Sequence record: NZ_CP035505.1
Length of the DNA: 32,758 nucleotides
Direction: 5' to 3' (one strand)
From: a plasmid
Shown here: positions 1 through 32,758 of the stretch, in pieces
Layout of the letters: every line of letters starts with the position of its first letter
Position numbering within the stretch: the first letter of the stretch is position 1
Position numbers and translations under genes: made by a program
The notes under the pieces: model-generated
Told to the model about the DNA's origin: nothing
Database searches by the model: none
What the model saw: the letters and a program-made list of their open reading frames with translations, nothing else

Positions 1-12
1 ATACTGGGGTCT

Positions 13-213
13 ATGTCTACGAATCGACCGCGCCGACAGCGCCGAGGGGAGTCGCTAGAGCGACTGCACCTGGCACTGCCTGCCGATCTGCACGCGGCCG
101 CGAAAGCGGAAGCTGCACGCTTGGGCGTCACACGCGCGGCGTGGATCGTAGCCGTACTTGCTCGTGAGCTGGACATGCCCGGCCACGAGCTACCCAACCC
201 AGAGACCACATAA
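13..213 (+). CDS. Ribbon-helix-helix (CopG/Arc-like) DNA-binding protein
   Basis: 66-aa ORF starting ATG 13. The segment LHLALPADLHAAAKAEAARLGVTRAAWIVAVLAREL fits the RHH beta-strand/helix/helix pattern (hydrophobic-alternating strand then two helices). Followed by a hairpin terminator. No upstream sequence in the window to check for an RBS. Confidence 0.45.
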   Translation: MSTNRPRRQRRGESLERLHLALPADLHAAAKAEAARLGVTRAAWIVAVLARELDMPGHELPNPETT

Positions 214-218
214 ATGAA

Positions 219-246
219 GGTGGCTCCCCCGGCCAGGGGAGCCACC
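219..246. terminator. GC-rich hairpin GGTGGCTCCCC-N6-GGGGAGCCACC after the RHH gene
   Basis: Perfect 11-bp inverted repeat immediately 3' of the stop at 211-213. A second 8-bp-stem hairpin GAACGCCG...CGGCGTTC follows at ~258-292. Confidence 0.4.
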
Positions 247-327
247 TTCCAAGTCTTGAACGCCGCGTAAGTTTTCCCGACTCTCGGCGTTCAGAGCGGA
301 GCACTCCATGCAAGAAAGCAACTCGCT

Positions 328-1494
328 ATGACGAGTGTAGCAGTCTCGAAAACGCGAGCCCAGGGGACCCGTCACACCCGGCCCTTGCCCTCGCGGACGC
401 GCCGAGTGCGCGTGGAGAAGGAGCACAGCCCGCTCGCGCTGATGGGCGCGATGCCCGCCGGCTACCGTCCGCCGCGGCACGTCATGGAATGGAAGCGCGC
501 TGCTGATGCCTGGCTTGATAGCCGGTATATGCGTGCGGACGCCCGCCGCAACCGTGCGCGCGTCGTCCGCTGGTTGGCCGAGACCAACAACCCGCGCACC
601 CGCACGATCCTGACCACATGGCAGCGCATCCAGGACACCGTAGGGATCGCCCGGCGCACCGTGGCCCGCATCCTGGCCGAGCTACGTCAGGACGGCCTAC
701 TCGTCGTCGTGGCCACGGGCCGCAGCGCCGCACGAACCCCCCAGGCCACCGGCCGCACCTCCAACGAGGCCCCCGTCTACGCACTGTGCGTCGAATGCTC
801 GCAGGACGAGGCTGCACCTACTGACGGTGGCCCCCAGGAGGGAGACGCAGGGGCCAATGGGCATGTGGATATATCTGGCACCCCGGACCCCGTAGGGAGG
901 GTTAAGAAGCACCTACGCGCGCGCGAGGCGAACGAACCCGAATCGAGCCGCTACGCGGCCGGACTTACCCGGTGGCAGCGCGCTTCGCGCGCCGCCTTCG
1001 GGAACCTCTACGAGCAGCGAAAAGACCACTCGTGGTCACGCCACGCAACGATGAAGCCTGAGACGAGGCTGGGGCGCCGTAGTGCCCAACGTCAAGAGCT
1101 TTTCGAGCTGGCTTTGTGCGTGCAGGTGCACGTGTTGCGGGCACGGGAGGCCACCACGGCCGCCGTAGCGGCCGAGATCCGCCCGTTCATGCTCGCAGGG
1201 TGGACCGTGGGCGACGTCATCCACGCGCTCGACCGTGCGCCGGATGGGACGTCGCACTGGTACAGCGACTCCGGGTTTTTCCGCCCCGAGACGTGGCTAC
1301 GGCACCGTCTGAGCCAATGGCGCACCGCCGAAGGTGAGGTACGCGCGGCCTTCACCCATCGCGCCGAAGCCGCACGAGCCCAAGACCAAGCACGCGCCCG
1401 GGCCGAAGCCGAACGCACCGCAGCGCGCCGCGCGAAAGCGACCCCGGCGCCGGCGTGGTTCCGCGCAATGCGCGAAACCCAGAATTACCGGTAG
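328..1494 (+). CDS. wHTH DNA-binding protein, possible plasmid replication initiator (Rep) or regulator
   Basis: 388-aa ORF with a helix-turn-helix segment IARRTVARILAELRQDGLL. It sits directly upstream of the parA-parG module and of a cluster of iteron-like palindromes. Assignment as Rep comes from gene order only; no motif recognised with certainty. Confidence 0.4.
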   Translation: MTSVAVSKTRAQGTRHTRPLPSRTRRVRVEKEHSPLALMGAMPAGYRPPRHVMEWKRAADAWLDSRYMRADARRNRARVVRWLAETNNPRTRTILTTWQRIQDTVGIARRTVARILAELRQDGLLVVVATGRSAARTPQATGRTSNEAPVYALCVECSQDEAAPTDGGPQEGDAGANGHVDISGTPDPVGRVKKHLRAREANEPESSRYAAGLTRWQRASRAAFGNLYEQRKDHSWSRHATMKPETRLGRRSAQRQELFELALCVQVHVLRAREATTAAVAAEIRPFMLAGWTVGDVIHALDRAPDGTSHWYSDSGFFRPETWLRHRLSQWRTAEGEVRAAFTHRAEAARAQDQARARAEAERTAARRAKATPAPAWFRAMRETQNYR

Positions 1495-1540
1495 TGCGGC
1501 ATGCCGGTATACCGGCATGCCGTGGTGCCGGTATACTGGT
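1486..1540. promoter_or_regulatory. Palindrome cluster (TACCGGTA; 24-bp perfect palindrome GGCATGCCGGTATACCGGCATGCC at 1498-1521; CCGGTATACTGG) upstream of parA: candidate par operator/centromere-like site
   Basis: Perfect palindromes read directly in the sequence between the stop of the upstream ORF (1494) and the parA RBS. A TATACT -10-like hexamer lies at 1532-1537. A GGGGAGGAAAGACCCCC hairpin at ~1545-1561 resembles the leader hairpin of the three genes at 31.2-32.4 kb. Confidence 0.5.
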
Positions 1541-1579
1541 GGTGGGGAGGAAAGACCCCCAGGAGGAAAGGACAGCGAC

Positions 1580-2167
1580 ATGACACTGATAGCCGCAGTG
1601 CTGAACAGCAAAGGTGGGGTCGGCAAGACGACCACCTCGATCCATCTGGCTACCGCGCTGGATCGGAACTACAGCGTGGAAGTGTGGGATGCCGACCCGC
1701 AGGGCAGCGCGTGCGAATGGGCTGAGGTGACGGCCGAGGACGGCCGGCCGCTCCCGTTCGCTGTGGAGGCCGTGAATGCGCGGACCTTGGGTAGCCGCCG
1801 GCCCGACGTTGATGTGGTGGTGATCGACACTCCGCCGGGGGAACCGGCGCTGATGACGGCGGCGGCCAGGCGCGCTGATGTGGTGATCATCCCTACCGCC
1901 CCGGCAAACCTGGACATAGCCCGGGTGTGGCCCACGATGGACGCACTGGGGGAGACGCCGAAGGTGGTGCTACTGACTCACGCAGACCCGCGCACAGTGC
2001 TCTACCGCCAGGCGCGCGAAGCACTCGATGCCGAGGGTGTAGCCGTGTTTGACCGCGCGATCAGGCCTACCCAGCGGATCAAAGCCCAGGGCAACAGCTA
2101 CCCCAGAAAAATGTTCGGCTACGACGACGTAGCCGCCGAGCTGATGAAACTCATGAAGGACGGATAA
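1580..2167 (+). CDS. parA: ParA-family partition ATPase (small, ~195 aa)
   Basis: Deviant Walker A NSKGGVGKTTTSIHLA right after the ATG at 1580. RBS AGGAGGAAAGG lies 8 nt upstream. The longer ORF-track start at 1334 is rejected because it covers the palindrome cluster and RBS. Confidence 0.85.
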   Translation: MTLIAAVLNSKGGVGKTTTSIHLATALDRNYSVEVWDADPQGSACEWAEVTAEDGRPLPFAVEAVNARTLGSRRPDVDVVVIDTPPGEPALMTAAARRADVVIIPTAPANLDIARVWPTMDALGETPKVVLLTHADPRTVLYRQAREALDAEGVAVFDRAIRPTQRIKAQGNSYPRKMFGYDDVAAELMKLMKDG

Positions 2168-2169
2168 CG

Positions 2170-2397
2170 ATGACGGACAAGGCCAACAAGATGCGGCGCC
2201 CCAGCCGCACCAGCACTACCGCGACGTCGAACACGACCCCGGACATGGCAAGCGCGTTCACCGCGCGCCGCGAAGAAACCCGAAAACTCACCGCCGTGGT
2301 GTCGAAGGACCGCTACGACAAGCTACGGCGCATCGCTTTTGAGCGAGACACCTCGATCACACAACTGATCAACGAGGCCATCGACAAGCTCTCATAA
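2170..2397 (+). CDS. ParG-like ribbon-helix-helix centromere-binding protein (ParB functional analogue)
   Basis: 75-aa ORF starting 3 nt after the parA stop. Disordered basic N-terminus, then an RHH-like C-terminus KLRRIAFERDTSITQLINEAIDKL typical of ParG/omega-type partners of small ParAs. Confidence 0.6.
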   Translation: MTDKANKMRRPSRTSTTATSNTTPDMASAFTARREETRKLTAVVSKDRYDKLRRIAFERDTSITQLINEAIDKLS

Positions 2398-2599
2398 CCT
2401 CACCCAGAAAGGGGGCACCCGTCATGGTTACTTTCGGCATCATCGACGATCACCGCCAGAAGTTCGCCCGCCAGTTGGCGGAGGCGACCATCCCCATGGT
2501 CCACGCGAAAGGGATCTGGGCTGACCCCGTTTGGTAGGTCCGGTGGTTGTGTGAGTCGTCCTGTTGCCCGGGGGTCCGGGCAGTGAGACTGGTCAGATC

Positions 2600-2884
2600 A
2601 TGACGAACAGCAGGAAGCGTCACACCTCGGAGCAGGTCGTCCGTAAGCTCGGGCAGGCCGACAGGATGCTCGCGGGCGGTAGCGACATCGCCGCGGTGTG
2701 TCGGGAGCTTGGGATATCCGAGCAGACGTATTACCGGTGGCGTAACCAGTACGGCGGACTGAAGGCCGACGACGCGAAGCGCCTGAAGGAGCTGGAGAAG
2801 CAGAACGCCACGCTCAAGCGGTTGCTGGCCGAAGCGGAGCTGGAGAAGGCCGCGCTCAAGGAGCTGGCCGAGGGAAACTTCTAG
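2600..2884 (+). CDS. IS3-family transposase OrfA (HTH + leucine zipper)
   Basis: MTNSRKRHTSEQVVRKLGQADRMLAGG...KRLKELEKQNATLKRLLAEAELEKAALKELAEGNF is a typical IS3 OrfA. ATG 2600 is 83 bp inside the left IR. The upstream in-frame extension from 2564 is unlikely to be used. Confidence 0.85.
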   Translation: MTNSRKRHTSEQVVRKLGQADRMLAGGSDIAAVCRELGISEQTYYRWRNQYGGLKADDAKRLKELEKQNATLKRLLAEAELEKAALKELAEGNF

Positions 2885-2934
2885 GCCCGGGCAGGCGCCG
2901 CGCCGCCGTCTCGCACCTGATCAGGACACTGCAG

Positions 2935-3750
2935 GTGAGCGAGCGGATGGCGTGCCGTCTGGCCGGGCTGAGCAGGTCCGCATACCGTCGCCCGCTCCAG
3001 GGTGAGACGACAGCCGACCCGGACCTGGCGTTGCGGGACTGGCTGCGGGCGTATGCGAAGAAGCACCCGCGGTGGGGATACCGCAGGGCCTACCACGATG
3101 CCCGCGGCGAGGGGTGGGTCGTGAACCACAAGAAGATCCAACGGCTCTGGTGCGAGGAAGGGCTGCGCGTCCCGCAGCGGCGTCGCCGCAAACGCGTTGG
3201 GTCTTCGACCGTCGACGCCCCGGCAGCGGTCGCACCGAACCTCGTGTGGGCGGTGGACTTCCAGTTCGACGCGGACGAGCAGGGCCGTTCGATCAAGATC
3301 TGCTCCATCGTCGACGAGCACACCCGCGAGTGCATCGGCGGGCTCGTCGAACGGTCGATCACCGCGGACCGGCTCACCGCCCACCTCGAGGACCTCGTCG
3401 CCGTCCGCGGCGCCCCCGCGGTGCTCCGATCCGACAACGGCCCCGAGTTCATCAGCGACGCGATGGCCGACTGGGCCGGCACCCGCACCGGCCTGTTCTA
3501 CATCCCGCCCGGCTCGCCCTGGCACAACGGGTACGTCGAGTCGTTCAACAGCAGGCTCCGCGACGAGTGCCTGAACATCAACAGCTTCTACTCGCTGCTC
3601 CACGCCCAGGTCGTGATCGGCGACTGGAAGACCGAATACAACCACGACCGCCGGCATTCATCGCTCGGCTACCTACCCCCGGCCGAGTACGCTCGGCAGT
3701 GCACCCATCAATCGGAAACCGACGACTCGCACAGCGACCGGACCGAATGA
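2935..3750 (+). CDS. IS3-family transposase OrfB (DDE integrase core), normally made as an OrfAB fusion by -1 frameshift
   Basis: Contains RSDNGPEF and HSSLGY regions typical of the IS3 DDE domain. The orfB frame is open upstream through orfA in the -1 frame; the slippery heptamer GGGAAAC (2872-2878) sits 3 nt upstream of the orfA stop. Confidence 0.85.
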   Translation: MSERMACRLAGLSRSAYRRPLQGETTADPDLALRDWLRAYAKKHPRWGYRRAYHDARGEGWVVNHKKIQRLWCEEGLRVPQRRRRKRVGSSTVDAPAAVAPNLVWAVDFQFDADEQGRSIKICSIVDEHTRECIGGLVERSITADRLTAHLEDLVAVRGAPAVLRSDNGPEFISDAMADWAGTRTGLFYIPPGSPWHNGYVESFNSRLRDECLNINSFYSLLHAQVVIGDWKTEYNHDRRHSSLGYLPPAEYARQCTHQSETDDSHSDRTE

Positions 3751-4364
3751 AGGGGGCGGCCCAGATCGGCCGCTGGAATGACAGCGACCACCGTGGAGCG
3801 CGCGCATTCATGAGGGCGCAGAACACTGACCTTCCTGATGACTTTTGGTTCGGGGCGTGGGATGGACGCAACCTCATTGGCATGATCCACACGGCACCTC
3901 CAGTGGGCACCGGGGCCGACCTCATTCGCCACGCGCACCCACAGGCGCGCCTACCGCTGGCGTTCACCCCGGCAAAACTGGCCGAGTATTTCAAAGGCAA
4001 CGTGCTGCTAGAAGAAATCGCAGTTGCCCCTGGCTATCAAGGCCAGGGCATCGGGAGATGCCTGCTAGACGAAGCGTTGCAGAACGCGCACAAGCGGGCC
4101 GTGCGGAACTTCTGCACCGCTGCCACATCCCAACACGCAGCAAATTTTTTCCAGTCAGCCGGGATGGACGTTCAACCCGTTGGCCTGCCACTTCACCCTT
4201 CCCGCGCGGATGGGTTGAGGACCAGCACTAGGCCCGAATGGCGCCACATCCGATGGGCAGCAATCACGCCGGAAGGCCGCTGACGGACACGCCCCCTGGC
4301 GTTACCTCACCACACACGGACCAAGAACCGGGGCTGACCACCCCACCACCCGAGGAGATCCGAC

Positions 4365-4611
4365 ATGCTGATCTACAGCAACACGTTCGGCCCGTTGAAC
4401 GTCCCGCCGCACTACTGGATCGTCACCGACCCACCCCACGCTGCATGCGGACCTGATGTGTCCACATGCGTGGCGCAAGAGATCCAGATGCACGGCACTC
4501 GCTACTGCTTCCGCCTCCTGAGCGGAGACGGCACACACGTGGCCCGCGGCTGTTTGTGGGCCGCGGAGCGAGCGGGTGAGCTGCCAATGAACCCCACCGC
4601 GGCAATGGGCC
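4365..4611 (+). CDS. Hypothetical protein, 3' end truncated by IS fragment
   Basis: RBS GAGGAG 7 nt before ATG 4365. The ORF runs uninterrupted into the IS3 right-end fragment at 4612, so the native C-terminus is lost. No family recognised. Confidence 0.35.
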
Positions 4612-4825
4612 TGGGCCGCCCCCTTCATTCGGTCCGGTCGCTGTGCGAGTCGTCGGTTTCCGATTGATGGGTGCATTGCCGAGCGTAGTCGACGGGTGCG
4701 AGGTAGCCGAGCGATGAATGCCGGCGGTCGTGGTTGTATTCGGTCTTCCAGTCGCCGATCACGACCTGGGCGTGGAGCAGCGAGTAGAAGCTGTTGATGT
4801 TCAGGCACTCGTCGCGGAGCCTGCT
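4612..4825 (-). mobile_element. Truncated fragment (214 bp, IRR end) of the same IS3-family element
   Basis: Identical to the first ~214 bp of copy B (7298 onward), then diverges after CGGAGCCTGCT. It includes the IRR and the 3' end of orfB on the minus strand. Confidence 0.8.
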
Positions 4826-4984
4826 CTCGGCATCCTCGCCTTCACTTCGGCGAGGTCACCCGTGGCCAGGCCTCTCGCCCTCGCTGCGCCACCGGCGACA
4901 TCCTCCGCTTCGCGAGGTCACCATGCACGAGCCCCTCGCTGGGCGACGCGTGCGTCCCGTCATGGCCTGAGACCTCACATCACC

Positions 4985-5028
4985 GACGGGGCCCTGCCGA
5001 GAGACGATCCTCACGGCAGGGCCCCGTC
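4985..5028. terminator. Hairpin GACGGGGCCCTGCCG-N14-CGGCAGGGCCCCGTC, likely terminator for the hydrolase gene
   Basis: Perfect 15-bp inverted repeat 40 bp downstream (on the minus strand) of the stop codon at 5068-5070. Confidence 0.5.
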
Positions 5029-5067
5029 ACGGTGCTTGGGCGCGAGCGGCCGGGTGCGCCTCGGGGG

Positions 5068-6012
5068 TCAGGCGTCGTCCCGCCCGGCGGCGCGGTGGAC
5101 GAACTCGATGAGGGAGTTCTCCATCTCGGCGCGGGTCTCGGGCTCGTTGTGAACCTCGTGGCGGACGTCGGGGTAGATGTGGAGTTCGACGTCGTGGCCC
5201 TTCTCCTCCAGGCGCCGGGCGACCTCGCGCGCACCCTCGCCGTAGTTGGTCACCGGGTCCTCCGCGCCCGCGAAGATCGCGACGGGAACCTGCGGAAGGC
5301 GGTCGAAGAAGTCGTCGCCGTTGGCCTGGTCGTACACGTCGACGAAGCCCTGCAGGAACCGGTTGCTCAAGGGGGCGCCGAAGTTGTTGAAGGGGTCGCG
5401 GCCGTGATCACGGACGACGTCCGCGTTGCGCGCCACCCAGTCCGTCGGGCCGAAGTCCGGGCCGAGGCGGTCGTAGAAGCCGTCGAACAGCTGGCCCACC
5501 AACGCATCCGCAGCGGGGGCGGAACCGTCGGCCGCCACGGCAGCCTTCAGGGCCTCGCGATCCAGCGTCGACTCGACACCGCGCATGCCCACGGCGATAC
5601 CGCCCAGCGCGAGCCCGTCGACCTCGACACCCGGCTGCAGCACCAGCGCCCGCGCGATCATCGACCCCAGGCTGTGGCCGAACACCACGTACGGCAGGTC
5701 GGGGAACAGCTCCTTGGCCTTCCGGTACAGCGTCACCTCGTCCTGCACGATGACCGTCGCCGACTCGTCACCGGCGTCACCCCACGTCCCCGACTGCATC
5801 GCCGTCCGACCGTGACCCGCGTGATCGTCCGCGACCACGACGAACCCCGCATCCACCAGCGCGGCCGTCATGTGCAGGTACCGGCGGGAGTGCTCGCCGA
5901 GACCGTGGATGAGCTGGACCACCGCCACCGGCGTGACCGCCGGTTCGTACACCCAGGCCTGGATGGTGTCGGTGCCGTTGTGCGACGTGAACTCGAGTTC
6001 GCGCAGAGCCAT
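5068..6012 (-). CDS. Alpha/beta hydrolase (lysophospholipase / monoacylglycerol lipase-like, Hydrolase_4 type)
   Basis: HGLGEHSRRY oxyanion/N-terminal motif and GHSLGS nucleophile elbow (GxSxG). Start chosen at ATG 6012 (MALRELEFTSHNG...), preceded by RBS GAGGAGG. The longer ORF-track extension to 6216 is a low-complexity R/S/G-rich run. Confidence 0.75.
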   Translation of the reverse strand: MALRELEFTSHNGTDTIQAWVYEPAVTPVAVVQLIHGLGEHSRRYLHMTAALVDAGFVVVADDHAGHGRTAMQSGTWGDAGDESATVIVQDEVTLYRKAKELFPDLPYVVFGHSLGSMIARALVLQPGVEVDGLALGGIAVGMRGVESTLDREALKAAVAADGSAPAADALVGQLFDGFYDRLGPDFGPTDWVARNADVVRDHGRDPFNNFGAPLSNRFLQGFVDVYDQANGDDFFDRLPQVPVAIFAGAEDPVTNYGEGAREVARRLEEKGHDVELHIYPDVRHEVHNEPETRAEMENSLIEFVHRAAGRDDA

Positions 6013-6439
6013 GCTGACCTCCTCGTCATGCCCCTCGGGCGGGGAGCTCGACGGTATGACCCTACCGTACCTGCCGACAACGGGATGTCCGGCCCCCGAC
6101 CTCCGTCGCCCACTCGCGGAACTCCCTGTCGCGGGCGCTGAGAGCGGCAGGTACGCGCCCAGCCCGTCCCGAGAGCCGCGTGACCGGGTCCGGACCCGGC
6201 GGCCCGGCAGGGTCACCCCCGGTGGGGGGGCCGCGTCCCGCCCGGATCATGCCTGCCGGCCCGCCCCGTGGCACTTCGGACGCTCTGTGCCGGCGCCGGG
6301 CGTGCCCGTCCACGCCCGGACGGCCCGCAGAACGTGGACCAGGCCTCGGCATCGCGGCTAAGGAAGGTGAGGCCGGGGTCGATCAGACAGGCGACACGGG
6401 ACATCACATGGAGAAACGGCGTCCCCGCTCCGGTGCTGC

Positions 6440-6976
6440 GTGTACCCGACGACGGCCCCCCGGCCGACGAGCCCGGCGCCGACGACCTCGGTCCCGGCGA
6501 TCACGCCGCGGCCCACGTCGCCCGCGACTACGGTGCCGGCGCCGACGACGCGCCCCACGACCACGCCCACCACGCGCCCGACGACCCGTCCGAGCGTCCC
6601 CGCAGTGAAGGCGGTGCAGCGCACCTTCCAGGTGGACCGGTACATGCCCAAGACCGCGGCTCAGGCCCGGGTCGTGGCGCGCCTCGACGACGACGGCGTG
6701 CTGCGTTACCGCGAGGACCGCGCCCTCTGGGGCGCGAACAACTGGCAGTTCGTGACGGTGCGGGTGCCCGCCGACGCGAGCAAGGCGCAGGTCATGGCCG
6801 TGATCAACGCCAAGACGTCCTCGCGTGTGGGTGACGTGCACACCGGTTCGCGCCTGCGTTCCATCACGCGTGGTCGCTCGGTGACGATCGCGTGGGAGCT
6901 CGGCAAGGGCGCCCGCCCCACCTCCGCCTGGGGTGCGAACAAGTCCGTCAACCAGATGTTCTTCGCCCGCTCCTGA
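6440..6976 (+). CDS. Hypothetical protein with Pro/Thr-rich N-terminal region and ~110-aa C-terminal domain
   Basis: GTG start per the ORF track. N-terminal (PTT/TRPT)n low complexity, then a globular-looking segment LRYREDRALWGANNWQFVTVRVPADASKAQVMAVINAKTSSRV... Followed by a strong hairpin. The true start is uncertain and no signal peptide is seen in this frame. Overlapping antisense ORFs are judged artefacts. Confidence 0.35.
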   Translation: MYPTTAPRPTSPAPTTSVPAITPRPTSPATTVPAPTTRPTTTPTTRPTTRPSVPAVKAVQRTFQVDRYMPKTAAQARVVARLDDDGVLRYREDRALWGANNWQFVTVRVPADASKAQVMAVINAKTSSRVGDVHTGSRLRSITRGRSVTIAWELGKGARPTSAWGANKSVNQMFFARS

Positions 6977-6980
6977 GCGA

Positions 6981-7021
6981 CCACAGGTGGGCGTGGCCAT
7001 CACCACCACGCCCACCTGTGG
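6981..7021. terminator. Hairpin CCACAGGTGGGCGTGG-N9-CCACGCCCACCTGTGG
   Basis: Perfect 16-bp inverted repeat starting 5 nt after the stop codon at 6974-6976. Confidence 0.45.
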
Positions 7022-7310
7022 CGGGCCTGCATCGCCGAGCCCGGCCGAGCGACGCGTCACCCTTGCGAGGGTGGCGCCGTCGCCGCATGTCGGCTCCGCC
7101 CCTCGGGGGTGAGTCCGGGACCGGCGCCCTCATGGGTCGAATCACTCGGCCCGGCCATCGAATTCGGCGGCAGCCTCTCGGTGATCCTGGGACCCGCGCG
7201 GTGTTGCGGGGCGGCCTGGCACCTCTTCTCCGCGTCGTGCAGCAGCGTCCCTTCGCGTGAGAACACTGTGAACGTTCCCCGAGATGCCGGGGGAGGCTGG
7301 GCCGCCCCCT

Positions 7311-8126
7311 TCATTCGGTCCGGTCGCTGTGCGAGTCGTCGGTTTCCGATTGATGGGTGCATTGCCGAGCGTAGTCGACGGGTGCGAGGTAGCCGAGCGA
7401 TGAATGCCGGCGGTCGTGGTTGTATTCGGTCTTCCAGTCGCCGATCACGACCTGGGCGTGGAGCAGCGAGTAGAAGCTGTTGATGTTCAGGCACTCGTCG
7501 CGGAGCCTGCTGTTGAACGACTCGACGTACCCGTTGTGCCAGGGCGAGCCGGGCGGGATGTAGAACAGGCCGGTGCGGGTGCCGGCCCAGTCGGCCATCG
7601 CGTCGCTGATGAACTCGGGGCCGTTGTCGGATCGGAGCACCGCGGGGGCGCCGCGGACGGCGACGAGGTCCTCGAGGTGGGCGGTGAGCCGGTCCGCGGT
7701 GATCGACCGTTCGACGAGCCCGCCGATGCACTCGCGGGTGTGCTCGTCGACGATGGAGCAGATCTTGATCGAACGGCCCTGCTCGTCCGCGTCGAACTGG
7801 AAGTCCACCGCCCACACGAGGTTCGGTGCGACCGCTGCCGGGGCGTCGACGGTCGAAGACCCAACGCGTTTGCGGCGACGCCGCTGCGGGACGCGCAGCC
7901 CTTCCTCGCACCAGAGCCGTTGGATCTTCTTGTGGTTCACGACCCACCCCTCGCCGCGGGCATCGTGGTAGGCCCTGCGGTATCCCCACCGCGGGTGCTT
8001 CTTCGCATACGCCCGCAGCCAGTCCCGCAACGCCAGGTCCGGGTCGGCTGTCGTCTCACCCTGGAGCGGGCGACGGTATGCGGACCTGCTCAGCCCGGCC
8101 AGACGGCACGCCATCCGCTCGCTCAC
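7311..8126 (-). CDS. IS3-family transposase OrfB (copy B)
   Basis: Identical protein to 2935-3750, apart from a few residues near the C-terminus where copy A differs. Confidence 0.85.
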   Translation of the reverse strand: MSERMACRLAGLSRSAYRRPLQGETTADPDLALRDWLRAYAKKHPRWGYRRAYHDARGEGWVVNHKKIQRLWCEEGLRVPQRRRRKRVGSSTVDAPAAVAPNLVWAVDFQFDADEQGRSIKICSIVDEHTRECIGGLVERSITADRLTAHLEDLVAVRGAPAVLRSDNGPEFISDAMADWAGTRTGLFYIPPGSPWHNGYVESFNSRLRDECLNINSFYSLLHAQVVIGDWKTEYNHDRRHSSLGYLAPVDYARQCTHQSETDDSHSDRTE

Positions 8127-8176
8127 CCGCAGCTTGCGCTTGAGGTGGTCGACGGCGGCGCGGCGCCTGCCCGGGC

Positions 8177-8461
8177 CTAGAAGTTTCCCTCGGCCAGCTC
8201 CTTGAGCGCGGCCTTCTCCAGCTCCGCTTCGGCCAGCAACCGCTTGAGCGTGGCGTTCTGCTTCTCCAGCTCCTTCAGGCGCTTCGCGTCGTCGGCCTTC
8301 AGTCCGCCGTACTGGTTCCGCCACCGGTAATACGTCTGCTCGGATATCCCAAGCTCCCGACACACCGCGGCGATGTCGCTACCGCCCGCGAGCATCCTGT
8401 CGGCCTGCCCGAGCTTACGGACGACCTGCTCCGAGGTGTGACGCTTCCTGCTGTTCGTCAT
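8177..8461 (-). CDS. IS3-family transposase OrfA (copy B)
   Basis: Identical protein to 2600-2884. Confidence 0.85.
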   Translation of the reverse strand: MTNSRKRHTSEQVVRKLGQADRMLAGGSDIAAVCRELGISEQTYYRWRNQYGGLKADDAKRLKELEKQNATLKRLLAEAELEKAALKELAEGNF

Positions 8462-8544
8462 GATCTGACCAGTCTCACTGCCCGGACCCCCGGGCAACAG
8501 GACGACTCACACAACCACCGGACCTACCAAACGGGGTCAGCCCA

Positions 8545-8597
8545 ACACCGTAGACACCACCGGACGCACCGTTGATAGCGAGAATTTCAGCGTTCAG
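8545..8597 (-). pseudogene. 5' stub of a gene truncated by IS copy B (encodes ...NAEILAINGASGGVYGV)
   Basis: On the minus strand, RBS GGAGGAGG then a possible CTG start and 17 codons running straight into the IS IRL. It is divergent from tetR and shares the operator-containing intergenic region. An N-terminus ILAINGASGG suggests a Rossmann/flavodoxin-like enzyme, but this is very tentative. Confidence 0.25.
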
Positions 8598-8676
8598 GTT
8601 TCCTCCTCCAAGCCCCGTCAGAGACCCGGGGGATCGGTTGTCTTACGGGCCTCCGGCGCGGCGCCAGCCACCATTG

Positions 8677-8715
8677 TAGACGGATCCGTCTAGCCAGAAT
8701 AGACGGATCCGTCTA
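8677..8715. promoter_or_regulatory. Two perfect 16-bp palindromes TAGACGGATCCGTCTA (8677-8692 and 8700-8715): candidate TetR operators
   Basis: Two identical perfect palindromes 7 bp apart, ending 2 nt before the tetR ATG, in the divergent intergenic region. This is the classic TetR-family operator arrangement. Confidence 0.6.
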
Positions 8716-8717
8716 GC

Positions 8718-9356
8718 ATGGTGCGCATGATGGCAGTCATCCCCGAAGCCCAGGCCACTGCGCCGAACCGGTCGCCTGCGAGGTCCACGGGAGCTCGTGA
8801 GCGGATCATGGCGACCGCCCGCCGGCTGTTCTACACACGCGGCATCAATGCCACCGGCATCGATCTGGTGATCGCTGAGGCCGGCGTGGCCAAGGGCAGC
8901 ATGTATCACCACTTCGGCAACAAACAGGCTCTGGTAGTGGCTTACCTCCAGCAGGAGGAGGCCACCTGGAAAGCCGCTTCCGAAACCAGGGACGACCCCC
9001 GGGCCAGCGCGACTGAGCGCTTGAGAGTCTTCTTCGATGGAATCTCTGTCGATGTTCTGGCCGGCACGTTCCACGGATGCCCGTTCATGAACGCCGCCAT
9101 CGAACGCCCGGATGATCTCGGGGTGGGCCAGGTGATCGCTCATTACCGGGAAGCACTGGCCTCACATATCGCCCATTTGCTCGGGGAGGACGGGTCCTCG
9201 ACCGCGGTGGACAAGGTGATGGTGCTGTACGACGGGGCGAAAACGTCCGCCAAGATGACACGGGATCCTGCGCTGGTCGAGCTGGCCGCCGACATGGCCT
9301 GCGAAGTTGTTCATGGGCACGGTTCGACTCGCAGGCCGATAGCTCGGAAGGGATGA
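8718..9356 (+). CDS. TetR/AcrR-family transcriptional regulator
   Basis: N-terminal HTH RERIMATARRLFYTRGINATGIDLVIAEAGVAKGSMYHHFGNKQALVVAY is a canonical TetR_N signature. Confidence 0.85.
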   Translation: MVRMMAVIPEAQATAPNRSPARSTGARERIMATARRLFYTRGINATGIDLVIAEAGVAKGSMYHHFGNKQALVVAYLQQEEATWKAASETRDDPRASATERLRVFFDGISVDVLAGTFHGCPFMNAAIERPDDLGVGQVIAHYREALASHIAHLLGEDGSSTAVDKVMVLYDGAKTSAKMTRDPALVELAADMACEVVHGHGSTRRPIARKG

Positions 9357-9650
9357 GCCCTGTTGGCACCTGGCGACGACGATTCCGGACCATGATGCGT
9401 CCGGAAGCACGTGAGGTGGCGCACGAAGCCGACGAGGTCGTCCCGACGCGCCTGTGCGCGCGAGTTCCGCAGGTGGCCCGGGGAAAGGGTTGCGGCACAG
9501 ACAACGCGGAAGACGGGGTGTGCGTACCACGCTGCGTCGGTGGGAAACCGCGGGTTGCCGGTGCAGAACCAGGTGCTGCATGAGCATGGAACCGTGGGTT
9601 CCTTTTCAAGTCCGAGTGATATCTACAAGAAAAAACGAGGAGACAAGAAA

Positions 9651-10118
9651 ATGATGACGAAGAACACTTCCACCACGGGGATCGAGCAGATGGGGAATTC
9701 GGTGCTGCGCTATTCCCTGGTGACGAACCTCGTCTGGATCGGTTCCCTGAAATTCCAGGACTACGAGATGGAGAACATCAGGCCCCTGGTCACCTCCAGC
9801 CCCTTGTTCTCCGGGGTGCTCAAGAAGCTGGGGGAGAAGAAGACAGCGCAGCTGATCGGGGTGGCCGAGATCGGTATGGGAGCTCTCATCGCCGCCAAGC
9901 CCCTCGCCCCGCGCGCTTCGGCGGTGGGCAGCCTCGGGGCGGTAGGGATGTTCGTCACCACGCTCAGTTTCATGGCCACGACCCCGGGAGTGCAGCAGGA
10001 GAACCACGGGAAAACCAAGTTGTCCATGGTGGGGCAGTTCCTGCTCAAGGACACCGTGCTTCTGGGGGCATCCATCCTTACGGCTGCCGAGTCGCTGCAG
10101 CACGCCCGCCGCCGGTAG
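9651..10118 (+). CDS. Small polytopic membrane protein (DUF417/YkgB- or DoxX-like)
   Basis: ATG 9651 preceded by GAGGAG in an unusually AT-rich stretch. 155 aa with 3-4 hydrophobic helices (LVTNLVWIGSL, IGVAEIGMGALIAA, GAVGMFVTTLSFMA, VLLGASILTAA). Downstream of tetR, suggesting a regulated pair. Confidence 0.55.
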   Translation: MMTKNTSTTGIEQMGNSVLRYSLVTNLVWIGSLKFQDYEMENIRPLVTSSPLFSGVLKKLGEKKTAQLIGVAEIGMGALIAAKPLAPRASAVGSLGAVGMFVTTLSFMATTPGVQQENHGKTKLSMVGQFLLKDTVLLGASILTAAESLQHARRR

Positions 10119-10150
10119 CCCGGAAACGACCGTTGCCGTGGCCCGGAACG

Positions 10151-10189
10151 AGCCGGGACGGGAACTGCTGGTGCGGTACCCCGTCCCGG
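10151..10189. terminator. Hairpin GCCGGGACGGG-N16-CCCGTCCCGGC between convergent genes
   Basis: Perfect 11-bp inverted repeat between the DoxX-like gene (+) and the msrB 3' fragment (-). Confidence 0.45.
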
Positions 10190-10470
10190 CCCATGTTCTC
10201 TGCCCCGGTGACCTGGGGGCCGGTAGGTCAGCGCGCCGGCGGCGGCGAAGCCCTGGAGCCGGCGCGCTGAGGGTTCAGCCGGTGGGCGGCCACTCAGTCG
10301 GAGGAAATCAGTTTCATGGAGATCGAGTTGATGCAGAACCGCTGATCGGTGGGGGTCTGGAAACCTTCACCTTCGAAGAGGTGCCCCTGGGCTGACCCCG
10401 TTTGGTAGGTCCGGTGGTTGTGTGAGTCGTCCTGTTGCCCGGGGGTCCGGGCAGTGAGACTGGTCAGATC

Positions 10471-10755
10471 ATGACGAACAGCAGGAAGCGTCACACCTCG
10501 GAGCAGGTCGTCCGTAAGCTCGGGCAGGCCGACAGGATGCTCGCGGGCGGTAGCGACATCGCCGCGGTGTGTCGGGAGCTTGGGATATCCGAGCAGACGT
10601 ATTACCGGTGGCGTAACCAGTACGGCGGACTGAAGGCCGACGACGCGAAGCGCCTGAAGGAGCTGGAGAAGCAGAACGCCACGCTCAAGCGGTTGCTGGC
10701 CGAAGCGGAGCTGGAGAAGGCCGCGCTCAAGGAGCTGGCCGAGGGAAACTTCTAG
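10471..10755 (+). CDS. IS3-family transposase OrfA (copy C)
   Basis: Identical to the copy A OrfA. Confidence 0.85.
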   Translation: MTNSRKRHTSEQVVRKLGQADRMLAGGSDIAAVCRELGISEQTYYRWRNQYGGLKADDAKRLKELEKQNATLKRLLAEAELEKAALKELAEGNF

Positions 10756-10805
10756 GCCCGGGCAGGCGCCGCGCCGCCGTCTCGCACCTGATCAGGACAC
10801 TGCAG

Positions 10806-11621
10806 GTGAGCGAGCGGATGGCGTGCCGTCTGGCCGGGCTGAGCAGGTCCGCATACCGTCGCCCGCTCCAGGGTGAGACGACAGCCGACCCGGACCTGGC
10901 GTTGCGGGACTGGCTGCGGGCGTATGCGAAGAAGCACCCGCGGTGGGGATACCGCAGGGCCTACCACGATGCCCGCGGCGAGGGGTGGGTCGTGAACCAC
11001 AAGAAGATCCAACGGCTCTGGTGCGAGGAAGGGCTGCGCGTCCCGCAGCGGCGTCGCCGCAAACGCGTTGGGTCTTCGACCGTCGACGCCCCGGCAGCGG
11101 TCGCACCGAACCTCGTGTGGGCGGTGGACTTCCAGTTCGACGCGGACGAGCAGGGCCGTTCGATCAAGATCTGCTCCATCGTCGACGAGCACACCCGCGA
11201 GTGCATCGGCGGGCTCGTCGAACGGTCGATCACCGCGGACCGGCTCACCGCCCACCTCGAGGACCTCGTCGCCGTCCGCGGCGCCCCCGCGGTGCTCCGA
11301 TCCGACAACGGCCCCGAGTTCATCAGCGACGCGATGGCCGACTGGGCCGGCACCCGCACCGGCCTGTTCTACATCCCGCCCGGCTCGCCCTGGCACAACG
11401 GGTACGTCGAGTCGTTCAACAGCAGGCTCCGCGACGAGTGCCTGAACATCAACAGCTTCTACTCGCTGCTCCACGCCCAGGTCGTGATCGGCGACTGGAA
11501 GACCGAATACAACCACGACCGCCGGCATTCATCGCTCGGCTACCTCGCACCCGTCGACTACGCTCGGCAATGCACCCATCAATCGGAAACCGACGACTCG
11601 CACAGCGACCGGACCGAATGA
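10806..11621 (+). CDS. IS3-family transposase OrfB (copy C)
   Basis: Identical to the copy B OrfB (…GYLAPVDYARQ… variant). Confidence 0.85.
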   Translation: MSERMACRLAGLSRSAYRRPLQGETTADPDLALRDWLRAYAKKHPRWGYRRAYHDARGEGWVVNHKKIQRLWCEEGLRVPQRRRRKRVGSSTVDAPAAVAPNLVWAVDFQFDADEQGRSIKICSIVDEHTRECIGGLVERSITADRLTAHLEDLVAVRGAPAVLRSDNGPEFISDAMADWAGTRTGLFYIPPGSPWHNGYVESFNSRLRDECLNINSFYSLLHAQVVIGDWKTEYNHDRRHSSLGYLAPVDYARQCTHQSETDDSHSDRTE

Positions 11622-12207
11622 AGGGGGCGGCCCACCCCAGGTGGGAGTCGCATCGGGAACAGCGCACTTCGATGCGCTCCATCCCCAAGGACCGATCACG
11701 TAGGTAACGCACCCTGTCCTCGGCCAGGGGAGCCCAGAACGAGGGCCACCCGCAGTGCGAGTCGAACTTCTCAGTGCTGGTGAACAGCTCTTGGCCACAC
11801 GCCCGGCACTGATAGACACCGGTGGTGTGCGCGTCGTAGTACTGGCCCGTGTACGGCCTCTCGGTGCCCGCCTTCCGGAGTACCTGGAACTCCTGCGGCG
11901 TCAGTTCCTCACGCCACTGCTCCTCACTCTTGGTCATGCCCCTAACGGTTTGAACCGGCTCGTTCTAAAACCGACAGAGGTGGTTGCCACTCGGGTCTTC
12001 CGAATCCGAGGAAACTCGCATGACTCACAGAACTTCGTACGCCGGCGTCAGGCCCATCACCGCCTGGTGGTGCTGCGCCACGTGGAGGAGGTCTGGTCGG
12101 ACGGAATTCTGGACAACTCCACACCGGATCCAGGGTGCTAAGACCGCGTCGCCAACCTGGTGGGTCAGTAAGTTTCCTCGCGCCGTATGGCAGAGTTGCG
12201 TCCTGCA

Positions 12208-13596
12208 GAGTGGTGTACGGGTAGCCCGGTGAGCGCGTCGTCACAGACGAAGGCGGTCACCGCGTGATCCTTCGAGTGAACCTTCCACAGCACTCTCGAA
12301 GAGGACCATCACGATGACCGCTCCTTCCAGTATCGACCCTGCCCAGTTCCTGCACGAGCACCTCGCCCAGGCCTCACCGGACCTGCTGCGCCAGATGCTC
12401 ACGACCTTCGTGAATACCCTGCTCTCGGCCGAGGCCGACACGGTGTGCGGGGCTGCCTACGGGGCCTCGTCCCCGGAGCGGGTGAATCAGCGCAACGGCT
12501 ACCGCCACCGCGACTTCGACACCCGCGCCGGGACCCTCGACGTGGCGATCCCCAAGCTGCGCACCGGCACCTACTTCCCGGAGTGGCTCCTCGAGCGCCG
12601 CCGGCGGGCCGAGTCCGCGCTGACCTCGGTGGTGGCCACCTGCTACCTGCTGGGGGTCTCGACGCGCCGGATGGACAAGCTCGTGCAGTCGCTGGGCATC
12701 ACCGGGCTGTCTCGCTCCCAGGTCTCGACCATGGCCACCGACCTCGACGAGCACGTGGCGTCCTTCCGCACCCGCCCCCTGGATGCCGGGCCGTACACGT
12801 TCGTGGCCGCCGACGCCCTGACGATGAAGGTCCGCGAGGGCGGGCGGGTGGTGAAGGTCGCGGTCATGGTCGCCACCGGCGTCAACGCCGACGGCCACCG
12901 GGAGATCCTCGGCGTGCAGGTGGCCACGGCCGAGTCCGGGGCCGGGTGGCTCACGTTTTTCCGGGATCTAGTGGCCCGCGGGCTGGCCGGGGTGCGACTG
13001 GTGACTTCTGACGCCCACGCCGGGCTGGTGGAGGCCATCGGGGCGACCCTGCCTGGGGCGTCCTGGCAGCGGTGCCGCACCCACTACGCGGCCAACCTCA
13101 TGGCGACCACACCGAAGGCCTCCTGGCCGGCCGTGAAGGCGATGCTGCACTCGGTCTACGACCAGCCCGACGCCGCCTCGGTGCAGGCGCAGTTCGACAA
13201 GCTCCTCGAGATGGTCGAGCCCCAGCTGCCAGCCGTGCACGCCCACCTGGACGAGGCCCGGGCCGAGATCCTGGCCTTCACCACCTTCCCGAAGGGGCTG
13301 TGGCGGCAGATCTGGTCGAACAACCCCAACGAGCGGCTCAACCGCGAGATCCGCCGCCGGACCGACGTGGTCGGGATCTTCCCGGACCGCACCTCGCTGA
13401 TCCGTCTGGTCGGGGCGGTGCTGGCCGAGCAGCACGACGAGTGGGCCGAAGGCCGCCGCTATCTGGGCCTGGACGTACTGGCCAAGTCCCGCCTGAACCT
13501 CGTCAATACCGCCGACACCGATCAGGAGGACACCACCGCCCTCGGCGCCCTCAGCGCCTGACCCCACGAGGATCACGCCGAATCTGTACACCACTC
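12208..13596 (+). mobile_element. IS256-family insertion sequence (approximate ends)
   Basis: A single 415-aa mutator-type transposase ORF flanked by an imperfect terminal inverted repeat with core GAGTGGTGTAC (12208-12218) and GTACACCACTC (13586-13596). No clear 8-bp target duplication was seen, so the ends are approximate. Confidence 0.55.
12314..13561 (+). CDS. IS256-family (Mutator-like) transposase
   Basis: 415 aa. The segments ...RNGYRHRDFDTRAGTLDVAIPKLRTGTYFPEWL... and DAHAGLVEAI... / FPDRTSLIRLVGAVL are characteristic of IS256/MULE transposases. Confidence 0.85.
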   Translation: MTAPSSIDPAQFLHEHLAQASPDLLRQMLTTFVNTLLSAEADTVCGAAYGASSPERVNQRNGYRHRDFDTRAGTLDVAIPKLRTGTYFPEWLLERRRRAESALTSVVATCYLLGVSTRRMDKLVQSLGITGLSRSQVSTMATDLDEHVASFRTRPLDAGPYTFVAADALTMKVREGGRVVKVAVMVATGVNADGHREILGVQVATAESGAGWLTFFRDLVARGLAGVRLVTSDAHAGLVEAIGATLPGASWQRCRTHYAANLMATTPKASWPAVKAMLHSVYDQPDAASVQAQFDKLLEMVEPQLPAVHAHLDEARAEILAFTTFPKGLWRQIWSNNPNERLNREIRRRTDVVGIFPDRTSLIRLVGAVLAEQHDEWAEGRRYLGLDVLAKSRLNLVNTADTDQEDTTALGALSA

Positions 13597-13793
13597 AAAA
13601 GGACTTGACCTATGGCAGTCCTTCAGGTGGGTGCGGTGTGCACCCGTGGGTGTAGTTGGGAAATCAACTCCGGGATGGATGCTGCGCAATGACCTGGCCG
13701 ACATGCTTTAGATGTCGGCGCACCAAAAATTGCCTCCGCAACAGGGGTAGGGGCTCGGCAAAATAAATCCCCGCATCTCGCCAGGAGATCAAA

Positions 13794-14083
13794 ATGTCAT
13801 CCACTCGCGCATTGTCCACGCATACCGCCAAGCCCAGCCGGCGTTACTTCTCCAAGGCCGTATTGTCCATGGCTTCGCTCACTCTGGCCGCAGGCGGCCT
13901 CGCCACCCTCGGAGCACCGGCCCAAGCCGCGGCCACGCCGACCACCCAGGTGCAGTCCGCCGCGGTGGTGACCCAGGGGCAGCAGAAGGGCTGTGATGTG
14001 GATGCTTACAAGCCGCATTACAAGAAGTATCAGGGGAAGCATTACGCCGCGTTCCCCTTCAAGGTGAAGTGCGAGAAGGGCTA
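13794..14083 (+). pseudogene. Small secreted protein gene, 3' end truncated by IS3 copy D
   Basis: ATG 13794 with AGGAGA RBS. N-terminal signal peptide-like region (basic n-region, hydrophobic LSMASLTLAAGGLATLGAPAQAAA). The frame runs directly into the IS IRR at 14084 with no stop. Confidence 0.45.
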
Positions 14084-14096
14084 TGGGCCGCCCCCT

Positions 14097-14912
14097 TCAT
14101 TCGGTCCGGTCGCTCTGTGAGTCGTCGGTTTCGATTTGATGGGTGCACTGCCGAGCGTACTCGGCCGGGGGTAGGTAGCCGAGCGATGAGTGCCGACGCT
14201 GATGGTTGTACTCGGTCTTCCAGTCGCCGATCACGACCTGGGCGTGCAGCAGTGAGTAGAAGCTGTTGATGTTGAGGCACTCGTCGCGGAGGCGGCTGTT
14301 GAACGATTCGACGTATCCGTTGTGCCAGGGCGAGCCGGGCGGGATGTAGAACAGGCCGGTGCGGGTACCCGCCCAGTCGGCCATCGCGTCGCTGATGAAC
14401 TCGGGCCCGTTGTCGCTGCGGAGCACACCCGGTGCACCGCGGACGGCGACGAGCTCTTCGAGGTGGGCGGTGAGCCGGTCGGCGGTGATCGACCGCTCCA
14501 CGAGCCCGCCGATGCATTCGCGGGTGTGCTCGTCGACGATGGAGCAGATCTTGATCGGGCAGCCCCGCTCGTCGGCGTCGAACTGGAAGTCCACCGCCCA
14601 TACGAGGTTCGGTGCGACTGCCGCCGGGGCGTCGACGGTCGAGGATCCGACACGCTTGCGGCGTCGCCGCTGCGGGACGCGGAGGCCTTCGGCTCGCCAG
14701 AGGCGTTGGATCTTCTTGTGGTTGACCGCCCAGCCCTCACCCCGGGCGTCGTGATACGCCCGCCGGTACCCGTAGCGGGGATGCTTCTTCGCCCACGCGC
14801 GCAGCCAGTCTCGCAACGCGCGATCAGGGTCGGCGACCGTGTCGCCCTTGAGCGGGCGACGGTATGCGGACCTGCTCAGCCCGGCCAGACGGCACGCCAT
14901 CCGCTCGCTCAC
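14097..14912 (-). CDS. IS3-family transposase OrfB (copy D, diverged)
   Basis: Homologous to 2935-3750. The frame is open further upstream (to 15149), consistent with OrfAB fusion. Confidence 0.8.
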   Translation of the reverse strand: MSERMACRLAGLSRSAYRRPLKGDTVADPDRALRDWLRAWAKKHPRYGYRRAYHDARGEGWAVNHKKIQRLWRAEGLRVPQRRRRKRVGSSTVDAPAAVAPNLVWAVDFQFDADERGCPIKICSIVDEHTRECIGGLVERSITADRLTAHLEELVAVRGAPGVLRSDNGPEFISDAMADWAGTRTGLFYIPPGSPWHNGYVESFNSRLRDECLNINSFYSLLHAQVVIGDWKTEYNHQRRHSSLGYLPPAEYARQCTHQIETDDSQSDRTE

Positions 14913-14962
14913 CTGCAGTGTCCTGATCAGGTGCGAGACGGCGGCGCGGCGCCTGCCCGGGC

Positions 14963-15247
14963 CTAGAAGTTTCCCTCGGCCAGCTCCTTGAGCGCGGCCT
15001 TCTCCAGCTCCGCTTCGGCCAGCAACCGCTTGAGCGTGGCGTTCTGCTTCTCCAGCTCCTTCAGGCGCTTCGCGTCGTCGGCCTTCAGTCCGCCGTACTG
15101 GTTCCGCCACCGGTAATACGTCTGCTCGGATATCCCAAGCTCCCGACACACCGCGGCGATGTCGCTACCGCCCGCGAGCATCCTGTCGGCCTGCCCGAGC
15201 TTACGGACGACCTGCTCCGGGGTGTGACGCTTCCTGCTGTTCGACAT
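14963..15247 (-). CDS. IS3-family transposase OrfA (copy D, diverged)
   Basis: MSNSRKRHTPEQVVRKLGQADRMLAGGSDIAAVCRELGISEQTYYRWRNQYGG...; ATG 83 bp inside the IRL as in the other copies. Confidence 0.8.
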   Translation of the reverse strand: MSNSRKRHTPEQVVRKLGQADRMLAGGSDIAAVCRELGISEQTYYRWRNQYGGLKADDAKRLKELEKQNATLKRLLAEAELEKAALKELAEGNF

Positions 15248-15524
15248 GATCTGACCAGTCTCCCTGCCCGGACCCACGGGCGACAGGACGACTCCCAGAA
15301 CCACCGGACCTAAAAAACGGGGTCAGCCCAGGCCCCCTCATCGAATACGGGATCACCCACGGCGCCCGCCGCATCGTTTATCCCGCGCGCAGCGAGTGGG
15401 ACTACACCATCTGACTAGAGACGAGCGGGCCTGGTAACCCAGGCCCGCTCGCACACACGGACCAAGAACCACCCTGGTCCGACACGTATTTTCCCACACC
15501 GTACGATATGGAGGGGGGTGACCC

Positions 15525-15896
15525 ATGGACGAGTTCTTCGAGTACGCAGAGCACCAGCTCAGCCAGCCGCCGGCGCCGCAGGACTACATCGCCGGATTCA
15601 CCCTGTATGCCGTGAGCCGGCCATGCGACCAAATTTCCATCGCCTTGTCCGAGGCGGTGGACGAGCTGCACCGGCTCGAGGATCAGCTACACAAGGATCA
15701 GCAGCGTCTAGCAACCACCCGCGGCCGGCGCGCGTCCATCCAAGGCACCTCTGCATCCCATCAGGTCAGCCGCTGCCCGCGTCGGTGGTATGACCCCCGT
15801 GACTGGTTCAAGGCACCTCACTACGTCGTCACCCTCGTGGCCCGCTTCCAAGTCCGTGATACCGAGATAGACACTGGCGAGACTCCCCCTACGTGA
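15525..15896 (+). CDS. Hypothetical protein (123 aa)
   Basis: Strong RBS GGAGGGGGGTGA before ATG 15525, and protein-like composition. No family recognised. Confidence 0.5.
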   Translation: MDEFFEYAEHQLSQPPAPQDYIAGFTLYAVSRPCDQISIALSEAVDELHRLEDQLHKDQQRLATTRGRRASIQGTSASHQVSRCPRRWYDPRDWFKAPHYVVTLVARFQVRDTEIDTGETPPT

Positions 15897-16133
15897 CAGC
15901 CCATCGCCGTAACCCCGCAGGTTAGGCGTGCCGTAGAAACCCCCTGAACCACTCTCCCGGACCACAGCGGTACTGCACCACGGCCTATCAGCCCTGCCCG
16001 GCCGTGAGGAACGAGCGGCTGGGCAGGGTCGGGGGTCCAGCGCCCAGGGCTGGCGGGGGTTCGGGGCGCGGAGCCCCGTAACACGGCGGGACGATCCAAA
16101 AGGCTTCTTCTGGCCCAGGGGACGGTGTAACCT

Positions 16134-16161
16134 GATAAAATAATGCATGCATTATTTTATC
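16134..16161. promoter_or_regulatory. 28-bp perfect AT-rich palindrome GATAAAATAATGCATGCATTATTTTATC upstream of ssb
   Basis: Perfect palindrome read directly in the sequence, ending 17 nt before the ssb ATG. It is unusually AT-rich for this DNA and shares the core AATAATGCATGC...GCATTATT with the site at 25823-25845. Confidence 0.45.
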
Positions 16162-16177
16162 GGCGGAAGGAACACTT

Positions 16178-16600
16178 ATGAGCATCCCCGCAGCCTTGAC
16201 CGGGTTCGTTGGTGCCGAGCCCACAGTGCAGCACACCGAGTCCGGGAAGACGGTCACCCGGTTGCGCCTGGCGTGTAAAGACGAGTACCGCGACGCTACC
16301 GGGCAGTTCCAGGAGCGTGACACATTCTGGGTGGTCTGTGAAGGGTGGGGCCACGTAGCCGAGGCCATGGCCACCTACTCGAAGGGAACCGCCCTGATCG
16401 TCGTCGGTCAGTGGCGCCAGTCCGACTATGAGGCGGATGGGCAGAAACGCTCAGCTCGTTTCGTCGCAGTCACCGCAGCCGGCGTCAATGATGCGATCCC
16501 TTCTCGGTCGAGTGATGCCGCTAAAGCGGCATCATCGCAGGAGGACCACCATGCCGATGAGGCTTCCGAGGGGGAGGCCGCCGAGGAAAATCCGCTGTGA
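16178..16600 (+). CDS. ssb: Single-stranded DNA-binding protein (SSB), plasmid/conjugation-associated
   Basis: 140 aa with an OB-fold-like N-terminal ~110 aa (…TVTRLRLACKDEYRD…FWVVCEGWGHVAEA…ALIVVGQWRQSDYEADGQKRSARFVAV…) and an acidic C-terminal tail DEASEGEAAEENPL. RBS GGAAGGAACAC. Confidence 0.7.
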   Translation: MSIPAALTGFVGAEPTVQHTESGKTVTRLRLACKDEYRDATGQFQERDTFWVVCEGWGHVAEAMATYSKGTALIVVGQWRQSDYEADGQKRSARFVAVTAAGVNDAIPSRSSDAAKAASSQEDHHADEASEGEAAEENPL

Positions 16601-17706
16601 AAACGTCCAAGGACACCAAGAGCCCCGGAGCATGGCGGACCTTCAAGGCGCTGGTGTTGAACCTGCCAGATCCGGAGGTTCCCTCCCTAGCGGATCGACT
16701 CAAAGGAAGAACGCCGAGCGCCAAGACTGGGACGCCGCCGCCGGCACCTTCTGAGAAGCCCTCGGCGTGGTCCGCGGCCGCGGCGCAGGCGCGGCCTGCA
16801 TCGCCTGAGCCGGCGGAGGAAGAAGAAACGCTGTGGGAGGCCGTGATCCCGTCCGCTAAGTCCTCGCGGTGGAAGCGATTCGTGCGCTGGTCAGCTATCG
16901 GCTTGATTCTCCTGTTCTTGTGGATTGGTCTCCGTGCAGCGATCTTCGGAGTCAACAGCAACACCACCCCGCAAGAAGTTCCGCTCACGGCGACCTTCAA
17001 CCACGGACAAGCCGCCGGCACCGCCCAGCGATTCACGGTCGCGTACCTGAGCTGGGACGAGGCGAACAAAGACCAACGGGCAAAGAACATGAGCCCGTGG
17101 TACTCGGGAGGCAACGCGCCGGCTGAACTGGGATGGGATGGGCACGGCAAGCAAACGGCTCAGAACGCCACAGTCCGTAACGTGGAGCCACTGGATAAAG
17201 ACCACGCTCGAGTCATGGTCACCGCCGACGTCACGCCCTACCAAAAGGGCAAGGCGCAGCCGACCCAGACCCAAACGCTCGAAGTGAAGGTTCAGGTGAC
17301 CGAGGACGGCAGCGCCGTCTACGGGGCACCAGGTGTAGTGGGCAACCCCCAACCGATCACCGCGACCGAGGCCGAGGACAACACCCCCAACGATTCCGTA
17401 CTGTCCCAGCAAACCAAACCCGAAGCACAGACCTTCTTCACCAGCTACGGGTCAGAGACCGACCTTGCATCCATCACCGCCCCCGGGGCGATGGTGCAGG
17501 GATTGGGTGGCGCCCTCAAAGACCCGAAGCTCCGTGAGTGGACGGTCAAGAACGGTGCCGAGGATCACCGCGCGGCGCGCGCGGTCGTGCAGTGGACGAC
17601 CAAAAGCGGCGCGAAGTCACAACAGACCTACGAGCTGAAACTCGTGAAGGTCAGTGGCGGTCAATCTGCCAAATGGCAGGTTGAAACAATCAATGGAACG
17701 GAGTAA
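16597..17706 (+). CDS. Bitopic membrane protein of conjugation apparatus (TcpC/VirB8-position-like)
   Basis: GTG start overlapping the ssb stop. Disordered Pro/Ala-rich N-terminus, one TM helix (IGLILLFLWIGLRAAIFGV), then a ~250-aa extracytoplasmic domain. Architecture and position match TcpC-like proteins of Gram-positive T4SSs. Confidence 0.5.
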   Translation: MKTSKDTKSPGAWRTFKALVLNLPDPEVPSLADRLKGRTPSAKTGTPPPAPSEKPSAWSAAAAQARPASPEPAEEEETLWEAVIPSAKSSRWKRFVRWSAIGLILLFLWIGLRAAIFGVNSNTTPQEVPLTATFNHGQAAGTAQRFTVAYLSWDEANKDQRAKNMSPWYSGGNAPAELGWDGHGKQTAQNATVRNVEPLDKDHARVMVTADVTPYQKGKAQPTQTQTLEVKVQVTEDGSAVYGAPGVVGNPQPITATEAEDNTPNDSVLSQQTKPEAQTFFTSYGSETDLASITAPGAMVQGLGGALKDPKLREWTVKNGAEDHRAARAVVQWTTKSGAKSQQTYELKLVKVSGGQSAKWQVETINGTE

Positions 17707-17710
17707 GAAC

Positions 17711-17938
17711 ATGACTGATCTTTCAGGTGTCAAGGATTGGGCAATCCTCACCGTCGGCAATTTGTTCATCATCATCTTGCTGATCCGCGTCATAGGCGCA
17801 TGGGCCAAGCGCGAATGGGGTGACCTGTTCACCAACCTGGTGGTCGCGGTCATTATCGCTTTCCTGGTCTACGCCAACGACTCCGCGGTGGCCCTGCTCA
17901 AGCAGTTGGCCAACCTCGCCTTCGGAACCGGATCGTAA
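17711..17938 (+). CDS. Small membrane protein (two TM helices), T4SS accessory (TcpD/pilin-like position)
   Basis: RBS GGAACGGAG before ATG 17711. 75 aa with two hydrophobic helices (ILTVGNLFIIILLIRVIGAWA; LVVAVIIAFLVYA). The longer ORF-track start at 17654 overlaps the upstream gene and is rejected. Confidence 0.5.
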   Translation: MTDLSGVKDWAILTVGNLFIIILLIRVIGAWAKREWGDLFTNLVVAVIIAFLVYANDSAVALLKQLANLAFGTGS

Positions 17939-17947
17939 GGACAGCTC

Positions 17948-18583
17948 ATGAGCACGTACAAGGCGCGGGTCGTCACCAAGCAATTCAAGATCGAGACCCG
18001 CCAACACGAGCTGTTCGGTCTAGATCTCGGAGAGGGCCCGCGCCGGCGCGACCTAGGACTTGGGCTGATCATCATTCCCGTCTGGGTCGGCTTCATGTGG
18101 CTACTACTGGGACCGCCCGAGAAGTACACGATGCTGCTGTACATGGCCCCGCCCGTGCTGATGCTCATGTACGGCATTCAGGAAAACAGCTCCAATCCGC
18201 GGAGGATGAACGCCACCGTGTGGTTGCTGACCTTGCGTTATGGCCTGGTGGGACACCGCCCCATCATCCGCGGGGGAGCCAGGCCGGCCAGCCGCCAGGA
18301 GTACATCTCGTTTACTGATCGGTGGCCCATCCACCGCATCGCCCCAGCTCTCGGAATGAAGCACCTGGTAAATACGGACGGCACGCTGAACTGGACCGAG
18401 GTAGCGAACATCCCCGGTCTGGGCTGGACCGCTCGCTACGCAACACGTGATCACGACCGCTCCAAACGCCCGTCCGGGCCGCCGGTAGCGATGCGACCCA
18501 CCGTCTACCTCTACTCCACTGAGGAAATCGCAGCGGTCGCTCATCGACAAAAAGCCAAGCGGGAGAAGAAGACGAAAGCATGA
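17948..18583 (+). CDS. Membrane protein of T4SS (VirB3/TcpE-like position, two TM helices)
   Basis: 211 aa. The hydrophobic hairpin LGLGLIIIPVWVGFMWLLLGPPEKYTMLLYMAPPVLMLMYGI sits immediately upstream of, and overlapping by ATGA, the VirB4-like ATPase. That is the typical VirB3-VirB4 arrangement. Confidence 0.5.
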   Translation: MSTYKARVVTKQFKIETRQHELFGLDLGEGPRRRDLGLGLIIIPVWVGFMWLLLGPPEKYTMLLYMAPPVLMLMYGIQENSSNPRRMNATVWLLTLRYGLVGHRPIIRGGARPASRQEYISFTDRWPIHRIAPALGMKHLVNTDGTLNWTEVANIPGLGWTARYATRDHDRSKRPSGPPVAMRPTVYLYSTEEIAAVAHRQKAKREKKTKA

Positions 18584-21147
18584 AAATCACCAAGCGCATC
18601 AAGGCACTGGTTGGCTTCGATGAGGCCCGCCAGGCCCCGCCGCCGGCCTACCACACCATCACCGACGGGCTACTGATCACTGCGACAAAAGCTGAGGCGT
18701 GGTATGACCTCGCCACTGCCAATCTCGATACAGCCACGACCGACGAGAAGCTCGACAACCTCGATGCCGTGATGACCGCTGTAGGGAAGGCCCTGGGAGA
18801 CCGTCACTGTCACCTCAAGCTCATGTGGGGCCGATACGACGGGCGCGCGTACTACGAGGATGTGCAGAACCTCTACGACGGCGGTTTGGGCGAGGGTCGG
18901 AAGTGGGCCCAGATGTGGGCCGAGCGTATCGACGCGCTGGGGCTGCCCGAACGTCATCTCATGCTGGGGGTGACCATCGAGCTACGCGGGGGAGCCGCTG
19001 CCGCCAGCGTGAAACGCACCGCCAACGCCGCGGTGGGGGAAAACCCCGACCGGCTCAGCGATAAGGAGCTGGCGGATTACCAGATCATCGCCCGGCGCAT
19101 CATGAAGGCCCTGGGCTCGTGCCCGTTGCGCGCCCGGCAGGCGACCGCGGAAAAAATCGCCTGGATGATCGGTCGCGAGACCGCCCGGGTCAAGCAGACT
19201 GTGCCCCGAGACGGGCAGATCAAGGGCGCCCGTCTCTCACACCTGCTCTCGTCCAAAGCGGTGCCCTATGCCGATCACCTGGAAGTCCTCACTGAATCCG
19301 GGGAGGTTGGGATGTACACCGCGGTGCTGCCGATCATTGACTTTCCCGACGAGTACGAAATCCCGGGGGAAGCCGAGTGGCTACGCACACTTTCGACGAT
19401 CACCAAGCTGGCCGAGACCGGTACGGACGAGGCCGGAGAACCGATCTTCGAGGAAGTGCCGGTATTTGCCGATGCTTCCGTACGCTTCCAAGGAGTGCCC
19501 CGCCGGGCGGCGCTGAAAATGGCCGACGAGGCCCGCCGCACGGCCAAGGAGCAGCGCCGCTCCGCTGCGAAGCATTCCGCCGGGGAAGTATCGACCGAGG
19601 TTGAGGACGCCGAGACCGACAACGAGCAGCTCAAGGTCGATATCAAGCGCAACGGCACGTCTCTGGTCGTGCATCACCCGCGGCTGATCGTCACGGCCAC
19701 CTCCAAGGAGGATCTCGAGGACAACGCCCAAGCTCTCATCAACCATTACGCGGACTTGGGAATCACGGTGACCCGCGGGGAAGACGAGCAACGCGACTTC
19801 TGGCTTGAGCTGCTTCCTGGCGACGCACTAAGAGTGTCCGACCTAGGCCAAACCGTCACCGATGTCGCCTTCTGGGGCTCGTTCTTCTGGGCTGGGTCCA
19901 AGGTGGGCGACGCCCACGGCGGCATCAGCGGCATGACCACAGGCACCACCGCCAGCCTGTTCCGCTCCAACGTGCTCGGAGCCGCCGACCGCGGCGACAC
20001 CACGACCACCCTCTACGGCGGCCGGTCAGGTCGAGGTAAATCCACCGCCATGATGATCGAGCTGCTCAGCGCCATTCAGGAGGGCCCCGAACCGGCGTGG
20101 GCGACCTTGGTCGACGCCAAGGGTGACCTTGGTGGGCTCATCAGCGTGTGCGAAACCTTGGGCATCCCTAACGGCCTGGTGCAGATCGATGAGAAGAACA
20201 GCGGCGCCGCCGACATGTTCCGGGCCGTGGAGCCGGCCGCGGCGCCGGCCGCGGTGCAGCGTCAGCTCGCGCTCATGGCTATGGACGCCGACCACGTCGC
20301 AATCGCGGCGTCCTCCACGCTGCGCTACGCCACCGAGGAAGCCAAGGAATCCGACACCCCATCAACCTATGGAGTGATCCAGCGGATGATGCGAGATGAG
20401 GAAAAGCCCGTTGCATCCTTCGGCCGTTATCTCAACGATCTGGCCGAAGACCCGCTGGGCAAGATCGTCTTGGGACCGCCCACCGGCGAGACGTTCCTGA
20501 CGGATCAGGCAGGGCTGTGGCTGCTGCAAGTTCCCCGGCTGTCGCTGCCCGACGCCCACAGCATGCAAAGTGACTGGGATGCCTACAACCGGCTGTCCAT
20601 GGCGGTGCTGCAAGGCATCACCACCTACGCCCTGGCCATTTCATCGTCCAAGCCGCTGCGCTCCCGTCGTAAGGGCGTGGCGATCCCGGAATGTCACCTG
20701 TTCCTCAACGCCCACGGCGGGGCAGGGTTCCTCGATCAAATCGCGCGTATGGGACGCGCGTTCAACACGTCCTTGATCCTCGATACCCAGGACTGTACCT
20801 CTATCGCGGAGGTTCCCGGACTGGTCGAACAACTTCAAGGAGTGCGGATCTTCCAGCTCACGTCGGAGCAACAGCAAGATGCGGCGTCCAAGCTGCTGGG
20901 CTTGAAGCCAGACGCCAGCACCCGGCGCATGATTCACGGACTGGCGCGCATCGAGGGCGCCGATGTGCTTCGCAAGGGACACGCCCTGGTGCGCGACTGG
21001 TTGGAGAACGTGGCCACCGTCCAATTTGATTACCCCTCACCGGAGGTAGCCGAGGCCATGAGCACAGACCCGAACGCGAAATCCAACCGGTACGTCGAAG
21101 ATCCCGAGGATGCAGAATCCCTCACCACCCAGGAGGTCATGGCATGA
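18580..21147 (+). CDS. VirB4/TcpF-like conjugative T4SS ATPase
   Basis: 855 aa. Walker A GGRSGRGKST and a hydrophobic-D/Q Walker B-like LILDTQD. Its size and position in a cluster with VirB6-like, hydrolase and coupling protein genes support the call. Confidence 0.7.
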   Translation: MKITKRIKALVGFDEARQAPPPAYHTITDGLLITATKAEAWYDLATANLDTATTDEKLDNLDAVMTAVGKALGDRHCHLKLMWGRYDGRAYYEDVQNLYDGGLGEGRKWAQMWAERIDALGLPERHLMLGVTIELRGGAAAASVKRTANAAVGENPDRLSDKELADYQIIARRIMKALGSCPLRARQATAEKIAWMIGRETARVKQTVPRDGQIKGARLSHLLSSKAVPYADHLEVLTESGEVGMYTAVLPIIDFPDEYEIPGEAEWLRTLSTITKLAETGTDEAGEPIFEEVPVFADASVRFQGVPRRAALKMADEARRTAKEQRRSAAKHSAGEVSTEVEDAETDNEQLKVDIKRNGTSLVVHHPRLIVTATSKEDLEDNAQALINHYADLGITVTRGEDEQRDFWLELLPGDALRVSDLGQTVTDVAFWGSFFWAGSKVGDAHGGISGMTTGTTASLFRSNVLGAADRGDTTTTLYGGRSGRGKSTAMMIELLSAIQEGPEPAWATLVDAKGDLGGLISVCETLGIPNGLVQIDEKNSGAADMFRAVEPAAAPAAVQRQLALMAMDADHVAIAASSTLRYATEEAKESDTPSTYGVIQRMMRDEEKPVASFGRYLNDLAEDPLGKIVLGPPTGETFLTDQAGLWLLQVPRLSLPDAHSMQSDWDAYNRLSMAVLQGITTYALAISSSKPLRSRRKGVAIPECHLFLNAHGGAGFLDQIARMGRAFNTSLILDTQDCTSIAEVPGLVEQLQGVRIFQLTSEQQQDAASKLLGLKPDASTRRMIHGLARIEGADVLRKGHALVRDWLENVATVQFDYPSPEVAEAMSTDPNAKSNRYVEDPEDAESLTTQEVMA

Positions 21148-21572
21148 GCTACGCACCGTCCCCCATCACCCGCACAGCTCTTGTCGTGCCGCTGCTTGCG
21201 TGTGCGCTCGTGGGCTGTTCAGGCGACAAAGACGCCGCCGGCGACGCCGCGGTTCGATTCGTGCAGGGCACTTACGTGCAGCAATGCGAACTCACCCACC
21301 CTGACCGCGGCGGAGCGGCCACCAACTGCGATTCACGCAAGAACGAGTCCGTCTGGCCCGGACACCCCACAGAGATCACCGCCACGGAGGAATGGAAGGG
21401 CGGCTACGCGGTCACCATTCCCGACAGCACCGGAGCTCAAGACGTCTTCGGAATGCTCAAGGACGGCGAGCAATGGAAAGTCGCCAACTTCGACACCGTG
21501 GACGCACAAGACGCCGCCACCGATAATCCCGCCTGCCACGCGCTGAGCGAGGACGACGGGAAGGACTGCTAG
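21144..21572 (+). CDS. Lipoprotein (T4SS-associated)
   Basis: ATG overlaps the VirB4 stop (ATGA). The signal peptide ends in lipobox LVGC|SG. Confidence 0.6.
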   Translation: MSYAPSPITRTALVVPLLACALVGCSGDKDAAGDAAVRFVQGTYVQQCELTHPDRGGAATNCDSRKNESVWPGHPTEITATEEWKGGYAVTIPDSTGAQDVFGMLKDGEQWKVANFDTVDAQDAATDNPACHALSEDDGKDC

Positions 21573-21577
21573 AGACC

Positions 21578-23785
21578 ATGACGACGCCCACTTCTGTGCC
21601 CCCCGCCCCGCGCTGGGCTACCAAGACCCTCGCCTTCACCCAGATGATGTGGCGATACCTCCCCCTGGTGTACCTCGCGCGCATTCTGCGCGGGATGACT
21701 GCGCGGCAGTGGAAAATTTTCGCCGTCGTCTTCACCCTGACCTTCCTACTCGGCACGGGCATGGCAGTAGCCGCCGACGACAACGCCGGCAGCGCGGACA
21801 TGGGCTGGTCCAGCTTCGTGCCGCTTCAGGACTACTCACACGGCGGCGGCAAGACACTCGTGGAGGACATTCCCACCAGCCGCTACTTCATTGACGATGA
21901 GGTGGACGGGAACATCGTCAACGCGGTCACCGCGGCCGGCAACGGCCTCGCTGACACGCTGTTCATCACTACTGTGTCCATCGCCTGGGTCGTGGTGGCG
22001 ATCATCAGTTGGCTGCTGGGCACCAGCGACGTCGGCAATGACACCTTCAACCTGACCCAGCTCATCGGCAACGCCTCGGCCGAGACAATGGGGTGGCTGT
22101 TCCCCACCTGCTTGGCGATCGCCGCCGTTGCCGTGTGGGTTGATCACAGGCGAGAGCGCACCGGTCTCAACGGCATCTTCACCGTCTTGATCCTTGCGGT
22201 CATCGCCACAGGCTTCACCCTCTTCCCCGGGGTGTTCGTCAAGGGCCTCGAGACCGTGCGGGCCGGCGGCCAGGCCGTTGTTACGTCTGTGATGCCGGAG
22301 GACCAGACCGGCACCCAGTTGCCATTCGAGTACGGAAACCCGGACTACTCCCAGAACACCGACACCGAGGCATTCACCCGCCAGGTCACCGATACCGTCT
22401 GGCGCGCAGCGGTCGTCACCCCGTGGTGCATGGTGGAATTCGGCAGCATCGACGTGTGCCAGAAGTATGGCAAGGAGATGCTGACCCGCGCGTCCCGGGA
22501 TGAGCGCACCGATGACGTCATCAAGAAGCAGATGTACAAGGACGAGTCCATCGGTGGTAAGAACGGCGACGCCGGCCAATGGGTTCATGGAGAGATGTGG
22601 ACCCAACGCCTCGGTATGGCCGTGCTGGGCCTAGTGGTATGCCTACTGATGGTGTTTTTGGTGGCCACGCTCGTGTTCAGTGCCGTCATCGCCCTCGTGC
22701 AATCCCTGCTCCTGCTGGTCATGGGGGTGCTGTTCCTGGTCCTGGGGATGATCCCTGGGCCGCCTCGCCAGTGGTGCCGTAACTGGGCTGTGGCCCTGTC
22801 CGCGGCTGTCCTGGCAAACATCGTTTCCATGCTGCTGCTCGTGGTCGCTCTGGGCGCGATCACCACAATTTTCAGTAGCCCCGATGTGGTGTGGTTCAAG
22901 GCTTACGGGCTATCCATCCTCACCCTTCTGGCCGCGCTGGGAATCCGCAGCATGATCCAGCGGATCGTGGATTACCAAAGCGACGCCACCGGCGCCGGGG
23001 CCGGGGGGCGGATCATGCGCATGCTGATGATGCGCCAACTGTTCCGCGTCACCAATCGATCCCACAGCAAGACCGCCGCCCCCACAGGTGCAGGCAAGGG
23101 CCGATCCAGTGACAAGACGCGAAGCGCGCAGGCCGGCCCCACCGGGGCGGCCACACCGCGGCGCGGCAGTCGCGATGTGGTCTCCACACGGATCAGCCAG
23201 GCAAACAACCGCCGTCAGCCGGACGCACAGACCTCAACGGCACGGGGCGGCGCCCACGGCGCCGAGCGCGGAACGGCCGCCGAGACTCGTCATCAACGGG
23301 CCACCACCCGCGCCGGCTCGACGGCAGGAGCGCAACGCGCAGATCGGGCCCAGCACACGGCCGGCCGGCGCCAGGCCGCACAGGGCTCCCATGCCGCCCC
23401 CCAACGGCGTGGCGCGCCAGCCCAAGGCGACAGCAGCTCGCGCACGGAAACAGCACCTTCGCATGCAGCGCCTTCGCGTGCGGCAACCCACTCGGCTCCG
23501 CCCAGGCGTGGTGCGCCGGCCCAAGGCGGCAGCAGCTCGCGCACAGAGACAGCACCTTCACGCGCAGCATCCTCCCGGCCGAGCACGCAGCGGGACCGCA
23601 ACACGAGCGCGCCAGCGGCCGAAGCGCCGGGCGCTCGACCGGCGCCGCAGCCCAAGAAGCGACCGGACGCGCGCATTGATGCCGCCAGCGGGTTACGGGG
23701 CGGACCTCGCACCGTCGCACCGCGTCAAACGAAACCGAACCAGACTGAATCCCCCCGCCGTGCGCGTCAGACTAGGAAGGGCTAA
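21578..23785 (+). CDS. VirB6/TcpH-like polytopic membrane protein with long disordered Arg/Ala/Ser/Thr-rich C-terminal tail
   Basis: 735 aa with at least 6-8 hydrophobic helices in the first ~470 aa. The C-terminal ~260 aa are low complexity and contain a 33-aa tandem repeat. Large polytopic proteins of this kind follow VirB4 in Gram-positive T4SS loci. Confidence 0.55.
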   Translation: MTTPTSVPPAPRWATKTLAFTQMMWRYLPLVYLARILRGMTARQWKIFAVVFTLTFLLGTGMAVAADDNAGSADMGWSSFVPLQDYSHGGGKTLVEDIPTSRYFIDDEVDGNIVNAVTAAGNGLADTLFITTVSIAWVVVAIISWLLGTSDVGNDTFNLTQLIGNASAETMGWLFPTCLAIAAVAVWVDHRRERTGLNGIFTVLILAVIATGFTLFPGVFVKGLETVRAGGQAVVTSVMPEDQTGTQLPFEYGNPDYSQNTDTEAFTRQVTDTVWRAAVVTPWCMVEFGSIDVCQKYGKEMLTRASRDERTDDVIKKQMYKDESIGGKNGDAGQWVHGEMWTQRLGMAVLGLVVCLLMVFLVATLVFSAVIALVQSLLLLVMGVLFLVLGMIPGPPRQWCRNWAVALSAAVLANIVSMLLLVVALGAITTIFSSPDVVWFKAYGLSILTLLAALGIRSMIQRIVDYQSDATGAGAGGRIMRMLMMRQLFRVTNRSHSKTAAPTGAGKGRSSDKTRSAQAGPTGAATPRRGSRDVVSTRISQANNRRQPDAQTSTARGGAHGAERGTAAETRHQRATTRAGSTAGAQRADRAQHTAGRRQAAQGSHAAPQRRGAPAQGDSSSRTETAPSHAAPSRAATHSAPPRRGAPAQGGSSSRTETAPSRAASSRPSTQRDRNTSAPAAEAPGARPAPQPKKRPDARIDAASGLRGGPRTVAPRQTKPNQTESPRRARQTRKG
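23400..23590. repeat. ~99-bp tandem duplication (about 1.9 copies) inside the VirB6-like gene tail
   Basis: GGCGTGGCGCGCCAGCCCAAGGCGACAGCAGCTCGCGCACGGAAACAGCACCTTC... is repeated 99 bp later with a few substitutions. It encodes PRRGAPAQG(D/G)SSSRTETAPS. Confidence 0.5.
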
Positions 23786-23790
23786 CCCCC

Positions 23791-24528
23791 ATGGCACGTG
23801 ACGAACTGGAAGCCTTCGATGACCTCGAAGAATCTGAACCTGGCAGATCTAGCCACCAATGGCAGCCCCTGGAAGCTGAGCAGCAGGCGGCCCCTCCCTC
23901 ACGGCGCGGCCGCACCCTGCTCATCGTGGTGCTGGTGGCCGCCGTGGCCGCTTTGGTGGTGTGGCGTCTATGGCCCGAGGCAGCGACGCCGGCCGAGGGG
24001 GACACCGCCCCGGCGGCGGCGGTAGCCACCAGAGCCACCAGCTCCCCAACGTCCACCTACGTGGACGGCAATGGTCCCCAAGCAGTCGAAACCGCCGGCG
24101 CGCCGGCGCCGAGCCAGGTCTCGATCCCGGCGCCGGCGGCTCCCAAGGTCAAGACCAGTGACCCCGAATCGGTGACAAAAGCTTGGGTCAGCGCGATCAA
24201 CAACCGCGACACCGACAACTTGGATCAGGTGCAGGACTGGACCCAGCCCTATTCTGCGCTGCACGATCTGGACGACCTGGACCCATACGGCGACCACGGA
24301 GCCATGGGCGGTAAGGCCCCCACGGTTACCAAATCGGTGACGCTGACGAAGAAGCCAGACGCCAAGCCCGTCGACAGCTCCACACGCCGCACGCGTCTGG
24401 CCACCGTCGTGGTGCAGTCCCACACCGGGCAGCAAACAGAGCAACGCTGGACGATCAGCACCATGAAGGACGACACGACGTGGAAGGTCACGTCCGCGTC
24501 CCTGGATTCCTGGACCGGGAAGCAGTAA
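23791..24528 (+). CDS. Bitopic membrane protein (T4SS-associated hypothetical)
   Basis: RBS GGAAGGG. Acidic N-terminus, single TM (LLIVVLVAAVAALVVW), then a ~190-aa exported domain. Confidence 0.5.
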   Translation: MARDELEAFDDLEESEPGRSSHQWQPLEAEQQAAPPSRRGRTLLIVVLVAAVAALVVWRLWPEAATPAEGDTAPAAAVATRATSSPTSTYVDGNGPQAVETAGAPAPSQVSIPAPAAPKVKTSDPESVTKAWVSAINNRDTDNLDQVQDWTQPYSALHDLDDLDPYGDHGAMGGKAPTVTKSVTLTKKPDAKPVDSSTRRTRLATVVVQSHTGQQTEQRWTISTMKDDTTWKVTSASLDSWTGKQ

Positions 24529-24531
24529 ACG

Positions 24532-25824
24532 ATGCCGACCGGACGGGATATCGCAGGTCTCCTTGTACGCGGCATAGCCGCGAAGCTGCTGGGCAAGTGG
24601 CTCCTGATCCCGGCTGCGCTGCTCCTTGTGCTCGCGCTCCTATCTGTGGCCGTGCTGATGATGGGATCGGCAGGTCAAGACCAGTCCAGCCGCAGCAGCG
24701 GATGTGAAGCCCCCGGGCACAACTCTCAAGCGGTCAGTGCCAACAGCGGCACGTCCTACGGCGGCACCGCAAAAGATCAAGCCTCCCAAGTGGAAATCAT
24801 CAAGAAGATCGACGCCGGCGTAAAGGAGCTGGGCTACAGCGGCAAGGTCACCCGCCTGGTCTCCATCGCCGCCATGGGCGAAAGCACCCTGGAAAACATC
24901 AGCTATGGGGACAACGCCATAAACCCGGACGGCTCCGTGGCCGACTCCATCGGCATCTTGCAACAGCAATCCAACTGGGGCTCGAAAGAGCAGCGCATGG
25001 ACCCGAAAACCGCGGCCAAGCTGTTCGTGCTCGGCCCACATATGAAGGGCGGCGGTCTAGCTGACGTAGCCAACTGGGAAAGCCTGAGCGAGTCCGTAGC
25101 GATCAACAAAGTGCAGATCAACCAAGATCCGCTGCACTACGAGCGCGAAGGCCGCATCCAGTACACAGATCAGATCATCGCCAAGGCCGGCATCGACGTT
25201 TCTCGTTCCGGGAAGACTCACGGCGACGCTGCCACGGAGGCTGACGACGACCAGGCTGCATCCACCACGGACGAGCAGGACACGGACTTGTGCGCCGGCA
25301 GTGCGGCCGCCGGTCAACCCGGCGGAACCAGCGGGGGCAAGGATGATTACCCCATCACCGGCATTCCCGGTCCCTACGTCTACGTCGAGGACGGCGCCGG
25401 CTTCTACAAGGGCGAATGCACCAGCTACGCGATGTGGCGCTTGGCCAAGCATCTGGGAGCCAAGGACGCAAACACCGCCGCATGGCTCGTCGGTAACACC
25501 AAGGGCGGCAACGGGGCCAAGCTCGGGAACGGCGCGGAGTGGCGTGCCGGCTGGGAGGCGAGAGGCTGGACGGTCACAACGAAGCCCACAGCCAACTCCG
25601 TGGCGTGGTGGGGAGCCGGGGGCGCACAGGGAATTGGGTCCGCCGGCCATGTCGCCTGGGTGGACAAGGTTCAGGAGGACGGCAAGACGTTCGAGATCTC
25701 CGAGTACAACAACGAATATCTCGCGCCTCCCGGGCATAAGTACTCCCATCGCCCGGCCGTCACCATGGACAACCCCCAAGCGCCAAATGCATTCCTCGTC
25801 CCGCCGGCCAAGGATAAACTGTAA
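24532..25824 (+). CDS. Membrane-anchored peptidoglycan hydrolase with C-terminal CHAP (NlpC/P60-like) domain (TcpG/VirB1-like)
   Basis: N-terminal TM (LLIPAALLLVLALLSVAVLMMG). The C-terminal segment has the conserved Cys (GECTSYAMWR) and His (GHVAWVD) spacing of CHAP domains. A middle ~170-aa domain may be a second glycoside hydrolase-like module. Confidence 0.7.
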   Translation: MPTGRDIAGLLVRGIAAKLLGKWLLIPAALLLVLALLSVAVLMMGSAGQDQSSRSSGCEAPGHNSQAVSANSGTSYGGTAKDQASQVEIIKKIDAGVKELGYSGKVTRLVSIAAMGESTLENISYGDNAINPDGSVADSIGILQQQSNWGSKEQRMDPKTAAKLFVLGPHMKGGGLADVANWESLSESVAINKVQINQDPLHYEREGRIQYTDQIIAKAGIDVSRSGKTHGDAATEADDDQAASTTDEQDTDLCAGSAAAGQPGGTSGGKDDYPITGIPGPYVYVEDGAGFYKGECTSYAMWRLAKHLGAKDANTAAWLVGNTKGGNGAKLGNGAEWRAGWEARGWTVTTKPTANSVAWWGAGGAQGIGSAGHVAWVDKVQEDGKTFEISEYNNEYLAPPGHKYSHRPAVTMDNPQAPNAFLVPPAKDKL

Positions 25825-25845
25825 ATAATGCATGCAAGCATTATT
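25823..25845. promoter_or_regulatory. AT-rich near-palindrome AAATAATGCATGCAAGCATTATT upstream of the ParA-like gene
   Basis: Shares AATAATGCATGC / GCATTATT arms with the palindrome upstream of ssb. Lies between the hydrolase stop (25822-25824) and the RBS GAGAAGGAGA. Confidence 0.4.
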
Positions 25846-25859
25846 GAGAAGGAGACCTG

Positions 25860-27278
25860 ATGAACACGGCAACTGTTTCAGCCACCAAGGCGACGCTGAC
25901 CCTGGACGGGCAGCAGTACGACCAGGACGTGCCGGGGCTTGAGGACGCCCGCGTGGCCATTGTCCAGGCCGTGCACGAGCACGCCCGAAGCTATCCCTGT
26001 CGCATCGTCGTCACCGATCCCGAGGAAGGCGTCAGCGGGCTCGAGTTCGCAGAAGACGGCAGTGTGCAGCCGTTTGACCCCGACACGGAGACGTCCACTA
26101 AGGATGTCAGCTCGGACGCCGACACTACCCGGGAGCAAGCCGTCCCGGTCCTGTTGGACGACGATCACGACGACGAGCTGCTTCCTCCGGTGCCCACCCG
26201 TCCGCGCCGGCAGCGCGCGCGCCCGGCGCAGGCTCCCGCCGCGGAGGTGACGGAACAGGACGCTGGGCCGGTCGAGCAACAATCCGACGGGAAAGCGGAC
26301 GCCCCTGCGACCTTCCGGGGTTCTGAATCATCAGACGTTCCTAGTGCCAGTGATTTCTTTGCAACGAAACCTGCTACGGAAGAAGCGCCGGCGCAAAAAG
26401 GTTGGCGCGGTGCGCTTAATAGTTGGGGATTGCGCTTGGCTCCCAGCCAGGACGAGCTGGAAGAACGCGCAGCGACCCGCGACGTACAGCGCGGCGTCAC
26501 ATCGCACAAAACCGTGATGGTGGCCAACCTCAAGGGCGGGTCAGGTAAAACCACTGTCACTTATCTGTTGGCAGCGGTGCTGGGGCGGGTTCGAGGCGGG
26601 ACCGTGCTCGCATGGGACAACAACGAAAACCGCGGCACTTTGGCGTATCGGTCGCCTTATCGGGCAAACACGGCTAGTACGGCTATTGACTTGTTGCGCG
26701 AACAAGACTTCTTCGAGGGGTCCGGTCAGGTTGCCGAGTTGGTGAATTTTGTACGTCCCCAGGGGTCTAACAAATTTGATCTTCTCGCGTCCCAAGATCA
26801 GGGCAGCGACCGGCCGGTAATCGACGGGGAGGGTTTCGAATCGTTGCACTCCCTGCTGCAAACCTTCTACCGCATGATCATCGTTGATACGGGCAACGCA
26901 TCAAATGCAAGCACATGGCAGGCGGCCGCAAAGATCTCTGATCAAATCGTCATCGTGTGCGCCAATGCGGAAGACTCCGCCCAGACGGCGGCCGAAACCA
27001 TTGACGCACTGATTAAATCCGGTCACGGGGCGACGGTGAAAAATTCGGTTGCCCTTGTGGTTGATGCCCAGCCCCAACGAGATAAAGCGAAGCGGCAGGC
27101 AGCGGAACAGCGATTGCAGAGGATCACGGATCATTTCTCCCACCATGTGCGGGCTGTGCATGTCCTGCCATGGGAAACCACCCTGAATGACGGGGAGCGT
27201 ATCGAGTGGGAAAGTCTGTCGAAGCGCACCCATAAGGTAATGCTCAATGCGGCCGCGTCGATCATGAATGGGATGTAG
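25860..27278 (+). CDS. ParA/MinD-family ATPase with ~230-aa acidic disordered N-terminal extension
   Basis: C-terminal half has the deviant Walker A LKGGSGKTTVTYLLAAVLG plus IVDTGN (Walker B/switch-like). The N-terminal half is D/E/P-rich with no recognisable domain. Confidence 0.65.
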   Translation: MNTATVSATKATLTLDGQQYDQDVPGLEDARVAIVQAVHEHARSYPCRIVVTDPEEGVSGLEFAEDGSVQPFDPDTETSTKDVSSDADTTREQAVPVLLDDDHDDELLPPVPTRPRRQRARPAQAPAAEVTEQDAGPVEQQSDGKADAPATFRGSESSDVPSASDFFATKPATEEAPAQKGWRGALNSWGLRLAPSQDELEERAATRDVQRGVTSHKTVMVANLKGGSGKTTVTYLLAAVLGRVRGGTVLAWDNNENRGTLAYRSPYRANTASTAIDLLREQDFFEGSGQVAELVNFVRPQGSNKFDLLASQDQGSDRPVIDGEGFESLHSLLQTFYRMIIVDTGNASNASTWQAAAKISDQIVIVCANAEDSAQTAAETIDALIKSGHGATVKNSVALVVDAQPQRDKAKRQAAEQRLQRITDHFSHHVRAVHVLPWETTLNDGERIEWESLSKRTHKVMLNAAASIMNGM

Positions 27279-27320
27279 ACTGTACCCCGATAGGGGGACG
27301 GCAACCGGGGGGTTGAGGCA

Positions 27321-27554
27321 ATGATCCGTCATATTCTTGTTGGAGCCTTACAGCGATACGCAGCCACGAATGTGCGCCGCGCGTCTCAGCCCATCCCGCA
27401 CGCCGATGTCGCTTACGCCCGTGTCATGGGCTTTTACCGGCCTCGTCACGAGTCGCATTTCCGGCCAAGCCTGGAAGATATTGTTCCGCGGCGGGAAATG
27501 TCACGGATAGTTCGGCCGTGGCCCAATACTCATGACACCACGAAGGAATTGTAG
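27321..27554 (+). CDS. Hypothetical small protein (77 aa)
   Basis: Plausible RBS GGGGGTTGAGG before ATG 27321. No family recognised. Confidence 0.35.
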   Translation: MIRHILVGALQRYAATNVRRASQPIPHADVAYARVMGFYRPRHESHFRPSLEDIVPRREMSRIVRPWPNTHDTTKEL

Positions 27555-27558
27555 GAAC

Positions 27559-27741
27559 ATGTCTGAAGAATCTTCCCCGGCCGCCGATTACCAGCCGACC
27601 CGGGTCCAGGTCACCACACACATCTCCCTTGAAGCACGACGGGTTCTCGAACGCGCGAAAGCCGAGACGGGTAAATCCCTGGGGAGCCTGATGGATGAGT
27701 CAGTGCTGACTCATCTAGCGTCCTACCGCTCGCGTAGCTGA
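27559..27741 (+). CDS. Ribbon-helix-helix DNA-binding protein (candidate relaxosome accessory factor or antitoxin-like regulator)
   Basis: RBS AAGGAA before ATG 27559 (the ORF-track start at 27532 is rejected). 60 aa with the segment VQVTTHISLEARRVLERAKAETGKSLGSLMDESVL matching the RHH pattern. Followed by a terminator and the candidate oriT. Confidence 0.5.
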   Translation: MSEESSPAADYQPTRVQVTTHISLEARRVLERAKAETGKSLGSLMDESVLTHLASYRSRS

Positions 27742-27756
27742 TCCTCTACAGCGCCG

Positions 27757-27795
27757 AAAGGGCCACCAACCCCATCGGGGTACTGGTGGCCCTTT
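27757..27795. terminator. Hairpin AAAGGGCCACCA-N15-TGGTGGCCCTTT
   Basis: 12-bp perfect inverted repeat starting 16 nt after the stop at 27739-27741, with T-rich 3' flank TTTGCTTTG. Confidence 0.5.
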
Positions 27796-27833
27796 GCTTT
27801 GCCCGTAGAGCGGTCAAGGGACAACCCACACCC

Positions 27834-28000
27834 GTAACATGAGGTGTAACATGACCTATAACATGCAATGTTATAGGCGACCCCCGGAACCCTGCCCCAC
27901 GAGACGCCAACTCGACCAAGACCACTCCCCCTCTTCGTCCCTCATCAGTGCAGTGGTCTTGGTCGAGTTGGCTTGGGGCAGGGTTCCGGGGGTCGAGTTG
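27834..28000. other. Candidate origin of transfer (oriT): three TAACATG direct repeats, a 10-bp-stem hairpin, and a ~40-bp imperfect inverted repeat with GTCGAGTTGG iterated
   Basis: GTAACATGA at 27834, 27845 and 27857, about one helical turn apart. Hairpin CCTATAACAT-gca-ATGTTATAGG at 27854-27876. Inverted-repeat arms 27880-27925 and 27951-27991 (CCCCCGGAACCCTGCCCCA...CCAACTCGACCAAGACCACT / AGTGGTCTTGGTCGAGTTGG..TGGGGCAGGGTTCCGGGGG), with a third GTCGAGTTGG at 27991-28000. Located between an RHH gene and a Replic_Relax-like gene adjacent to the coupling protein gene. Confidence 0.45.
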
Positions 28001-28101
28001 GTGAGTCAGGTTCAGTTGGGAGGGTGTGGAGTAGTTGAAGAAAAGATTATAGAGAATCGAAAGTTTTTATTTCAGTAGAGTATTGAAAGAAGTAGATTTA
28101 T

Positions 28102-28797
28102 ATGATTGTTGATCGAGATGTGGAGTTGTTGAGTTTTATGAGTCAGTGGCAGTTTATGATTGTTAGGCAGTGTGCGGAGTATTTGGGTTGTTCGGAGCAG
28201 GTGGCGAGGCGGCGTTTGCGTAGTTTGAGGTCGGCTGGGTTGGTGGATGTTACGGTTCCGTTTGCGGATTACCGGCAGGTCTATTGGGTTAATAAGGATG
28301 GTCTCAAATTTTTGCGGAAGTCGTTGCCGGTGGATAGACCGCGTTATGGTCCGAAAATATCGCAGTTTGTCCATGATCGTATATTGGTGGATTTGGCTGT
28401 TTCGTTTCATCGGGAGAATCCCAGTTACACAATATTCGGTGAGCTGGAGATGCGGCGCCTGGATGCGGAGGCGGTTTCAAAGTCTGAGGAAACGCAGTTT
28501 GCGCTCAAGCGTTGGCAAGCGGGTCGTTATGTTAGCGTATTTCCCGATATGTCGGCCGTAAAGGGGAATGCGCGGTTTGTTATCGAGTATGAGCATACGA
28601 AAAAGCAGCGTCAACGACTAAGGTCGTTGATGTATTCGTATGCGACGAGTACGGAAGTTACGGCGGTCAAGTATTATGTGGCGCCGGCGGCGTATTCTCA
28701 GGCGGTGAGCATTTACAAAGAGTTGGAGCCAACTCTCCCGCTCGTTGGGGGTAAACCTAAGCTGCAAGTTGCTCTCTATGAGGATAAAGGAGTCTGA
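28102..28797 (+). CDS. Replication-relaxation (Replic_Relax) family protein, putative relaxase/relaxosome component, in low-GC GT-rich island
   Basis: 231 aa. The N-terminal wHTH pattern RDVELLSFMSQWQFMIVRQCAEYLGCSEQVARRRLRSLRSAGLVD and the later HDRILVDLAVSF match the Replic_Relax family layout as I recall it. Stop overlaps the start of the coupling-protein gene (TGATATG). GC content is markedly lower than the flanks. Confidence 0.5.
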   Translation: MIVDRDVELLSFMSQWQFMIVRQCAEYLGCSEQVARRRLRSLRSAGLVDVTVPFADYRQVYWVNKDGLKFLRKSLPVDRPRYGPKISQFVHDRILVDLAVSFHRENPSYTIFGELEMRRLDAEAVSKSEETQFALKRWQAGRYVSVFPDMSAVKGNARFVIEYEHTKKQRQRLRSLMYSYATSTEVTAVKYYVAPAAYSQAVSIYKELEPTLPLVGGKPKLQVALYEDKGV

Positions 28798-28798
28798 T

Positions 28799-30934
28799 AT
28801 GTCAGCGCATGGTGGTCCGCGTATTCGCATGAGGGATACGGAAAGGCGGCCAGAACAAGACGCCTTAACTACAATGTCTCGCGCCGCTGCCTTGATCTTC
28901 GTTCTGCTTACGCCTCTGACGGCTGTTTTGGTGTTTGTGCTTGCGGTGCTTTTGTCTCGTATCAAAAAGGTGCGGCCGTGGTGGTTCTTGTTGGCTGGAC
29001 TGATCCTGTTCGTCATATCGTTCGTTGCGGGAGGGTTCCGGGCGTATTTCACGATCTACCGCGAGCTGTTCGCTCTGGTGGCTAACGGGTCCGGTCTCTC
29101 CTCGATAGGCACTGAGGTCGCGGAATATCTCGGAAGTGAGTGGAGTCGGTTACTTCTCACTCAGGTGTGGCTTGGTGTTCCTCTCGCTCTAATCATCGCT
29201 TCGATCATCATCCTTGCTCGTGGTCGATACGCGGCGAAGTGGCGAGACCGGGGTGAGGACAGTCTGAAACCTCAGCAGCAGATTTCACGGGCGTTGAAAA
29301 AAGCTCCCGAGTGGCCTCAGAAAGACGTCCGCAGTCTTGATGATTTACTGGTGCGCCTTGGGGTCAATGAACATGACGGCCGGCCGTGGGACATTTCACT
29401 TGCTGCATTGCGGCATCACGTCTTTGTATGCGGCCCTTCCGGGTTCGGTAAGACCACGACCATCATCGAGGTACTACGAGGGCTGACCCAGGCGCCGGCC
29501 GCCGCGCGGTTCAGGATCGGGACGGTGTTCATCACGATGAAGCCAGACCCGGACATGACGGATGCGCTGCGCGCCTTAGCTGAGCTGTCCGGCCGGCGGT
29601 TCCACCACGTGACCCATGATGGAACAGGAGTGACGTACAACCCGCTACGGCACGGGACGGCCGCTCAACGCCGCAACATTCTCATCGAGGCCGAAGCGAA
29701 TGCCGCCAACGGTGGATTTAGTGAGCCCCACTACCGGATCACCGGGTCACGGTTCACTCTGCTGGCGCTGCGTGCTTTGGAGCAGGCGTGTGAGCTGCGA
29801 GAGTCCTACAGTTTCGGTGGACACCGCCGAAACTGGACGATGGATATACACGACCTCACGCGCATGATGCGCCCGTCCTTTTTGGAACACATGGCCGATG
29901 TGGGTGAAGACGAGGGTCTAAAGGCAGATATCCGCGACTACTTTCAAGAGATGCAGGATGACCCGTCCGTCGCCGGAGGCGTGGGGGGCATGCGCGCACG
30001 CTTCTCCAACATCGCCGAAGGGGCCGCCGGCGCCACGCTGCGCGAGGACACCGCCGGGCTGGACTTGCGAGAGGCTATCCAGAACGGCGACGTCGTGGTG
30101 TTCGATTTGGACGCGGCCACCGATATGGAGGCGGCCCAGTACGTCGCCAACCTGGCCGTTGCTGACTGGACCGCTGCTATCTCCGAACTTGGACAAGCGA
30201 AGTGGCATGGAGACCCCAGCGATCCCCAACGCATGAACCTGCTTGTTGTGGACGAGTTCTCGGGTCTAGGCGGCGCTGGGTTGAAAAACGCTCTCGCGCG
30301 ATCACGCAGTCAAGGTGGCTCAGTGATGCTCAGCACCCAGAGTTACGGTGAGCTGGCCGAGACTTCGGTGAAAGGATTCCGTGCATCACTGATCACCAAC
30401 ACGTCAGTGAAGCTGCTGCACCGCATCGAGGACGAGGCCGAAGAACTGGCCCAACTGGCTGGGACCCGTAAAGCGATGAAGGAGACGACCCAGACGTTCG
30501 AGGACCGCGATCTGCTGGGTTCCCAGACTCGAGCTAGTGGGCAGGGTTCACTCCGTGAAGTTGATGAGTTCAAGATCCATCCCAATGTCCTCAAGGATCT
30601 CGAACCGGGCGAGATCGTGGCGCTGATCCGCAAACCCAAGGAGTATGCGCGGGTGATGGTGCGGAGAACGCCCCCGCACGCGCTGGTCAGCACTCTCGAA
30701 GCCGCCAAGACGACCAATGAAGAAACCCGCCCCGCCACCGAAGATCACGACAGTGCAGTGGCAGGTAAGACTCAGGCTCGGGAAGGCCAGAAGCAATCGG
30801 CATGGACGGCAGCCGCCATTCAGGCTCGGACTCCCTCGCAGGCGAAGGCCCAAGACGACCCGCGCGCGCCGGCGGTTTCAATGGGTGGGGAGGACGAGGG
30901 CAGCGACGCCATGGATATGCCCATCCGTGAGTGA
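28799..30934 (+). CDS. Type IV coupling protein (VirD4/TraG/TcpA-like, TraM-recognition-domain type)
   Basis: RBS AAAGGAG before ATG 28799. Two N-terminal TM segments, Walker A VCGPSGFGKTT and Walker B-like LLVVDEFSGLGG. Its C-terminal tail is acidic. Confidence 0.75.
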   Translation: MSAHGGPRIRMRDTERRPEQDALTTMSRAAALIFVLLTPLTAVLVFVLAVLLSRIKKVRPWWFLLAGLILFVISFVAGGFRAYFTIYRELFALVANGSGLSSIGTEVAEYLGSEWSRLLLTQVWLGVPLALIIASIIILARGRYAAKWRDRGEDSLKPQQQISRALKKAPEWPQKDVRSLDDLLVRLGVNEHDGRPWDISLAALRHHVFVCGPSGFGKTTTIIEVLRGLTQAPAAARFRIGTVFITMKPDPDMTDALRALAELSGRRFHHVTHDGTGVTYNPLRHGTAAQRRNILIEAEANAANGGFSEPHYRITGSRFTLLALRALEQACELRESYSFGGHRRNWTMDIHDLTRMMRPSFLEHMADVGEDEGLKADIRDYFQEMQDDPSVAGGVGGMRARFSNIAEGAAGATLREDTAGLDLREAIQNGDVVVFDLDAATDMEAAQYVANLAVADWTAAISELGQAKWHGDPSDPQRMNLLVVDEFSGLGGAGLKNALARSRSQGGSVMLSTQSYGELAETSVKGFRASLITNTSVKLLHRIEDEAEELAQLAGTRKAMKETTQTFEDRDLLGSQTRASGQGSLREVDEFKIHPNVLKDLEPGEIVALIRKPKEYARVMVRRTPPHALVSTLEAAKTTNEETRPATEDHDSAVAGKTQAREGQKQSAWTAAAIQARTPSQAKAQDDPRAPAVSMGGEDEGSDAMDMPIRE

Positions 30935-30986
30935 GTGGTGAGCTGACATGGTGGGCCAGTGTGCGCCGAAAGGGCACCTCGCCGGT

Positions 30987-31123
30987 CCGTCGTCCTGATA
31001 GCCCAGCATAGGGGCCGCTACAGGCAGTCAAGGGCGCCTACGGCGTCGCTGCGCGATGGGCTACGCCCACCCTTGACAGCCTTCCGCTTACCCCCTATTT
31101 GCTTCCAGCTATCAGGACGACGG
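30987..31123. repeat. Nested inverted repeats: 16-bp perfect arms CCGTCGTCCTGATAGC / GCTATCAGGACGACGG 105 bp apart, enclosing inner GTCAAGGG / CCCTTGAC arms
   Basis: Read directly in the sequence, in the intergenic region between the coupling-protein gene and the first leader-cassette gene. Confidence 0.5.
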
Positions 31124-31235
31124 TCCAGGCTGACACCGCGGCCAGTAGGCCGGCACCTTCGCGCGGAGGCTCCCGCATGCCCCGCGCCGGCCGCGGTCGG
31201 ATGAGAAAAAGCCTTGTGAATCTCGGGATATCCCC

Positions 31236-31318
31236 TTGTGTTCTATAACTACGCACTGTAGACTAAGAACATAACGCGGGGGAGGGAAAGACCCCCACCA
31301 ACCGAGAGGACGCAGGCA
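31236..31318 (+). promoter_or_regulatory. Promoter + conserved leader cassette, copy 1 (-35 TTGTGT, 17-bp spacer, -10 TAGACT, leader hairpin GGGGG-AGGGAAAGA-CCCCC, RBS GAGAGGA)
   Basis: Near-identical ~60-bp block GTAGACTAAGAACAT(A/C)A(C/G)CGGGGGAGGGAAAGACCCCCACCAACCGA(G/A)(A/G)GGA repeated at 31846 and 32279. The hexamers and spacing were counted directly. Confidence 0.55.
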
Positions 31319-31741
31319 ATGAGCACCACGACCACCACCAAGCAGCAGCAGCGCAAGGAAGCCGCCGCGGCCAAGCGCGCCGAGGTCCAGGCCAAGGCTG
31401 CCGAGGCAGTGCAGCGGATCGAAACCGACCCGGATACCGCTGCCCGCTTCGAGGCACTGGCTGACCGCCTACCGGCCTACAGCTTGAAGAATTTGCAACT
31501 GATTTTCGCCCAGTTCCCCGAGGCGTCAATGTGCGCCGGATTCAACAAGTGGCGCGAGGAAGGCCGCACCGTGCGGAAGGGTGAGCGCGGCATCAAGATT
31601 TTTGCCCCGACCCAGCGGACCAAGAAGGACGAGAAGGGCGCACCGATCATCGACCGCGCGACCGGGGAGCCGGAGAAAGAAGCCGGATGGGTGATGGTCA
31701 CCGTCTTCGATATCAGCCAGACCGACGAGCTGACCGACTGA
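31319..31741 (+). CDS. ArdC N-terminal domain-like (DUF1738-type) ssDNA-binding protein, standalone
   Basis: The segment YSLKNLQLIFAQFPEASMCAGFNKWREEGRTVRKGERGIKIFAP matches the conserved core of the ArdC/TraC N-terminal ssDNA-binding domain (…YS..N..LI..Q…AT.VAGF..W..LGR.V.KGEKGI.I.AP). No metalloprotease C-domain is present. Confidence 0.6.
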   Translation: MSTTTTTKQQQRKEAAAAKRAEVQAKAAEAVQRIETDPDTAARFEALADRLPAYSLKNLQLIFAQFPEASMCAGFNKWREEGRTVRKGERGIKIFAPTQRTKKDEKGAPIIDRATGEPEKEAGWVMVTVFDISQTDELTD

Positions 31742-31758
31742 GCAAGCACCACCACAGC

Positions 31759-31816
31759 GGCCGGGGGAGCTACTCCCCCGGCCGTTGTTATGCCGGCACG
31801 CCGGCGTGCCGGCATA
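31759..31816. terminator. Terminator hairpin GGCCGGGGGAG-cta-CTCCCCCGGCC followed by 28-bp perfect palindrome TATGCCGGCACGCCGGCGTGCCGGCATA
   Basis: The hairpin starts 18 nt after the stop at 31739-31741. The palindrome (31789-31816) is perfect and related to the GGCATGCCGG motifs upstream of parA. Confidence 0.5.
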
Positions 31817-31843
31817 CCGCGCGAAAAACAATGTGGTTACCCC

Positions 31844-31925
31844 TTGTGTTTCTAAAATACAGCGCGTAGACTAAGAACATCAGCGGGGGAGGGAAAGACC
31901 CCCACCAACCGAAGGGATACCGATC
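31844..31925 (+). promoter_or_regulatory. Promoter + conserved leader cassette, copy 2 (-35 TTGTGT, 17-bp spacer, -10 TAGACT, same hairpin, RBS GAAGGGA)
   Basis: See copy 1; near-identical sequence. Confidence 0.55.
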
Positions 31926-32174
31926 ATGGACGCCACTACCGCCACTGAAATGATGACCGTCTACGTCTGCCAGTGCTGCGCGCTGCTCATCGCCAACGGC
32001 GACGACACCGAATGCCGCGACTACTACGACCACGAGCACGCTCCGTGCGAGCTGGACGCGGCCGCACTTACCGGCGCGAGCACCGAGGCCGCGACCGCGA
32101 CCCGCTGCGACGGCTGCGGGCAGAACTGCGGGGCGTTCGCCCCGATGTTCGAGGCGGAGGCGGCCGCAGGCTGA
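31926..32174 (+). CDS. Small Cys-rich protein (8 Cys in 82 aa; CQCC…C…C…CDGCGQNC), possible zinc-binding
   Basis: ATG 31926 behind leader copy 2. The cysteine spacing suggests a metal-binding fold. Acidic overall. No family recognised. Confidence 0.45.
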   Translation: MDATTATEMMTVYVCQCCALLIANGDDTECRDYYDHEHAPCELDAAALTGASTEAATATRCDGCGQNCGAFAPMFEAEAAAG

Positions 32175-32191
32175 GAGCCGACACGCCGCAA

Positions 32192-32275
32192 CGGCCGGGG
32201 GTTCACTCCCCCGGCCGTTGTCATGCCGGCGCACCGGCATGCCGCACTGCCGTTACGCCGGCAAGCCGCCGCCGG
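32192..32275. terminator. Terminator hairpin GGCCGGGGG-ttcac-TCCCCCGGCC followed by CATGCCGG-cgca-CCGGCATG and further GCCGGCA repeats
   Basis: Same hairpin family as 31759-31783. Contains CCGGCATGCC, identical to the decamer inside the parA-upstream palindrome. Confidence 0.5.
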
Positions 32276-32276
32276 C

Positions 32277-32358
32277 CTTGAATTGTAAGGCTACGTGGCG
32301 TAGACTAAGAACATCAGCGGGGGAGGGAAAGACCCCCACCAACCGAAGGGATAGCCGA
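32277..32358 (+). promoter_or_regulatory. Promoter + conserved leader cassette, copy 3 (-35 TTGAAT, 17-bp spacer, -10 TAGACT, same hairpin, RBS GAAGGGA)
   Basis: See copy 1. Confidence 0.55.
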
Positions 32359-32758
32359 CATGGCAGCACTGAGCATTACTCACACCCGCGCCGAGGGAAC
32401 CCTGATCACTGGCACCGCCCGCGGGGACGGCACCGCGGAGATTCTGAAGGCCGCCGGCTGGCGCTGGGGCCGTTCCATCGCACGGTGGTATGTGCCCTAT
32501 AGCCGGGACAAGAAGATCAAGACGCACGCGATCACCCCGGCCGTGACGGCACTAAAGGCGGCCGGGCACACGGTCACCGTGGAGGTGGACGACACCGCCC
32601 GGCCGGCGGCCGAGGTCGAGGCCGACGTACTGGCCCGCCAAGAGCAACGCGCGGAAGCTATGGCCGCCCGGGCACAACGCAAGCGCGCCGCGGCCGCCGC
32701 CGCCGGGCAAGCCGCGGACCGCGCTGCGGCCGCACTGCCCCCGGGCGGGGAGCCGATC
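32359..32758 (+). CDS. DUF3560-like protein, N-terminal part (runs off the window)
   Basis: The N-terminus MAALSITHTRAEGTLITGTARGDGTAEILKAAGWRWGRSIARWYVPYSRD resembles the conserved start of DUF3560 proteins found on actinobacterial plasmids/ICEs (as I recall the family), followed by an Ala/Arg-rich coiled region. Confidence 0.45.

Follow-up and report, generated by a model that had tools for sequence, protein, structure and literature searches.

The type Ib partition module par2 of pB171 (parC1-parA-parB-parC2) encodes an RHH ParB and has repeat arrays flanking the operon at either end, and KorB of IncP RK2, a large HTH protein of the ParB family, has single palindromic operators around the whole plasmid. 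ParG of TP228 binds ACTC boxes separated by regular 4-bp spacers, with one dimer per box, and the one repeat array of OF/parH has both functions, operator and centromere (PMC3130281). The RHH protein omega of the inc18 plasmid pSM19035 is a global repressor as well as a centromere-binding protein, and its repeat arrays at three promoters double as parS (PMC9499535). StbA of the IncW plasmid R388 is a repressor of PardC and of further maintenance promoters; under StbA and ArdK, a transcriptional burst after transfer is followed by shut-off, with ardC among the repressed genes (PMC3937220).

We analysed a 32,758-nt stretch of a Kocuria plasmid (record NZ_CP035505.1), here called the window, to whose numbering all positions refer. 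Arrays built from one type of unit are found at the promoter of parA and again in three intergenic stretches of the leading region. Like TP228 ParFG, the locus has a small ParA ATPase followed by a protein of about 75 aa that is basic-tailed and RHH-like (ParG has 76 aa), and its predicted architecture is that of TP228 ParF/ParG/parH. It adds a new case to a known design and does not amount to an operator network spanning the plasmid. We assign a probability of about 0.6 to the reading that the palindromes in all arrays are sections of iterated sites to which the plasmid's own ParG-like partition adaptor would bind.

The array upstream of parA and its candidate binder

The parA gene (1580..2167, plus strand) encodes a 195-aa Walker-type protein that matches CbiA, AAA_31, ParA and MipZ of Pfam from residue 4 on and whose relatives span 191-205 aa; small and devoid of an N-terminal DNA-binding domain, the predicted product is a type Ib ParA. 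Directly after it lies the parG-like gene (2170..2397, plus strand), whose 75-aa product has a tail of basic character at the N-terminus and, towards the C-terminus, a ribbon-helix-helix-like region with a ribbon strand at about residues 37-45 (TRKLTAVVS). Pfam matches to RHH_7 and Antitox_RHH are weak and both under the cut-off. A profile of the partner family compared with the PDB gave four best matches that are all RHH proteins, all sub-threshold (among them CopG, E = 0.05; MazE7, E = 0.097; ParG, E = 0.15), and hhalign gave probabilities of 93% for CopG and 74% for ParG (1P94); the similarity to TP228 ParG is at profile level only. An AlphaFold prediction from the single sequence came out as one long helix, an outcome that carries no information where the protein is an obligate dimer. 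These matches are consistent with an RHH fold of the 75-aa partner. The original prediction had proposed this protein as the binder, and it is still the best candidate; the accompanying analogy to KorB/ParB regulators named the wrong protein class, as the 30 ORFs scanned against Pfam contain no ParB/KorB-type HTH protein and no ParBc or KorB domain.

Upstream of parA, the par array (1486..1541, no strand assigned) consists of seven 8-bp units with a period-8 signal, in the order TACCGGTA GTGCGGCA TGCCGGTA TACCGGCA TGCCGTGG TGCCGGTA TACTGGTG, with boxes starting at 1488, 1496, 1504, 1512, 1520, 1528 and 1536. All arrays of the plasmid are built in this way, from CCGG tetramer boxes and 4-bp spacers at a strict 8-bp period, with TGCCGGTA/TACCGGCA as the unit. 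The perfect 24-bp palindrome GGCATGCCGGTATACCGGCATGCC (1498-1521) lies inside the par array and is enclosed by a 48-bp near-palindrome (1486-1533). This palindrome is real, as are TATGCCGGCACGCCGGCGTGCCGGCATA and CATGCCGGcgcaCCGGCATG in the leading region; the palindromic operator first postulated from them is, however, more aptly seen as a series of tetramer boxes in 8-bp phase.

A putative parA -10 hexamer, TATACT (1532..1537, plus strand), lies in the par array between the sixth and the seventh box and was assigned from its placement relative to a conserved leader hairpin, GGGG-AGGAAAGA-CCCC (1544..1559, plus strand), that is common to the parA leader and the leading-region cassettes; a consensus scan for E. 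coli-type promoters found none. The array thus probably overlaps the parA promoter at this -10-like element, and because of this overlap the seven units may form both an autoregulatory operator and a centromere that recruits ParA. Centromere-like parS sites had originally been offered as an alternative to operators; the centromere-like character stands, and the two are no real alternatives, since a type Ib array is operator and centromere at once. If TP228 ParG is a guide, each CCGG box would hold one RHH dimer, and adjacent dimers would bind cooperatively and coat the array. Most likely, the ParG-like protein coats all four arrays in this manner and represses parA.

The locus differs from TP228 in its boxes (CCGG instead of ACTC), in its spacers, which are mixed (TATA, CATG, GGTG) where those of TP228 are uniformly AT-rich, and in the number of units in the par array (7 against 20). 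It also has extra arrays kilobases away at other promoters, which are not described for TP228.

Phased arrays between leading-region terminators and promoters

The further arrays sit behind a terminator and ahead of a promoter, in front of three leading-region genes that follow one another and encode Cys-rich, DUF3560 and glutaredoxin-like proteins. The first promoter/leader cassette of the region (31236..31299, plus strand), upstream of the ArdC-like gene, is without a phased array, and a large conserved hairpin lies nearby (30975-31140). After the ArdC-like gene, a GC-rich hairpin (31754..31788, plus strand), a putative terminator whose T-tract is absent in this plasmid, is followed by array 1 (31789..31816, no strand assigned). 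Its three units, TGCCGGCA CGCCGGCG TGCCGGCA, have boxes at 31793, 31801 and 31809, and the whole array is the perfect 28-bp palindrome TATGCCGGCACGCCGGCGTGCCGGCATA. From its end it is 27 bp to the putative -35 element TTGTGT (31844) of the Cys-rich gene cassette (31844..31906, plus strand), a promoter assigned by conservation that comprises TTGTGT, 17 nt and TAGACT, followed by the leader hairpin GGGGGAGGGAAAGACCCCC.

A second GC-rich hairpin (32189..32220, plus strand), likewise a putative terminator without T-tract, follows the Cys-rich gene. Array 2 (32222..32275, no strand assigned) holds about six units at the 8-bp phase, TGCCGGCG CACCGGCA TGCCGCAC TGCCGTTA CGCCGGCA AGCCGCCG, with boxes at 32226, 32234, 32242, 32250, 32258 and 32266. 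It begins with the palindrome CATGCCGGcgcaCCGGCATG (32222-32241), continues non-palindromically (32242-32275) and adjoins the putative -35 element TTGAAT (32278) of the DUF3560 cassette (32278..32340, plus strand), whose gene starts at 32360 and runs past the window end. The two arrays are non-independent, as the intergenic regions that hold them are paralogues with 79% identity over 183 nt. A fourth array, of three boxes, lies just beyond the window, in the part of the leading region covered by the metagenomic contig L005, and stops about 15-20 bp short of the putative -35 of cassette 4, on its upstream side. The arrays of cassettes 2 and 4 stop upstream of the -35 and not over the core promoter.

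Contig L005 connects the window end with the window start via 2,836 bp, giving a reconstructed plasmid of 35.6 kb. On this circle, about 4.9 kb separate 32222 from 1498 (about 2 kb should the 32,758-bp record already be the complete circle), and the leading-region arrays lie 2-5 kb from parA. Because L005 bridges the two ends, all array sites fall within about 5 kb, and the 30-kb separation originally reported for the palindromes is an artefact of linearisation. Their locations at the parA promoter and between leading-region terminators and promoters were correctly predicted.

A scored phased scan of the reconstructed plasmid flagged only the par array, 31785-31820 and 32226-32261, and nothing passed in the transfer, replication or cargo regions. 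Because those regions are without sites, the set is not plasmid-wide, contrary to the original suggestion. The fourth array is under the threshold in L005 and passes in the expanded form found in the close variant L052. All array sites are intergenic.

Resemblance arising by chance from GC-rich sequence would fit the counts of short words, with the 8-mer CATGCCGG found 4 times against 2.9 expected, and thus not enriched, and TGCCGGYA mildly enriched at 9 against 3.2. The frequency check suggested for the half-site is in this respect at chance level, but the inverted repeat ATGCCGG-N(2-16)-CCGGCAT has three matches against none in each of 100 shuffles, and the phased pattern CCGG-N4-CCGG-N4-CCGK (at most one mismatch) has 27 matches against 2.4 expected, with a shuffle maximum of 8. 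CCGG-to-CCGG spacings of 8 and 16 bp are over-represented, and at least three exact boxes in six slots occur almost exclusively at period 8; period-7 scans found no arrays, and the scored scan at other periods gave 0-5 matches. These shuffle and period controls, with the extended identity between arrays and the intergenic position of every site, effectively refute chance, to which we give next to no weight.

In reverse complement, the stretch 1486-1519 of the par array agrees with 32222-32255 at cassette 3 in 29 of 34 positions by our count. Best 24-mer scores between par and cassette arrays reach 21/24 and 20/24 (the latter for cassette 4) against a null maximum of 17-19, and the identity extends to the spacers and to a shared degenerate unit, GCCGCACT. 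Unit, phase and extended identity bear out the original prediction that the sites are one family, and the case for it is stronger than first put. The decamer CCGGCATGCC is indeed shared, as first noticed, at coordinates that had been off by one and are correctly 1512-1521 and 32234-32243.

Arrays and cassettes in related plasmids

An 8-bp-phased array upstream of parA was present in all 12 relatives of this ParA (42-70% identity), and at each of the 12 loci compared (42-100% identity) the top autocorrelation peak in the 100 nt before parA fell at lag 8 or 16 (shuffle P <= 0.02). Box sequences vary by clade (CCGGTA; CCGTAA; CCGTA/TACGG; ACGG/CCGT; GACGTC; ATGA/TCAT), and between clades the ribbon strand of the partner protein changes together with the box sequence. 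Arrays accompany the parA/small-gene pair irrespective of the other small DNA-binding genes of the window plasmid; L018, L020 and L023 have neither RHH66 nor the window-type Rep. A second cognate array lies at the 3' end of the partner gene in L018, L020, L023, L024, L025 and L050, a two-array layout like that of pB171 par2, and 0.9 kb further downstream in L022. In the window plasmid the partner gene is not followed by an array, and the extra arrays sit in the leading region instead.

The cassettes of L018, L034/L035 and L024 are without arrays, which are therefore dispensable for cassette function. Locus L023 (K. marina KCTC 9943) has phased CCGK arrays after its Cys-rich and DUF3560 genes (10 matches against 0.8 expected) and par arrays of GACGTC/AGACG boxes, unlike those of its cassettes, so that there the neighbouring ParG-like protein would not be the obvious binder of the cassette arrays; this locus is the chief objection to the reading that we favour. 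It is conceivable, though we consider it unlikely, that only the parA-proximal array of the window plasmid is a working ParG-like site. The cassette arrays would then be bound by another factor, conserved in the leading region or the host, or be relics of an ancestral plasmid with a CCGK-recognising partition protein, with the likeness to the par operator reflecting common descent or module shuffling and not present co-regulation. Besides L023, three observations point this way. Plasmids with different par boxes also have the left arm CATGCC(C)GG after the terminator, and part of the cassette similarity is therefore ancestral to the cassette; par modules have clearly been exchanged between plasmid backbones, to judge from ParA identities of 42-46% where ArdC identity is 58-65%; and the hairpin that the parA leader has in common with the cassettes suggests recombination. 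Against another factor, no better binder was found, the 111-aa leading-region HTH protein being also present in L034/L035 with their array-less cassettes, and the cassette unit types are those of the same plasmid's cognate par operator. Relics are argued against by L052, which keeps unit type and phase while the content of the units and their number differ. In L052 the par array consists of an exact 2x24-bp repeat, and the cassette-4 array has grown from 3 to 6-7 units of the types TGCCGGTA/TACCGGCA/TGCGGCA; non-functional relics would be unlikely to hold the 8-bp phase and par-type units during such expansion.

Relatives carry TTTTT after the terminator hairpin where the window plasmid lacks a T-tract, and the perfect 28-bp palindrome of cassette 2 directly follows such a T-less hairpin. 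The palindromes might accordingly work as nucleic-acid structures and not as protein sites, either as additional hairpins reinforcing weak terminators or, in the incoming leading-region single strand, as priming sites, single-strand promoters or protection from nucleases. Single-strand structures are known from leading regions, and the large conserved hairpin near the ArdC-like cassette would fit. Such roles leave unexplained the 8-bp phasing, the stretch over which array 2 continues without a palindrome, the arrays of L022-like relatives, in which direct repeats predominate, and the unit identity with the parA operator; moreover, no T-tract lies behind the palindromes on either strand and a consensus terminator scan found no terminator at them. 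We therefore judge a purely structural function very improbable.

Possible roles of the leading-region arrays

If the ParG-like protein binds all arrays, as we favour, those of the leading region could let it turn down or insulate the establishment promoters as it accumulates in the transconjugant. Alternatively or additionally, they might be auxiliary centromere or pairing sites. Two of the cassette arrays have only three good boxes, and centromere activity of such short arrays is doubtful because omega with fewer than four contiguous repeats activates ParA poorly (PMC9499535).

Omega is similar in being an RHH partition protein with short iterated repeats at several promoter regions. Its arrays are contiguous 7-bp heptads (WATCACW), 7-10 per array, whereas the window has 8-bp units, with 3-6 in the secondary arrays. 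As with omega, arrays of one unit type do recur here at the promoters of several operons, and a single protein may occupy them. Omega arrays overlap promoters of operons for copy control, partition and toxin-antitoxin functions, unlike the secondary arrays of this actinobacterial conjugative plasmid, which lie upstream of leading-region (establishment) promoters. With KorB the locus has in common the idea that several operons carry operators for one partition protein, but its sites are multi-unit arrays within about 5 kb, at the par promoter and leading-region cassettes, and not single operators scattered over the replicon.

More speculatively, and with little probability in our estimate, the leading-region arrays may act as a timing and cross-talk device, with phased CCGK boxes ahead of establishment genes read by the ParG-like protein of the plasmid itself or of a resident related plasmid. 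Assembly of the partition complex would then directly shut off the early anti-restriction/establishment programme, and a resident plasmid could silence the establishment genes of an incoming relative; the cassette arrays of L023 would be unlike its own par boxes because they are read by such a resident. As the perfect palindromes could form duplex hairpins on the incoming single strand, the arrays might be readable even before complementary-strand synthesis.

R388 StbA (and ArdK) resembles this arrangement in that a segregation protein also acts on leading/maintenance gene promoters. StbA differs as an HTH protein working without a plasmid ParA, and its sites are different direct repeats. In the window plasmid the ArdC-like gene, first of its region, is without an array, and arrays precede the next three genes.

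Phased tetramer arrays in the par locus and leading region

All three palindromes of the original prediction exist: a perfect one of 24 bp at 1498–1521, upstream of parA, a perfect one of 28 bp at 31789–31816, and one of 8+4+8 at 32222–32241. The decamer said to be common to the first and last is also present at both, at 1512–1521 and 32234–32243, each one base off the predicted position. As a word, the half-site is unremarkable; the 8-mer alone occurs 4 times against 2.9 expected, and counts of the bare 8-mer or 9-mer show little or no enrichment. The signal is the arrangement of half-sites, not word frequency, with ATGCCGG-N(2–16)-CCGGCAT found three times, always in intergenic DNA, against none in 100 shuffles.

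Pfam scans of the ORFs gave the gene map of the window, whose GC content is ~64%. A small RHH-like ORF (13–213, the RHH66 protein) and a Rep-like protein (328–1494) precede the 195-aa ParA (1580–2167) and the 75-aa RHH-like (ParG-like) protein (2170–2397; annotated KocCE7_12670 in NCBI, on a Kocuria marina subsp. indica plasmid). An IS-rich cargo block (~2.5–15.3 kb) follows, then a transfer region of Gram-positive type, encoding SSB, TcpC, a VirB4-like ATPase, TrbL-like and CHAP proteins and a coupling protein (28745–30934), and finally small leading-region genes for ArdC-N (31319–31741) and a Cys-rich protein (31926–32174), with a DUF3560 gene starting at 32360 and open at the window end. 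Four IS3-family copies (2564–3750; 7311–8497, minus strand; 10435–11621; 14097–15304, minus strand) and an IS256-family (Transposase_mut) gene (12314–13561) bracket this block, whose cargo includes an alpha/beta hydrolase gene and the pair TetR + DUF417.

Look-up of both the ArdC-like and the ParG-like protein led to L005, a 9.3-kb metagenomic contig that covers the window from the ArdC gene to its last bases and, after 2,836 bp more, enters the window's first bases. Since L005 joins the window's end to its start, the replicon is circular, and the "about 30 kb" thought to separate the sites measures the longer arc of the circle. By the shorter arc, ~4.9 kb separate the parA site and the 32.2-kb site; were the gap segment truly missing from the 32,758-bp record, this would fall to ~2 kb. 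The gap first completes DUF3560; genes for a glutaredoxin-like protein, a 111-aa HTH protein and, on the opposite strand, a 116-aa protein come next, and a resolvase gene last. The window ends inside the DUF3560 gene (32360–32758), and only 12 nt at its start precede the RHH ORF (13–213), the two sharing a frame across the junction; because many metagenomic copies have 2,836 bp more at this point, the deposited record is either a deletion variant or incompletely closed. A PLSDB megablast with both window ends returned IS3 matches only.

The sites are phased arrays rather than simple palindromes. In 8-nt units, the par array (1486–1541) reads TACCGGTA GTGCGGCA TGCCGGTA TACCGGCA TGCCGTGG TGCCGGTA TACTGGTG, the first leading-region array (31791–31814) TGCCGGCA CGCCGGCG TGCCGGCA, and the second (32224–32271) TGCCGGCG CACCGGCA TGCCGCAC TGCCGTTA CGCCGGCA AGCCGCCG. 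A fourth element of this kind, GTGCCGGTAATGCGGCACACCGGTA, follows DUF3560 in the L005 gap, with units TGCCGGTA ATGCGGCA CACCGGTA. Across the reconstructed 35.6-kb plasmid, CCGG boxes are spaced by 8 and by 16 bp 14 times each, other distances mostly occurring 0–10 times. Period-8 arrays (at least three exact boxes in six slots) are found at the four array sites and one coding site, compared with 0–3 arrays for the other periods from 5 to 13, and an unbiased search with all tetramers and dinucleotide shuffles had the same period-8 outcome. CCGG-N4-CCGG-N4-CCGK, with at most one mismatch, has 27 matches against 2.4 expected. Rather than the plasmid-wide set that had been proposed, a scored scan leaves the par promoter and the leading-region cassettes as the sole places with arrays; none passes in the transfer, replication or cargo regions.

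The likeness of the par and cassette arrays reaches past the boxes. The reverse complement of 1486–1519 is identical to 32222–32255 at 29 of 34 positions, including the degenerate unit GCCGCACT, and 1486–1509 matches the gap array at 20 of 24, where the null maximum is 17–19. The arrays at 31789 and 32222 are paralogues of each other, so the independent comparison is that of the par array with the cassette arrays. Microdiversity says little about the arrays, where 18 metagenomic copies show no or almost no difference from the window; only the variants L051–L053 are informative. These are IS-free backbone variants in which the genes for the ParG-like protein, an acetyltransferase, a 108-aa protein, a 123-aa protein and SSB follow one another. 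In L052, a close variant with 98.5% identical ParA/ParG DNA, TACCGGTA GTGCGGCA TGCCGGTA repeated exactly in tandem makes up the par array, and the fourth cassette array, now longer, reads TGCCGGTA ATGCGGCA TACCGGCA TACCGGCA TGCCGGTA GCGCAGGA CGCCGGCA. Phase and unit type are thus kept and unit number and order altered, which is what a protein-coated array predicts and a relic does not.

Relatives of the par locus and the candidate binder

Sequence searches detect hardly any homologues of the ParG-like protein: a word-indexed search returned itself and one fragment, a full HMMER search seven weak matches, and tblastn against PLSDB no match. No Pfam match exceeds threshold, those to RHH_7 and Antitox_RHH both falling below it. 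For this reason we reached relatives through ParA and ArdC. Twelve loci, with ParA identities of 42–100%, were examined, and in all 12 the top autocorrelation lag in the 100 nt upstream of parA is 8 or 16 (shuffle P ≤ 0.02), and the unit varies by clade: CCGGTA in L022, CCGTAA/ACGTAA in L029, CCGTA/TACGG in L025, ACGG/CCGT in both orientations in L018 and L020, TTGACGTC/TAGACGTC in L023 (K. marina KCTC 9943), L034 and pTGY1120_3_1, and ATGA/TCAT in L049 and L050. Each parA is followed by a gene for a 75–86-aa protein alignable with the window's ParG-like protein, the alignment showing a basic tail, an F-E-x-A-F motif, a strand (K/R)(K/R)(L/Y/F)T... whose residues vary between clades, and two helices. 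A second cognate array is frequent; six loci have one at the partner gene's 3' end, and in L022 it lies 0.9 kb downstream of that gene, before the SSB/transfer operon. This L022 array (3494–3535) has five units, GCCGGTAC GCCGGTGT GCCGGTAT AACGGTAT ACCGGCCA; the homologous window segment (15897–15935) holds a degenerate remnant only, GCCGTAAC CCCGCAGG TTAGGCGT GCCGTAGA.

Searched against PDB sequences, the family profile has only RHH proteins as top matches, namely CopG (E = 0.05), MazE7 (E = 0.097) and ParG of TP228 (1P94, residues 16–70 of 76; E = 0.15), and pairwise hhalign gave 93% for CopG and 74% for ParG. A single-sequence AlphaFold2 model, one long helix, was set aside as uninformative for an obligate dimer. 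TP228 ParG recognises ACTC tetramer boxes at a regular 4-bp separation, eight in OF and twelve in parH, with one dimer per box, cooperative coating and tolerance of box orientation, and its N-terminal tails contact ParF (PMC3130281). The window par array has the same grammar, although its box differs and its spacers are less AT-rich. Omega of pSM19035, an RHH ParB, has 7-bp repeats that overlap three promoter regions and double as parS, and full ParA activation needs at least four contiguous repeats (PMC9499535). The R388 segregation protein StbA represses PardC and other maintenance promoters, and R388 maintenance genes overshoot after conjugation (PMC3937220). Drawing on these three comparisons, we find the most economical reading to be an adaptor of the ParG type that has extra sites in the manner of omega or StbA; the window system would then be a type Ib partition module with an RHH adaptor and further sites at promoters of the leading region.

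We give a probability of roughly 60% to a single binder, the ParG-like protein, for the par and leading-region arrays alike; array binding, promoter positions and regulatory effect are what we infer. In such a complex, an RHH dimer on TGCCGGTATACCGGCA would place the strand residues K39, T41 and V43 in the CCGG major groove, and neighbouring dimers would touch at the 8-bp spacing. No better candidate for the array binder was found. The RHH66 protein was set aside, being absent from relatives that keep par arrays, as was the 111-aa HTH leading-region protein, which is present in plasmids without cassette arrays. The original interpretation was partly right: the sites belong together as one family, their likely binder is the ParG-like protein, and the roles of operator and centromere coincide. 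It erred in scale and in protein class; Pfam scans of 30 ORFs find no ParB/KorB-type protein.

Leading-region cassettes

Four leading-region intergenic regions have a cassette in common, consisting in order of a GC-rich terminator hairpin, the array, CTTGTGTT followed after ~17 nt by TAGACT, AAGAACATCAGC, the hairpin GGGGGAGGGAAAGACCCCC, and a ribosome-binding site with ATG. Cassette 1, upstream of ArdC, is without an array. The promoter/leader part repeats at 31236–31299, 31844–31906 and 32278–32340, with the gap copy at 3375–3445 of L005. Its 5'-leader hairpin GGGGGAGGGAAAGACCCCC, with a purine-rich loop, occurs three times in the window and once in the gap, and a variant form lies in the parA leader (1544–1559); relatives have another hairpin at this position. 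It may act in mRNA stability or translation control.

An E. coli-type scan found neither the cassette promoters nor the terminators, whose T-tracts are degenerate in the window; the putative promoter positions were for this reason taken from the alignment of the four cassettes. The cassette arrays would end 27 bp, 2 bp and ~15–20 bp upstream of the putative –35 elements, and at par a –10-like TATACT (1532–1537) lies inside the array. A common phase of terminator-stem CCGG boxes and arrays was rejected, as it holds for cassettes 2 and 4 and cassette 3 is off by one.

Evidence against one binder comes from relatives, whose cassette arrays were compared with their par boxes for co-variation. The cassettes of L018, L034/L035, L024 and pTGY1120_3_1 are without arrays. 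A T-tract with CATGCC(C)GG after the terminator is kept in L018, L034/L035 and the first cassette of L023, not in pTGY1120_3_1, so that the left arm of the window palindromes is ancestral to the cassette, whatever the par specificity. L023 has significant 8-bp-phased CCGK arrays in the cassettes that follow its Cys-rich and DUF3560 genes, whereas its own par arrays have GACGTC-type boxes (units TTGACGTC/TCTAGACG). This mismatch could mean that the par module was recently swapped or that the cognate protein comes from a co-resident plasmid; possibly, too, another factor binds the L023 cassette arrays. The two L023 cassettes (10890–10933 and 12050–12093) are nearly identical, and their arrays resemble the par units of the window clade. 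Judging by omega, an array of three boxes may not suffice as a centromere.

Should all four arrays be bound by the 75-aa protein, an actinobacterial partition adaptor would also control leading-region (establishment) genes; the main documented cases of such a link so far are StbA of R388, KorB of RK2 and, in Gram-positive inc18 plasmids, omega. The family of ParG-like proteins defined here is widespread and unannotated, and its operators, with a strict 8-bp tetramer-box grammar and varying box sequence, offer a natural series for RHH specificity. The window plasmid is common in metagenomes that contain Kocuria, and its arrays show where the centromere, the incompatibility determinant and the par promoter probably lie.

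Other structured elements

Between the coupling-protein gene and the ArdC cassette lies a structured and strongly conserved element of ~165 nt (30975–31140), a long hairpin with outer arms CCGTCGTCCTGATAGC / GCTATCAGGACGACGG, three small stem-loops at its tip and TTGACA in its 3' arm (DNA fold –52.3 kcal/mol, z = –7.9). Its identity across four plasmids is 80%, against only 61–65% for their ArdC proteins, and it has 9 compensatory pairs. Rfam has no match to it and no family anywhere in the window. It could be an oriT, an ncRNA or an element of the single-strand stage (priming site or single-strand promoter).

A perfect 28-bp AT-rich palindrome, GATAAAATAATGCATGCATTATTTTATC (16134–16161), lies immediately upstream of the SSB/transfer operon, with a similar sequence at the same place in L022, and is probably an operator or promoter element of that operon. 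Just upstream of a Replic_Relax/HTH-like gene (28102–28797), an inverted repeat with perfect 21-nt arms and a 25-nt loop (27906–27972) adjoins a 1-kb stretch of unusually low GC (0.49) and strong GC skew, +0.31 (28001–29000); together they are a further candidate oriT or a regulatory element. Finally, a 24-nt inverted repeat, 92% complementary and containing TAGACGGATCCGTCTA (8669–8723), overlaps the start of the TetR-family gene (8718–9356) and is likely a TetR operator.

Follow-up and report, generated by a model that had tools for sequence, protein, structure and literature searches.

Plasmid layout and the two palindromic sites

The window, i.e., the whole stretch of DNA analyzed here, corresponds to the entire plasmid (32,758 bp, 65% GC) of Kocuria marina subsp. 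indica CE7. Pfam assignments gave the gene order ssb, TcpC, VirB4-like, VirB6-like, and CHAP, followed by ParA-like, Replic_Relax, T4CP, and ArdC-N, in agreement with the gene context given around both sites in a preliminary description of this DNA. The features considered in this study are as follows.

15978-16075, + strand: three GC-rich hairpins between orf123 and site 1
16105-16110, + strand: putative weak −35-like box TTCTTC, 17 nt upstream of the site 1 −10
16128-16133, + strand: predicted −10 box TAACCT, followed by G, of the ssb/T4SS operon promoter
16134-16161, no strand: site 1 (S1), perfect 28-bp palindrome GATAAAATAATGCATGCATTATTTTATC
16165-16171, + strand: Shine-Dalgarno (SD) sequence GGAAGGA of ssb, read from the sequence
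16178-16600, + strand: ssb, first gene of the T4SS operon
16178-25824, + strand: tightly packed T4SS operon, from ssb to the CHAP gene
25792-25797, + strand: −35-like box TTCCTC of the site 2 promoter
25815-25820, + strand: predicted −10 box TAAACT, internal promoter of the ParA-like/relaxase operon
25823-25845, no strand: site 2 (S2), near-palindrome AAATAATGCATGCAAGCATTATT
25849-25854, + strand: SD sequence AAGGAG of the ParA-like gene, read from the sequence
25860-27278, + strand: ParA/MinD-like ATPase gene, head of the DNA-processing block
27559-27741: RHH gene in the DNA-processing block
27878-27995: oriT-like hairpin in the DNA-processing block, 50 pairs with an invariant loop
28102-28797: Replic_Relax gene
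28745-30934: T4CP gene

The perfect palindrome before ssb and the near-palindrome before the ParA-like gene, both reported in the preliminary description, were confirmed as S1 and S2. S1 contains an 18-bp core, AATAATGCATGCATTATT (16139-16156), and the 14-mer AAATAATGCATGCA (16138-16151), which is invariant across all sites; its 3' end lies 16 nt from the ssb ATG (16178). S2 consists of the arms AATAATGC (25824-25831) and GCATTATT (25838-25845) separated by the spacer ATGCAA, with a 4-bp central insertion relative to both S1 and the S2 of K. atrinae, and its left 14-mer is identical to that of S1. This site overlaps the stop codon TAA of the CHAP-domain gene (25822-25824) and ends 14 nt before the ParA-like ATG (25860). 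No similarity between S1 and S2 was found outside the palindrome.

A search of the whole plasmid for the 12-mer AATAATGCATGC, as suggested in the preliminary description, identified S1 and S2 as the sole exact copies, while approximately 6e-4 exact copies would be expected by chance per window in DNA of 65% GC (an estimate from base composition). When up to two mismatches were allowed, four matches were obtained, corresponding to the arms of S1 and S2, against 0.84 expected, and 2 of 100 shuffled sequences reached four. A half-site scan of the whole window with up to one mismatch revealed no further copy, and neither search found the motif in the AT-rich stretch near 9.6 kb.

The three hairpins upstream of S1 (−75.9 kcal/mol, z −3.26) were conserved in relatives and are probably terminators of the upstream rep/par module. 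If so, the ssb operon would need its own promoter within the remaining ~90 bp.

Conservation of the sites and adjoining predicted promoter elements

The core of 14-18 bp before ssb was invariant in plasmids of K. indica, K. atrinae, and Micrococcus luteus, with flanks that were ~60% identical and rich in indels. Across the ~350-bp upstream regions of ssb, the 18-nt core was the only long invariant block, and the 14-mer was unchanged in seven site sequences from the three species. In a search of one genome each of 185,579 species, the sole GC-rich matches were two K. atrinae plasmid contigs, at exactly homologous positions; the remaining matches were at chance level. Dyad symmetry was also retained: five of the six distinct sites were perfect palindromes of 16-28 bp, and the S2 of K. 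indica kept both 8-nt arms with four extra central bases, an insertion present in all four contigs seen. Beyond the core, the symmetry was extended with different bases at different sites, reaching 28 bp in K. indica S1, 22 bp in K. atrinae S2, and 20 bp in M. luteus.

S2 was present before the ParA-like gene in K. indica and K. atrinae, two copies that may reflect a single event, and neither M. luteus nor the more distant relatives had it. Only three lineages were available for this comparison. The M. luteus plasmid carried S1 only, on a 22.6-kb stretch (L151) of a 27.4-kb contig that spans the whole mating-channel module. The preliminary description had named absence of the motif from homologous loci as an argument against its function; the motif was retained in close relatives, and at VirB4 identities of about 58% or below it was replaced by a different AT-rich palindrome at the same place. 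In these distant relatives, the near-palindrome AATATAACTAATTATATT occupied the same spot before the ssb SD, and most of these relatives also carried an adjoining divergent ArsR-type wHTH gene.

A conserved TAnnCT-G hexamer was located 3-9 nt upstream of every palindrome copy, against a background of 1.6% for TANNNT within 14 nt. The hexamer of S1, TAACCT, has the counterparts TACTCT in K. atrinae and TAGACT in M. luteus and was, besides the palindrome, the only conserved block of the proximal upstream region (invariant T289, A290, C293, T294, and G295). A TTCnnn box was found 17 nt above the −10 in five of the six distinct sites, K. atrinae S1 being the exception; in addition to TTCTTC of K. 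indica S1, the boxes TTCCCA, TTCCAA, TTCCTC, and TTCCTG were found at this spacing in four of the other five. At S2, the hexamer is formed by the last CHAP codons (GAT AAA CTG). The codons used there (GAT/GCT AAA CTG) are the less used ones, and relatives without S2 encode the same C-terminus as GAC AAG CTC.

Three repeated promoter cassettes on the same plasmid, before ardC-N, orf82, and DUF3560, have the hexamer GTAGACT or GTAAACT, preceded at a distance of 17 nt by TTGTGT or TTGAAT, and the TAnnCT hexamer was also observed ahead of ssb in Rothia L116. The palindrome was missing from all three cassettes and from the L116 ssb promoter. The actinobacterial sigma-A consensus has been described as TAnnnT with a weak −35 and a spacer of 3-11 nt from the −10 to the start (PMC3890552). 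A scan with the consensus sigma-70 model detected no promoter at S1 or S2, and the −35 TTCTTC did not pass; the −10 and −35 boxes are predictions made from their conservation and by comparison with other promoters on this plasmid.

Nature of the palindromic element

In both operons, the palindrome lies just downstream of the −10-like hexamer and directly upstream of the SD. The conserved TAnnCT-G would predict a transcription start at or inside the left arm. Because the predicted −10 is a separate upstream hexamer that also heads promoters without the palindrome, the palindrome would cover the predicted start from about −3 to +20, a classic position for a repressor. We infer both the transcription start and repression. 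Since the palindrome has this position in front of two conjugation operons and its core is kept unchanged in related Micrococcaceae plasmids, it is most likely a repressor binding site. We favor, with a probability of roughly 0.55, the reading that each palindrome is an operator overlapping the start of a sigma-A-type promoter and bound by a sequence-specific, probably dimeric protein; the element is real but, as a means of plasmid control, of an ordinary kind. Among the observations against an operator is the 4-bp insertion in K. indica S2, which a rigid dimer would be expected to tolerate poorly. Common repressor operators had already been proposed in the preliminary description. A shared cis-element at two transfer operons is supported by the invariant core with its diverged flanks, and the geometry fits an operator. 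The common repressor is hypothetical, as no cognate gene could be identified on the complete plasmid.

The predicted unit would comprise a weak −35 (TTCnnn), 17 bp, the −10 (TAnnCT then G), 2-8 nt, the core AAATAATGCATGCATTAT(T), 1-10 nt, the SD, and the start codon. A protein covering about −3 to +20 might block open-complex formation or promoter escape. S1 would then govern the mating-channel operon from ssb to CHAP, and S2, possibly a later acquisition in the Kocuria lineages, would add an internal, co-regulated promoter for the ParA-like/RHH/relaxase/coupling-protein block.

It is decidedly unlikely that the palindrome itself is the core promoter, with its left half AATAAT (or TAAAAT/TAAATA) as the −10, no dedicated regulator, and a symmetry that is incidental or due to back-to-back −10 boxes. 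The palindrome is indeed the most AT-rich patch of the ~90 bp that separate the SD from the upstream hairpins, AATAAT matches TATAAT at five of six positions, and a start ~7 nt downstream would leave an SD-containing leader in every site. However, TAAAAT and TAAATA are site-specific, so that the −10 role suggested for them in the preliminary description was not supported; AATAAT is the only hexamer common to the inside of the palindromes, and it lacks the −12 T and a −35 at 16-18 nt. A hexamer would suffice for a promoter, but the invariant part extends over 14-18 nt, with the GC-containing center GCATGC and the whole right arm, and a better, conserved TAnnCT hexamer just upstream is the −10 of palindrome-free promoters on the same plasmid. 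Mirror-image −10 boxes would also produce overlapping face-to-face transcripts, an arrangement of little sense within the CHAP gene. The palindrome is thus probably not the −10 box.

The position of every copy 1-10 nt ahead of an SD could point instead to an element acting in the RNA, as a stem-loop or AU-rich translation enhancer 5' of the SD, for 5'-end stability, as a processing mark, or for ribosome loading on ssb and the ParA-like gene. The S1 and S2 of K. indica and the S2 of K. atrinae fold better than shuffled sequences (z −3.2, −2.1, and −2.0, respectively), the insertion in K. indica S2 would merely enlarge the loop with both arms kept, and the arms are extended symmetrically by different bases at different sites. 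Nevertheless, two of the five folds do not surpass those of shuffled sequences, with z −0.1 for K. atrinae S1 and z +0.8 for M. luteus S1 (centroid about −4 kcal/mol), the invariant core alone forms a weak hairpin, and the core shows no compensatory change, i.e., the sequence is conserved and not just the pairing. The predicted S2 start lies inside the left arm, so that an mRNA initiated there would lack the stem, and no Rfam family matches the element. An RNA-level role therefore appears unlikely. An intrinsic terminator was rejected, with no terminator-like site at S1 or S2 and stems that are AT-rich. The RNA-hairpin, terminator, and ssDNA-promoter readings are poorly supported.

A structural DNA signal, i.e., a hairpin of the transferred strand acting as a mini ssDNA promoter or priming site to express ssb early in the recipient, a cruciform, or a site that serves recombination or marks a module boundary, seems very unlikely, even though the perfect palindrome adjoins ssb, a typical early or leading-region gene, and S1 and S2 of K. 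indica bracket the 9.7-kb mating-channel module. A hairpin of 18-28 nt leaves no room for −35 and −10 boxes, and the conserved −10 is not part of it. M. luteus has S1 only across the whole module, which indicates that the copies are not obligate module-flanking repeats; the likeness of S1 and S2 also stops at the palindrome, and the oriT-like hairpin at 27878-27995 is a far better candidate for oriT or structured DNA. Frpo elements of F-like leading regions are long, imperfect hairpins of more than 100 nt, in whose stem the −35 and −10 boxes are rebuilt. The Kocuria element resembles Frpo/ssi in being a self-complementary element before a plasmid ssb; an ssDNA promoter of this type was rejected by its length and by the −10-like hexamer outside the self-complementary part. 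Finally, a functionless relic of chance or neutral AT-rich sequence would fit with only two copies per plasmid and the lack of an identified binder, but exact copies are scarcely expected per window and the core is invariant in three species at orthologous positions with diverged flanks. We consider this reading to have next to no probability, as conservation effectively refutes it.

T4SS-type conjugative plasmids of Micrococcales are almost unstudied, and our literature search found no paper on their regulation; the motif center ATGCATGCAT occurred in none of the papers listed by that search. The analysis provides a testable regulatory map for one plasmid family, with two promoters with predicted −10 boxes, a common 18-bp putative operator, and constitutive-looking sister promoters without it, and it offers a route to the factor switching transfer on. 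The pair of sites may also be a small natural example of an operator spreading to a second operon, which challenges no current concept.

Candidate binding proteins and comparison with known systems

Pfam and protein scans of the complete plasmid revealed no dedicated HTH repressor in the backbone. The DNA-binding folds of the backbone were limited to two or three RHH proteins and the wHTH domains of Rep and of the relaxase, each with a more obvious target, and no TraN-like protein was identified on the plasmid; the structure model of orf123 had no PDB match. The recognition helix of the relaxase wHTH, CSEQVARRRLR, is shared unchanged by the three lineages that bear the motif and differs in those that lack it, which would equally fit oriT recognition. 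The candidate binders are the winged helix of the Replic_Relax relaxase and a chromosomal Micrococcaceae regulator. It is possible, as a tentative version, that the operator has no dedicated plasmid repressor and is read by one of these two, the latter resulting in host-gated conjugation, and that the Kocuria lineages evolved a new promoter and operator inside a 33-nt spacer and the last CHAP codons. If the relaxase winged helix binds, the DNA-processing module would feed back on the mating-channel operon and on its own operon; the relaxase gene lies within the operon that S2 would control. Less probably, self-complementarity would matter in its own right, through a cruciform or a hairpin of the incoming single strand, and this would account for the tolerance of 4 extra bp in the loop and for the symmetric extension of the arms.

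A precedent for this layout is pIP501 (Inc18, Enterococcus), a plasmid with a Gram-positive-type T4SS operon. Its repressor TraN has one short, specific site at Ptra, the main transfer promoter, and another at PtraNO, an internal promoter within the block of transfer genes; the close relative pRE25 lacks the latter site (PMC6158623), just as M. luteus lacks S2. The TraN sites differ from the Kocuria palindrome in sequence and do not have perfect dyad symmetry, because TraN, a protein with an internal-dimer fold, binds in monomeric form (PMC6158623). The position is also different: at Ptra, the original TraN site is found upstream of oriT, whereas the Kocuria palindrome overlaps the predicted start.

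In IncP plasmids (RP4/RK2), the KorA, KorB, and TrbA operators are identical short palindromes at several promoters, allowing coordinate repression of transfer and maintenance operons. The Kocuria element is similar as a short palindrome repeated at promoters of a conjugative plasmid and differs in having only two copies, an actinobacterial host, and an unrelated sequence; the Pfam scan of the plasmid proteins revealed no korA, korB, or trbA homologues, and hence no regulon of the IncP Kor type. Among actinomycetes, pIJ101 KorA/KorB and pSAM2 KorSA repress transfer genes via palindromic operators overlapping promoters, and such kil-kor plasmids use TraB/FtsK-type dsDNA transfer with GntR-type or other Kor proteins. 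The Kocuria plasmid, in contrast, has a T4SS and no Kor-type gene.

In Rothia nasimurium (NZ_CP056082), L121, and L124, an AT-rich near-palindrome and a divergent ArsR-type wHTH gene are located upstream of ssb, and in Rothia sp. HC945 (L116), the ArsR-type gene is present with a different inverted repeat. An ArsR/SmtB-type operator with an adjacent regulator was rejected for the Kocuria plasmid, as tblastn with the ArsR-like regulators of L116 and L121 detected no homolog in the window, L002, or L010. The Rothia-type dyad differs in sequence (AATATAACTAATTATATT or ATATACATAATTATAT), adjoins a candidate regulator gene, and has no second copy before the ParA-like gene. It shares with the Kocuria palindrome its place, directly ahead of the ssb SD where the homologous T4SS operon begins, and its form, an AT-rich dyad of 18 bp set in DNA of higher GC content.

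Palindromes upstream of ssb and the ParA-like gene

The two AT-rich palindromes reported in the preliminary description, before ssb and before the ParA-like gene, were found as described when the sequence was read. S1 is GATAAAATAATGCATGCATTATTTTATC, a perfect 28-bp palindrome at 16134-16161, with 16 nt between its end and the ssb ATG at 16178. S2 is AAATAATGCATGCAAGCATTATT at 25823-25845, a near-palindrome sharing bases with the TAA stop codon of the CHAP-domain gene (24532-25824) and leaving 14 nt to the start codon of the ParA-like gene (ATG at 25860). The window is the entire circular plasmid of Kocuria marina subsp. indica CE7 (32,758 bp), with exact protein matches to QBJ22765, QBJ22769, and QBJ22774, and the sites occupy the following places in it.

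Features of the plasmid, in map order (backbone assigned by Pfam and tblastn)
328-1494, rep; Pfam/tblastn
1517-2167, parA; Pfam/tblastn
2170-2397, ParG-like ribbon-helix-helix (RHH) gene; Pfam/tblastn
about 2.5-15.3 kb, IS3-family and IS256-family insertions with cargo; Pfam/tblastn
2564-3750, 7311-8497 (reverse) and 10435-11621, three copies of an IS3-family element (orfA/orfB)
5068-6216, alpha/beta hydrolase, cargo bracketed by IS elements
8718-9356, TetR, cargo bracketed by IS elements
9411-10118, DUF417 membrane protein, cargo with TetR, bracketed by IS elements
11449-11937, MsrB/SelR, cargo bracketed by IS elements
12314-13561, IS256/Mutator-family transposase
14097-15304, further IS3-family element
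15525-15896, orf123, followed by GC-rich hairpins and then S1
after S1, tightly packed operon of ssb, TcpC, orf75, orf211, VirB4-like, orf142, VirB6-like, orf245 and CHAP genes; Pfam/tblastn
25860-27278, ParA-like gene, directly after S2
27559-27741, RHH gene before the relaxase gene, followed by a long hairpin
28102-28797, Replic_Relax relaxase
28745-30934, T4CP
31319-31741, ArdC-N, followed by small genes

The proposed search of the whole replicon for the 12-mer AATAATGCATGC returned copies at S1 and S2 alone. With up to two mismatches, the window scan retrieved just the four arms of S1 and S2 (0.84 matches expected), and a half-site scan of the window with at most one mismatch gave no additional site. 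Exact copies were estimated at about 6e-4 per window in DNA of 65% GC, and therefore the two copies are not attributable to chance.

No close relatives of the region were detected in PLSDB by megablast or blastn; tblastn against PLSDB gave relatives at ≤58% identity only, and a metagenome scan with a TcpC profile just relatives at ≤38%. Proteins of this plasmid are carried by roughly 50-90 metagenomic contigs. Relatives gathered by protein searches and contig look-ups formed clade A (62-100% VirB4 identity) and clade B (50-58%). Clade A includes K. indica-type contigs (L120, L129, and L130), K. atrinae-type sequences (Logan contigs L002-L009 and NZ_AJXN01 contigs 58 and 65, i.e., L014 and L022), M. 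luteus-type sequences (L010, L126-128, L151, and L152), and a fourth lineage represented by a single sample (L131, with 62% VirB4 identity, and L123). Clade B consists of the Rothia nasimurium plasmid L001, Rothia sp. HC945 (L116), L117, L121, and L124.

S1 was present with an unchanged core in all three clade-A species whose ssb upstream region is available, within ...ccagAAATAATGCATGCATTATCtAGGAGG... in K. atrinae and within ...cgaaAATAATGCATGCATTATTcgAGGAGG... and ...gtggAAATAATGCATGCATTATTTgacgAGGAGG... in M. luteus. When these three regions were aligned over 350 bp (mean identity of 60%, many indels), the core was the sole long invariant block. S2 was found in all K. indica-type contigs, with the centre AAGC, or ACGC in L120, and in K. 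atrinae as TAAATAATGCATGCATTATTTA, a perfect palindrome of 22 bp that lacks the 4-bp insertion, and AAATAATGCATGCA was unchanged in seven of seven site sequences. Thus, the expectation that the motif occurs at homologous loci of relatives held for S1 in K. indica, K. atrinae, and M. luteus and for S2 in the two Kocuria species, but failed for S2 in M. luteus, where it is missing on the very contig bearing S1, as well as in L126-128, L123, and every clade-B element.

A motif pattern scan of 185,579 species (one genome each) gave 104 matches versus about 87 estimated by chance; the GC-rich actinobacterial matches were two K. atrinae plasmid contigs only, and the others were at chance level. Six matches to a 17-mer in IMG/VR all lay in contigs of 33-43% GC, and were therefore regarded as chance. 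In the literature searched, we found neither a paper on these plasmids nor the motif centre ATGCATGCAT.

The palindrome is very probably a functional cis-element of some kind, and we assign the operator reading a probability of about 0.55. The common repressor of the transfer genes proposed in the preliminary description is hypothetical, and none of the candidates examined was identified as such a protein. Functionally, the closest documented case is TraN of pIP501, with sites at the main transfer promoter and an internal promoter, the second of which is missing in a near relative. IncP Kor operators and actinomycete kil-kor systems work the same way. No sequence or protein match links it to any of these families, and so the palindrome represents a further case of a known element type; it is real and conserved, yet not surprising.

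Predicted promoters and alternative readings of the palindrome

The S1-region alignment contained a second, small conserved block, T-A-n-n-C-T-G, with the hexamer TAACCT in K. indica (16128-16133), TACTCT in K. atrinae, and TAGACT in M. luteus. The S2 hexamer was TAAACT in both Kocuria species (25815-25820 in the window), and the distance from the hexamer end to AATAAT was 3, 5, or 9 nt. TANNNT occurs in 1.6% of 14-nt windows of the plasmid. The same hexamer precedes ssb in Rothia L116 (gggaTAGACTg), and G plus the TAnnCT hexamer also heads gene starts without a palindrome elsewhere on the plasmid. Sigma-A promoters mapped in Corynebacterium glutamicum have TAnnnT, a weakly conserved −35, and a gap of 3-11 nt to the start (PMC3890552). 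By our own reading, five of the six distinct S1/S2 sites carry a weak TTCnnn box separated from the downstream hexamer by exactly 17 nt, although it failed the strict consensus promoter/terminator scan, which returned nothing at S1 or S2.

The final CHAP-gene codons form the S2 hexamer, as GAT AAA CTG in the window and GCT AAA CTG in K. atrinae. In relatives that lack S2, the identical ...(D)KL terminus is written GAC AAG CTC. AAA makes up 30% of Lys codons in these genes, GAT 35% of Asp codons, and GCT 13% of Ala codons, which lends modest support to the hexamer being under selection. If the hexamers serve as −10 boxes, transcription would start at the left edge of the palindrome or within its left arm, and the palindrome would therefore span about −3 to +20.

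The alternative in the preliminary description, that the palindromes are themselves −10-like promoter elements, is probably incorrect: the conserved TAnnCT lies outside and upstream of them, AATAAT is the only hexamer common to the sites, a −35 at the right distance from it is missing, and the conserved stretch is far larger than one hexamer. An RNA hairpin is poorly supported as well. Folding is good for the extended S1 of K. indica (−16.6 kcal/mol, z −3.2) but not for the invariant core alone, with z values of −0.1 and +0.8 for S1 of K. atrinae and M. luteus. Moreover, the core shows no covariation, the predicted S2-initiated transcript lacks the left arm, and an Rfam search gave no match. 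For a terminator, both a GC stem and a T tract are missing, and this reading is poorly supported. Similarly, a single-stranded DNA promoter, oriT, or module boundary is poorly supported, as the element lacks the necessary length, the predicted −10 falls outside the self-complementary stretch, M. luteus carries a single copy only, and a far better oriT candidate exists elsewhere (the hairpin at 27878-27995). Nevertheless, the K. indica S2 insertion widens the centre alone, and the arms are extended symmetrically by different bases at different sites, which still favour some role for self-complementarity.

In addition, an upstream ORF from the ATG within the palindrome was set aside because its frame is not conserved, and the known actinobacterial boxes ARG box, Fur/Zur, and ArsR 12-2-12 do not fit in spacing.

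Candidate binding proteins

No palindrome binder was identified among the plasmid regulator candidates or by a search for ArsR-type homologs. The orf123 product was set aside, having seven relatives among 1.84 billion representative proteins and a homolog in the motif-less L116; AF2 predicts a beta-alpha-beta-beta fold for it (pLDDT 79), to which the PDB holds no match. The N-terminal domain of the ParA-like protein was modeled by AF2 as a small beta-sheet/one-helix domain followed by a 100-residue disordered linker, and so differs from the HTH found in type Ia ParA. The DNA-reading beta-strand of the ParG-like RHH protein (2170-2397) varies among the motif-bearing lineages, and its target is probably the CCGGTA repeats. 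The RHH protein encoded before the relaxase gene (27559-27741) has the same beta-strand in elements lacking S2, and probably targets the 12-bp-spaced GTAACAT repeats beside the oriT-like hairpin. TetR (8718-9356) lies within the IS-flanked cargo segment missing from relatives.

The three motif-bearing species share one wHTH recognition helix in Replic_Relax, CSEQVARRRLR, and in clade B this helix differs. The pattern is compatible with a regulatory role of the kind documented for pIP501 and lactococcal-plasmid relaxases (PMC6158623; PMC10873654), and oriT recognition explains it equally well. A host factor is also a possible binder.

Most clade-B plasmids (L001, L116, L121, and L124) carry an ArsR-type wHTH gene upstream of and divergent from ssb. 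An AT-rich near-palindrome, AATATAACTAATTATATT or ATATACATAATTATAT, directly precedes the ssb Shine-Dalgarno sequence (SD) in L001 (9595-9610), L117 (1550-1569), L121 (546-562), and L124 (551-567); the ArsR-type gene adjoins it in L001, L121, and L124, and L116 has the gene with a different inverted repeat. No homolog of this regulator was found in the window, L002 (K. atrinae-type), or L010 (M. luteus-type). The gene and near-palindrome are likely a regulator-operator pair that was replaced in the Kocuria/Micrococcus clade.

Probable oriT, repeated leaders, and backbone

The most notable side observation is an oriT-like hairpin of about 120 nt between the RHH and Replic_Relax genes (window, 27878-27995; K. 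atrinae-type L022, 4453-4580; M. luteus-type L151, about 20005-20132; clade-B L117, about 12855-12990). Across these four lineages, representing both clades, 27 of its 50 predicted pairs have compensatory double changes and the loop TCTTCGTCCCTCATC is invariant; as a structure, it is supported much more strongly than the palindromes. Direct GTAACAT(G) repeats with 12-bp spacing precede it (27830-27877). The hairpin is probably oriT; its loop would hold the nick site, and the adjacent repeats would bind RHH/relaxase.

Upstream of ardC-N, a Cys-rich 82-aa ORF (orf82), and a DUF3560 gene lie three near-identical promoter-leader cassettes (31233-31318, 31841-31925, and 32275-32359), of which the second and third match fully across 54 nt. 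Each comprises TTGTGT or TTGAAT, exactly 17 nt, GTAGACT (at 31258, 31866, and 32300, with no palindrome), then a leader that includes the hairpin GGGGGAGGGAAAGACCCCC, and finally an SD and ATG. With a homologous cassette containing GTAAACT in K. atrinae (L022, ~7946), this looks like a repeated leading-region expression unit. Two cassettes are preceded by a GC hairpin, CGGCCGGGGGAGCTACTCCCCCGGCCG, and then a GC-rich palindrome (31757-31816 and 32193-32240), and TATGCCGGCACGCCGGCGTGCCGGCATA at 31789-31816 is a perfect GC-rich 28-mer palindrome. The DUF3560-like ORF from 32360 crosses the record junction of the circular plasmid in frame with the 13-213 ORF, whose C-terminal part looks like a ribbon-helix-helix domain similar to an 80-aa protein that M. 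luteus encodes upstream of rep.

The IS elements jointly break the backbone, separating parG/orf100 from orf123. A GC-rich multi-hairpin region without T tracts (15978-16075; RNA fold −75.9 kcal/mol, z −3.3) lies between the rep/par module and S1 and is conserved in L002 (~3190-3340) and L010 (~3920-4000); its hairpins are presumed to be actinobacterial-type, factor-independent terminators. CCGGTA(T) repeats and palindromes cluster beside the parA/ParG-like genes in all three species (window, 1486-1534; L002, 3088-3135; L151, 7158-7195), probably forming a partition centromere or par operator. Finally, the ParA-like gene ends in a stop codon overlapped by GTAGACTG (27275-27282), a possible additional promoter for the RHH gene that follows; K. 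atrinae and M. luteus do not conserve this sequence.

Follow-up and report, generated by a model that had tools for sequence, protein, structure and literature searches.

A candidate origin of transfer beside a putative MOBC-like relaxase gene on an actinobacterial conjugative element

We analyzed a stretch of 32,758 nucleotides of plasmid sequence (NZ_CP035505.1; hereafter, the window), in which an initial annotation, made from the sequence alone, had placed a candidate oriT at 27834–28000. Upstream of the site lie TcpC, VirB4, VirB6 and CHAP genes of a Gram-positive-type T4SS. Hairpins equivalent to the terminator-like one listed in Table 1, with a T-run, precede the candidate module in the related loci L001–L003. 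The small ORF before this hairpin shows a conserved core, RVQ(I/V)TT...R..L, in an alignment with its counterparts, and its product is possibly an RHH (ribbon-helix-helix) accessory protein. The initial annotation had called it an RHH gene outright, a label that we could not confirm: Pfam and NCBIfam returned no match, and a profile run on PDB and Pfam with a cutoff of E ≤ 10 likewise produced no significant hit, the best hints standing at E ~0.09. Downstream, the annotated coupling protein gene is indeed of the VirD4 type and directly follows the putative relaxase gene, an adjacency conserved in relatives; its true start is probably near the relaxase stop. Domain searches of the window identified no second relaxase, including any of the HUH type, and no replication gene. 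A complete Rothia nasimurium plasmid that carries a homolog of the putative relaxase has its own separate RepA, and the homolog is the sole relaxase annotated on it. A scan for sigma-70-type promoters, a model that is uninformative for actinobacterial promoters, found none on the + strand for the relaxase gene.

Table 1. Features of the candidate transfer region, in window coordinates
Positions	Strand	Feature	Basis
27532–27741	+	Conserved short ORF, probably starting at ATG 27559; synteny kept in five related loci	
27757–27795	+	Terminator-like hairpin, AAAGGGCCACCA / TGGTGGCCCTTT, then GCTTTG; ends the upstream T4SS operon	
27834–27869	+	Three 12-bp direct repeats, GTAACATGAGGT, GTAACATGACCT, ATAACATGCAAT	Repeat search, motif count
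27855–27877		Perfect 10-bp hairpin formed by the third repeat and an inverted fourth copy; abuts the large inverted repeat	
27878–27926		Left arm: outer segment 27878–27899, bulge 27900–27905, inner segment 27906–27926; C/A-rich	
27927–27951	+	25-nt apical loop with TCGTCCCTC at 27935–27943	Motif conservation
27952–27995		Right arm: inner segment 27952–27972, T 27973, outer segment 27974–27995; G/T-rich	
27991–28019	+	Extra direct GGTCGAGTTGG copy (27991–28001) and degenerate copy (28009–28019), outside the right arm	
27996–28145	+	C-depleted tract (4% C), low in G+C from 28030; runs from the repeat to the relaxase start	Composition scan
28102–28797	+	231-aa winged-helix and PD-(D/E)XK nuclease protein; divergent MOBC/Replic_Relax-type putative relaxase	
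28745–30934	+	VirD4/TraG-type coupling protein gene (maximal ORF)	TraG-D_C, TrwB_AAD_bind and T4SS-DNA_transf matches

The left edge of the candidate region carries three TAACATG repeats, starting at 27835, 27847 and 27859. All three are thus where the initial annotation saw them, but their spacing is exactly 12 bp and not the 11–12 bp it had given. The motif occurs only three times in the whole window, both strands counted, as against ~1.1 copies expected by chance in 32.8 kb, and all copies lie within 31 bp. The perfect 10-bp-stem hairpin of the initial annotation is present as well (CCTATAACAT at 27855–27864 and ATGTTATAGG at 27868–27877, with a loop of 3 nt), and an inverted last repeat copy is also found in L001–L003.

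The long imperfect inverted repeat that had been described beside the hairpin resolves into two perfect segments, an outer one of 22 nt and an inner one of 21 nt, with a bulge between them and the annotated 25-nt loop at the apex. The bulge is asymmetric, with six nucleotides (CGAGAC) on the left facing a single T on the right. Folded as single-stranded DNA, positions 27820–28020 reach −67.9 kcal/mol against −29.2 ± 3.5 for shuffled sequences (z = −10.9; 0 of 200 shuffles equal it). The previously noted iterated decamer, GGTCGAGTTGG, recurs at 27961–27971 and 27991–28001 and, inverted, at 27907–27917; the inner arms of the inverted repeat account for two of these three copies. TCGTCCCTC, in the loop, has a single occurrence in the window.

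Base composition changes abruptly to the right of the inverted repeat. The initial annotation had reported a region locally AT-rich against a background of about two-thirds G+C. The background is ~64%, and the local AT-richness applies to the right flank (39% G+C at 28000–28199); the repeat region is only mildly lower than background (58.5% at 27800–27999). No other 150-nt segment in the 32.7 kb, on either strand, is as poor in C as the tract at 27996–28145, and a G>C skew runs on from it into the relaxase gene. All related loci have a C-depleted tract of this kind, as do Bacillus (218 nt without C) and Enterococcus. The tract is part of the conserved module, and strong C depletion 3′ of the repeat across the superfamily, from Bacillota to Actinomycetota, is new here.

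A DNA similarity search with 27300–31300 against the PLSDB plasmids returned no match to the candidate region itself. Conservation of the module is structural, and loci anchored on the neighboring protein were therefore needed for comparison. We used 10 further loci with a relaxase homolog, nine of them distinct, for a total of 11 aligned loci. Repeats and an inverted repeat lie upstream of the relaxase homolog in every one of the 10 (nine distinct). A lag of 12 bp gives the top autocorrelation in 8 of the 11 loci. Of the 18 pairs of the inner stem, 12 are changed on both sides and none on one side only, with no wobble pairs (10 sequences); 98.9% of cells are paired, a value that 0 of 500 shuffles reach and that compares with 33–45% in slid controls. 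The bulge CGAGAC is kept in L001–L003, and the loop motif TCGTCCCTC is invariant in 11 of 11 aligned loci. It persists in distant relatives: Brachybacterium has it as CTTCGTCTCAT, and Streptomyces pSTS2, where the relaxase protein is ~30% identical and the module faces the opposite way with respect to the gene, as TTCGTCCCTC. The large inverted repeat extends to the distant relatives L014–L016, and in most actinobacterial loci the palindrome has three nested levels spanning 170–250 bp.

So stable a hairpin, placed between two operons and ahead of a long leader-like tract, might be thought to act as RNA, whether as a structured leader, an antisense RNA or a terminator. We give that idea almost no credence. 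The covariation across the 18 pairs and 10 sequences is strictly Watson–Crick, as expected of a DNA palindrome; a separate canonical terminator already stands upstream, and the large hairpin is not followed by a T-run. Rfam 15 gave no match at gathering thresholds, and at E ≤ 1 only spurious miRNA-hairpin matches (29.9 bits vs 230).

The gene to the right of the module encodes a protein with an N-terminal MarR/ArsR-type winged helix and a C-terminal PD-(D/E)XK nuclease fold, both hallmarks of the MOBC class. Against Pfam Replic_Relax it scores 19.6 bits, below the gathering threshold of 25.3, in an end-to-end alignment; 37 of 95 diverse relatives match the same family (E ≤ 1e-3), and pAM373 Orf8, assigned to MOBC by MOB-suite, exceeds the threshold of the model. 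Residues H91, D149, E162 and E164 are invariant among the 95 relatives, and conservation exceeds 90% at E114, P148, K168, R172 and Y191; in the close family, catalytic D149/E162/E164/K168/R172 are invariant. When the profile of the 95-sequence superfamily is compared with that of the TraX family, the probability is 97.0% (E 9.6e-11, 174 columns), and D149/E162/E164/K168/R172/Y191 fall opposite D152/E170/E172/K176/R180/Y203 of TraX. The first five of these TraX positions form its catalytic constellation, and the list is corroborated by the invariant columns of the TraX-family alignment. Tyr181 was reportedly proposed in 2013, by Francia and colleagues, as the catalytic tyrosine of TraX. That residue aligns with L173, which is unconserved in this branch, and TraX E28 is not kept either (Q15 here), whereas the counterpart of Y203, Y191, is the conserved tyrosine. 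Shallow-profile hhalign against Orf8 or a five-sequence TraX alignment aligned the winged helix alone; given the 97% reached with the 95-sequence profile, we do not read this failure as speaking against homology. The domain plan, the deep-profile TraX match and the hits among relatives place the 231-aa protein, as a divergent member, in the Replic_Relax/MOBC superfamily (Replic_Relax being the label of the initial annotation); to TraX itself, a MOBC relaxase, it is remotely related. Pfam PF13814 corresponds to MobC, and MOBC relaxase genes are associated with a VirD4-type coupling protein (PMC5357655).

This branch of relaxases is missed by current typing tools, even though the kind is known. 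Every plasmid with a relaxase homolog is called non-mobilizable by MOB-suite (via PLSDB), which may merely reflect the absence of the family from the reference set. In Kocuria, Rothia, Brachybacterium and Streptomyces, some compact conjugative plasmids are now called non-mobilizable because the Pfam threshold misses the window protein and MOB-suite types its carriers in this way. With this locus and its relatives, the MOBC relaxases gain an actinobacterial branch.

Replic_Relax proteins were first annotated as 'replication-relaxation' proteins and predicted to be regulators (PMC3424549), which raises the question of whether the module is an operator/promoter only, with the 231-aa protein autoregulating the operon of relaxase and coupling protein and transfer starting elsewhere. 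The MarR/ArsR-type winged helix at the N-terminus, the position of the site immediately 5′ of the relaxase gene and the AT-rich stretch between repeat and start codon all suit such a role. Invariant catalytic residues in 95 relatives and a PD-(D/E)XK fold are, however, unexpected for a pure repressor, and an operator needs far less than a nested palindrome of ~120–250 bp whose stems co-vary and whose unpaired loop is invariant. Moreover, the inverted orientation of the module in Streptomyces pSTS2 argues against it, as does the complete Rothia plasmid, on which there is neither a further relaxase nor another candidate oriT. Since oriT function is often combined with a regulatory one, the idea is a true rival in its exclusive form only, and in that form we consider it quite improbable; the module may also act as operator/promoter for the relaxase and coupling protein genes.

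Taking these comparisons together, we propose that 27834–28000, with the C-depleted tract to ~28145, is most likely the oriT of an actinobacterial (Micrococcaceae-type) conjugative element with a MOBC-like relaxase. The initial annotation had read the layout as that of a transfer origin, and the relaxase class, the neighboring coupling protein gene, the co-varying module and the layout of enterococcal MOBC plasmids all favor that interpretation; it is the MOBC-type class of the putative relaxase, left unnamed in the initial annotation, that makes the layout diagnostic.

The closest known parallels are pAD1 TraX and pAM373 Orf8 of Enterococcus faecalis, which share the plan of a winged helix and a PD-(D/E)XK nuclease with D...ExE...K...R...Y aligned. 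In pAM373 and pAD1-like plasmids we compared the region between the coupling protein and relaxase genes, where pAD1 oriT2 is described. The arrangement is alike: short plasmid-specific direct repeats spaced by about one helical turn come first, then an inverted repeat that is bipartite, asymmetrically bulged and closed by a loop of 25–27 nt, then a C-poor tract and finally the relaxase gene; a gene for a VirD4-type coupling protein is adjacent. The enterococcal systems differ in several respects. Their relaxases are remote in sequence and were detected with deep profiles only; the repeat period is ~11 bp, as against 12 bp here; the genes run coupling protein–repeats–inverted repeat–relaxase instead of repeats–inverted repeat–relaxase–coupling protein; the loop sequences are unrelated, the host phylum is different, and the three-level nesting of most actinobacterial loci is a point of difference as well. 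TraX binds five direct repeats 70–120 bp from nic (PMC12857230), and the distance from repeats to loop here, ~70–105 bp, fits that range. CloDF13 MobC of Enterobacteria, the MOBC prototype, belongs to the same relaxase class (PMC12857230).

Small plasmids of the Bacillus cereus group (e.g., NZ_CP053967) carry a closer relative (hhalign 99.2%, E 1.6e-19), for which we found no experimental characterization in the literature. They likewise pair a 'replication-relaxation family protein' gene with a coupling protein gene, and upstream they have an inverted repeat, bipartite and bulged on the left side, ahead of the 218-nt C-free tract noted above. The Bacillus system is AT-rich, its loop, CTACGTCTA, is unlike that of the window, and no comparable series of 12-bp repeats was identified in these plasmids. 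The oriTs of HUH relaxases (F, R388, RP4) are similar in having an inverted repeat and accessory sites by the relaxase gene, possibly with an RHH gene adjacent; the window differs from them in having no HUH relaxase. HUH systems are nicked close to a short inverted repeat, a few bases to its 3′ side. For MOBC the nick is reported to lie within a large inverted repeat, at a distance from the repeats that are bound (PMC12857230). The 2013 work by Francia and colleagues reportedly places it there too.

Rolling-circle double-strand origins, such as the pMV158 dso, typically combine binding repeats with a nick-site hairpin. The phased repeats of the window, distant from the hairpin that would hold the cleavage site, resemble this arrangement, and the family name together with the lack of an identified replication gene in the window could be taken to mean that the PD-(D/E)XK protein is an initiator, acting in vegetative or post-excision replication and not in transfer. 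The separate RepA of the Rothia plasmid, the typed replicons that pAM373 and the Bacillus plasmid possess of their own, and the consistent pairing of the gene with a coupling protein gene and T4SS all speak against an initiator role, and the sole experimentally studied relative cited is a relaxase (PMC12857230). We regard a replication origin in place of a transfer origin as having little probability. The data are compatible with a dual role in transfer and replication, and the module is possibly also a rolling-circle origin after excision.

If the module is an oriT, its parts suggest how it might work. By analogy with TraX and oriT2, we propose that the winged-helix domain of the putative relaxase binds the three 12-bp repeats as duplex, and that these phased TAACATG repeats would set specificity. 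Consistent with this, the repeat sequence co-varies with the recognition helix of the relaxase in six classes, a relationship that is correlative and spans few independent lineages; the repeat type does not track the small upstream protein. The nuclease domain would thereby be positioned ~70–105 bp away, over the extruded or melted palindrome, and could nick one strand in or beside the invariant apical loop with TCGTCCCTC, which we propose as the nick region. The nicked strand would then be handed to the coupling protein and on to the T4SS. The anatomy offers a testable picture of a MOBC origin, with specificity repeats that track a helix, an invariant candidate nick loop and a C-depleted flank shared across phyla. 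It also provides a signature for oriT prediction in Actinomycetota, namely the loop motif in a co-varying palindrome beside a gene for a wHTH and PD-(D/E)XK protein.

MOBC is the least understood relaxase class, restriction-enzyme-like and binding far from its nick, and a covalent DNA adduct has gone undetected (PMC12857230). One speculative and, in our view, unlikely idea is that DNA is processed for conjugation here without any adduct, through a nick in the loop, arms at opposite strand ends and re-annealing for resealing. The nuclease would nick the apical loop of an extruded cruciform, so that the long, complementary and strand-asymmetric arms would land one at each end of the transferred strand. 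The leader on the 5′ side, made of the G/T-rich arm and the C-free tract, would be unable to fold on itself and, being unstructured, could give the coupling protein a handle; once in the recipient, the late C-rich arm would re-anneal with the leader and clamp the ends in the loop for resealing. If true, this would explain why such long arms co-vary with perfect Watson–Crick pairing, why the loop is invariant and why the C-depleted tract is shared.

A second structured element, the nested inverted repeat at 30987–31123, lies downstream of the coupling protein gene and had been named in the initial annotation as a place where mobilization might map instead. Were it the true oriT, the structure at 27.9 kb would be something else. 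It forms strong single-stranded structure on both strands (z −9.9 and −9.2), its core of ~50 nt is 80–90% conserved on 31 actinobacterial plasmids, and a Streptomyces plasmid carries it ~370 bp 5′ of a relaxase gene, mobF. The Streptomyces 'sps' palindrome, CGTCACGTGACG (PMC4170104), was considered as the identity of the element and rejected, since the sequence is not present there. The 31-kb element is missing from every other locus with this relaxase, including the complete Rothia plasmid, whereas the 27.9-kb module is in all of them, and we judge it very improbable that transfer starts at 31 kb. Its high sequence conservation across orders suits a signal recognized by the host, such as one for single-strand initiation or an origin, better than a site specific to one relaxase. 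The element accompanies unrelated systems, among them a rolling-circle rep (on the 8-kb pPA43082), Streptomyces MobF and a 1.6-kb Curtobacterium replicon, and by this distribution it is generic, common to unrelated actinobacterial plasmids.

The short repeats, hairpin and long inverted repeat that the initial annotation placed at 27834-28000 are all found there. TAACATG begins at 27835, 27847 and 27859, with a period of exactly 12 bp rather than the roughly 11-12 bp first described, and has no further copy on either strand of the 32.8-kb window. The third copy and an inverted fourth make up the perfect 10-bp hairpin (27855-27864/27868-27877), which the bipartite inverted repeat immediately abuts. 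Folded as single-stranded DNA, 27820-28020 reaches -67.9 kcal/mol, where dinucleotide shuffles give -29.2 ± 3.5 (z -10.9). The element GTCGAGTTGG does occur three times: the inner arms account for two of the copies, and the remaining one (27991-28001) lies just outside the right arm. The reported local AT-richness belongs elsewhere: the repeat region is only mildly below background in G+C (58.5% vs ~64%), and the truly low value (39%) is that of 28000-28199. A ribbon-helix-helix assignment of the small ORF upstream could not be confirmed. The proposal that this structure is a transfer origin is well supported, and can be narrowed to a MOBC-type oriT on the class of the neighboring relaxase and on a comparative DNA module.

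A Gram-positive-type conjugation region, encoded entirely on the + strand, occupies the right half of the window; the whole window lacks any HUH, MOBH, MOBT or other relaxase. The 231-aa protein has only sub-threshold Pfam matches, to HTH_5 and to Replic_Relax (19.6 bits vs a cutoff of 25.3, the alignment covering the whole model). Its close family comprises 16 mostly unannotated clusters (44-64% identity), and an exhaustive profile search recovers 1160 representatives at E <= 1e-3. Among 95 diverse relatives, 37 of which match Replic_Relax at E <= 1e-3, residues H91, D149, E162 and E164 are invariant and E114, P148, K168, R172 and Y191 more than 90% conserved. MOB-suite types the enterococcal plasmid pAM373 as MOBC. 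Its Orf8 carries the annotation 'replication-relaxation family protein' and exceeds the Pfam threshold. The invariant columns of the enterococcal homolog alignment (E28, D152, E170, E172, K176, R180, Y181, Y203) are the residues of TraX, from pAD1, that were reportedly mutated by Francia and colleagues in 2013. The 95-sequence profile matches this alignment with 97.0% probability (E 9.6e-11, 174 columns); shallower profiles aligned only the winged helix. D149, E162/E164, K168, R172 and Y191 are equivalent to TraX-family D152, E170/E172, K176, R180 and Y203, respectively, and the positions of Y181 (L173) and E28 (Q15) are not conserved. A Bacillus cereus 'replication-relaxation family' protein, encoded beside a coupling protein (T4CP) gene, links the two groups: hhalign matches it to the window family (99.2%), and BLASTP to Orf8 (E 6e-4) across the catalytic block. 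Replic_Relax (PF13814) has been equated with the MobC superfamily, associated with VirD4 coupling proteins (PMC5357655), and has been assigned a PD-(D/E)XK fold and members in Bacillus/Clostridium and Actinobacteria (PMC3424549). We regard the 231-aa protein as a candidate divergent actinobacterial MOBC-like relaxase.

Features of the window, with C-depleted tracts of related loci
Feature	Coordinates	Strand	Remark
TcpC-like protein	16597-17706	+	
VirB4-like ATPase	18580-21147	+	
VirB6/TrbL-like protein	21578-23785	+	
CHAP hydrolase	24532-25824	+	
ParA-like ATPase	25860-27278	+	
Small conserved ORF	27532-27741	+	Repeat structure follows
Outer arms	27878-27899 / 27974-27995		Perfect, 22 nt
Inner arms	27906-27926 / 27952-27972		Perfect, 21 nt
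Bulge between the arm segments			CGAGAC left, single T right
Apical loop	27927-27951		25 nt
231-aa protein	28102-28797	+	Directly after repeat structure
VirD4/TraG-type coupling protein	28745-30934	+	
Nested inverted repeat	30987-31136		Core ~31050-31100; ssDNA z about -9 to -10, both strands
ArdC-N domain ORF	31319-31741	+	
C-depleted tract, window	27996-28250		
C-depleted tracts, close-homolog loci L001-L011			
C-depleted tract, Bacillus cereus group plasmid (L014)	274-491		
C-depleted tract, Streptomyces pSTS2 (L015)	3700-3776	-	
C-depleted tract, Brachybacterium (L016)	377-814		
C-depleted tract, locus L017	1208-1305		

The comparison used ten more loci with a close homolog, drawn from Kocuria, Rothia and metagenomic contigs; L010 is a duplicate of L009, which leaves nine distinct loci. 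Their common order is CHAP, ParA-like, small ORF, a 300-600 bp gap, relaxase and T4CP; in L009/L010 no ParA-like gene or small ORF is called and the gap directly follows the CHAP gene. TC(C/G)TCCCTC is found in every gap between the upstream genes and the relaxase, a single time in each element, and forms part of the apical loop of a nested palindrome some 120-250 bp long (single-stranded DNA minimum free energies of -72 to -115 kcal/mol for 290 nt). In a 10-sequence alignment of the palindrome core, the 18-bp inner stem shows two-sided changes in 12 pairs, one-sided changes in 0 and no G.T wobble; 98.9% of cells are paired (33-45% in slid controls), and none of 500 shuffles reached these values. 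The loop block TCGTCCCTC is invariant in the aligned loci. Strict Watson-Crick symmetry around a conserved unpaired loop would be expected of a DNA hairpin or cruciform whose loop is recognized by a protein, and for this reason an RNA element is disfavored. Against the rival of an RNA element or terminator there also stand a separate terminator preceding the structure, the absence of a T-run after it and the covariation without wobble; the module has no Rfam match.

Distant relatives keep the module as well. Brachybacterium has a three-level palindrome with loop CTTCGTCTCAT, and Bacillus cereus a bipartite inverted repeat with a left-side bulge. In Streptomyces pSTS2 (~30% protein identity), a bipartite perfect inverted repeat (L015 3741-3888; nested arms of 28 bp and 17 bp) has a loop that reads CCTTCGTCCCTCTGA on the opposite strand; relative to the relaxase-like gene the module is turned round, and it is therefore an orientation-independent unit. 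That it serves purely as an operator is unlikely, given this inversion, the size of the palindrome and the invariant nuclease residues of the adjacent protein. The pSTS2 plasmid, from Streptomyces tsukubensis, has ACACCC-type repeats between palindrome and gene.

Each locus has three or four short repeats left of the palindrome, with strongest autocorrelation at a 12-bp lag in 8 of 11 loci. Their sequence varies by lineage and tracks the relaxase recognition helix: SEQVARRR occurs with TAACAT (window, L001, L006), SPRV(V/T)WRR with CTATACA/GTACAG (L005, L007) and SAQMSWRR with GTAAAGA/ATAAACA (L004, L008), and three more classes (L002/L003; L011; L009) each have their own helix and their own repeat. 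The small upstream protein is a poorer correlate of repeat type, because its beta-strand is identical in groups whose repeats differ.

A similar arrangement is found in pAM373 and pAD1-like plasmids, whose oriT-type region lies between the coupling-protein and relaxase genes. About five plasmid-specific direct repeats at ~11-bp phasing (GTATGCCTAA, TAGAGTA, GTGGAAA, TGGGATTC) are followed by a bipartite inverted repeat whose loop measures 25-27 nt and whose bulge is asymmetric, then by a C-poor, purine-rich tract and the relaxase gene. The inverted repeat is near-identical among the compared E. faecalis plasmids and more divergent in the E. gallinarum locus. According to a recent review (PMC12857230), the five direct repeats that TraX binds lie 70-120 bp from nic, and a covalent DNA adduct was not seen; the window repeats lie ~70-105 bp from the invariant loop motif. 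Layout, polarity to the gene and the combination of conserved hairpin with variable repeats are thus the same in two phyla, and the window structure is very probably a MOBC-type oriT. This kind of origin is already known, with pAD1 oriT2 as prototype; the window provides a new, currently untyped actinobacterial member. Though it will not surprise a conjugation specialist, it allows the anatomy of the least understood class of relaxases to be compared cleanly. The locus combines a predicted nuclease of the relaxase class, which has a DNA-binding domain, with a coupling protein, a T4SS and a co-evolving cis module. By analogy, the winged helix would bind the phased repeats, which would set specificity, and the nuclease would act upon the extruded or melted palindrome, nicking in or next to the invariant loop before the strand is passed to the coupling protein.

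The loop-motif strand is extremely C-depleted 3' of the palindrome, whose arms are themselves strand-asymmetric (left C/A-rich, right G/T-rich). No 150-nt stretch on either strand is poorer in C than 27996-28145 (4%, against a mean of 32%), and every C-free run of 25 nt or longer in the window falls within 28014-28143. Every related locus is depleted (1.5-8% C over 120-370 nt); Bacillus cereus has 218 nt without any C and the pAD1-like region 5% C. Brachybacterium (14% over 438 nt) and pAM373 (10%, no extreme value for that plasmid) are less strongly depleted. In pSTS2 the depletion (10% C) is on the inverted strand, hence still 3' of the motif. Depletion of this kind is found throughout the relaxase superfamily, in Bacillota as well as Actinomycetota, and stays on the loop-motif strand when the module is turned round; no description of it was found in the searchable literature. 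The tract could be an unstructured single-stranded leader for the coupling protein, the site of an R-loop-prone transcript opening the origin, or simply an unstructured mRNA leader. Its AT-rich part contains a minus-strand 10/12 match to a sigma-70-type promoter (CTGAAA-18-TATAAT, 28046-28075) directed back toward the palindrome.

The complete Rothia nasimurium plasmid NZ_CP056082.1 (L005; 42,892 bp) appears to be a head-to-tail dimer of a ~21.45-kb unit: its protein accessions reappear after 21,451 bp, and one copy has some of its genes disrupted. The unit encodes RepA, ParA, a resolvase, a T4SS and a T4CP, with the 231-aa homolog as the only relaxase candidate, and is apparently a very compact self-transmissible plasmid. 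That the module is instead a replication origin is unlikely, since the Rothia plasmid encodes a separate RepA, and pAM373 and the Bacillus plasmid have their own replicons; it may have a secondary rolling-circle role. PLSDB/MOB-suite types NZ_CP056082.1 as non-mobilizable, along with the rest of the 13 plasmids that carry a homolog of the window protein. CloDF13 (NC_002119.1), a classical mobilizable plasmid, is likewise typed non-mobilizable in PLSDB, and mobC is absent from the distributed gene table, another sign that current typing under-calls MOBC-class systems.

The initial annotation named the nested repeat at 30987-31123 as a rival oriT. It is strongly structured, but it adjoins diverse systems, and none of the other loci that carry this relaxase has it, the complete Rothia plasmid included. 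Its core of roughly 50 nt (GTCAAGGGCGCC..GGCGTCGCTGCGCGAT..CCCTTGAC), a stem enclosing three mini-hairpins, recurs unannotated on 31 plasmids, with 80-97% identity, in a dozen or more genera of actinobacteria (Streptomyces, Glutamicibacter, Nocardia, Micromonospora, Rhodococcus, Kocuria, Pseudonocardia, Mycobacterium, Curtobacterium and others), beside a rolling-circle rep gene (pPA43082), ~370 bp upstream of a mobF gene (S. subrutilus) and on a 1.6-kb replicon; it matches no Rfam family. Our best guess is a generic host-recognized single-strand initiation or origin (sso/ssi-like) signal rather than the oriT of this relaxase, and it may be a nick region for HUH-type enzymes. About 200 bp downstream, the ArdC-N ORF encodes 140 aa with only the N-terminal ssDNA-binding domain (PF08401), lacking the metalloprotease domain.

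The left half of the window holds cargo genes and IS elements. Four IS3-family copies of ~1.25 kb (2517-3764, 7295-8544, 10388-11637, 14084-15336), two per orientation and mutually 92-99% identical, are accompanied by a partial copy (4612-4825) and a Mutator-family transposase gene (12314-13561). Together they bracket cargo (GNAT, alpha/beta hydrolase, TetR) beside the transfer region, possibly as composite-transposon structures.

Follow-up and report, generated by a model that had tools for sequence, protein, structure and literature searches.

Repeated promoter and hairpin-leader cassettes ahead of small genes in the conjugative plasmid of Kocuria marina CE7: a candidate expression module

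What controls the genes with which a conjugative plasmid establishes itself? Centromere binding and the repression of several promoters, the latter at short-repeat arrays, are combined in small ribbon-helix-helix (RHH) proteins such as Omega of pSM19035 and ParG of TP228. Establishment regulons are known for Bacillus plasmids (Reg576, EGeRS) (PMC6294495, PMC8708921); in p576 of Bacillus pumilus, clustered operons that include ardC have similar promoters (EGeRS2), which are repressed by the RHH protein Reg576 (PMC6294495, PMC8708921). In enterobacteria, Frpo/ssi single-strand promoters are repeated in plasmid leading regions (PMC11541004). Two further systems resemble the present locus in their construction: the PeSLs of T4-type phages, which are composite terminator/early-promoter cassettes between small orphan genes (PMC2839356, PMC4122927), and the STAB-SD or polypurine 5' mRNA stabilisers of Gram-positive bacteria, as in cry3A (PMC4113751, section 3.2). 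For Actinomycetota, the literature searched yielded no description of how an establishment or anti-defence island is controlled.

The locus described here lies on the conjugative plasmid of K. marina CE7 (NZ_CP035505.1), of which a stretch of 32,758 nt, called the window below, was analysed (Table 1). Adjoining the DNA-transfer genes are three copies of a cassette of about 130-190 nt, each with a clear promoter, TTG(TGT/AAT)-17-TAGACT, and a leader containing the hairpin GGGGG/AGGGAAAGA/CCCCC, with a 5-bp stem and a 9-nt loop. A repeat finder placed the copies at 31257-31322, 31864-31929 and 32298-32363, with spacings of 607 and 434 nt, and the recurrence at about 600 and 435 bp reported in a preliminary description of this DNA is thereby borne out. 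All three contain the 28-mer GGGGGAGGGAAAGACCCCCACCAACCGA without mismatch (0.00 expected in shuffles), and every one stops 22-23 nt 5' of an ATG (31319, 31926 and 32360), so that the earlier placement of every copy directly 5' of an ATG also stands. TTGNNT-N17-TANACT occurs within the window at 31236, 31844 and 32278 only, three times against 0.02 expected. Copies 2 and 3 share 55 identical nt, and they do not differ from GCGTAGACT through GGGATA; copy 1 is one base longer and has a few substitutions (AACG for CAG; GAGAGGAC for GAAGGGAT), and its promoter layout matches the TTGTGT-17-TAAACT of loci L014 and L060. The terminator-like hairpin behind the ArdC-N gene is 90% identical to a counterpart at 32205-32244 (repeat family D13). 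Judged from its sequence, the repeat is a real, conserved control cassette and not a chance resemblance, and there is support for the view that the region comprises three monocistronic units with individual predicted sigma-70-like promoters and a common hairpin leader.

Table 1. Positions of the cassettes and associated features in the window
Feature	Coordinates	Strand	Details
CCGG-octamer array at parA promoter	1484..1537	+	includes 18-bp palindrome ATGCCGGTATACCGGCAT; overlaps parA promoter, -10 TATACT 1532-1537 (repeat family D5)
Degenerate leader 5' of parA	1538..1579	+	(T)GGGG/AGGAAAGA(C)/CCCC(A) at 1543-1561, then SD GGAGGAAAGGA
parA (195 aa) and 75-aa RHH-like partner (2170-2397)	1580..2397	+	Pfam CbiA, AAA_31, ParA
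Further degenerate leader	4320..4367	+	GGGG/CTGACCA/CCCC, then ACCACCCGAGGAG, then ATG; model match 14.7 bits
Large imperfect hairpin with three-way tip, single copy	30978..31132	.	directly upstream of cassette 1
Cassette 1 promoter	31236..31264	+	-35 TTGTGT, 17-nt spacer, TG-extended -10 TAGACT (predicted)
Cassette 1 leader	31265..31318	+	hairpin 31278-31296 GGGGG/AGGGAAAGA/CCCCC, ACCAACC linker, SD GAGAGGA 31304-31310; model match 62.9 bits
ArdC N-terminal (ssDNA-binding) domain protein, 140 aa	31319..31741	+	Pfam PF08401, 2.3e-10
Terminator-like GC hairpin 3' of ArdC-N gene	31754..31788	+	16-nt arms, 94% complementary, then GTTGTTAT
Perfect 28-bp palindrome	31789..31816	.	three phased octamers TGCCGGCA CGCCGGCG TGCCGGCA
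Cassette 2 promoter	31844..31872	+	TTGTGT-17-TAGACT (predicted)
Cassette 2 leader	31873..31925	+	hairpin 31885-31903, SD GAAGGGA 31911-31917; model match 68.3 bits
8-cysteine orphan protein, 82 aa	31926..32174	+	no Pfam family
Terminator-like GC hairpin 3' of 8-Cys gene	32189..32220	+	13-nt arms, 100% complementary
CCGG-octamer array	32222..32263	.	TGCCGGCG CACCGGCA ... CGCCGGCA (repeat family D5)
Cassette 3 promoter	32278..32306	+	TTGAAT-17-TAGACT (predicted)
Cassette 3 leader	32307..32359	+	hairpin 32319-32337, SD GAAGGGA 32345-32351; model match 66.4 bits
DUF3560 gene, 5' part, cut by window end	32360..32758	+	full protein 316 aa, L008 2337-3287

The preliminary description took these units for a module of three establishment or anti-defence genes. 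The shared promoter and leader on three monocistronic units hold up, but the set exceeds three. Beyond the window end, the plasmid has a fourth copy (contig L008, 3414-3465), 5' of a gene for a glutaredoxin-domain protein. The weaker copy that had been suspected in the parA 5' UTR, GGGGAGGAAAGACCCC(C) at 1543-1561, is real; it was found with 23.7 bits (E ~1e-8) by a covariance model untrained on it. With copies at parA and the glutaredoxin gene, the leader is not exclusive to such genes. The degenerate leader at 4320-4367, likewise found by the untrained model, is without a recognisable promoter, precedes a 100-codon ORF (4365-4667) and adjoins IS copies.

The gene identities proposed earlier survived profile searches. 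The ArdC-N protein, in which the Pfam search found no metalloprotease domain, is identical to a plasmid protein of Kocuria marina subsp. indica. DUF3560 (PF12083) was recognised at 1.3e-20 on the full-length protein from contig L008, the 133-aa fragment inside the window giving no Pfam match, and blastn matches to the gene fall on genes annotated DUF3560. The Pfam search also confirmed the coupling protein, and the unit does lie just past its gene. For the 8-Cys protein, only near-identical sequences were found among 5.8 billion proteins, and tblastn found no homologue in plasmids; the syntenic position of locus L001 holds a frameshifted homologue. A genome scan guided by the ArdC-N protein found no relative. 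The metagenome scan with the ArdC-N alignment gave 38 loci, all distant (<=52% identity) except one identical copy, and the 11 of these that were searched with the leader model gave nothing better than E = 0.65.

Do related plasmids carry the leader? The module is present throughout the family. In metagenomic relatives the leader, placed ahead of many unrelated orphan genes, is 91-94% identical to that of the window, against about 68% for ArdC-N coding DNA. In loci L057, L060 and L061 it reads GGGGG-A(G/T/C/A)GGAAAGA-CCCCC-ACCA(A/C)ACCGAAAGGAC and precedes genes for ArdC-N, glutaredoxin and orphan proteins of 94, 115, 146 and 176 aa. The strong matches of the model are without exception in sense orientation, with a start codon at their end. 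Relative to L061, one extra gene is present in each of L060 (1334-1753) and L057 (718-1352), and the flank alignments overlap at L061 609-645 and 609-659, that is, by 37-51 nt exactly in the leader. Such breakpoints inside the leader indicate, from the alignments, that the module doubles as a recombination joint between relatives; the high identity of leaders between plasmids could be due in part to lateral cassette exchange and not to purifying selection. The exact 28-mer had no match in 596 billion bases of representative genomes, the 20-nt core pattern of the hairpin had none in viral contigs, and Rfam at a permissive threshold gave nothing overlapping the leaders (E up to 5).

In which nucleic acid does the hairpin act? 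In Rothia-type and Dermacoccus plasmids its stem varies by compensatory substitution while the loop GGAAAG and/or the 3' flank ACCAACCGAAGGGA is kept. Stem variants include GGCGGG/CCCGCC in L014, GAGGG/CCCTC in the glutaredoxin leader of L057, TTGAGG/CCTCAA and 11-bp stems at the Rothia-type loci L016, L017 and L058, and GGGAG/CUCCC in Dermacoccus L063. In the covariation count, which reflects few independent events and a model-fitted alignment, 96.8% of cells are paired and three of the five pairs show double changes, a level reached by none of 500 shuffles. RNAalifold found no consensus in a loop-anchored alignment of 12 hairpins, in which the stems stand in different registers, at varying distance from the loop motif; covariation was judged instead by the model-based alignment and a direct census of the loop motif. 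The census gave 55 distinct occurrences of GGAAAG, 23 of them in leader position; in 18 of these 23 the motif is in a loop whose closing stem has 4 bp or more, against 10 of the 32 elsewhere (p = 9e-4). Variable stems combined with a kept loop and 3' flank argue for an element that works single-stranded, as RNA, and not as a DNA operator.

Several properties of the leader bear on what such an RNA element might do. An SD-like GGAGGGAAAGA lies 12-25 nt 3' of the -10, with no ATG, GTG or TTG within the next 5-12 nt, and for one gene, at L017 10107, GGAAAG itself serves as the SD. Not every plasmid has the loop motif: Kocuria sp. TGY1120_3 has AGTACCAGA, and Dermacoccus has CCACCA or CCAACCGG, exceptions that weaken a strict SD-mimic role. 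In several plasmids the sequence TCAG is kept 7-10 nt 3' of the -10. On the assumption that transcription starts there, the hairpin would begin at about +3 to +7 in most plasmids, and in Dermacoccus L063 the start would lie about 9 nt 5' of the stem. Thermodynamically the hairpin is ordinary, the leader folding no better than shuffled sequence (z -0.8 to +0.5). A 9-nt loop is tight for pairing six bases with 16S rRNA. A complementarity of the leader segment CCAACCG to 16S helix 45 was also considered; it is not collinear with SD pairing, is probably a coincidence, and was dismissed.

Upstream of the promoters lies a second kind of repeat. CCGG octamers occur 10 times in the roughly 361 nt of three upstream regions, those of cassette 2, cassette 3 and parA, where about 0.65 would be expected from the window-wide density. 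Such arrays, common to the parA promoter, are likelier repressor sites than the hairpin is. A candidate for their binder is the 75-aa RHH-like protein encoded after parA, which matches RHH_7 at 5e-4 and Antitox_RHH at 1e-4, both below the curated cut-off; its gene is one of two RHH-like genes on the plasmid (2170-2397, and 13-213 for a 66-aa protein), the matches of both being below curated cut-offs. Cassette 1 is without a clear CCGG array. The array of cassette 2, some 28-55 nt upstream of the -35, is distant for a simple repressor and could instead amount to no more than a second terminator hairpin; the palindrome at 31789-31816 is a candidate for an operator, a centromere-like array or such a hairpin.

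On balance we favour, with moderate confidence, a reading in which the repeat is an expression cassette used again and again, once ahead of each monocistronic gene in an establishment and maintenance island of the plasmid, combining a 5' stabiliser hairpin, RHH repression at the CCGG arrays and a recombination joint. Six elements would follow one another in each unit: the terminator-like hairpin that closes the gene before it, phased CCGG octamers in an array, a promoter of the housekeeping type (TTGTGT-17-TA(G/A)ACT), a 5' UTR, about 45-50 nt long, whose small GC hairpin stands only a few nucleotides from the 5' end predicted for the mRNA, an unstructured linker rich in C and A, and a strong SD. 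Transcription is predicted to start 6-10 nt after TAGACT, near the CA of ACATCAGC. The hairpin would work in RNA, its stem tolerating any change that preserves pairing while the purine loop and the 3' flank are kept; the loop motif GGAAAG is complementary to the 16S rRNA 3' end of actinobacteria. Its most likely job would be to make the short mRNAs stable and efficiently translated, as a 5'-terminal stem-loop with an SD-like motif, a "5' stabiliser" of the STAB-SD kind, and the outcome would be the same strong output for every gene of the island. Timing would probably be set at the DNA level, by an RHH, ParB-like protein bound to the CCGG arrays that are common to the parA promoter, so that entry into a repressor-free cell would release a burst of expression. 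Homologous recombination between relatives would use the near-identical copies as joints, and by this route orphan genes would be acquired, lost and exchanged.

Might a dedicated factor read the leader? A post-transcriptional regulator acting in trans, an RNA-binding protein or a small RNA of plasmid or host, could bind the hairpin and 3' flank and switch all cassette genes together, for instance by a CsrA/Rsm-like bridging of two GGA motifs. One GGA is present in the loop AGGGAAAGA and one in the SD GAAGGGA, 23 nt apart, and a GGA in a hairpin loop with a GGA in the SD is the geometry of CsrA dual sites. Sequence conservation of the loop and flank exceeds what pairing needs, and the loop of pTGY1120_3_1, an alternative specific to that plasmid, is what co-evolution with a factor of the plasmid would lead one to expect. 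We nevertheless think such a regulator unlikely. The small plasmid proteins scanned include no match to CsrA or another RNA-binding family, and to our knowledge CsrA is not known in Actinomycetota. Nowhere in the window is there a minus-strand match to the leader with up to 3 mismatches, which makes an antisense RNA encoded elsewhere in the window unlikely. Finally, the leader is kept across differing gene sets, and a host-constant partner, the ribosome or an RNase, fits this at least as well.

Directly upstream of cassette 1 stands the large hairpin at 30978-31132. Folded as ssDNA it reaches -59 to -64 kcal/mol (z = -6.0 and -7.0), it is kept in L014 and L001 with 7 compensatory pairs, and its minus-strand stem holds TTGAC(T/G)-15/16-TA(TGC/CAA)T. 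Features of this kind make it a candidate oriT or single-strand initiation, Frpo-like element. It was rejected as a part of the repeat, since a search with its own model (R2) found exactly one copy per plasmid, merely associated with the cassettes. The transfer genes encode a coupling protein, a VirB4-like ATPase and TcpC, an ssDNA-type system, and it is plausible that the cassette region is a leading region. A bolder proposal, which we regard as a long shot, is that the leader belongs to an undescribed class of cis-regulatory RNA of Micrococcales conjugative plasmids, with an SD-like loop and an ACCA-N-CCGAARGGA flank, that a host or plasmid factor reads to give a synchronised burst after transfer, jointly with the 155-nt hairpin as the first Frpo-type promoter of an actinobacterial plasmid.

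The cassette hairpins themselves might act in ssDNA during conjugation, either as signals for priming or loading on the strand that enters or as parts of single-strand promoters. The ssDNA-type transfer system and the Frpo-like hairpin just upstream would suit such a role, and stem covariation is equally compatible with same-strand ssDNA. Against this, the -35 and -10 hexamers lie outside any stem, so that the defining Frpo geometry is absent; a 5-bp stem is far below known ssi/sso elements; and the fixed spacing of every copy, that of parA included, between the -10 and the SD and start codon has no rationale for a DNA signal. This role in ssDNA is accordingly very improbable. Still poorer are the prospects of GGGGG-N9-CCCCC as a double-stranded operator for a dimeric repressor bound 3' of the start site: within the window alone the arms are indeed invariant and symmetric, but in relatives they change freely in sequence and in length (3 to 11 bp), G-T pairs occur, the asymmetric loop and one-sided 3' flank are what is kept, and the element is strictly orientation-dependent. 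That nothing more than recent duplication or a selfish, MITE-like repeat lies behind the copies, with no function beyond that of an ordinary promoter, as the identity of copies 2 and 3 and the many metagenome contigs that break at the repeat might suggest, is scarcely credible given a leader better conserved between plasmids than the neighbouring coding DNA, the sense orientation of all strong copies and their end at a start codon, the absence of any copy from a non-genic context, the lack of terminal inverted repeats or target duplications, and the absence of the 28-mer and 20-nt core from the genomes and viral contigs searched.

If the cassette is the expression unit that we favour, several uses follow. 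The leader covariance model is a sequence handle with which the co-expressed gene set of Kocuria, Rothia and Dermacoccus plasmids can be listed; most cassette-headed genes are orphans and candidates for anti-defence or establishment functions. The module shows a route by which islands are rebuilt, recombination at a common leader. As a compact, naturally insulated promoter-UTR-terminator unit, it could find further use in driving expression in Gram-positive bacteria of high GC content.

How does the module compare with the systems described at the outset? The Frpo/ssi promoters share with it a repeated non-coding element upstream of anti-restriction-type genes beside transfer genes. The cassettes, unlike these, have ordinary duplex promoters and a 5-bp stem; their hexamers lie in unpaired, non-palindromic DNA, so that no stem rebuilds a -35/-10 promoter, and Frpo-like geometry is confined to the single-copy hairpin upstream. 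The likeness to STAB-SD is an SD-like purine motif near the inferred mRNA 5' end, well upstream of the true SD, followed by no start codon and complementary to the 16S 3' end. Here, however, the motif is in a hairpin loop, about 25-40 nt from the start codon instead of more than 100 nt, it is not family-wide, and stabilisation is putative; RNase J is present in the host phylum. With Omega and ParG the locus has in common a small RHH-like protein encoded after a short ParA, and phased short-repeat arrays at parA and other promoters, whereas its 8-bp unit with a CCGG core and its proteins have no sequence relation to theirs, and binding is putative.

The closest parallels are with p576 and the PeSLs. 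Like the EGeRS2/Reg576 system, the plasmid has clustered small operons, an ardC-type gene, similar sigma-A-type promoters for each unit (three in the window before ardC and small operons, a fourth on L008), a variable cargo mostly without assigned function, and a plasmid RHH protein, here RHH-like by a weak match; the proposed logic, zygotic induction, is also alike. Host phylum and sequences differ, the ArdC N-terminal domain stands alone, and the conserved block is a transcribed leader with an RNA hairpin and not operator repeats, the candidate operator being the CCGG-octamer array common to parA and the repressor being only proposed. The Reg576 operator TTATCCC is absent from these promoters; WTATCCC occurs 8 times in the window, its sole cassette site being the GGGATATCCC palindrome upstream of cassette 1. 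An EGeRS1 of the pLS20 type, a GC-rich structured region of 400-750 bp without a constitutive promoter, was considered and set aside, as the cassettes are shorter, contain a promoter and fold like shuffles. The PeSLs are likewise short, near-identical modules of terminator and promoter between small orphan genes, with breakpoints of gene content in the repeats. They belong to phages and not to a plasmid, are unrelated in sequence, and lack the conserved 5' UTR with hairpin and SD that the present module adds. Our best reading, a modular establishment and maintenance regulon with a 5'-proximal hairpin that would stabilise the mRNA or recruit ribosomes, resembles the EGeRS2/Reg576 system of p576 in its logic and the PeSLs of T4-type phages in its architecture.

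The promoter-leader-terminator module of this Kocuria marina subsp. indica CE7 plasmid contig is real, conserved and multi-copy, and from its sequence it appears to define an island of small genes, most of them orphans, that are expressed together on Micrococcales conjugative plasmids. The near-identical triplicated promoter-leader block of the preliminary description was present as described: a repeat search of the window returned three copies with an identical 28-nt core, GGGGGAGGGAAAGACCCCCACCAACCGA, where shuffles lead one to expect none. TTGNNT-17-TANACT matches the window only at the three predicted cassette promoters (0.02 expected), and each copy ends 22-23 nt before its ATG. Cassettes 2 and 3 do not differ from the -10 through the Shine-Dalgarno (SD) sequence; cassette 1 is longer by one base and differs by a few substitutions. 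The weaker version claimed for parA is real too, and was recovered (23.7 bits) by a covariance model trained on 13 other leaders.

The predicted gene products were likewise borne out. The cassette 1 product (140 aa) matches the ssDNA-binding N-terminal domain of ArdC only (profile search, 2.3e-10). Cassette 2 encodes an 82-aa protein with 8 cysteines, an orphan for which family searches gave no match and homology searches only near-identical copies. The cassette 3 product, read from L008, a metagenome contig of the same plasmid, is a complete DUF3560 protein of 316 aa (1.3e-20). Past the window end, L008 carries a fourth cassette, with a terminator hairpin, GTGCCGGTAATGCGGCACACCGGTAA, TTGTAT-17-TACACT and the leader GGGG/AGGGAAAGA/CCCC, before a glutaredoxin-domain gene, which is followed by an HTH gene, a resolvase, an RHH gene, rep and parA. 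Because L008 has ~2.8 kb between the points matching the window's end and start, the NZ_CP035505.1 record must be unclosed or deleted there.

The units are complete, insulated cassettes, each in the order gene, GC hairpin, phased CCGG-core octamer array, promoter, leader. Ten of the 59 window matches to the degenerate octamer fall within the ~361 nt of three regions, upstream of cassettes 2 and 3 and parA (~0.65 expected); cassette 1 has no clear octamer array. What might the arrays do? The RHH centromere-binding proteins omega and ParG also act as global repressors, and the present plasmid is reminiscent of those systems: it encodes an RHH-like ParB, and its cassettes share CCGG arrays with the parA promoter. 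The layout of parA-promoter array and RHH-like gene also recalls an omega/ParG-type combined centromere and operator. By analogy, we infer that the RHH-like, ParB-type protein would repress the cassettes and parA through these arrays. The same features are reminiscent of p576, in which the RHH repressor Reg576 keeps four establishment promoters off until entry into a repressor-free cell (PMC6294495, PMC8708921), although the Reg576 operator was not found here. Alternatively, the arrays could be second terminator hairpins.

Coordinates of features in the window and in the plasmids and contigs compared with it
Feature	Record	Position	Remarks
Repeat copies of cassettes 1, 2, 3 (ArdC-N, 8-Cys, DUF3560)	window	31257-31322, 31864-31929, 32298-32363	spacing 607 and 434 nt
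parA leader	window	1543-1561	
Degenerate leader	window	4320-4367	borne by 100-codon ORF at 4365, which an insertion sequence adjoins
GC hairpin after ArdC-N gene	window	31754-31788	
GC hairpin after 8-Cys gene	window	32189-32220	
Octamer array	window	31789-31816	perfect 28-bp palindrome
Octamer array	window	32222-32263	CCGG core
Octamer array	window	1484-1537	overlaps parA promoter; includes 18-bp perfect palindrome
Octamer array	L008	~3340-3366	upstream of cassette 4; palindromic, phased 8-bp CCGG-core units
Gene after parA	window	2170-2397	75 aa; ribbon-helix-helix matches sub-threshold
155-nt hairpin	window	30978-31132	
155-nt hairpin	L014	6668-6823	
155-nt hairpin	L001	5948-6108	
TcpC, VirB4-like ATPase, VirB6-like protein, CHAP hydrolase, ParA-like ATPase	window	16.6-27.3 kb	
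Small winged-helix/Replic_Relax-like protein, coupling protein	window	28.1-30.9 kb	
Extra segment between window end (32758) and start (1)	L008	2735-5577	DUF3560 remainder, cassette 4 with glutaredoxin-domain gene, HTH gene, membrane protein, resolvase
Insertion-sequence copies	window	2516-3750, 10387-11620	many 100%-identical segments in common
Another element, three copies	window	4612-4911, 7298-7597, 14084-14383	81-100% identical
Mutator-family transposase	window	12314-13561	
Tandem pair of 91-nt units	window	23388-23577	99-nt spacing, 78% identical; within 735-aa VirB6/TrbL-like gene
Six cassettes	L005	26382-30000	
~360-nt non-coding region, two copies	L003	3520-3880, 5161-5524	
~360-nt non-coding region, two copies	L004	3515-3868, 5533-5885	

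The module is a family trait rather than a local duplication. Among relatives gathered through ArdC-N homologues, the metagenome contigs L057, L060 and L061 encode ArdC-N proteins with 59-60% identity to that of the window, and have promoters TTGTGT/TTGTTT-17-TAAACT and the leader GGGGG-A(G/T/C/A)GGAAAGA-CCCCC-ACCA(A/C)ACCGAAAGGAC. These leaders are 91-94% identical to the window's, against 68% for the adjoining ArdC-N coding DNA, and precede ArdC-N, glutaredoxin genes and orphans of 94, 115, 146 and 176 aa. The covariance-model search of relatives proposed earlier recovered further untrained copies, on the same plasmid and on others: the ArdC-N leader of L014, one cassette of the Kocuria sp. 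TGY1120_3 plasmid pTGY1120_3_1 (L005), the HTH-gene leader on L008 and the degenerate window copy. Two leaders of a Dermacoccus abyssi MOBF plasmid were matched as well, and all strong matches are on the sense strand and end at a start codon. The pTGY1120_3_1 cassettes are a plasmid-specific version of the window's design. GTATGTTAGACTAATATTAGT is common to all six, a 12-bp palindrome, ACTAATATTAGT, overlaps the -10 and likely start site, and the leader hairpin, CCGGA/AGTACCAGA/TCCGG, has the window's geometry (5-bp stem, 9-nt loop) in a different sequence. On Paenarthrobacter and Arthrobacter plasmids (L003, L004), the ~360-nt copies, whose identity reaches 100%, stand before a full-length ArdC gene and the operon after it; they recall the long repeats of EGeRS1 of pLS20, and the leader covariance model found no match in them.

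How do genes enter and leave the island? A 420-nt segment containing the 115-aa gene is found only in L060, which on either side of it is 97-98% identical to L061; L057 has its 176-aa gene at that position. For both L060/L061 and L057/L061 the alignments of the two flanks have 37-51 nt in common, an overlap that falls precisely in the leader. The window's occupants of this variable slot are the 8-Cys and DUF3560 genes. Such joints of gene gain and loss match the behavior of PeSLs, the terminator/promoter cassettes of T4-type phages (PMC2839356, PMC4122927). Five contigs (L018, L057, L058, L061 and L062) begin within the leader, 30-90 nt before the start codon of ArdC-N, and these independent metagenome assembly breaks are consistent with a multi-copy cassette.

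The pattern of variation indicates that the leader hairpin is probably a single-strand element. Its stem arms differ in sequence and length among relatives, with pairing retained: GGCGGG/CCCGCC in L014, GAGGG/CCCTC in L057, GGGAG/CUCCC and GGGGG/CUCCC in Dermacoccus, and, in Rothia-type contigs, TTGAGG/CCTCAA, GGGG/CCCC and 11-bp stems differing by a compensatory C-G to T-A. In the model-based alignment 96.8% of cells are paired and three of five pairs show double changes, a covariation score equalled by 0 of 500 shuffles and built on few events in an alignment fitted to the model. Slid registers pair less (74-86%) and have fewer double changes; a +3 slide nearly equals the covariation score. 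With a loop-anchored alignment RNAalifold gave no consensus structure, because the stems lie in different registers. Single leaders are not unusually stable relative to shuffles (z -0.8 to +0.5), and an Rfam search matched them to no family. The conserved part is asymmetric, comprising the purine loop GGAAAG of Kocuria marina-type and Rothia-type plasmids and a 3' flank into the SD; Dermacoccus retains the flank with a different loop. Across the loci compared, 23 of 55 distinct GGAAAG occurrences are in leader position, and for 18 of these 23 the motif is in a loop with a closing stem of at least 4 bp, versus 10 of 32 elsewhere (p = 9e-4).

The actinobacterial 16S rRNA ends in …CCUCCUUUCU-3', the last six bases of which pair with GGAAAG, and in the Rothia-type locus L017 GGAAAG is the actual SD of one gene. 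Several plasmids have a conserved TCAG 7-10 nt past the -10, which suggests that transcription starts at its CA; the stem would then lie at ~+3 to +7 in most plasmids. By analogy, the leader is most likely a 5' mRNA stabiliser, with an unstructured C/A-rich linker and a strong SD: a stem-loop near the predicted 5' end would display the SD-like GGAAAG and so stabilise the mRNA. The analogy is to STAB-SD, the 5' stabilisers of Gram-positive mRNAs (PMC4113751), the likeness being a 5'-proximal stem-loop showing an SD-like purine tract without a start codon after it. Since two relatives, pTGY1120_3_1 and Dermacoccus, have another loop in its place, our confidence is only moderate. A dedicated RNA-binding regulator might instead bridge the GGA of the loop and that of the SD, but the small plasmid proteins scanned included no candidate, and the window holds no antisense partner to the leader. 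A duplex operator is disfavored, since the arms vary whereas the loop and flank, which are one-sided, are conserved.

The window encodes an ssDNA transfer system of the Gram-positive type, and it is plausible that the cassettes lie within a conjugative leading region. Directly upstream of cassette 1 is a 155-nt hairpin with a three-way tip (z = -6 to -7), present once per plasmid and also found, with seven compensatory pairs, in the compared plasmids L014 and L001, where the preceding genes differ and the ArdC-N cassette is always next. The minus strand of its stem reads TTGACG-16-TACAAT in L014 and L001, and TTGACT-15-TATGCT in the window. As a duplex promoter these hexamers would fire the wrong way; from a single-stranded minus strand, transcription would be plus-sense and run into the cassettes. 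This hexamer-in-stem geometry is like that of Frpo (PMC11541004), and the hairpin could be a Frpo-like single-strand promoter or priming site or, equally, oriT.

An RNA leader of this kind is apparently undescribed in the literature searched, and it is the leader that distinguishes the module from the known systems closest to it, the p576 establishment regulon in logic and the PeSLs in architecture.
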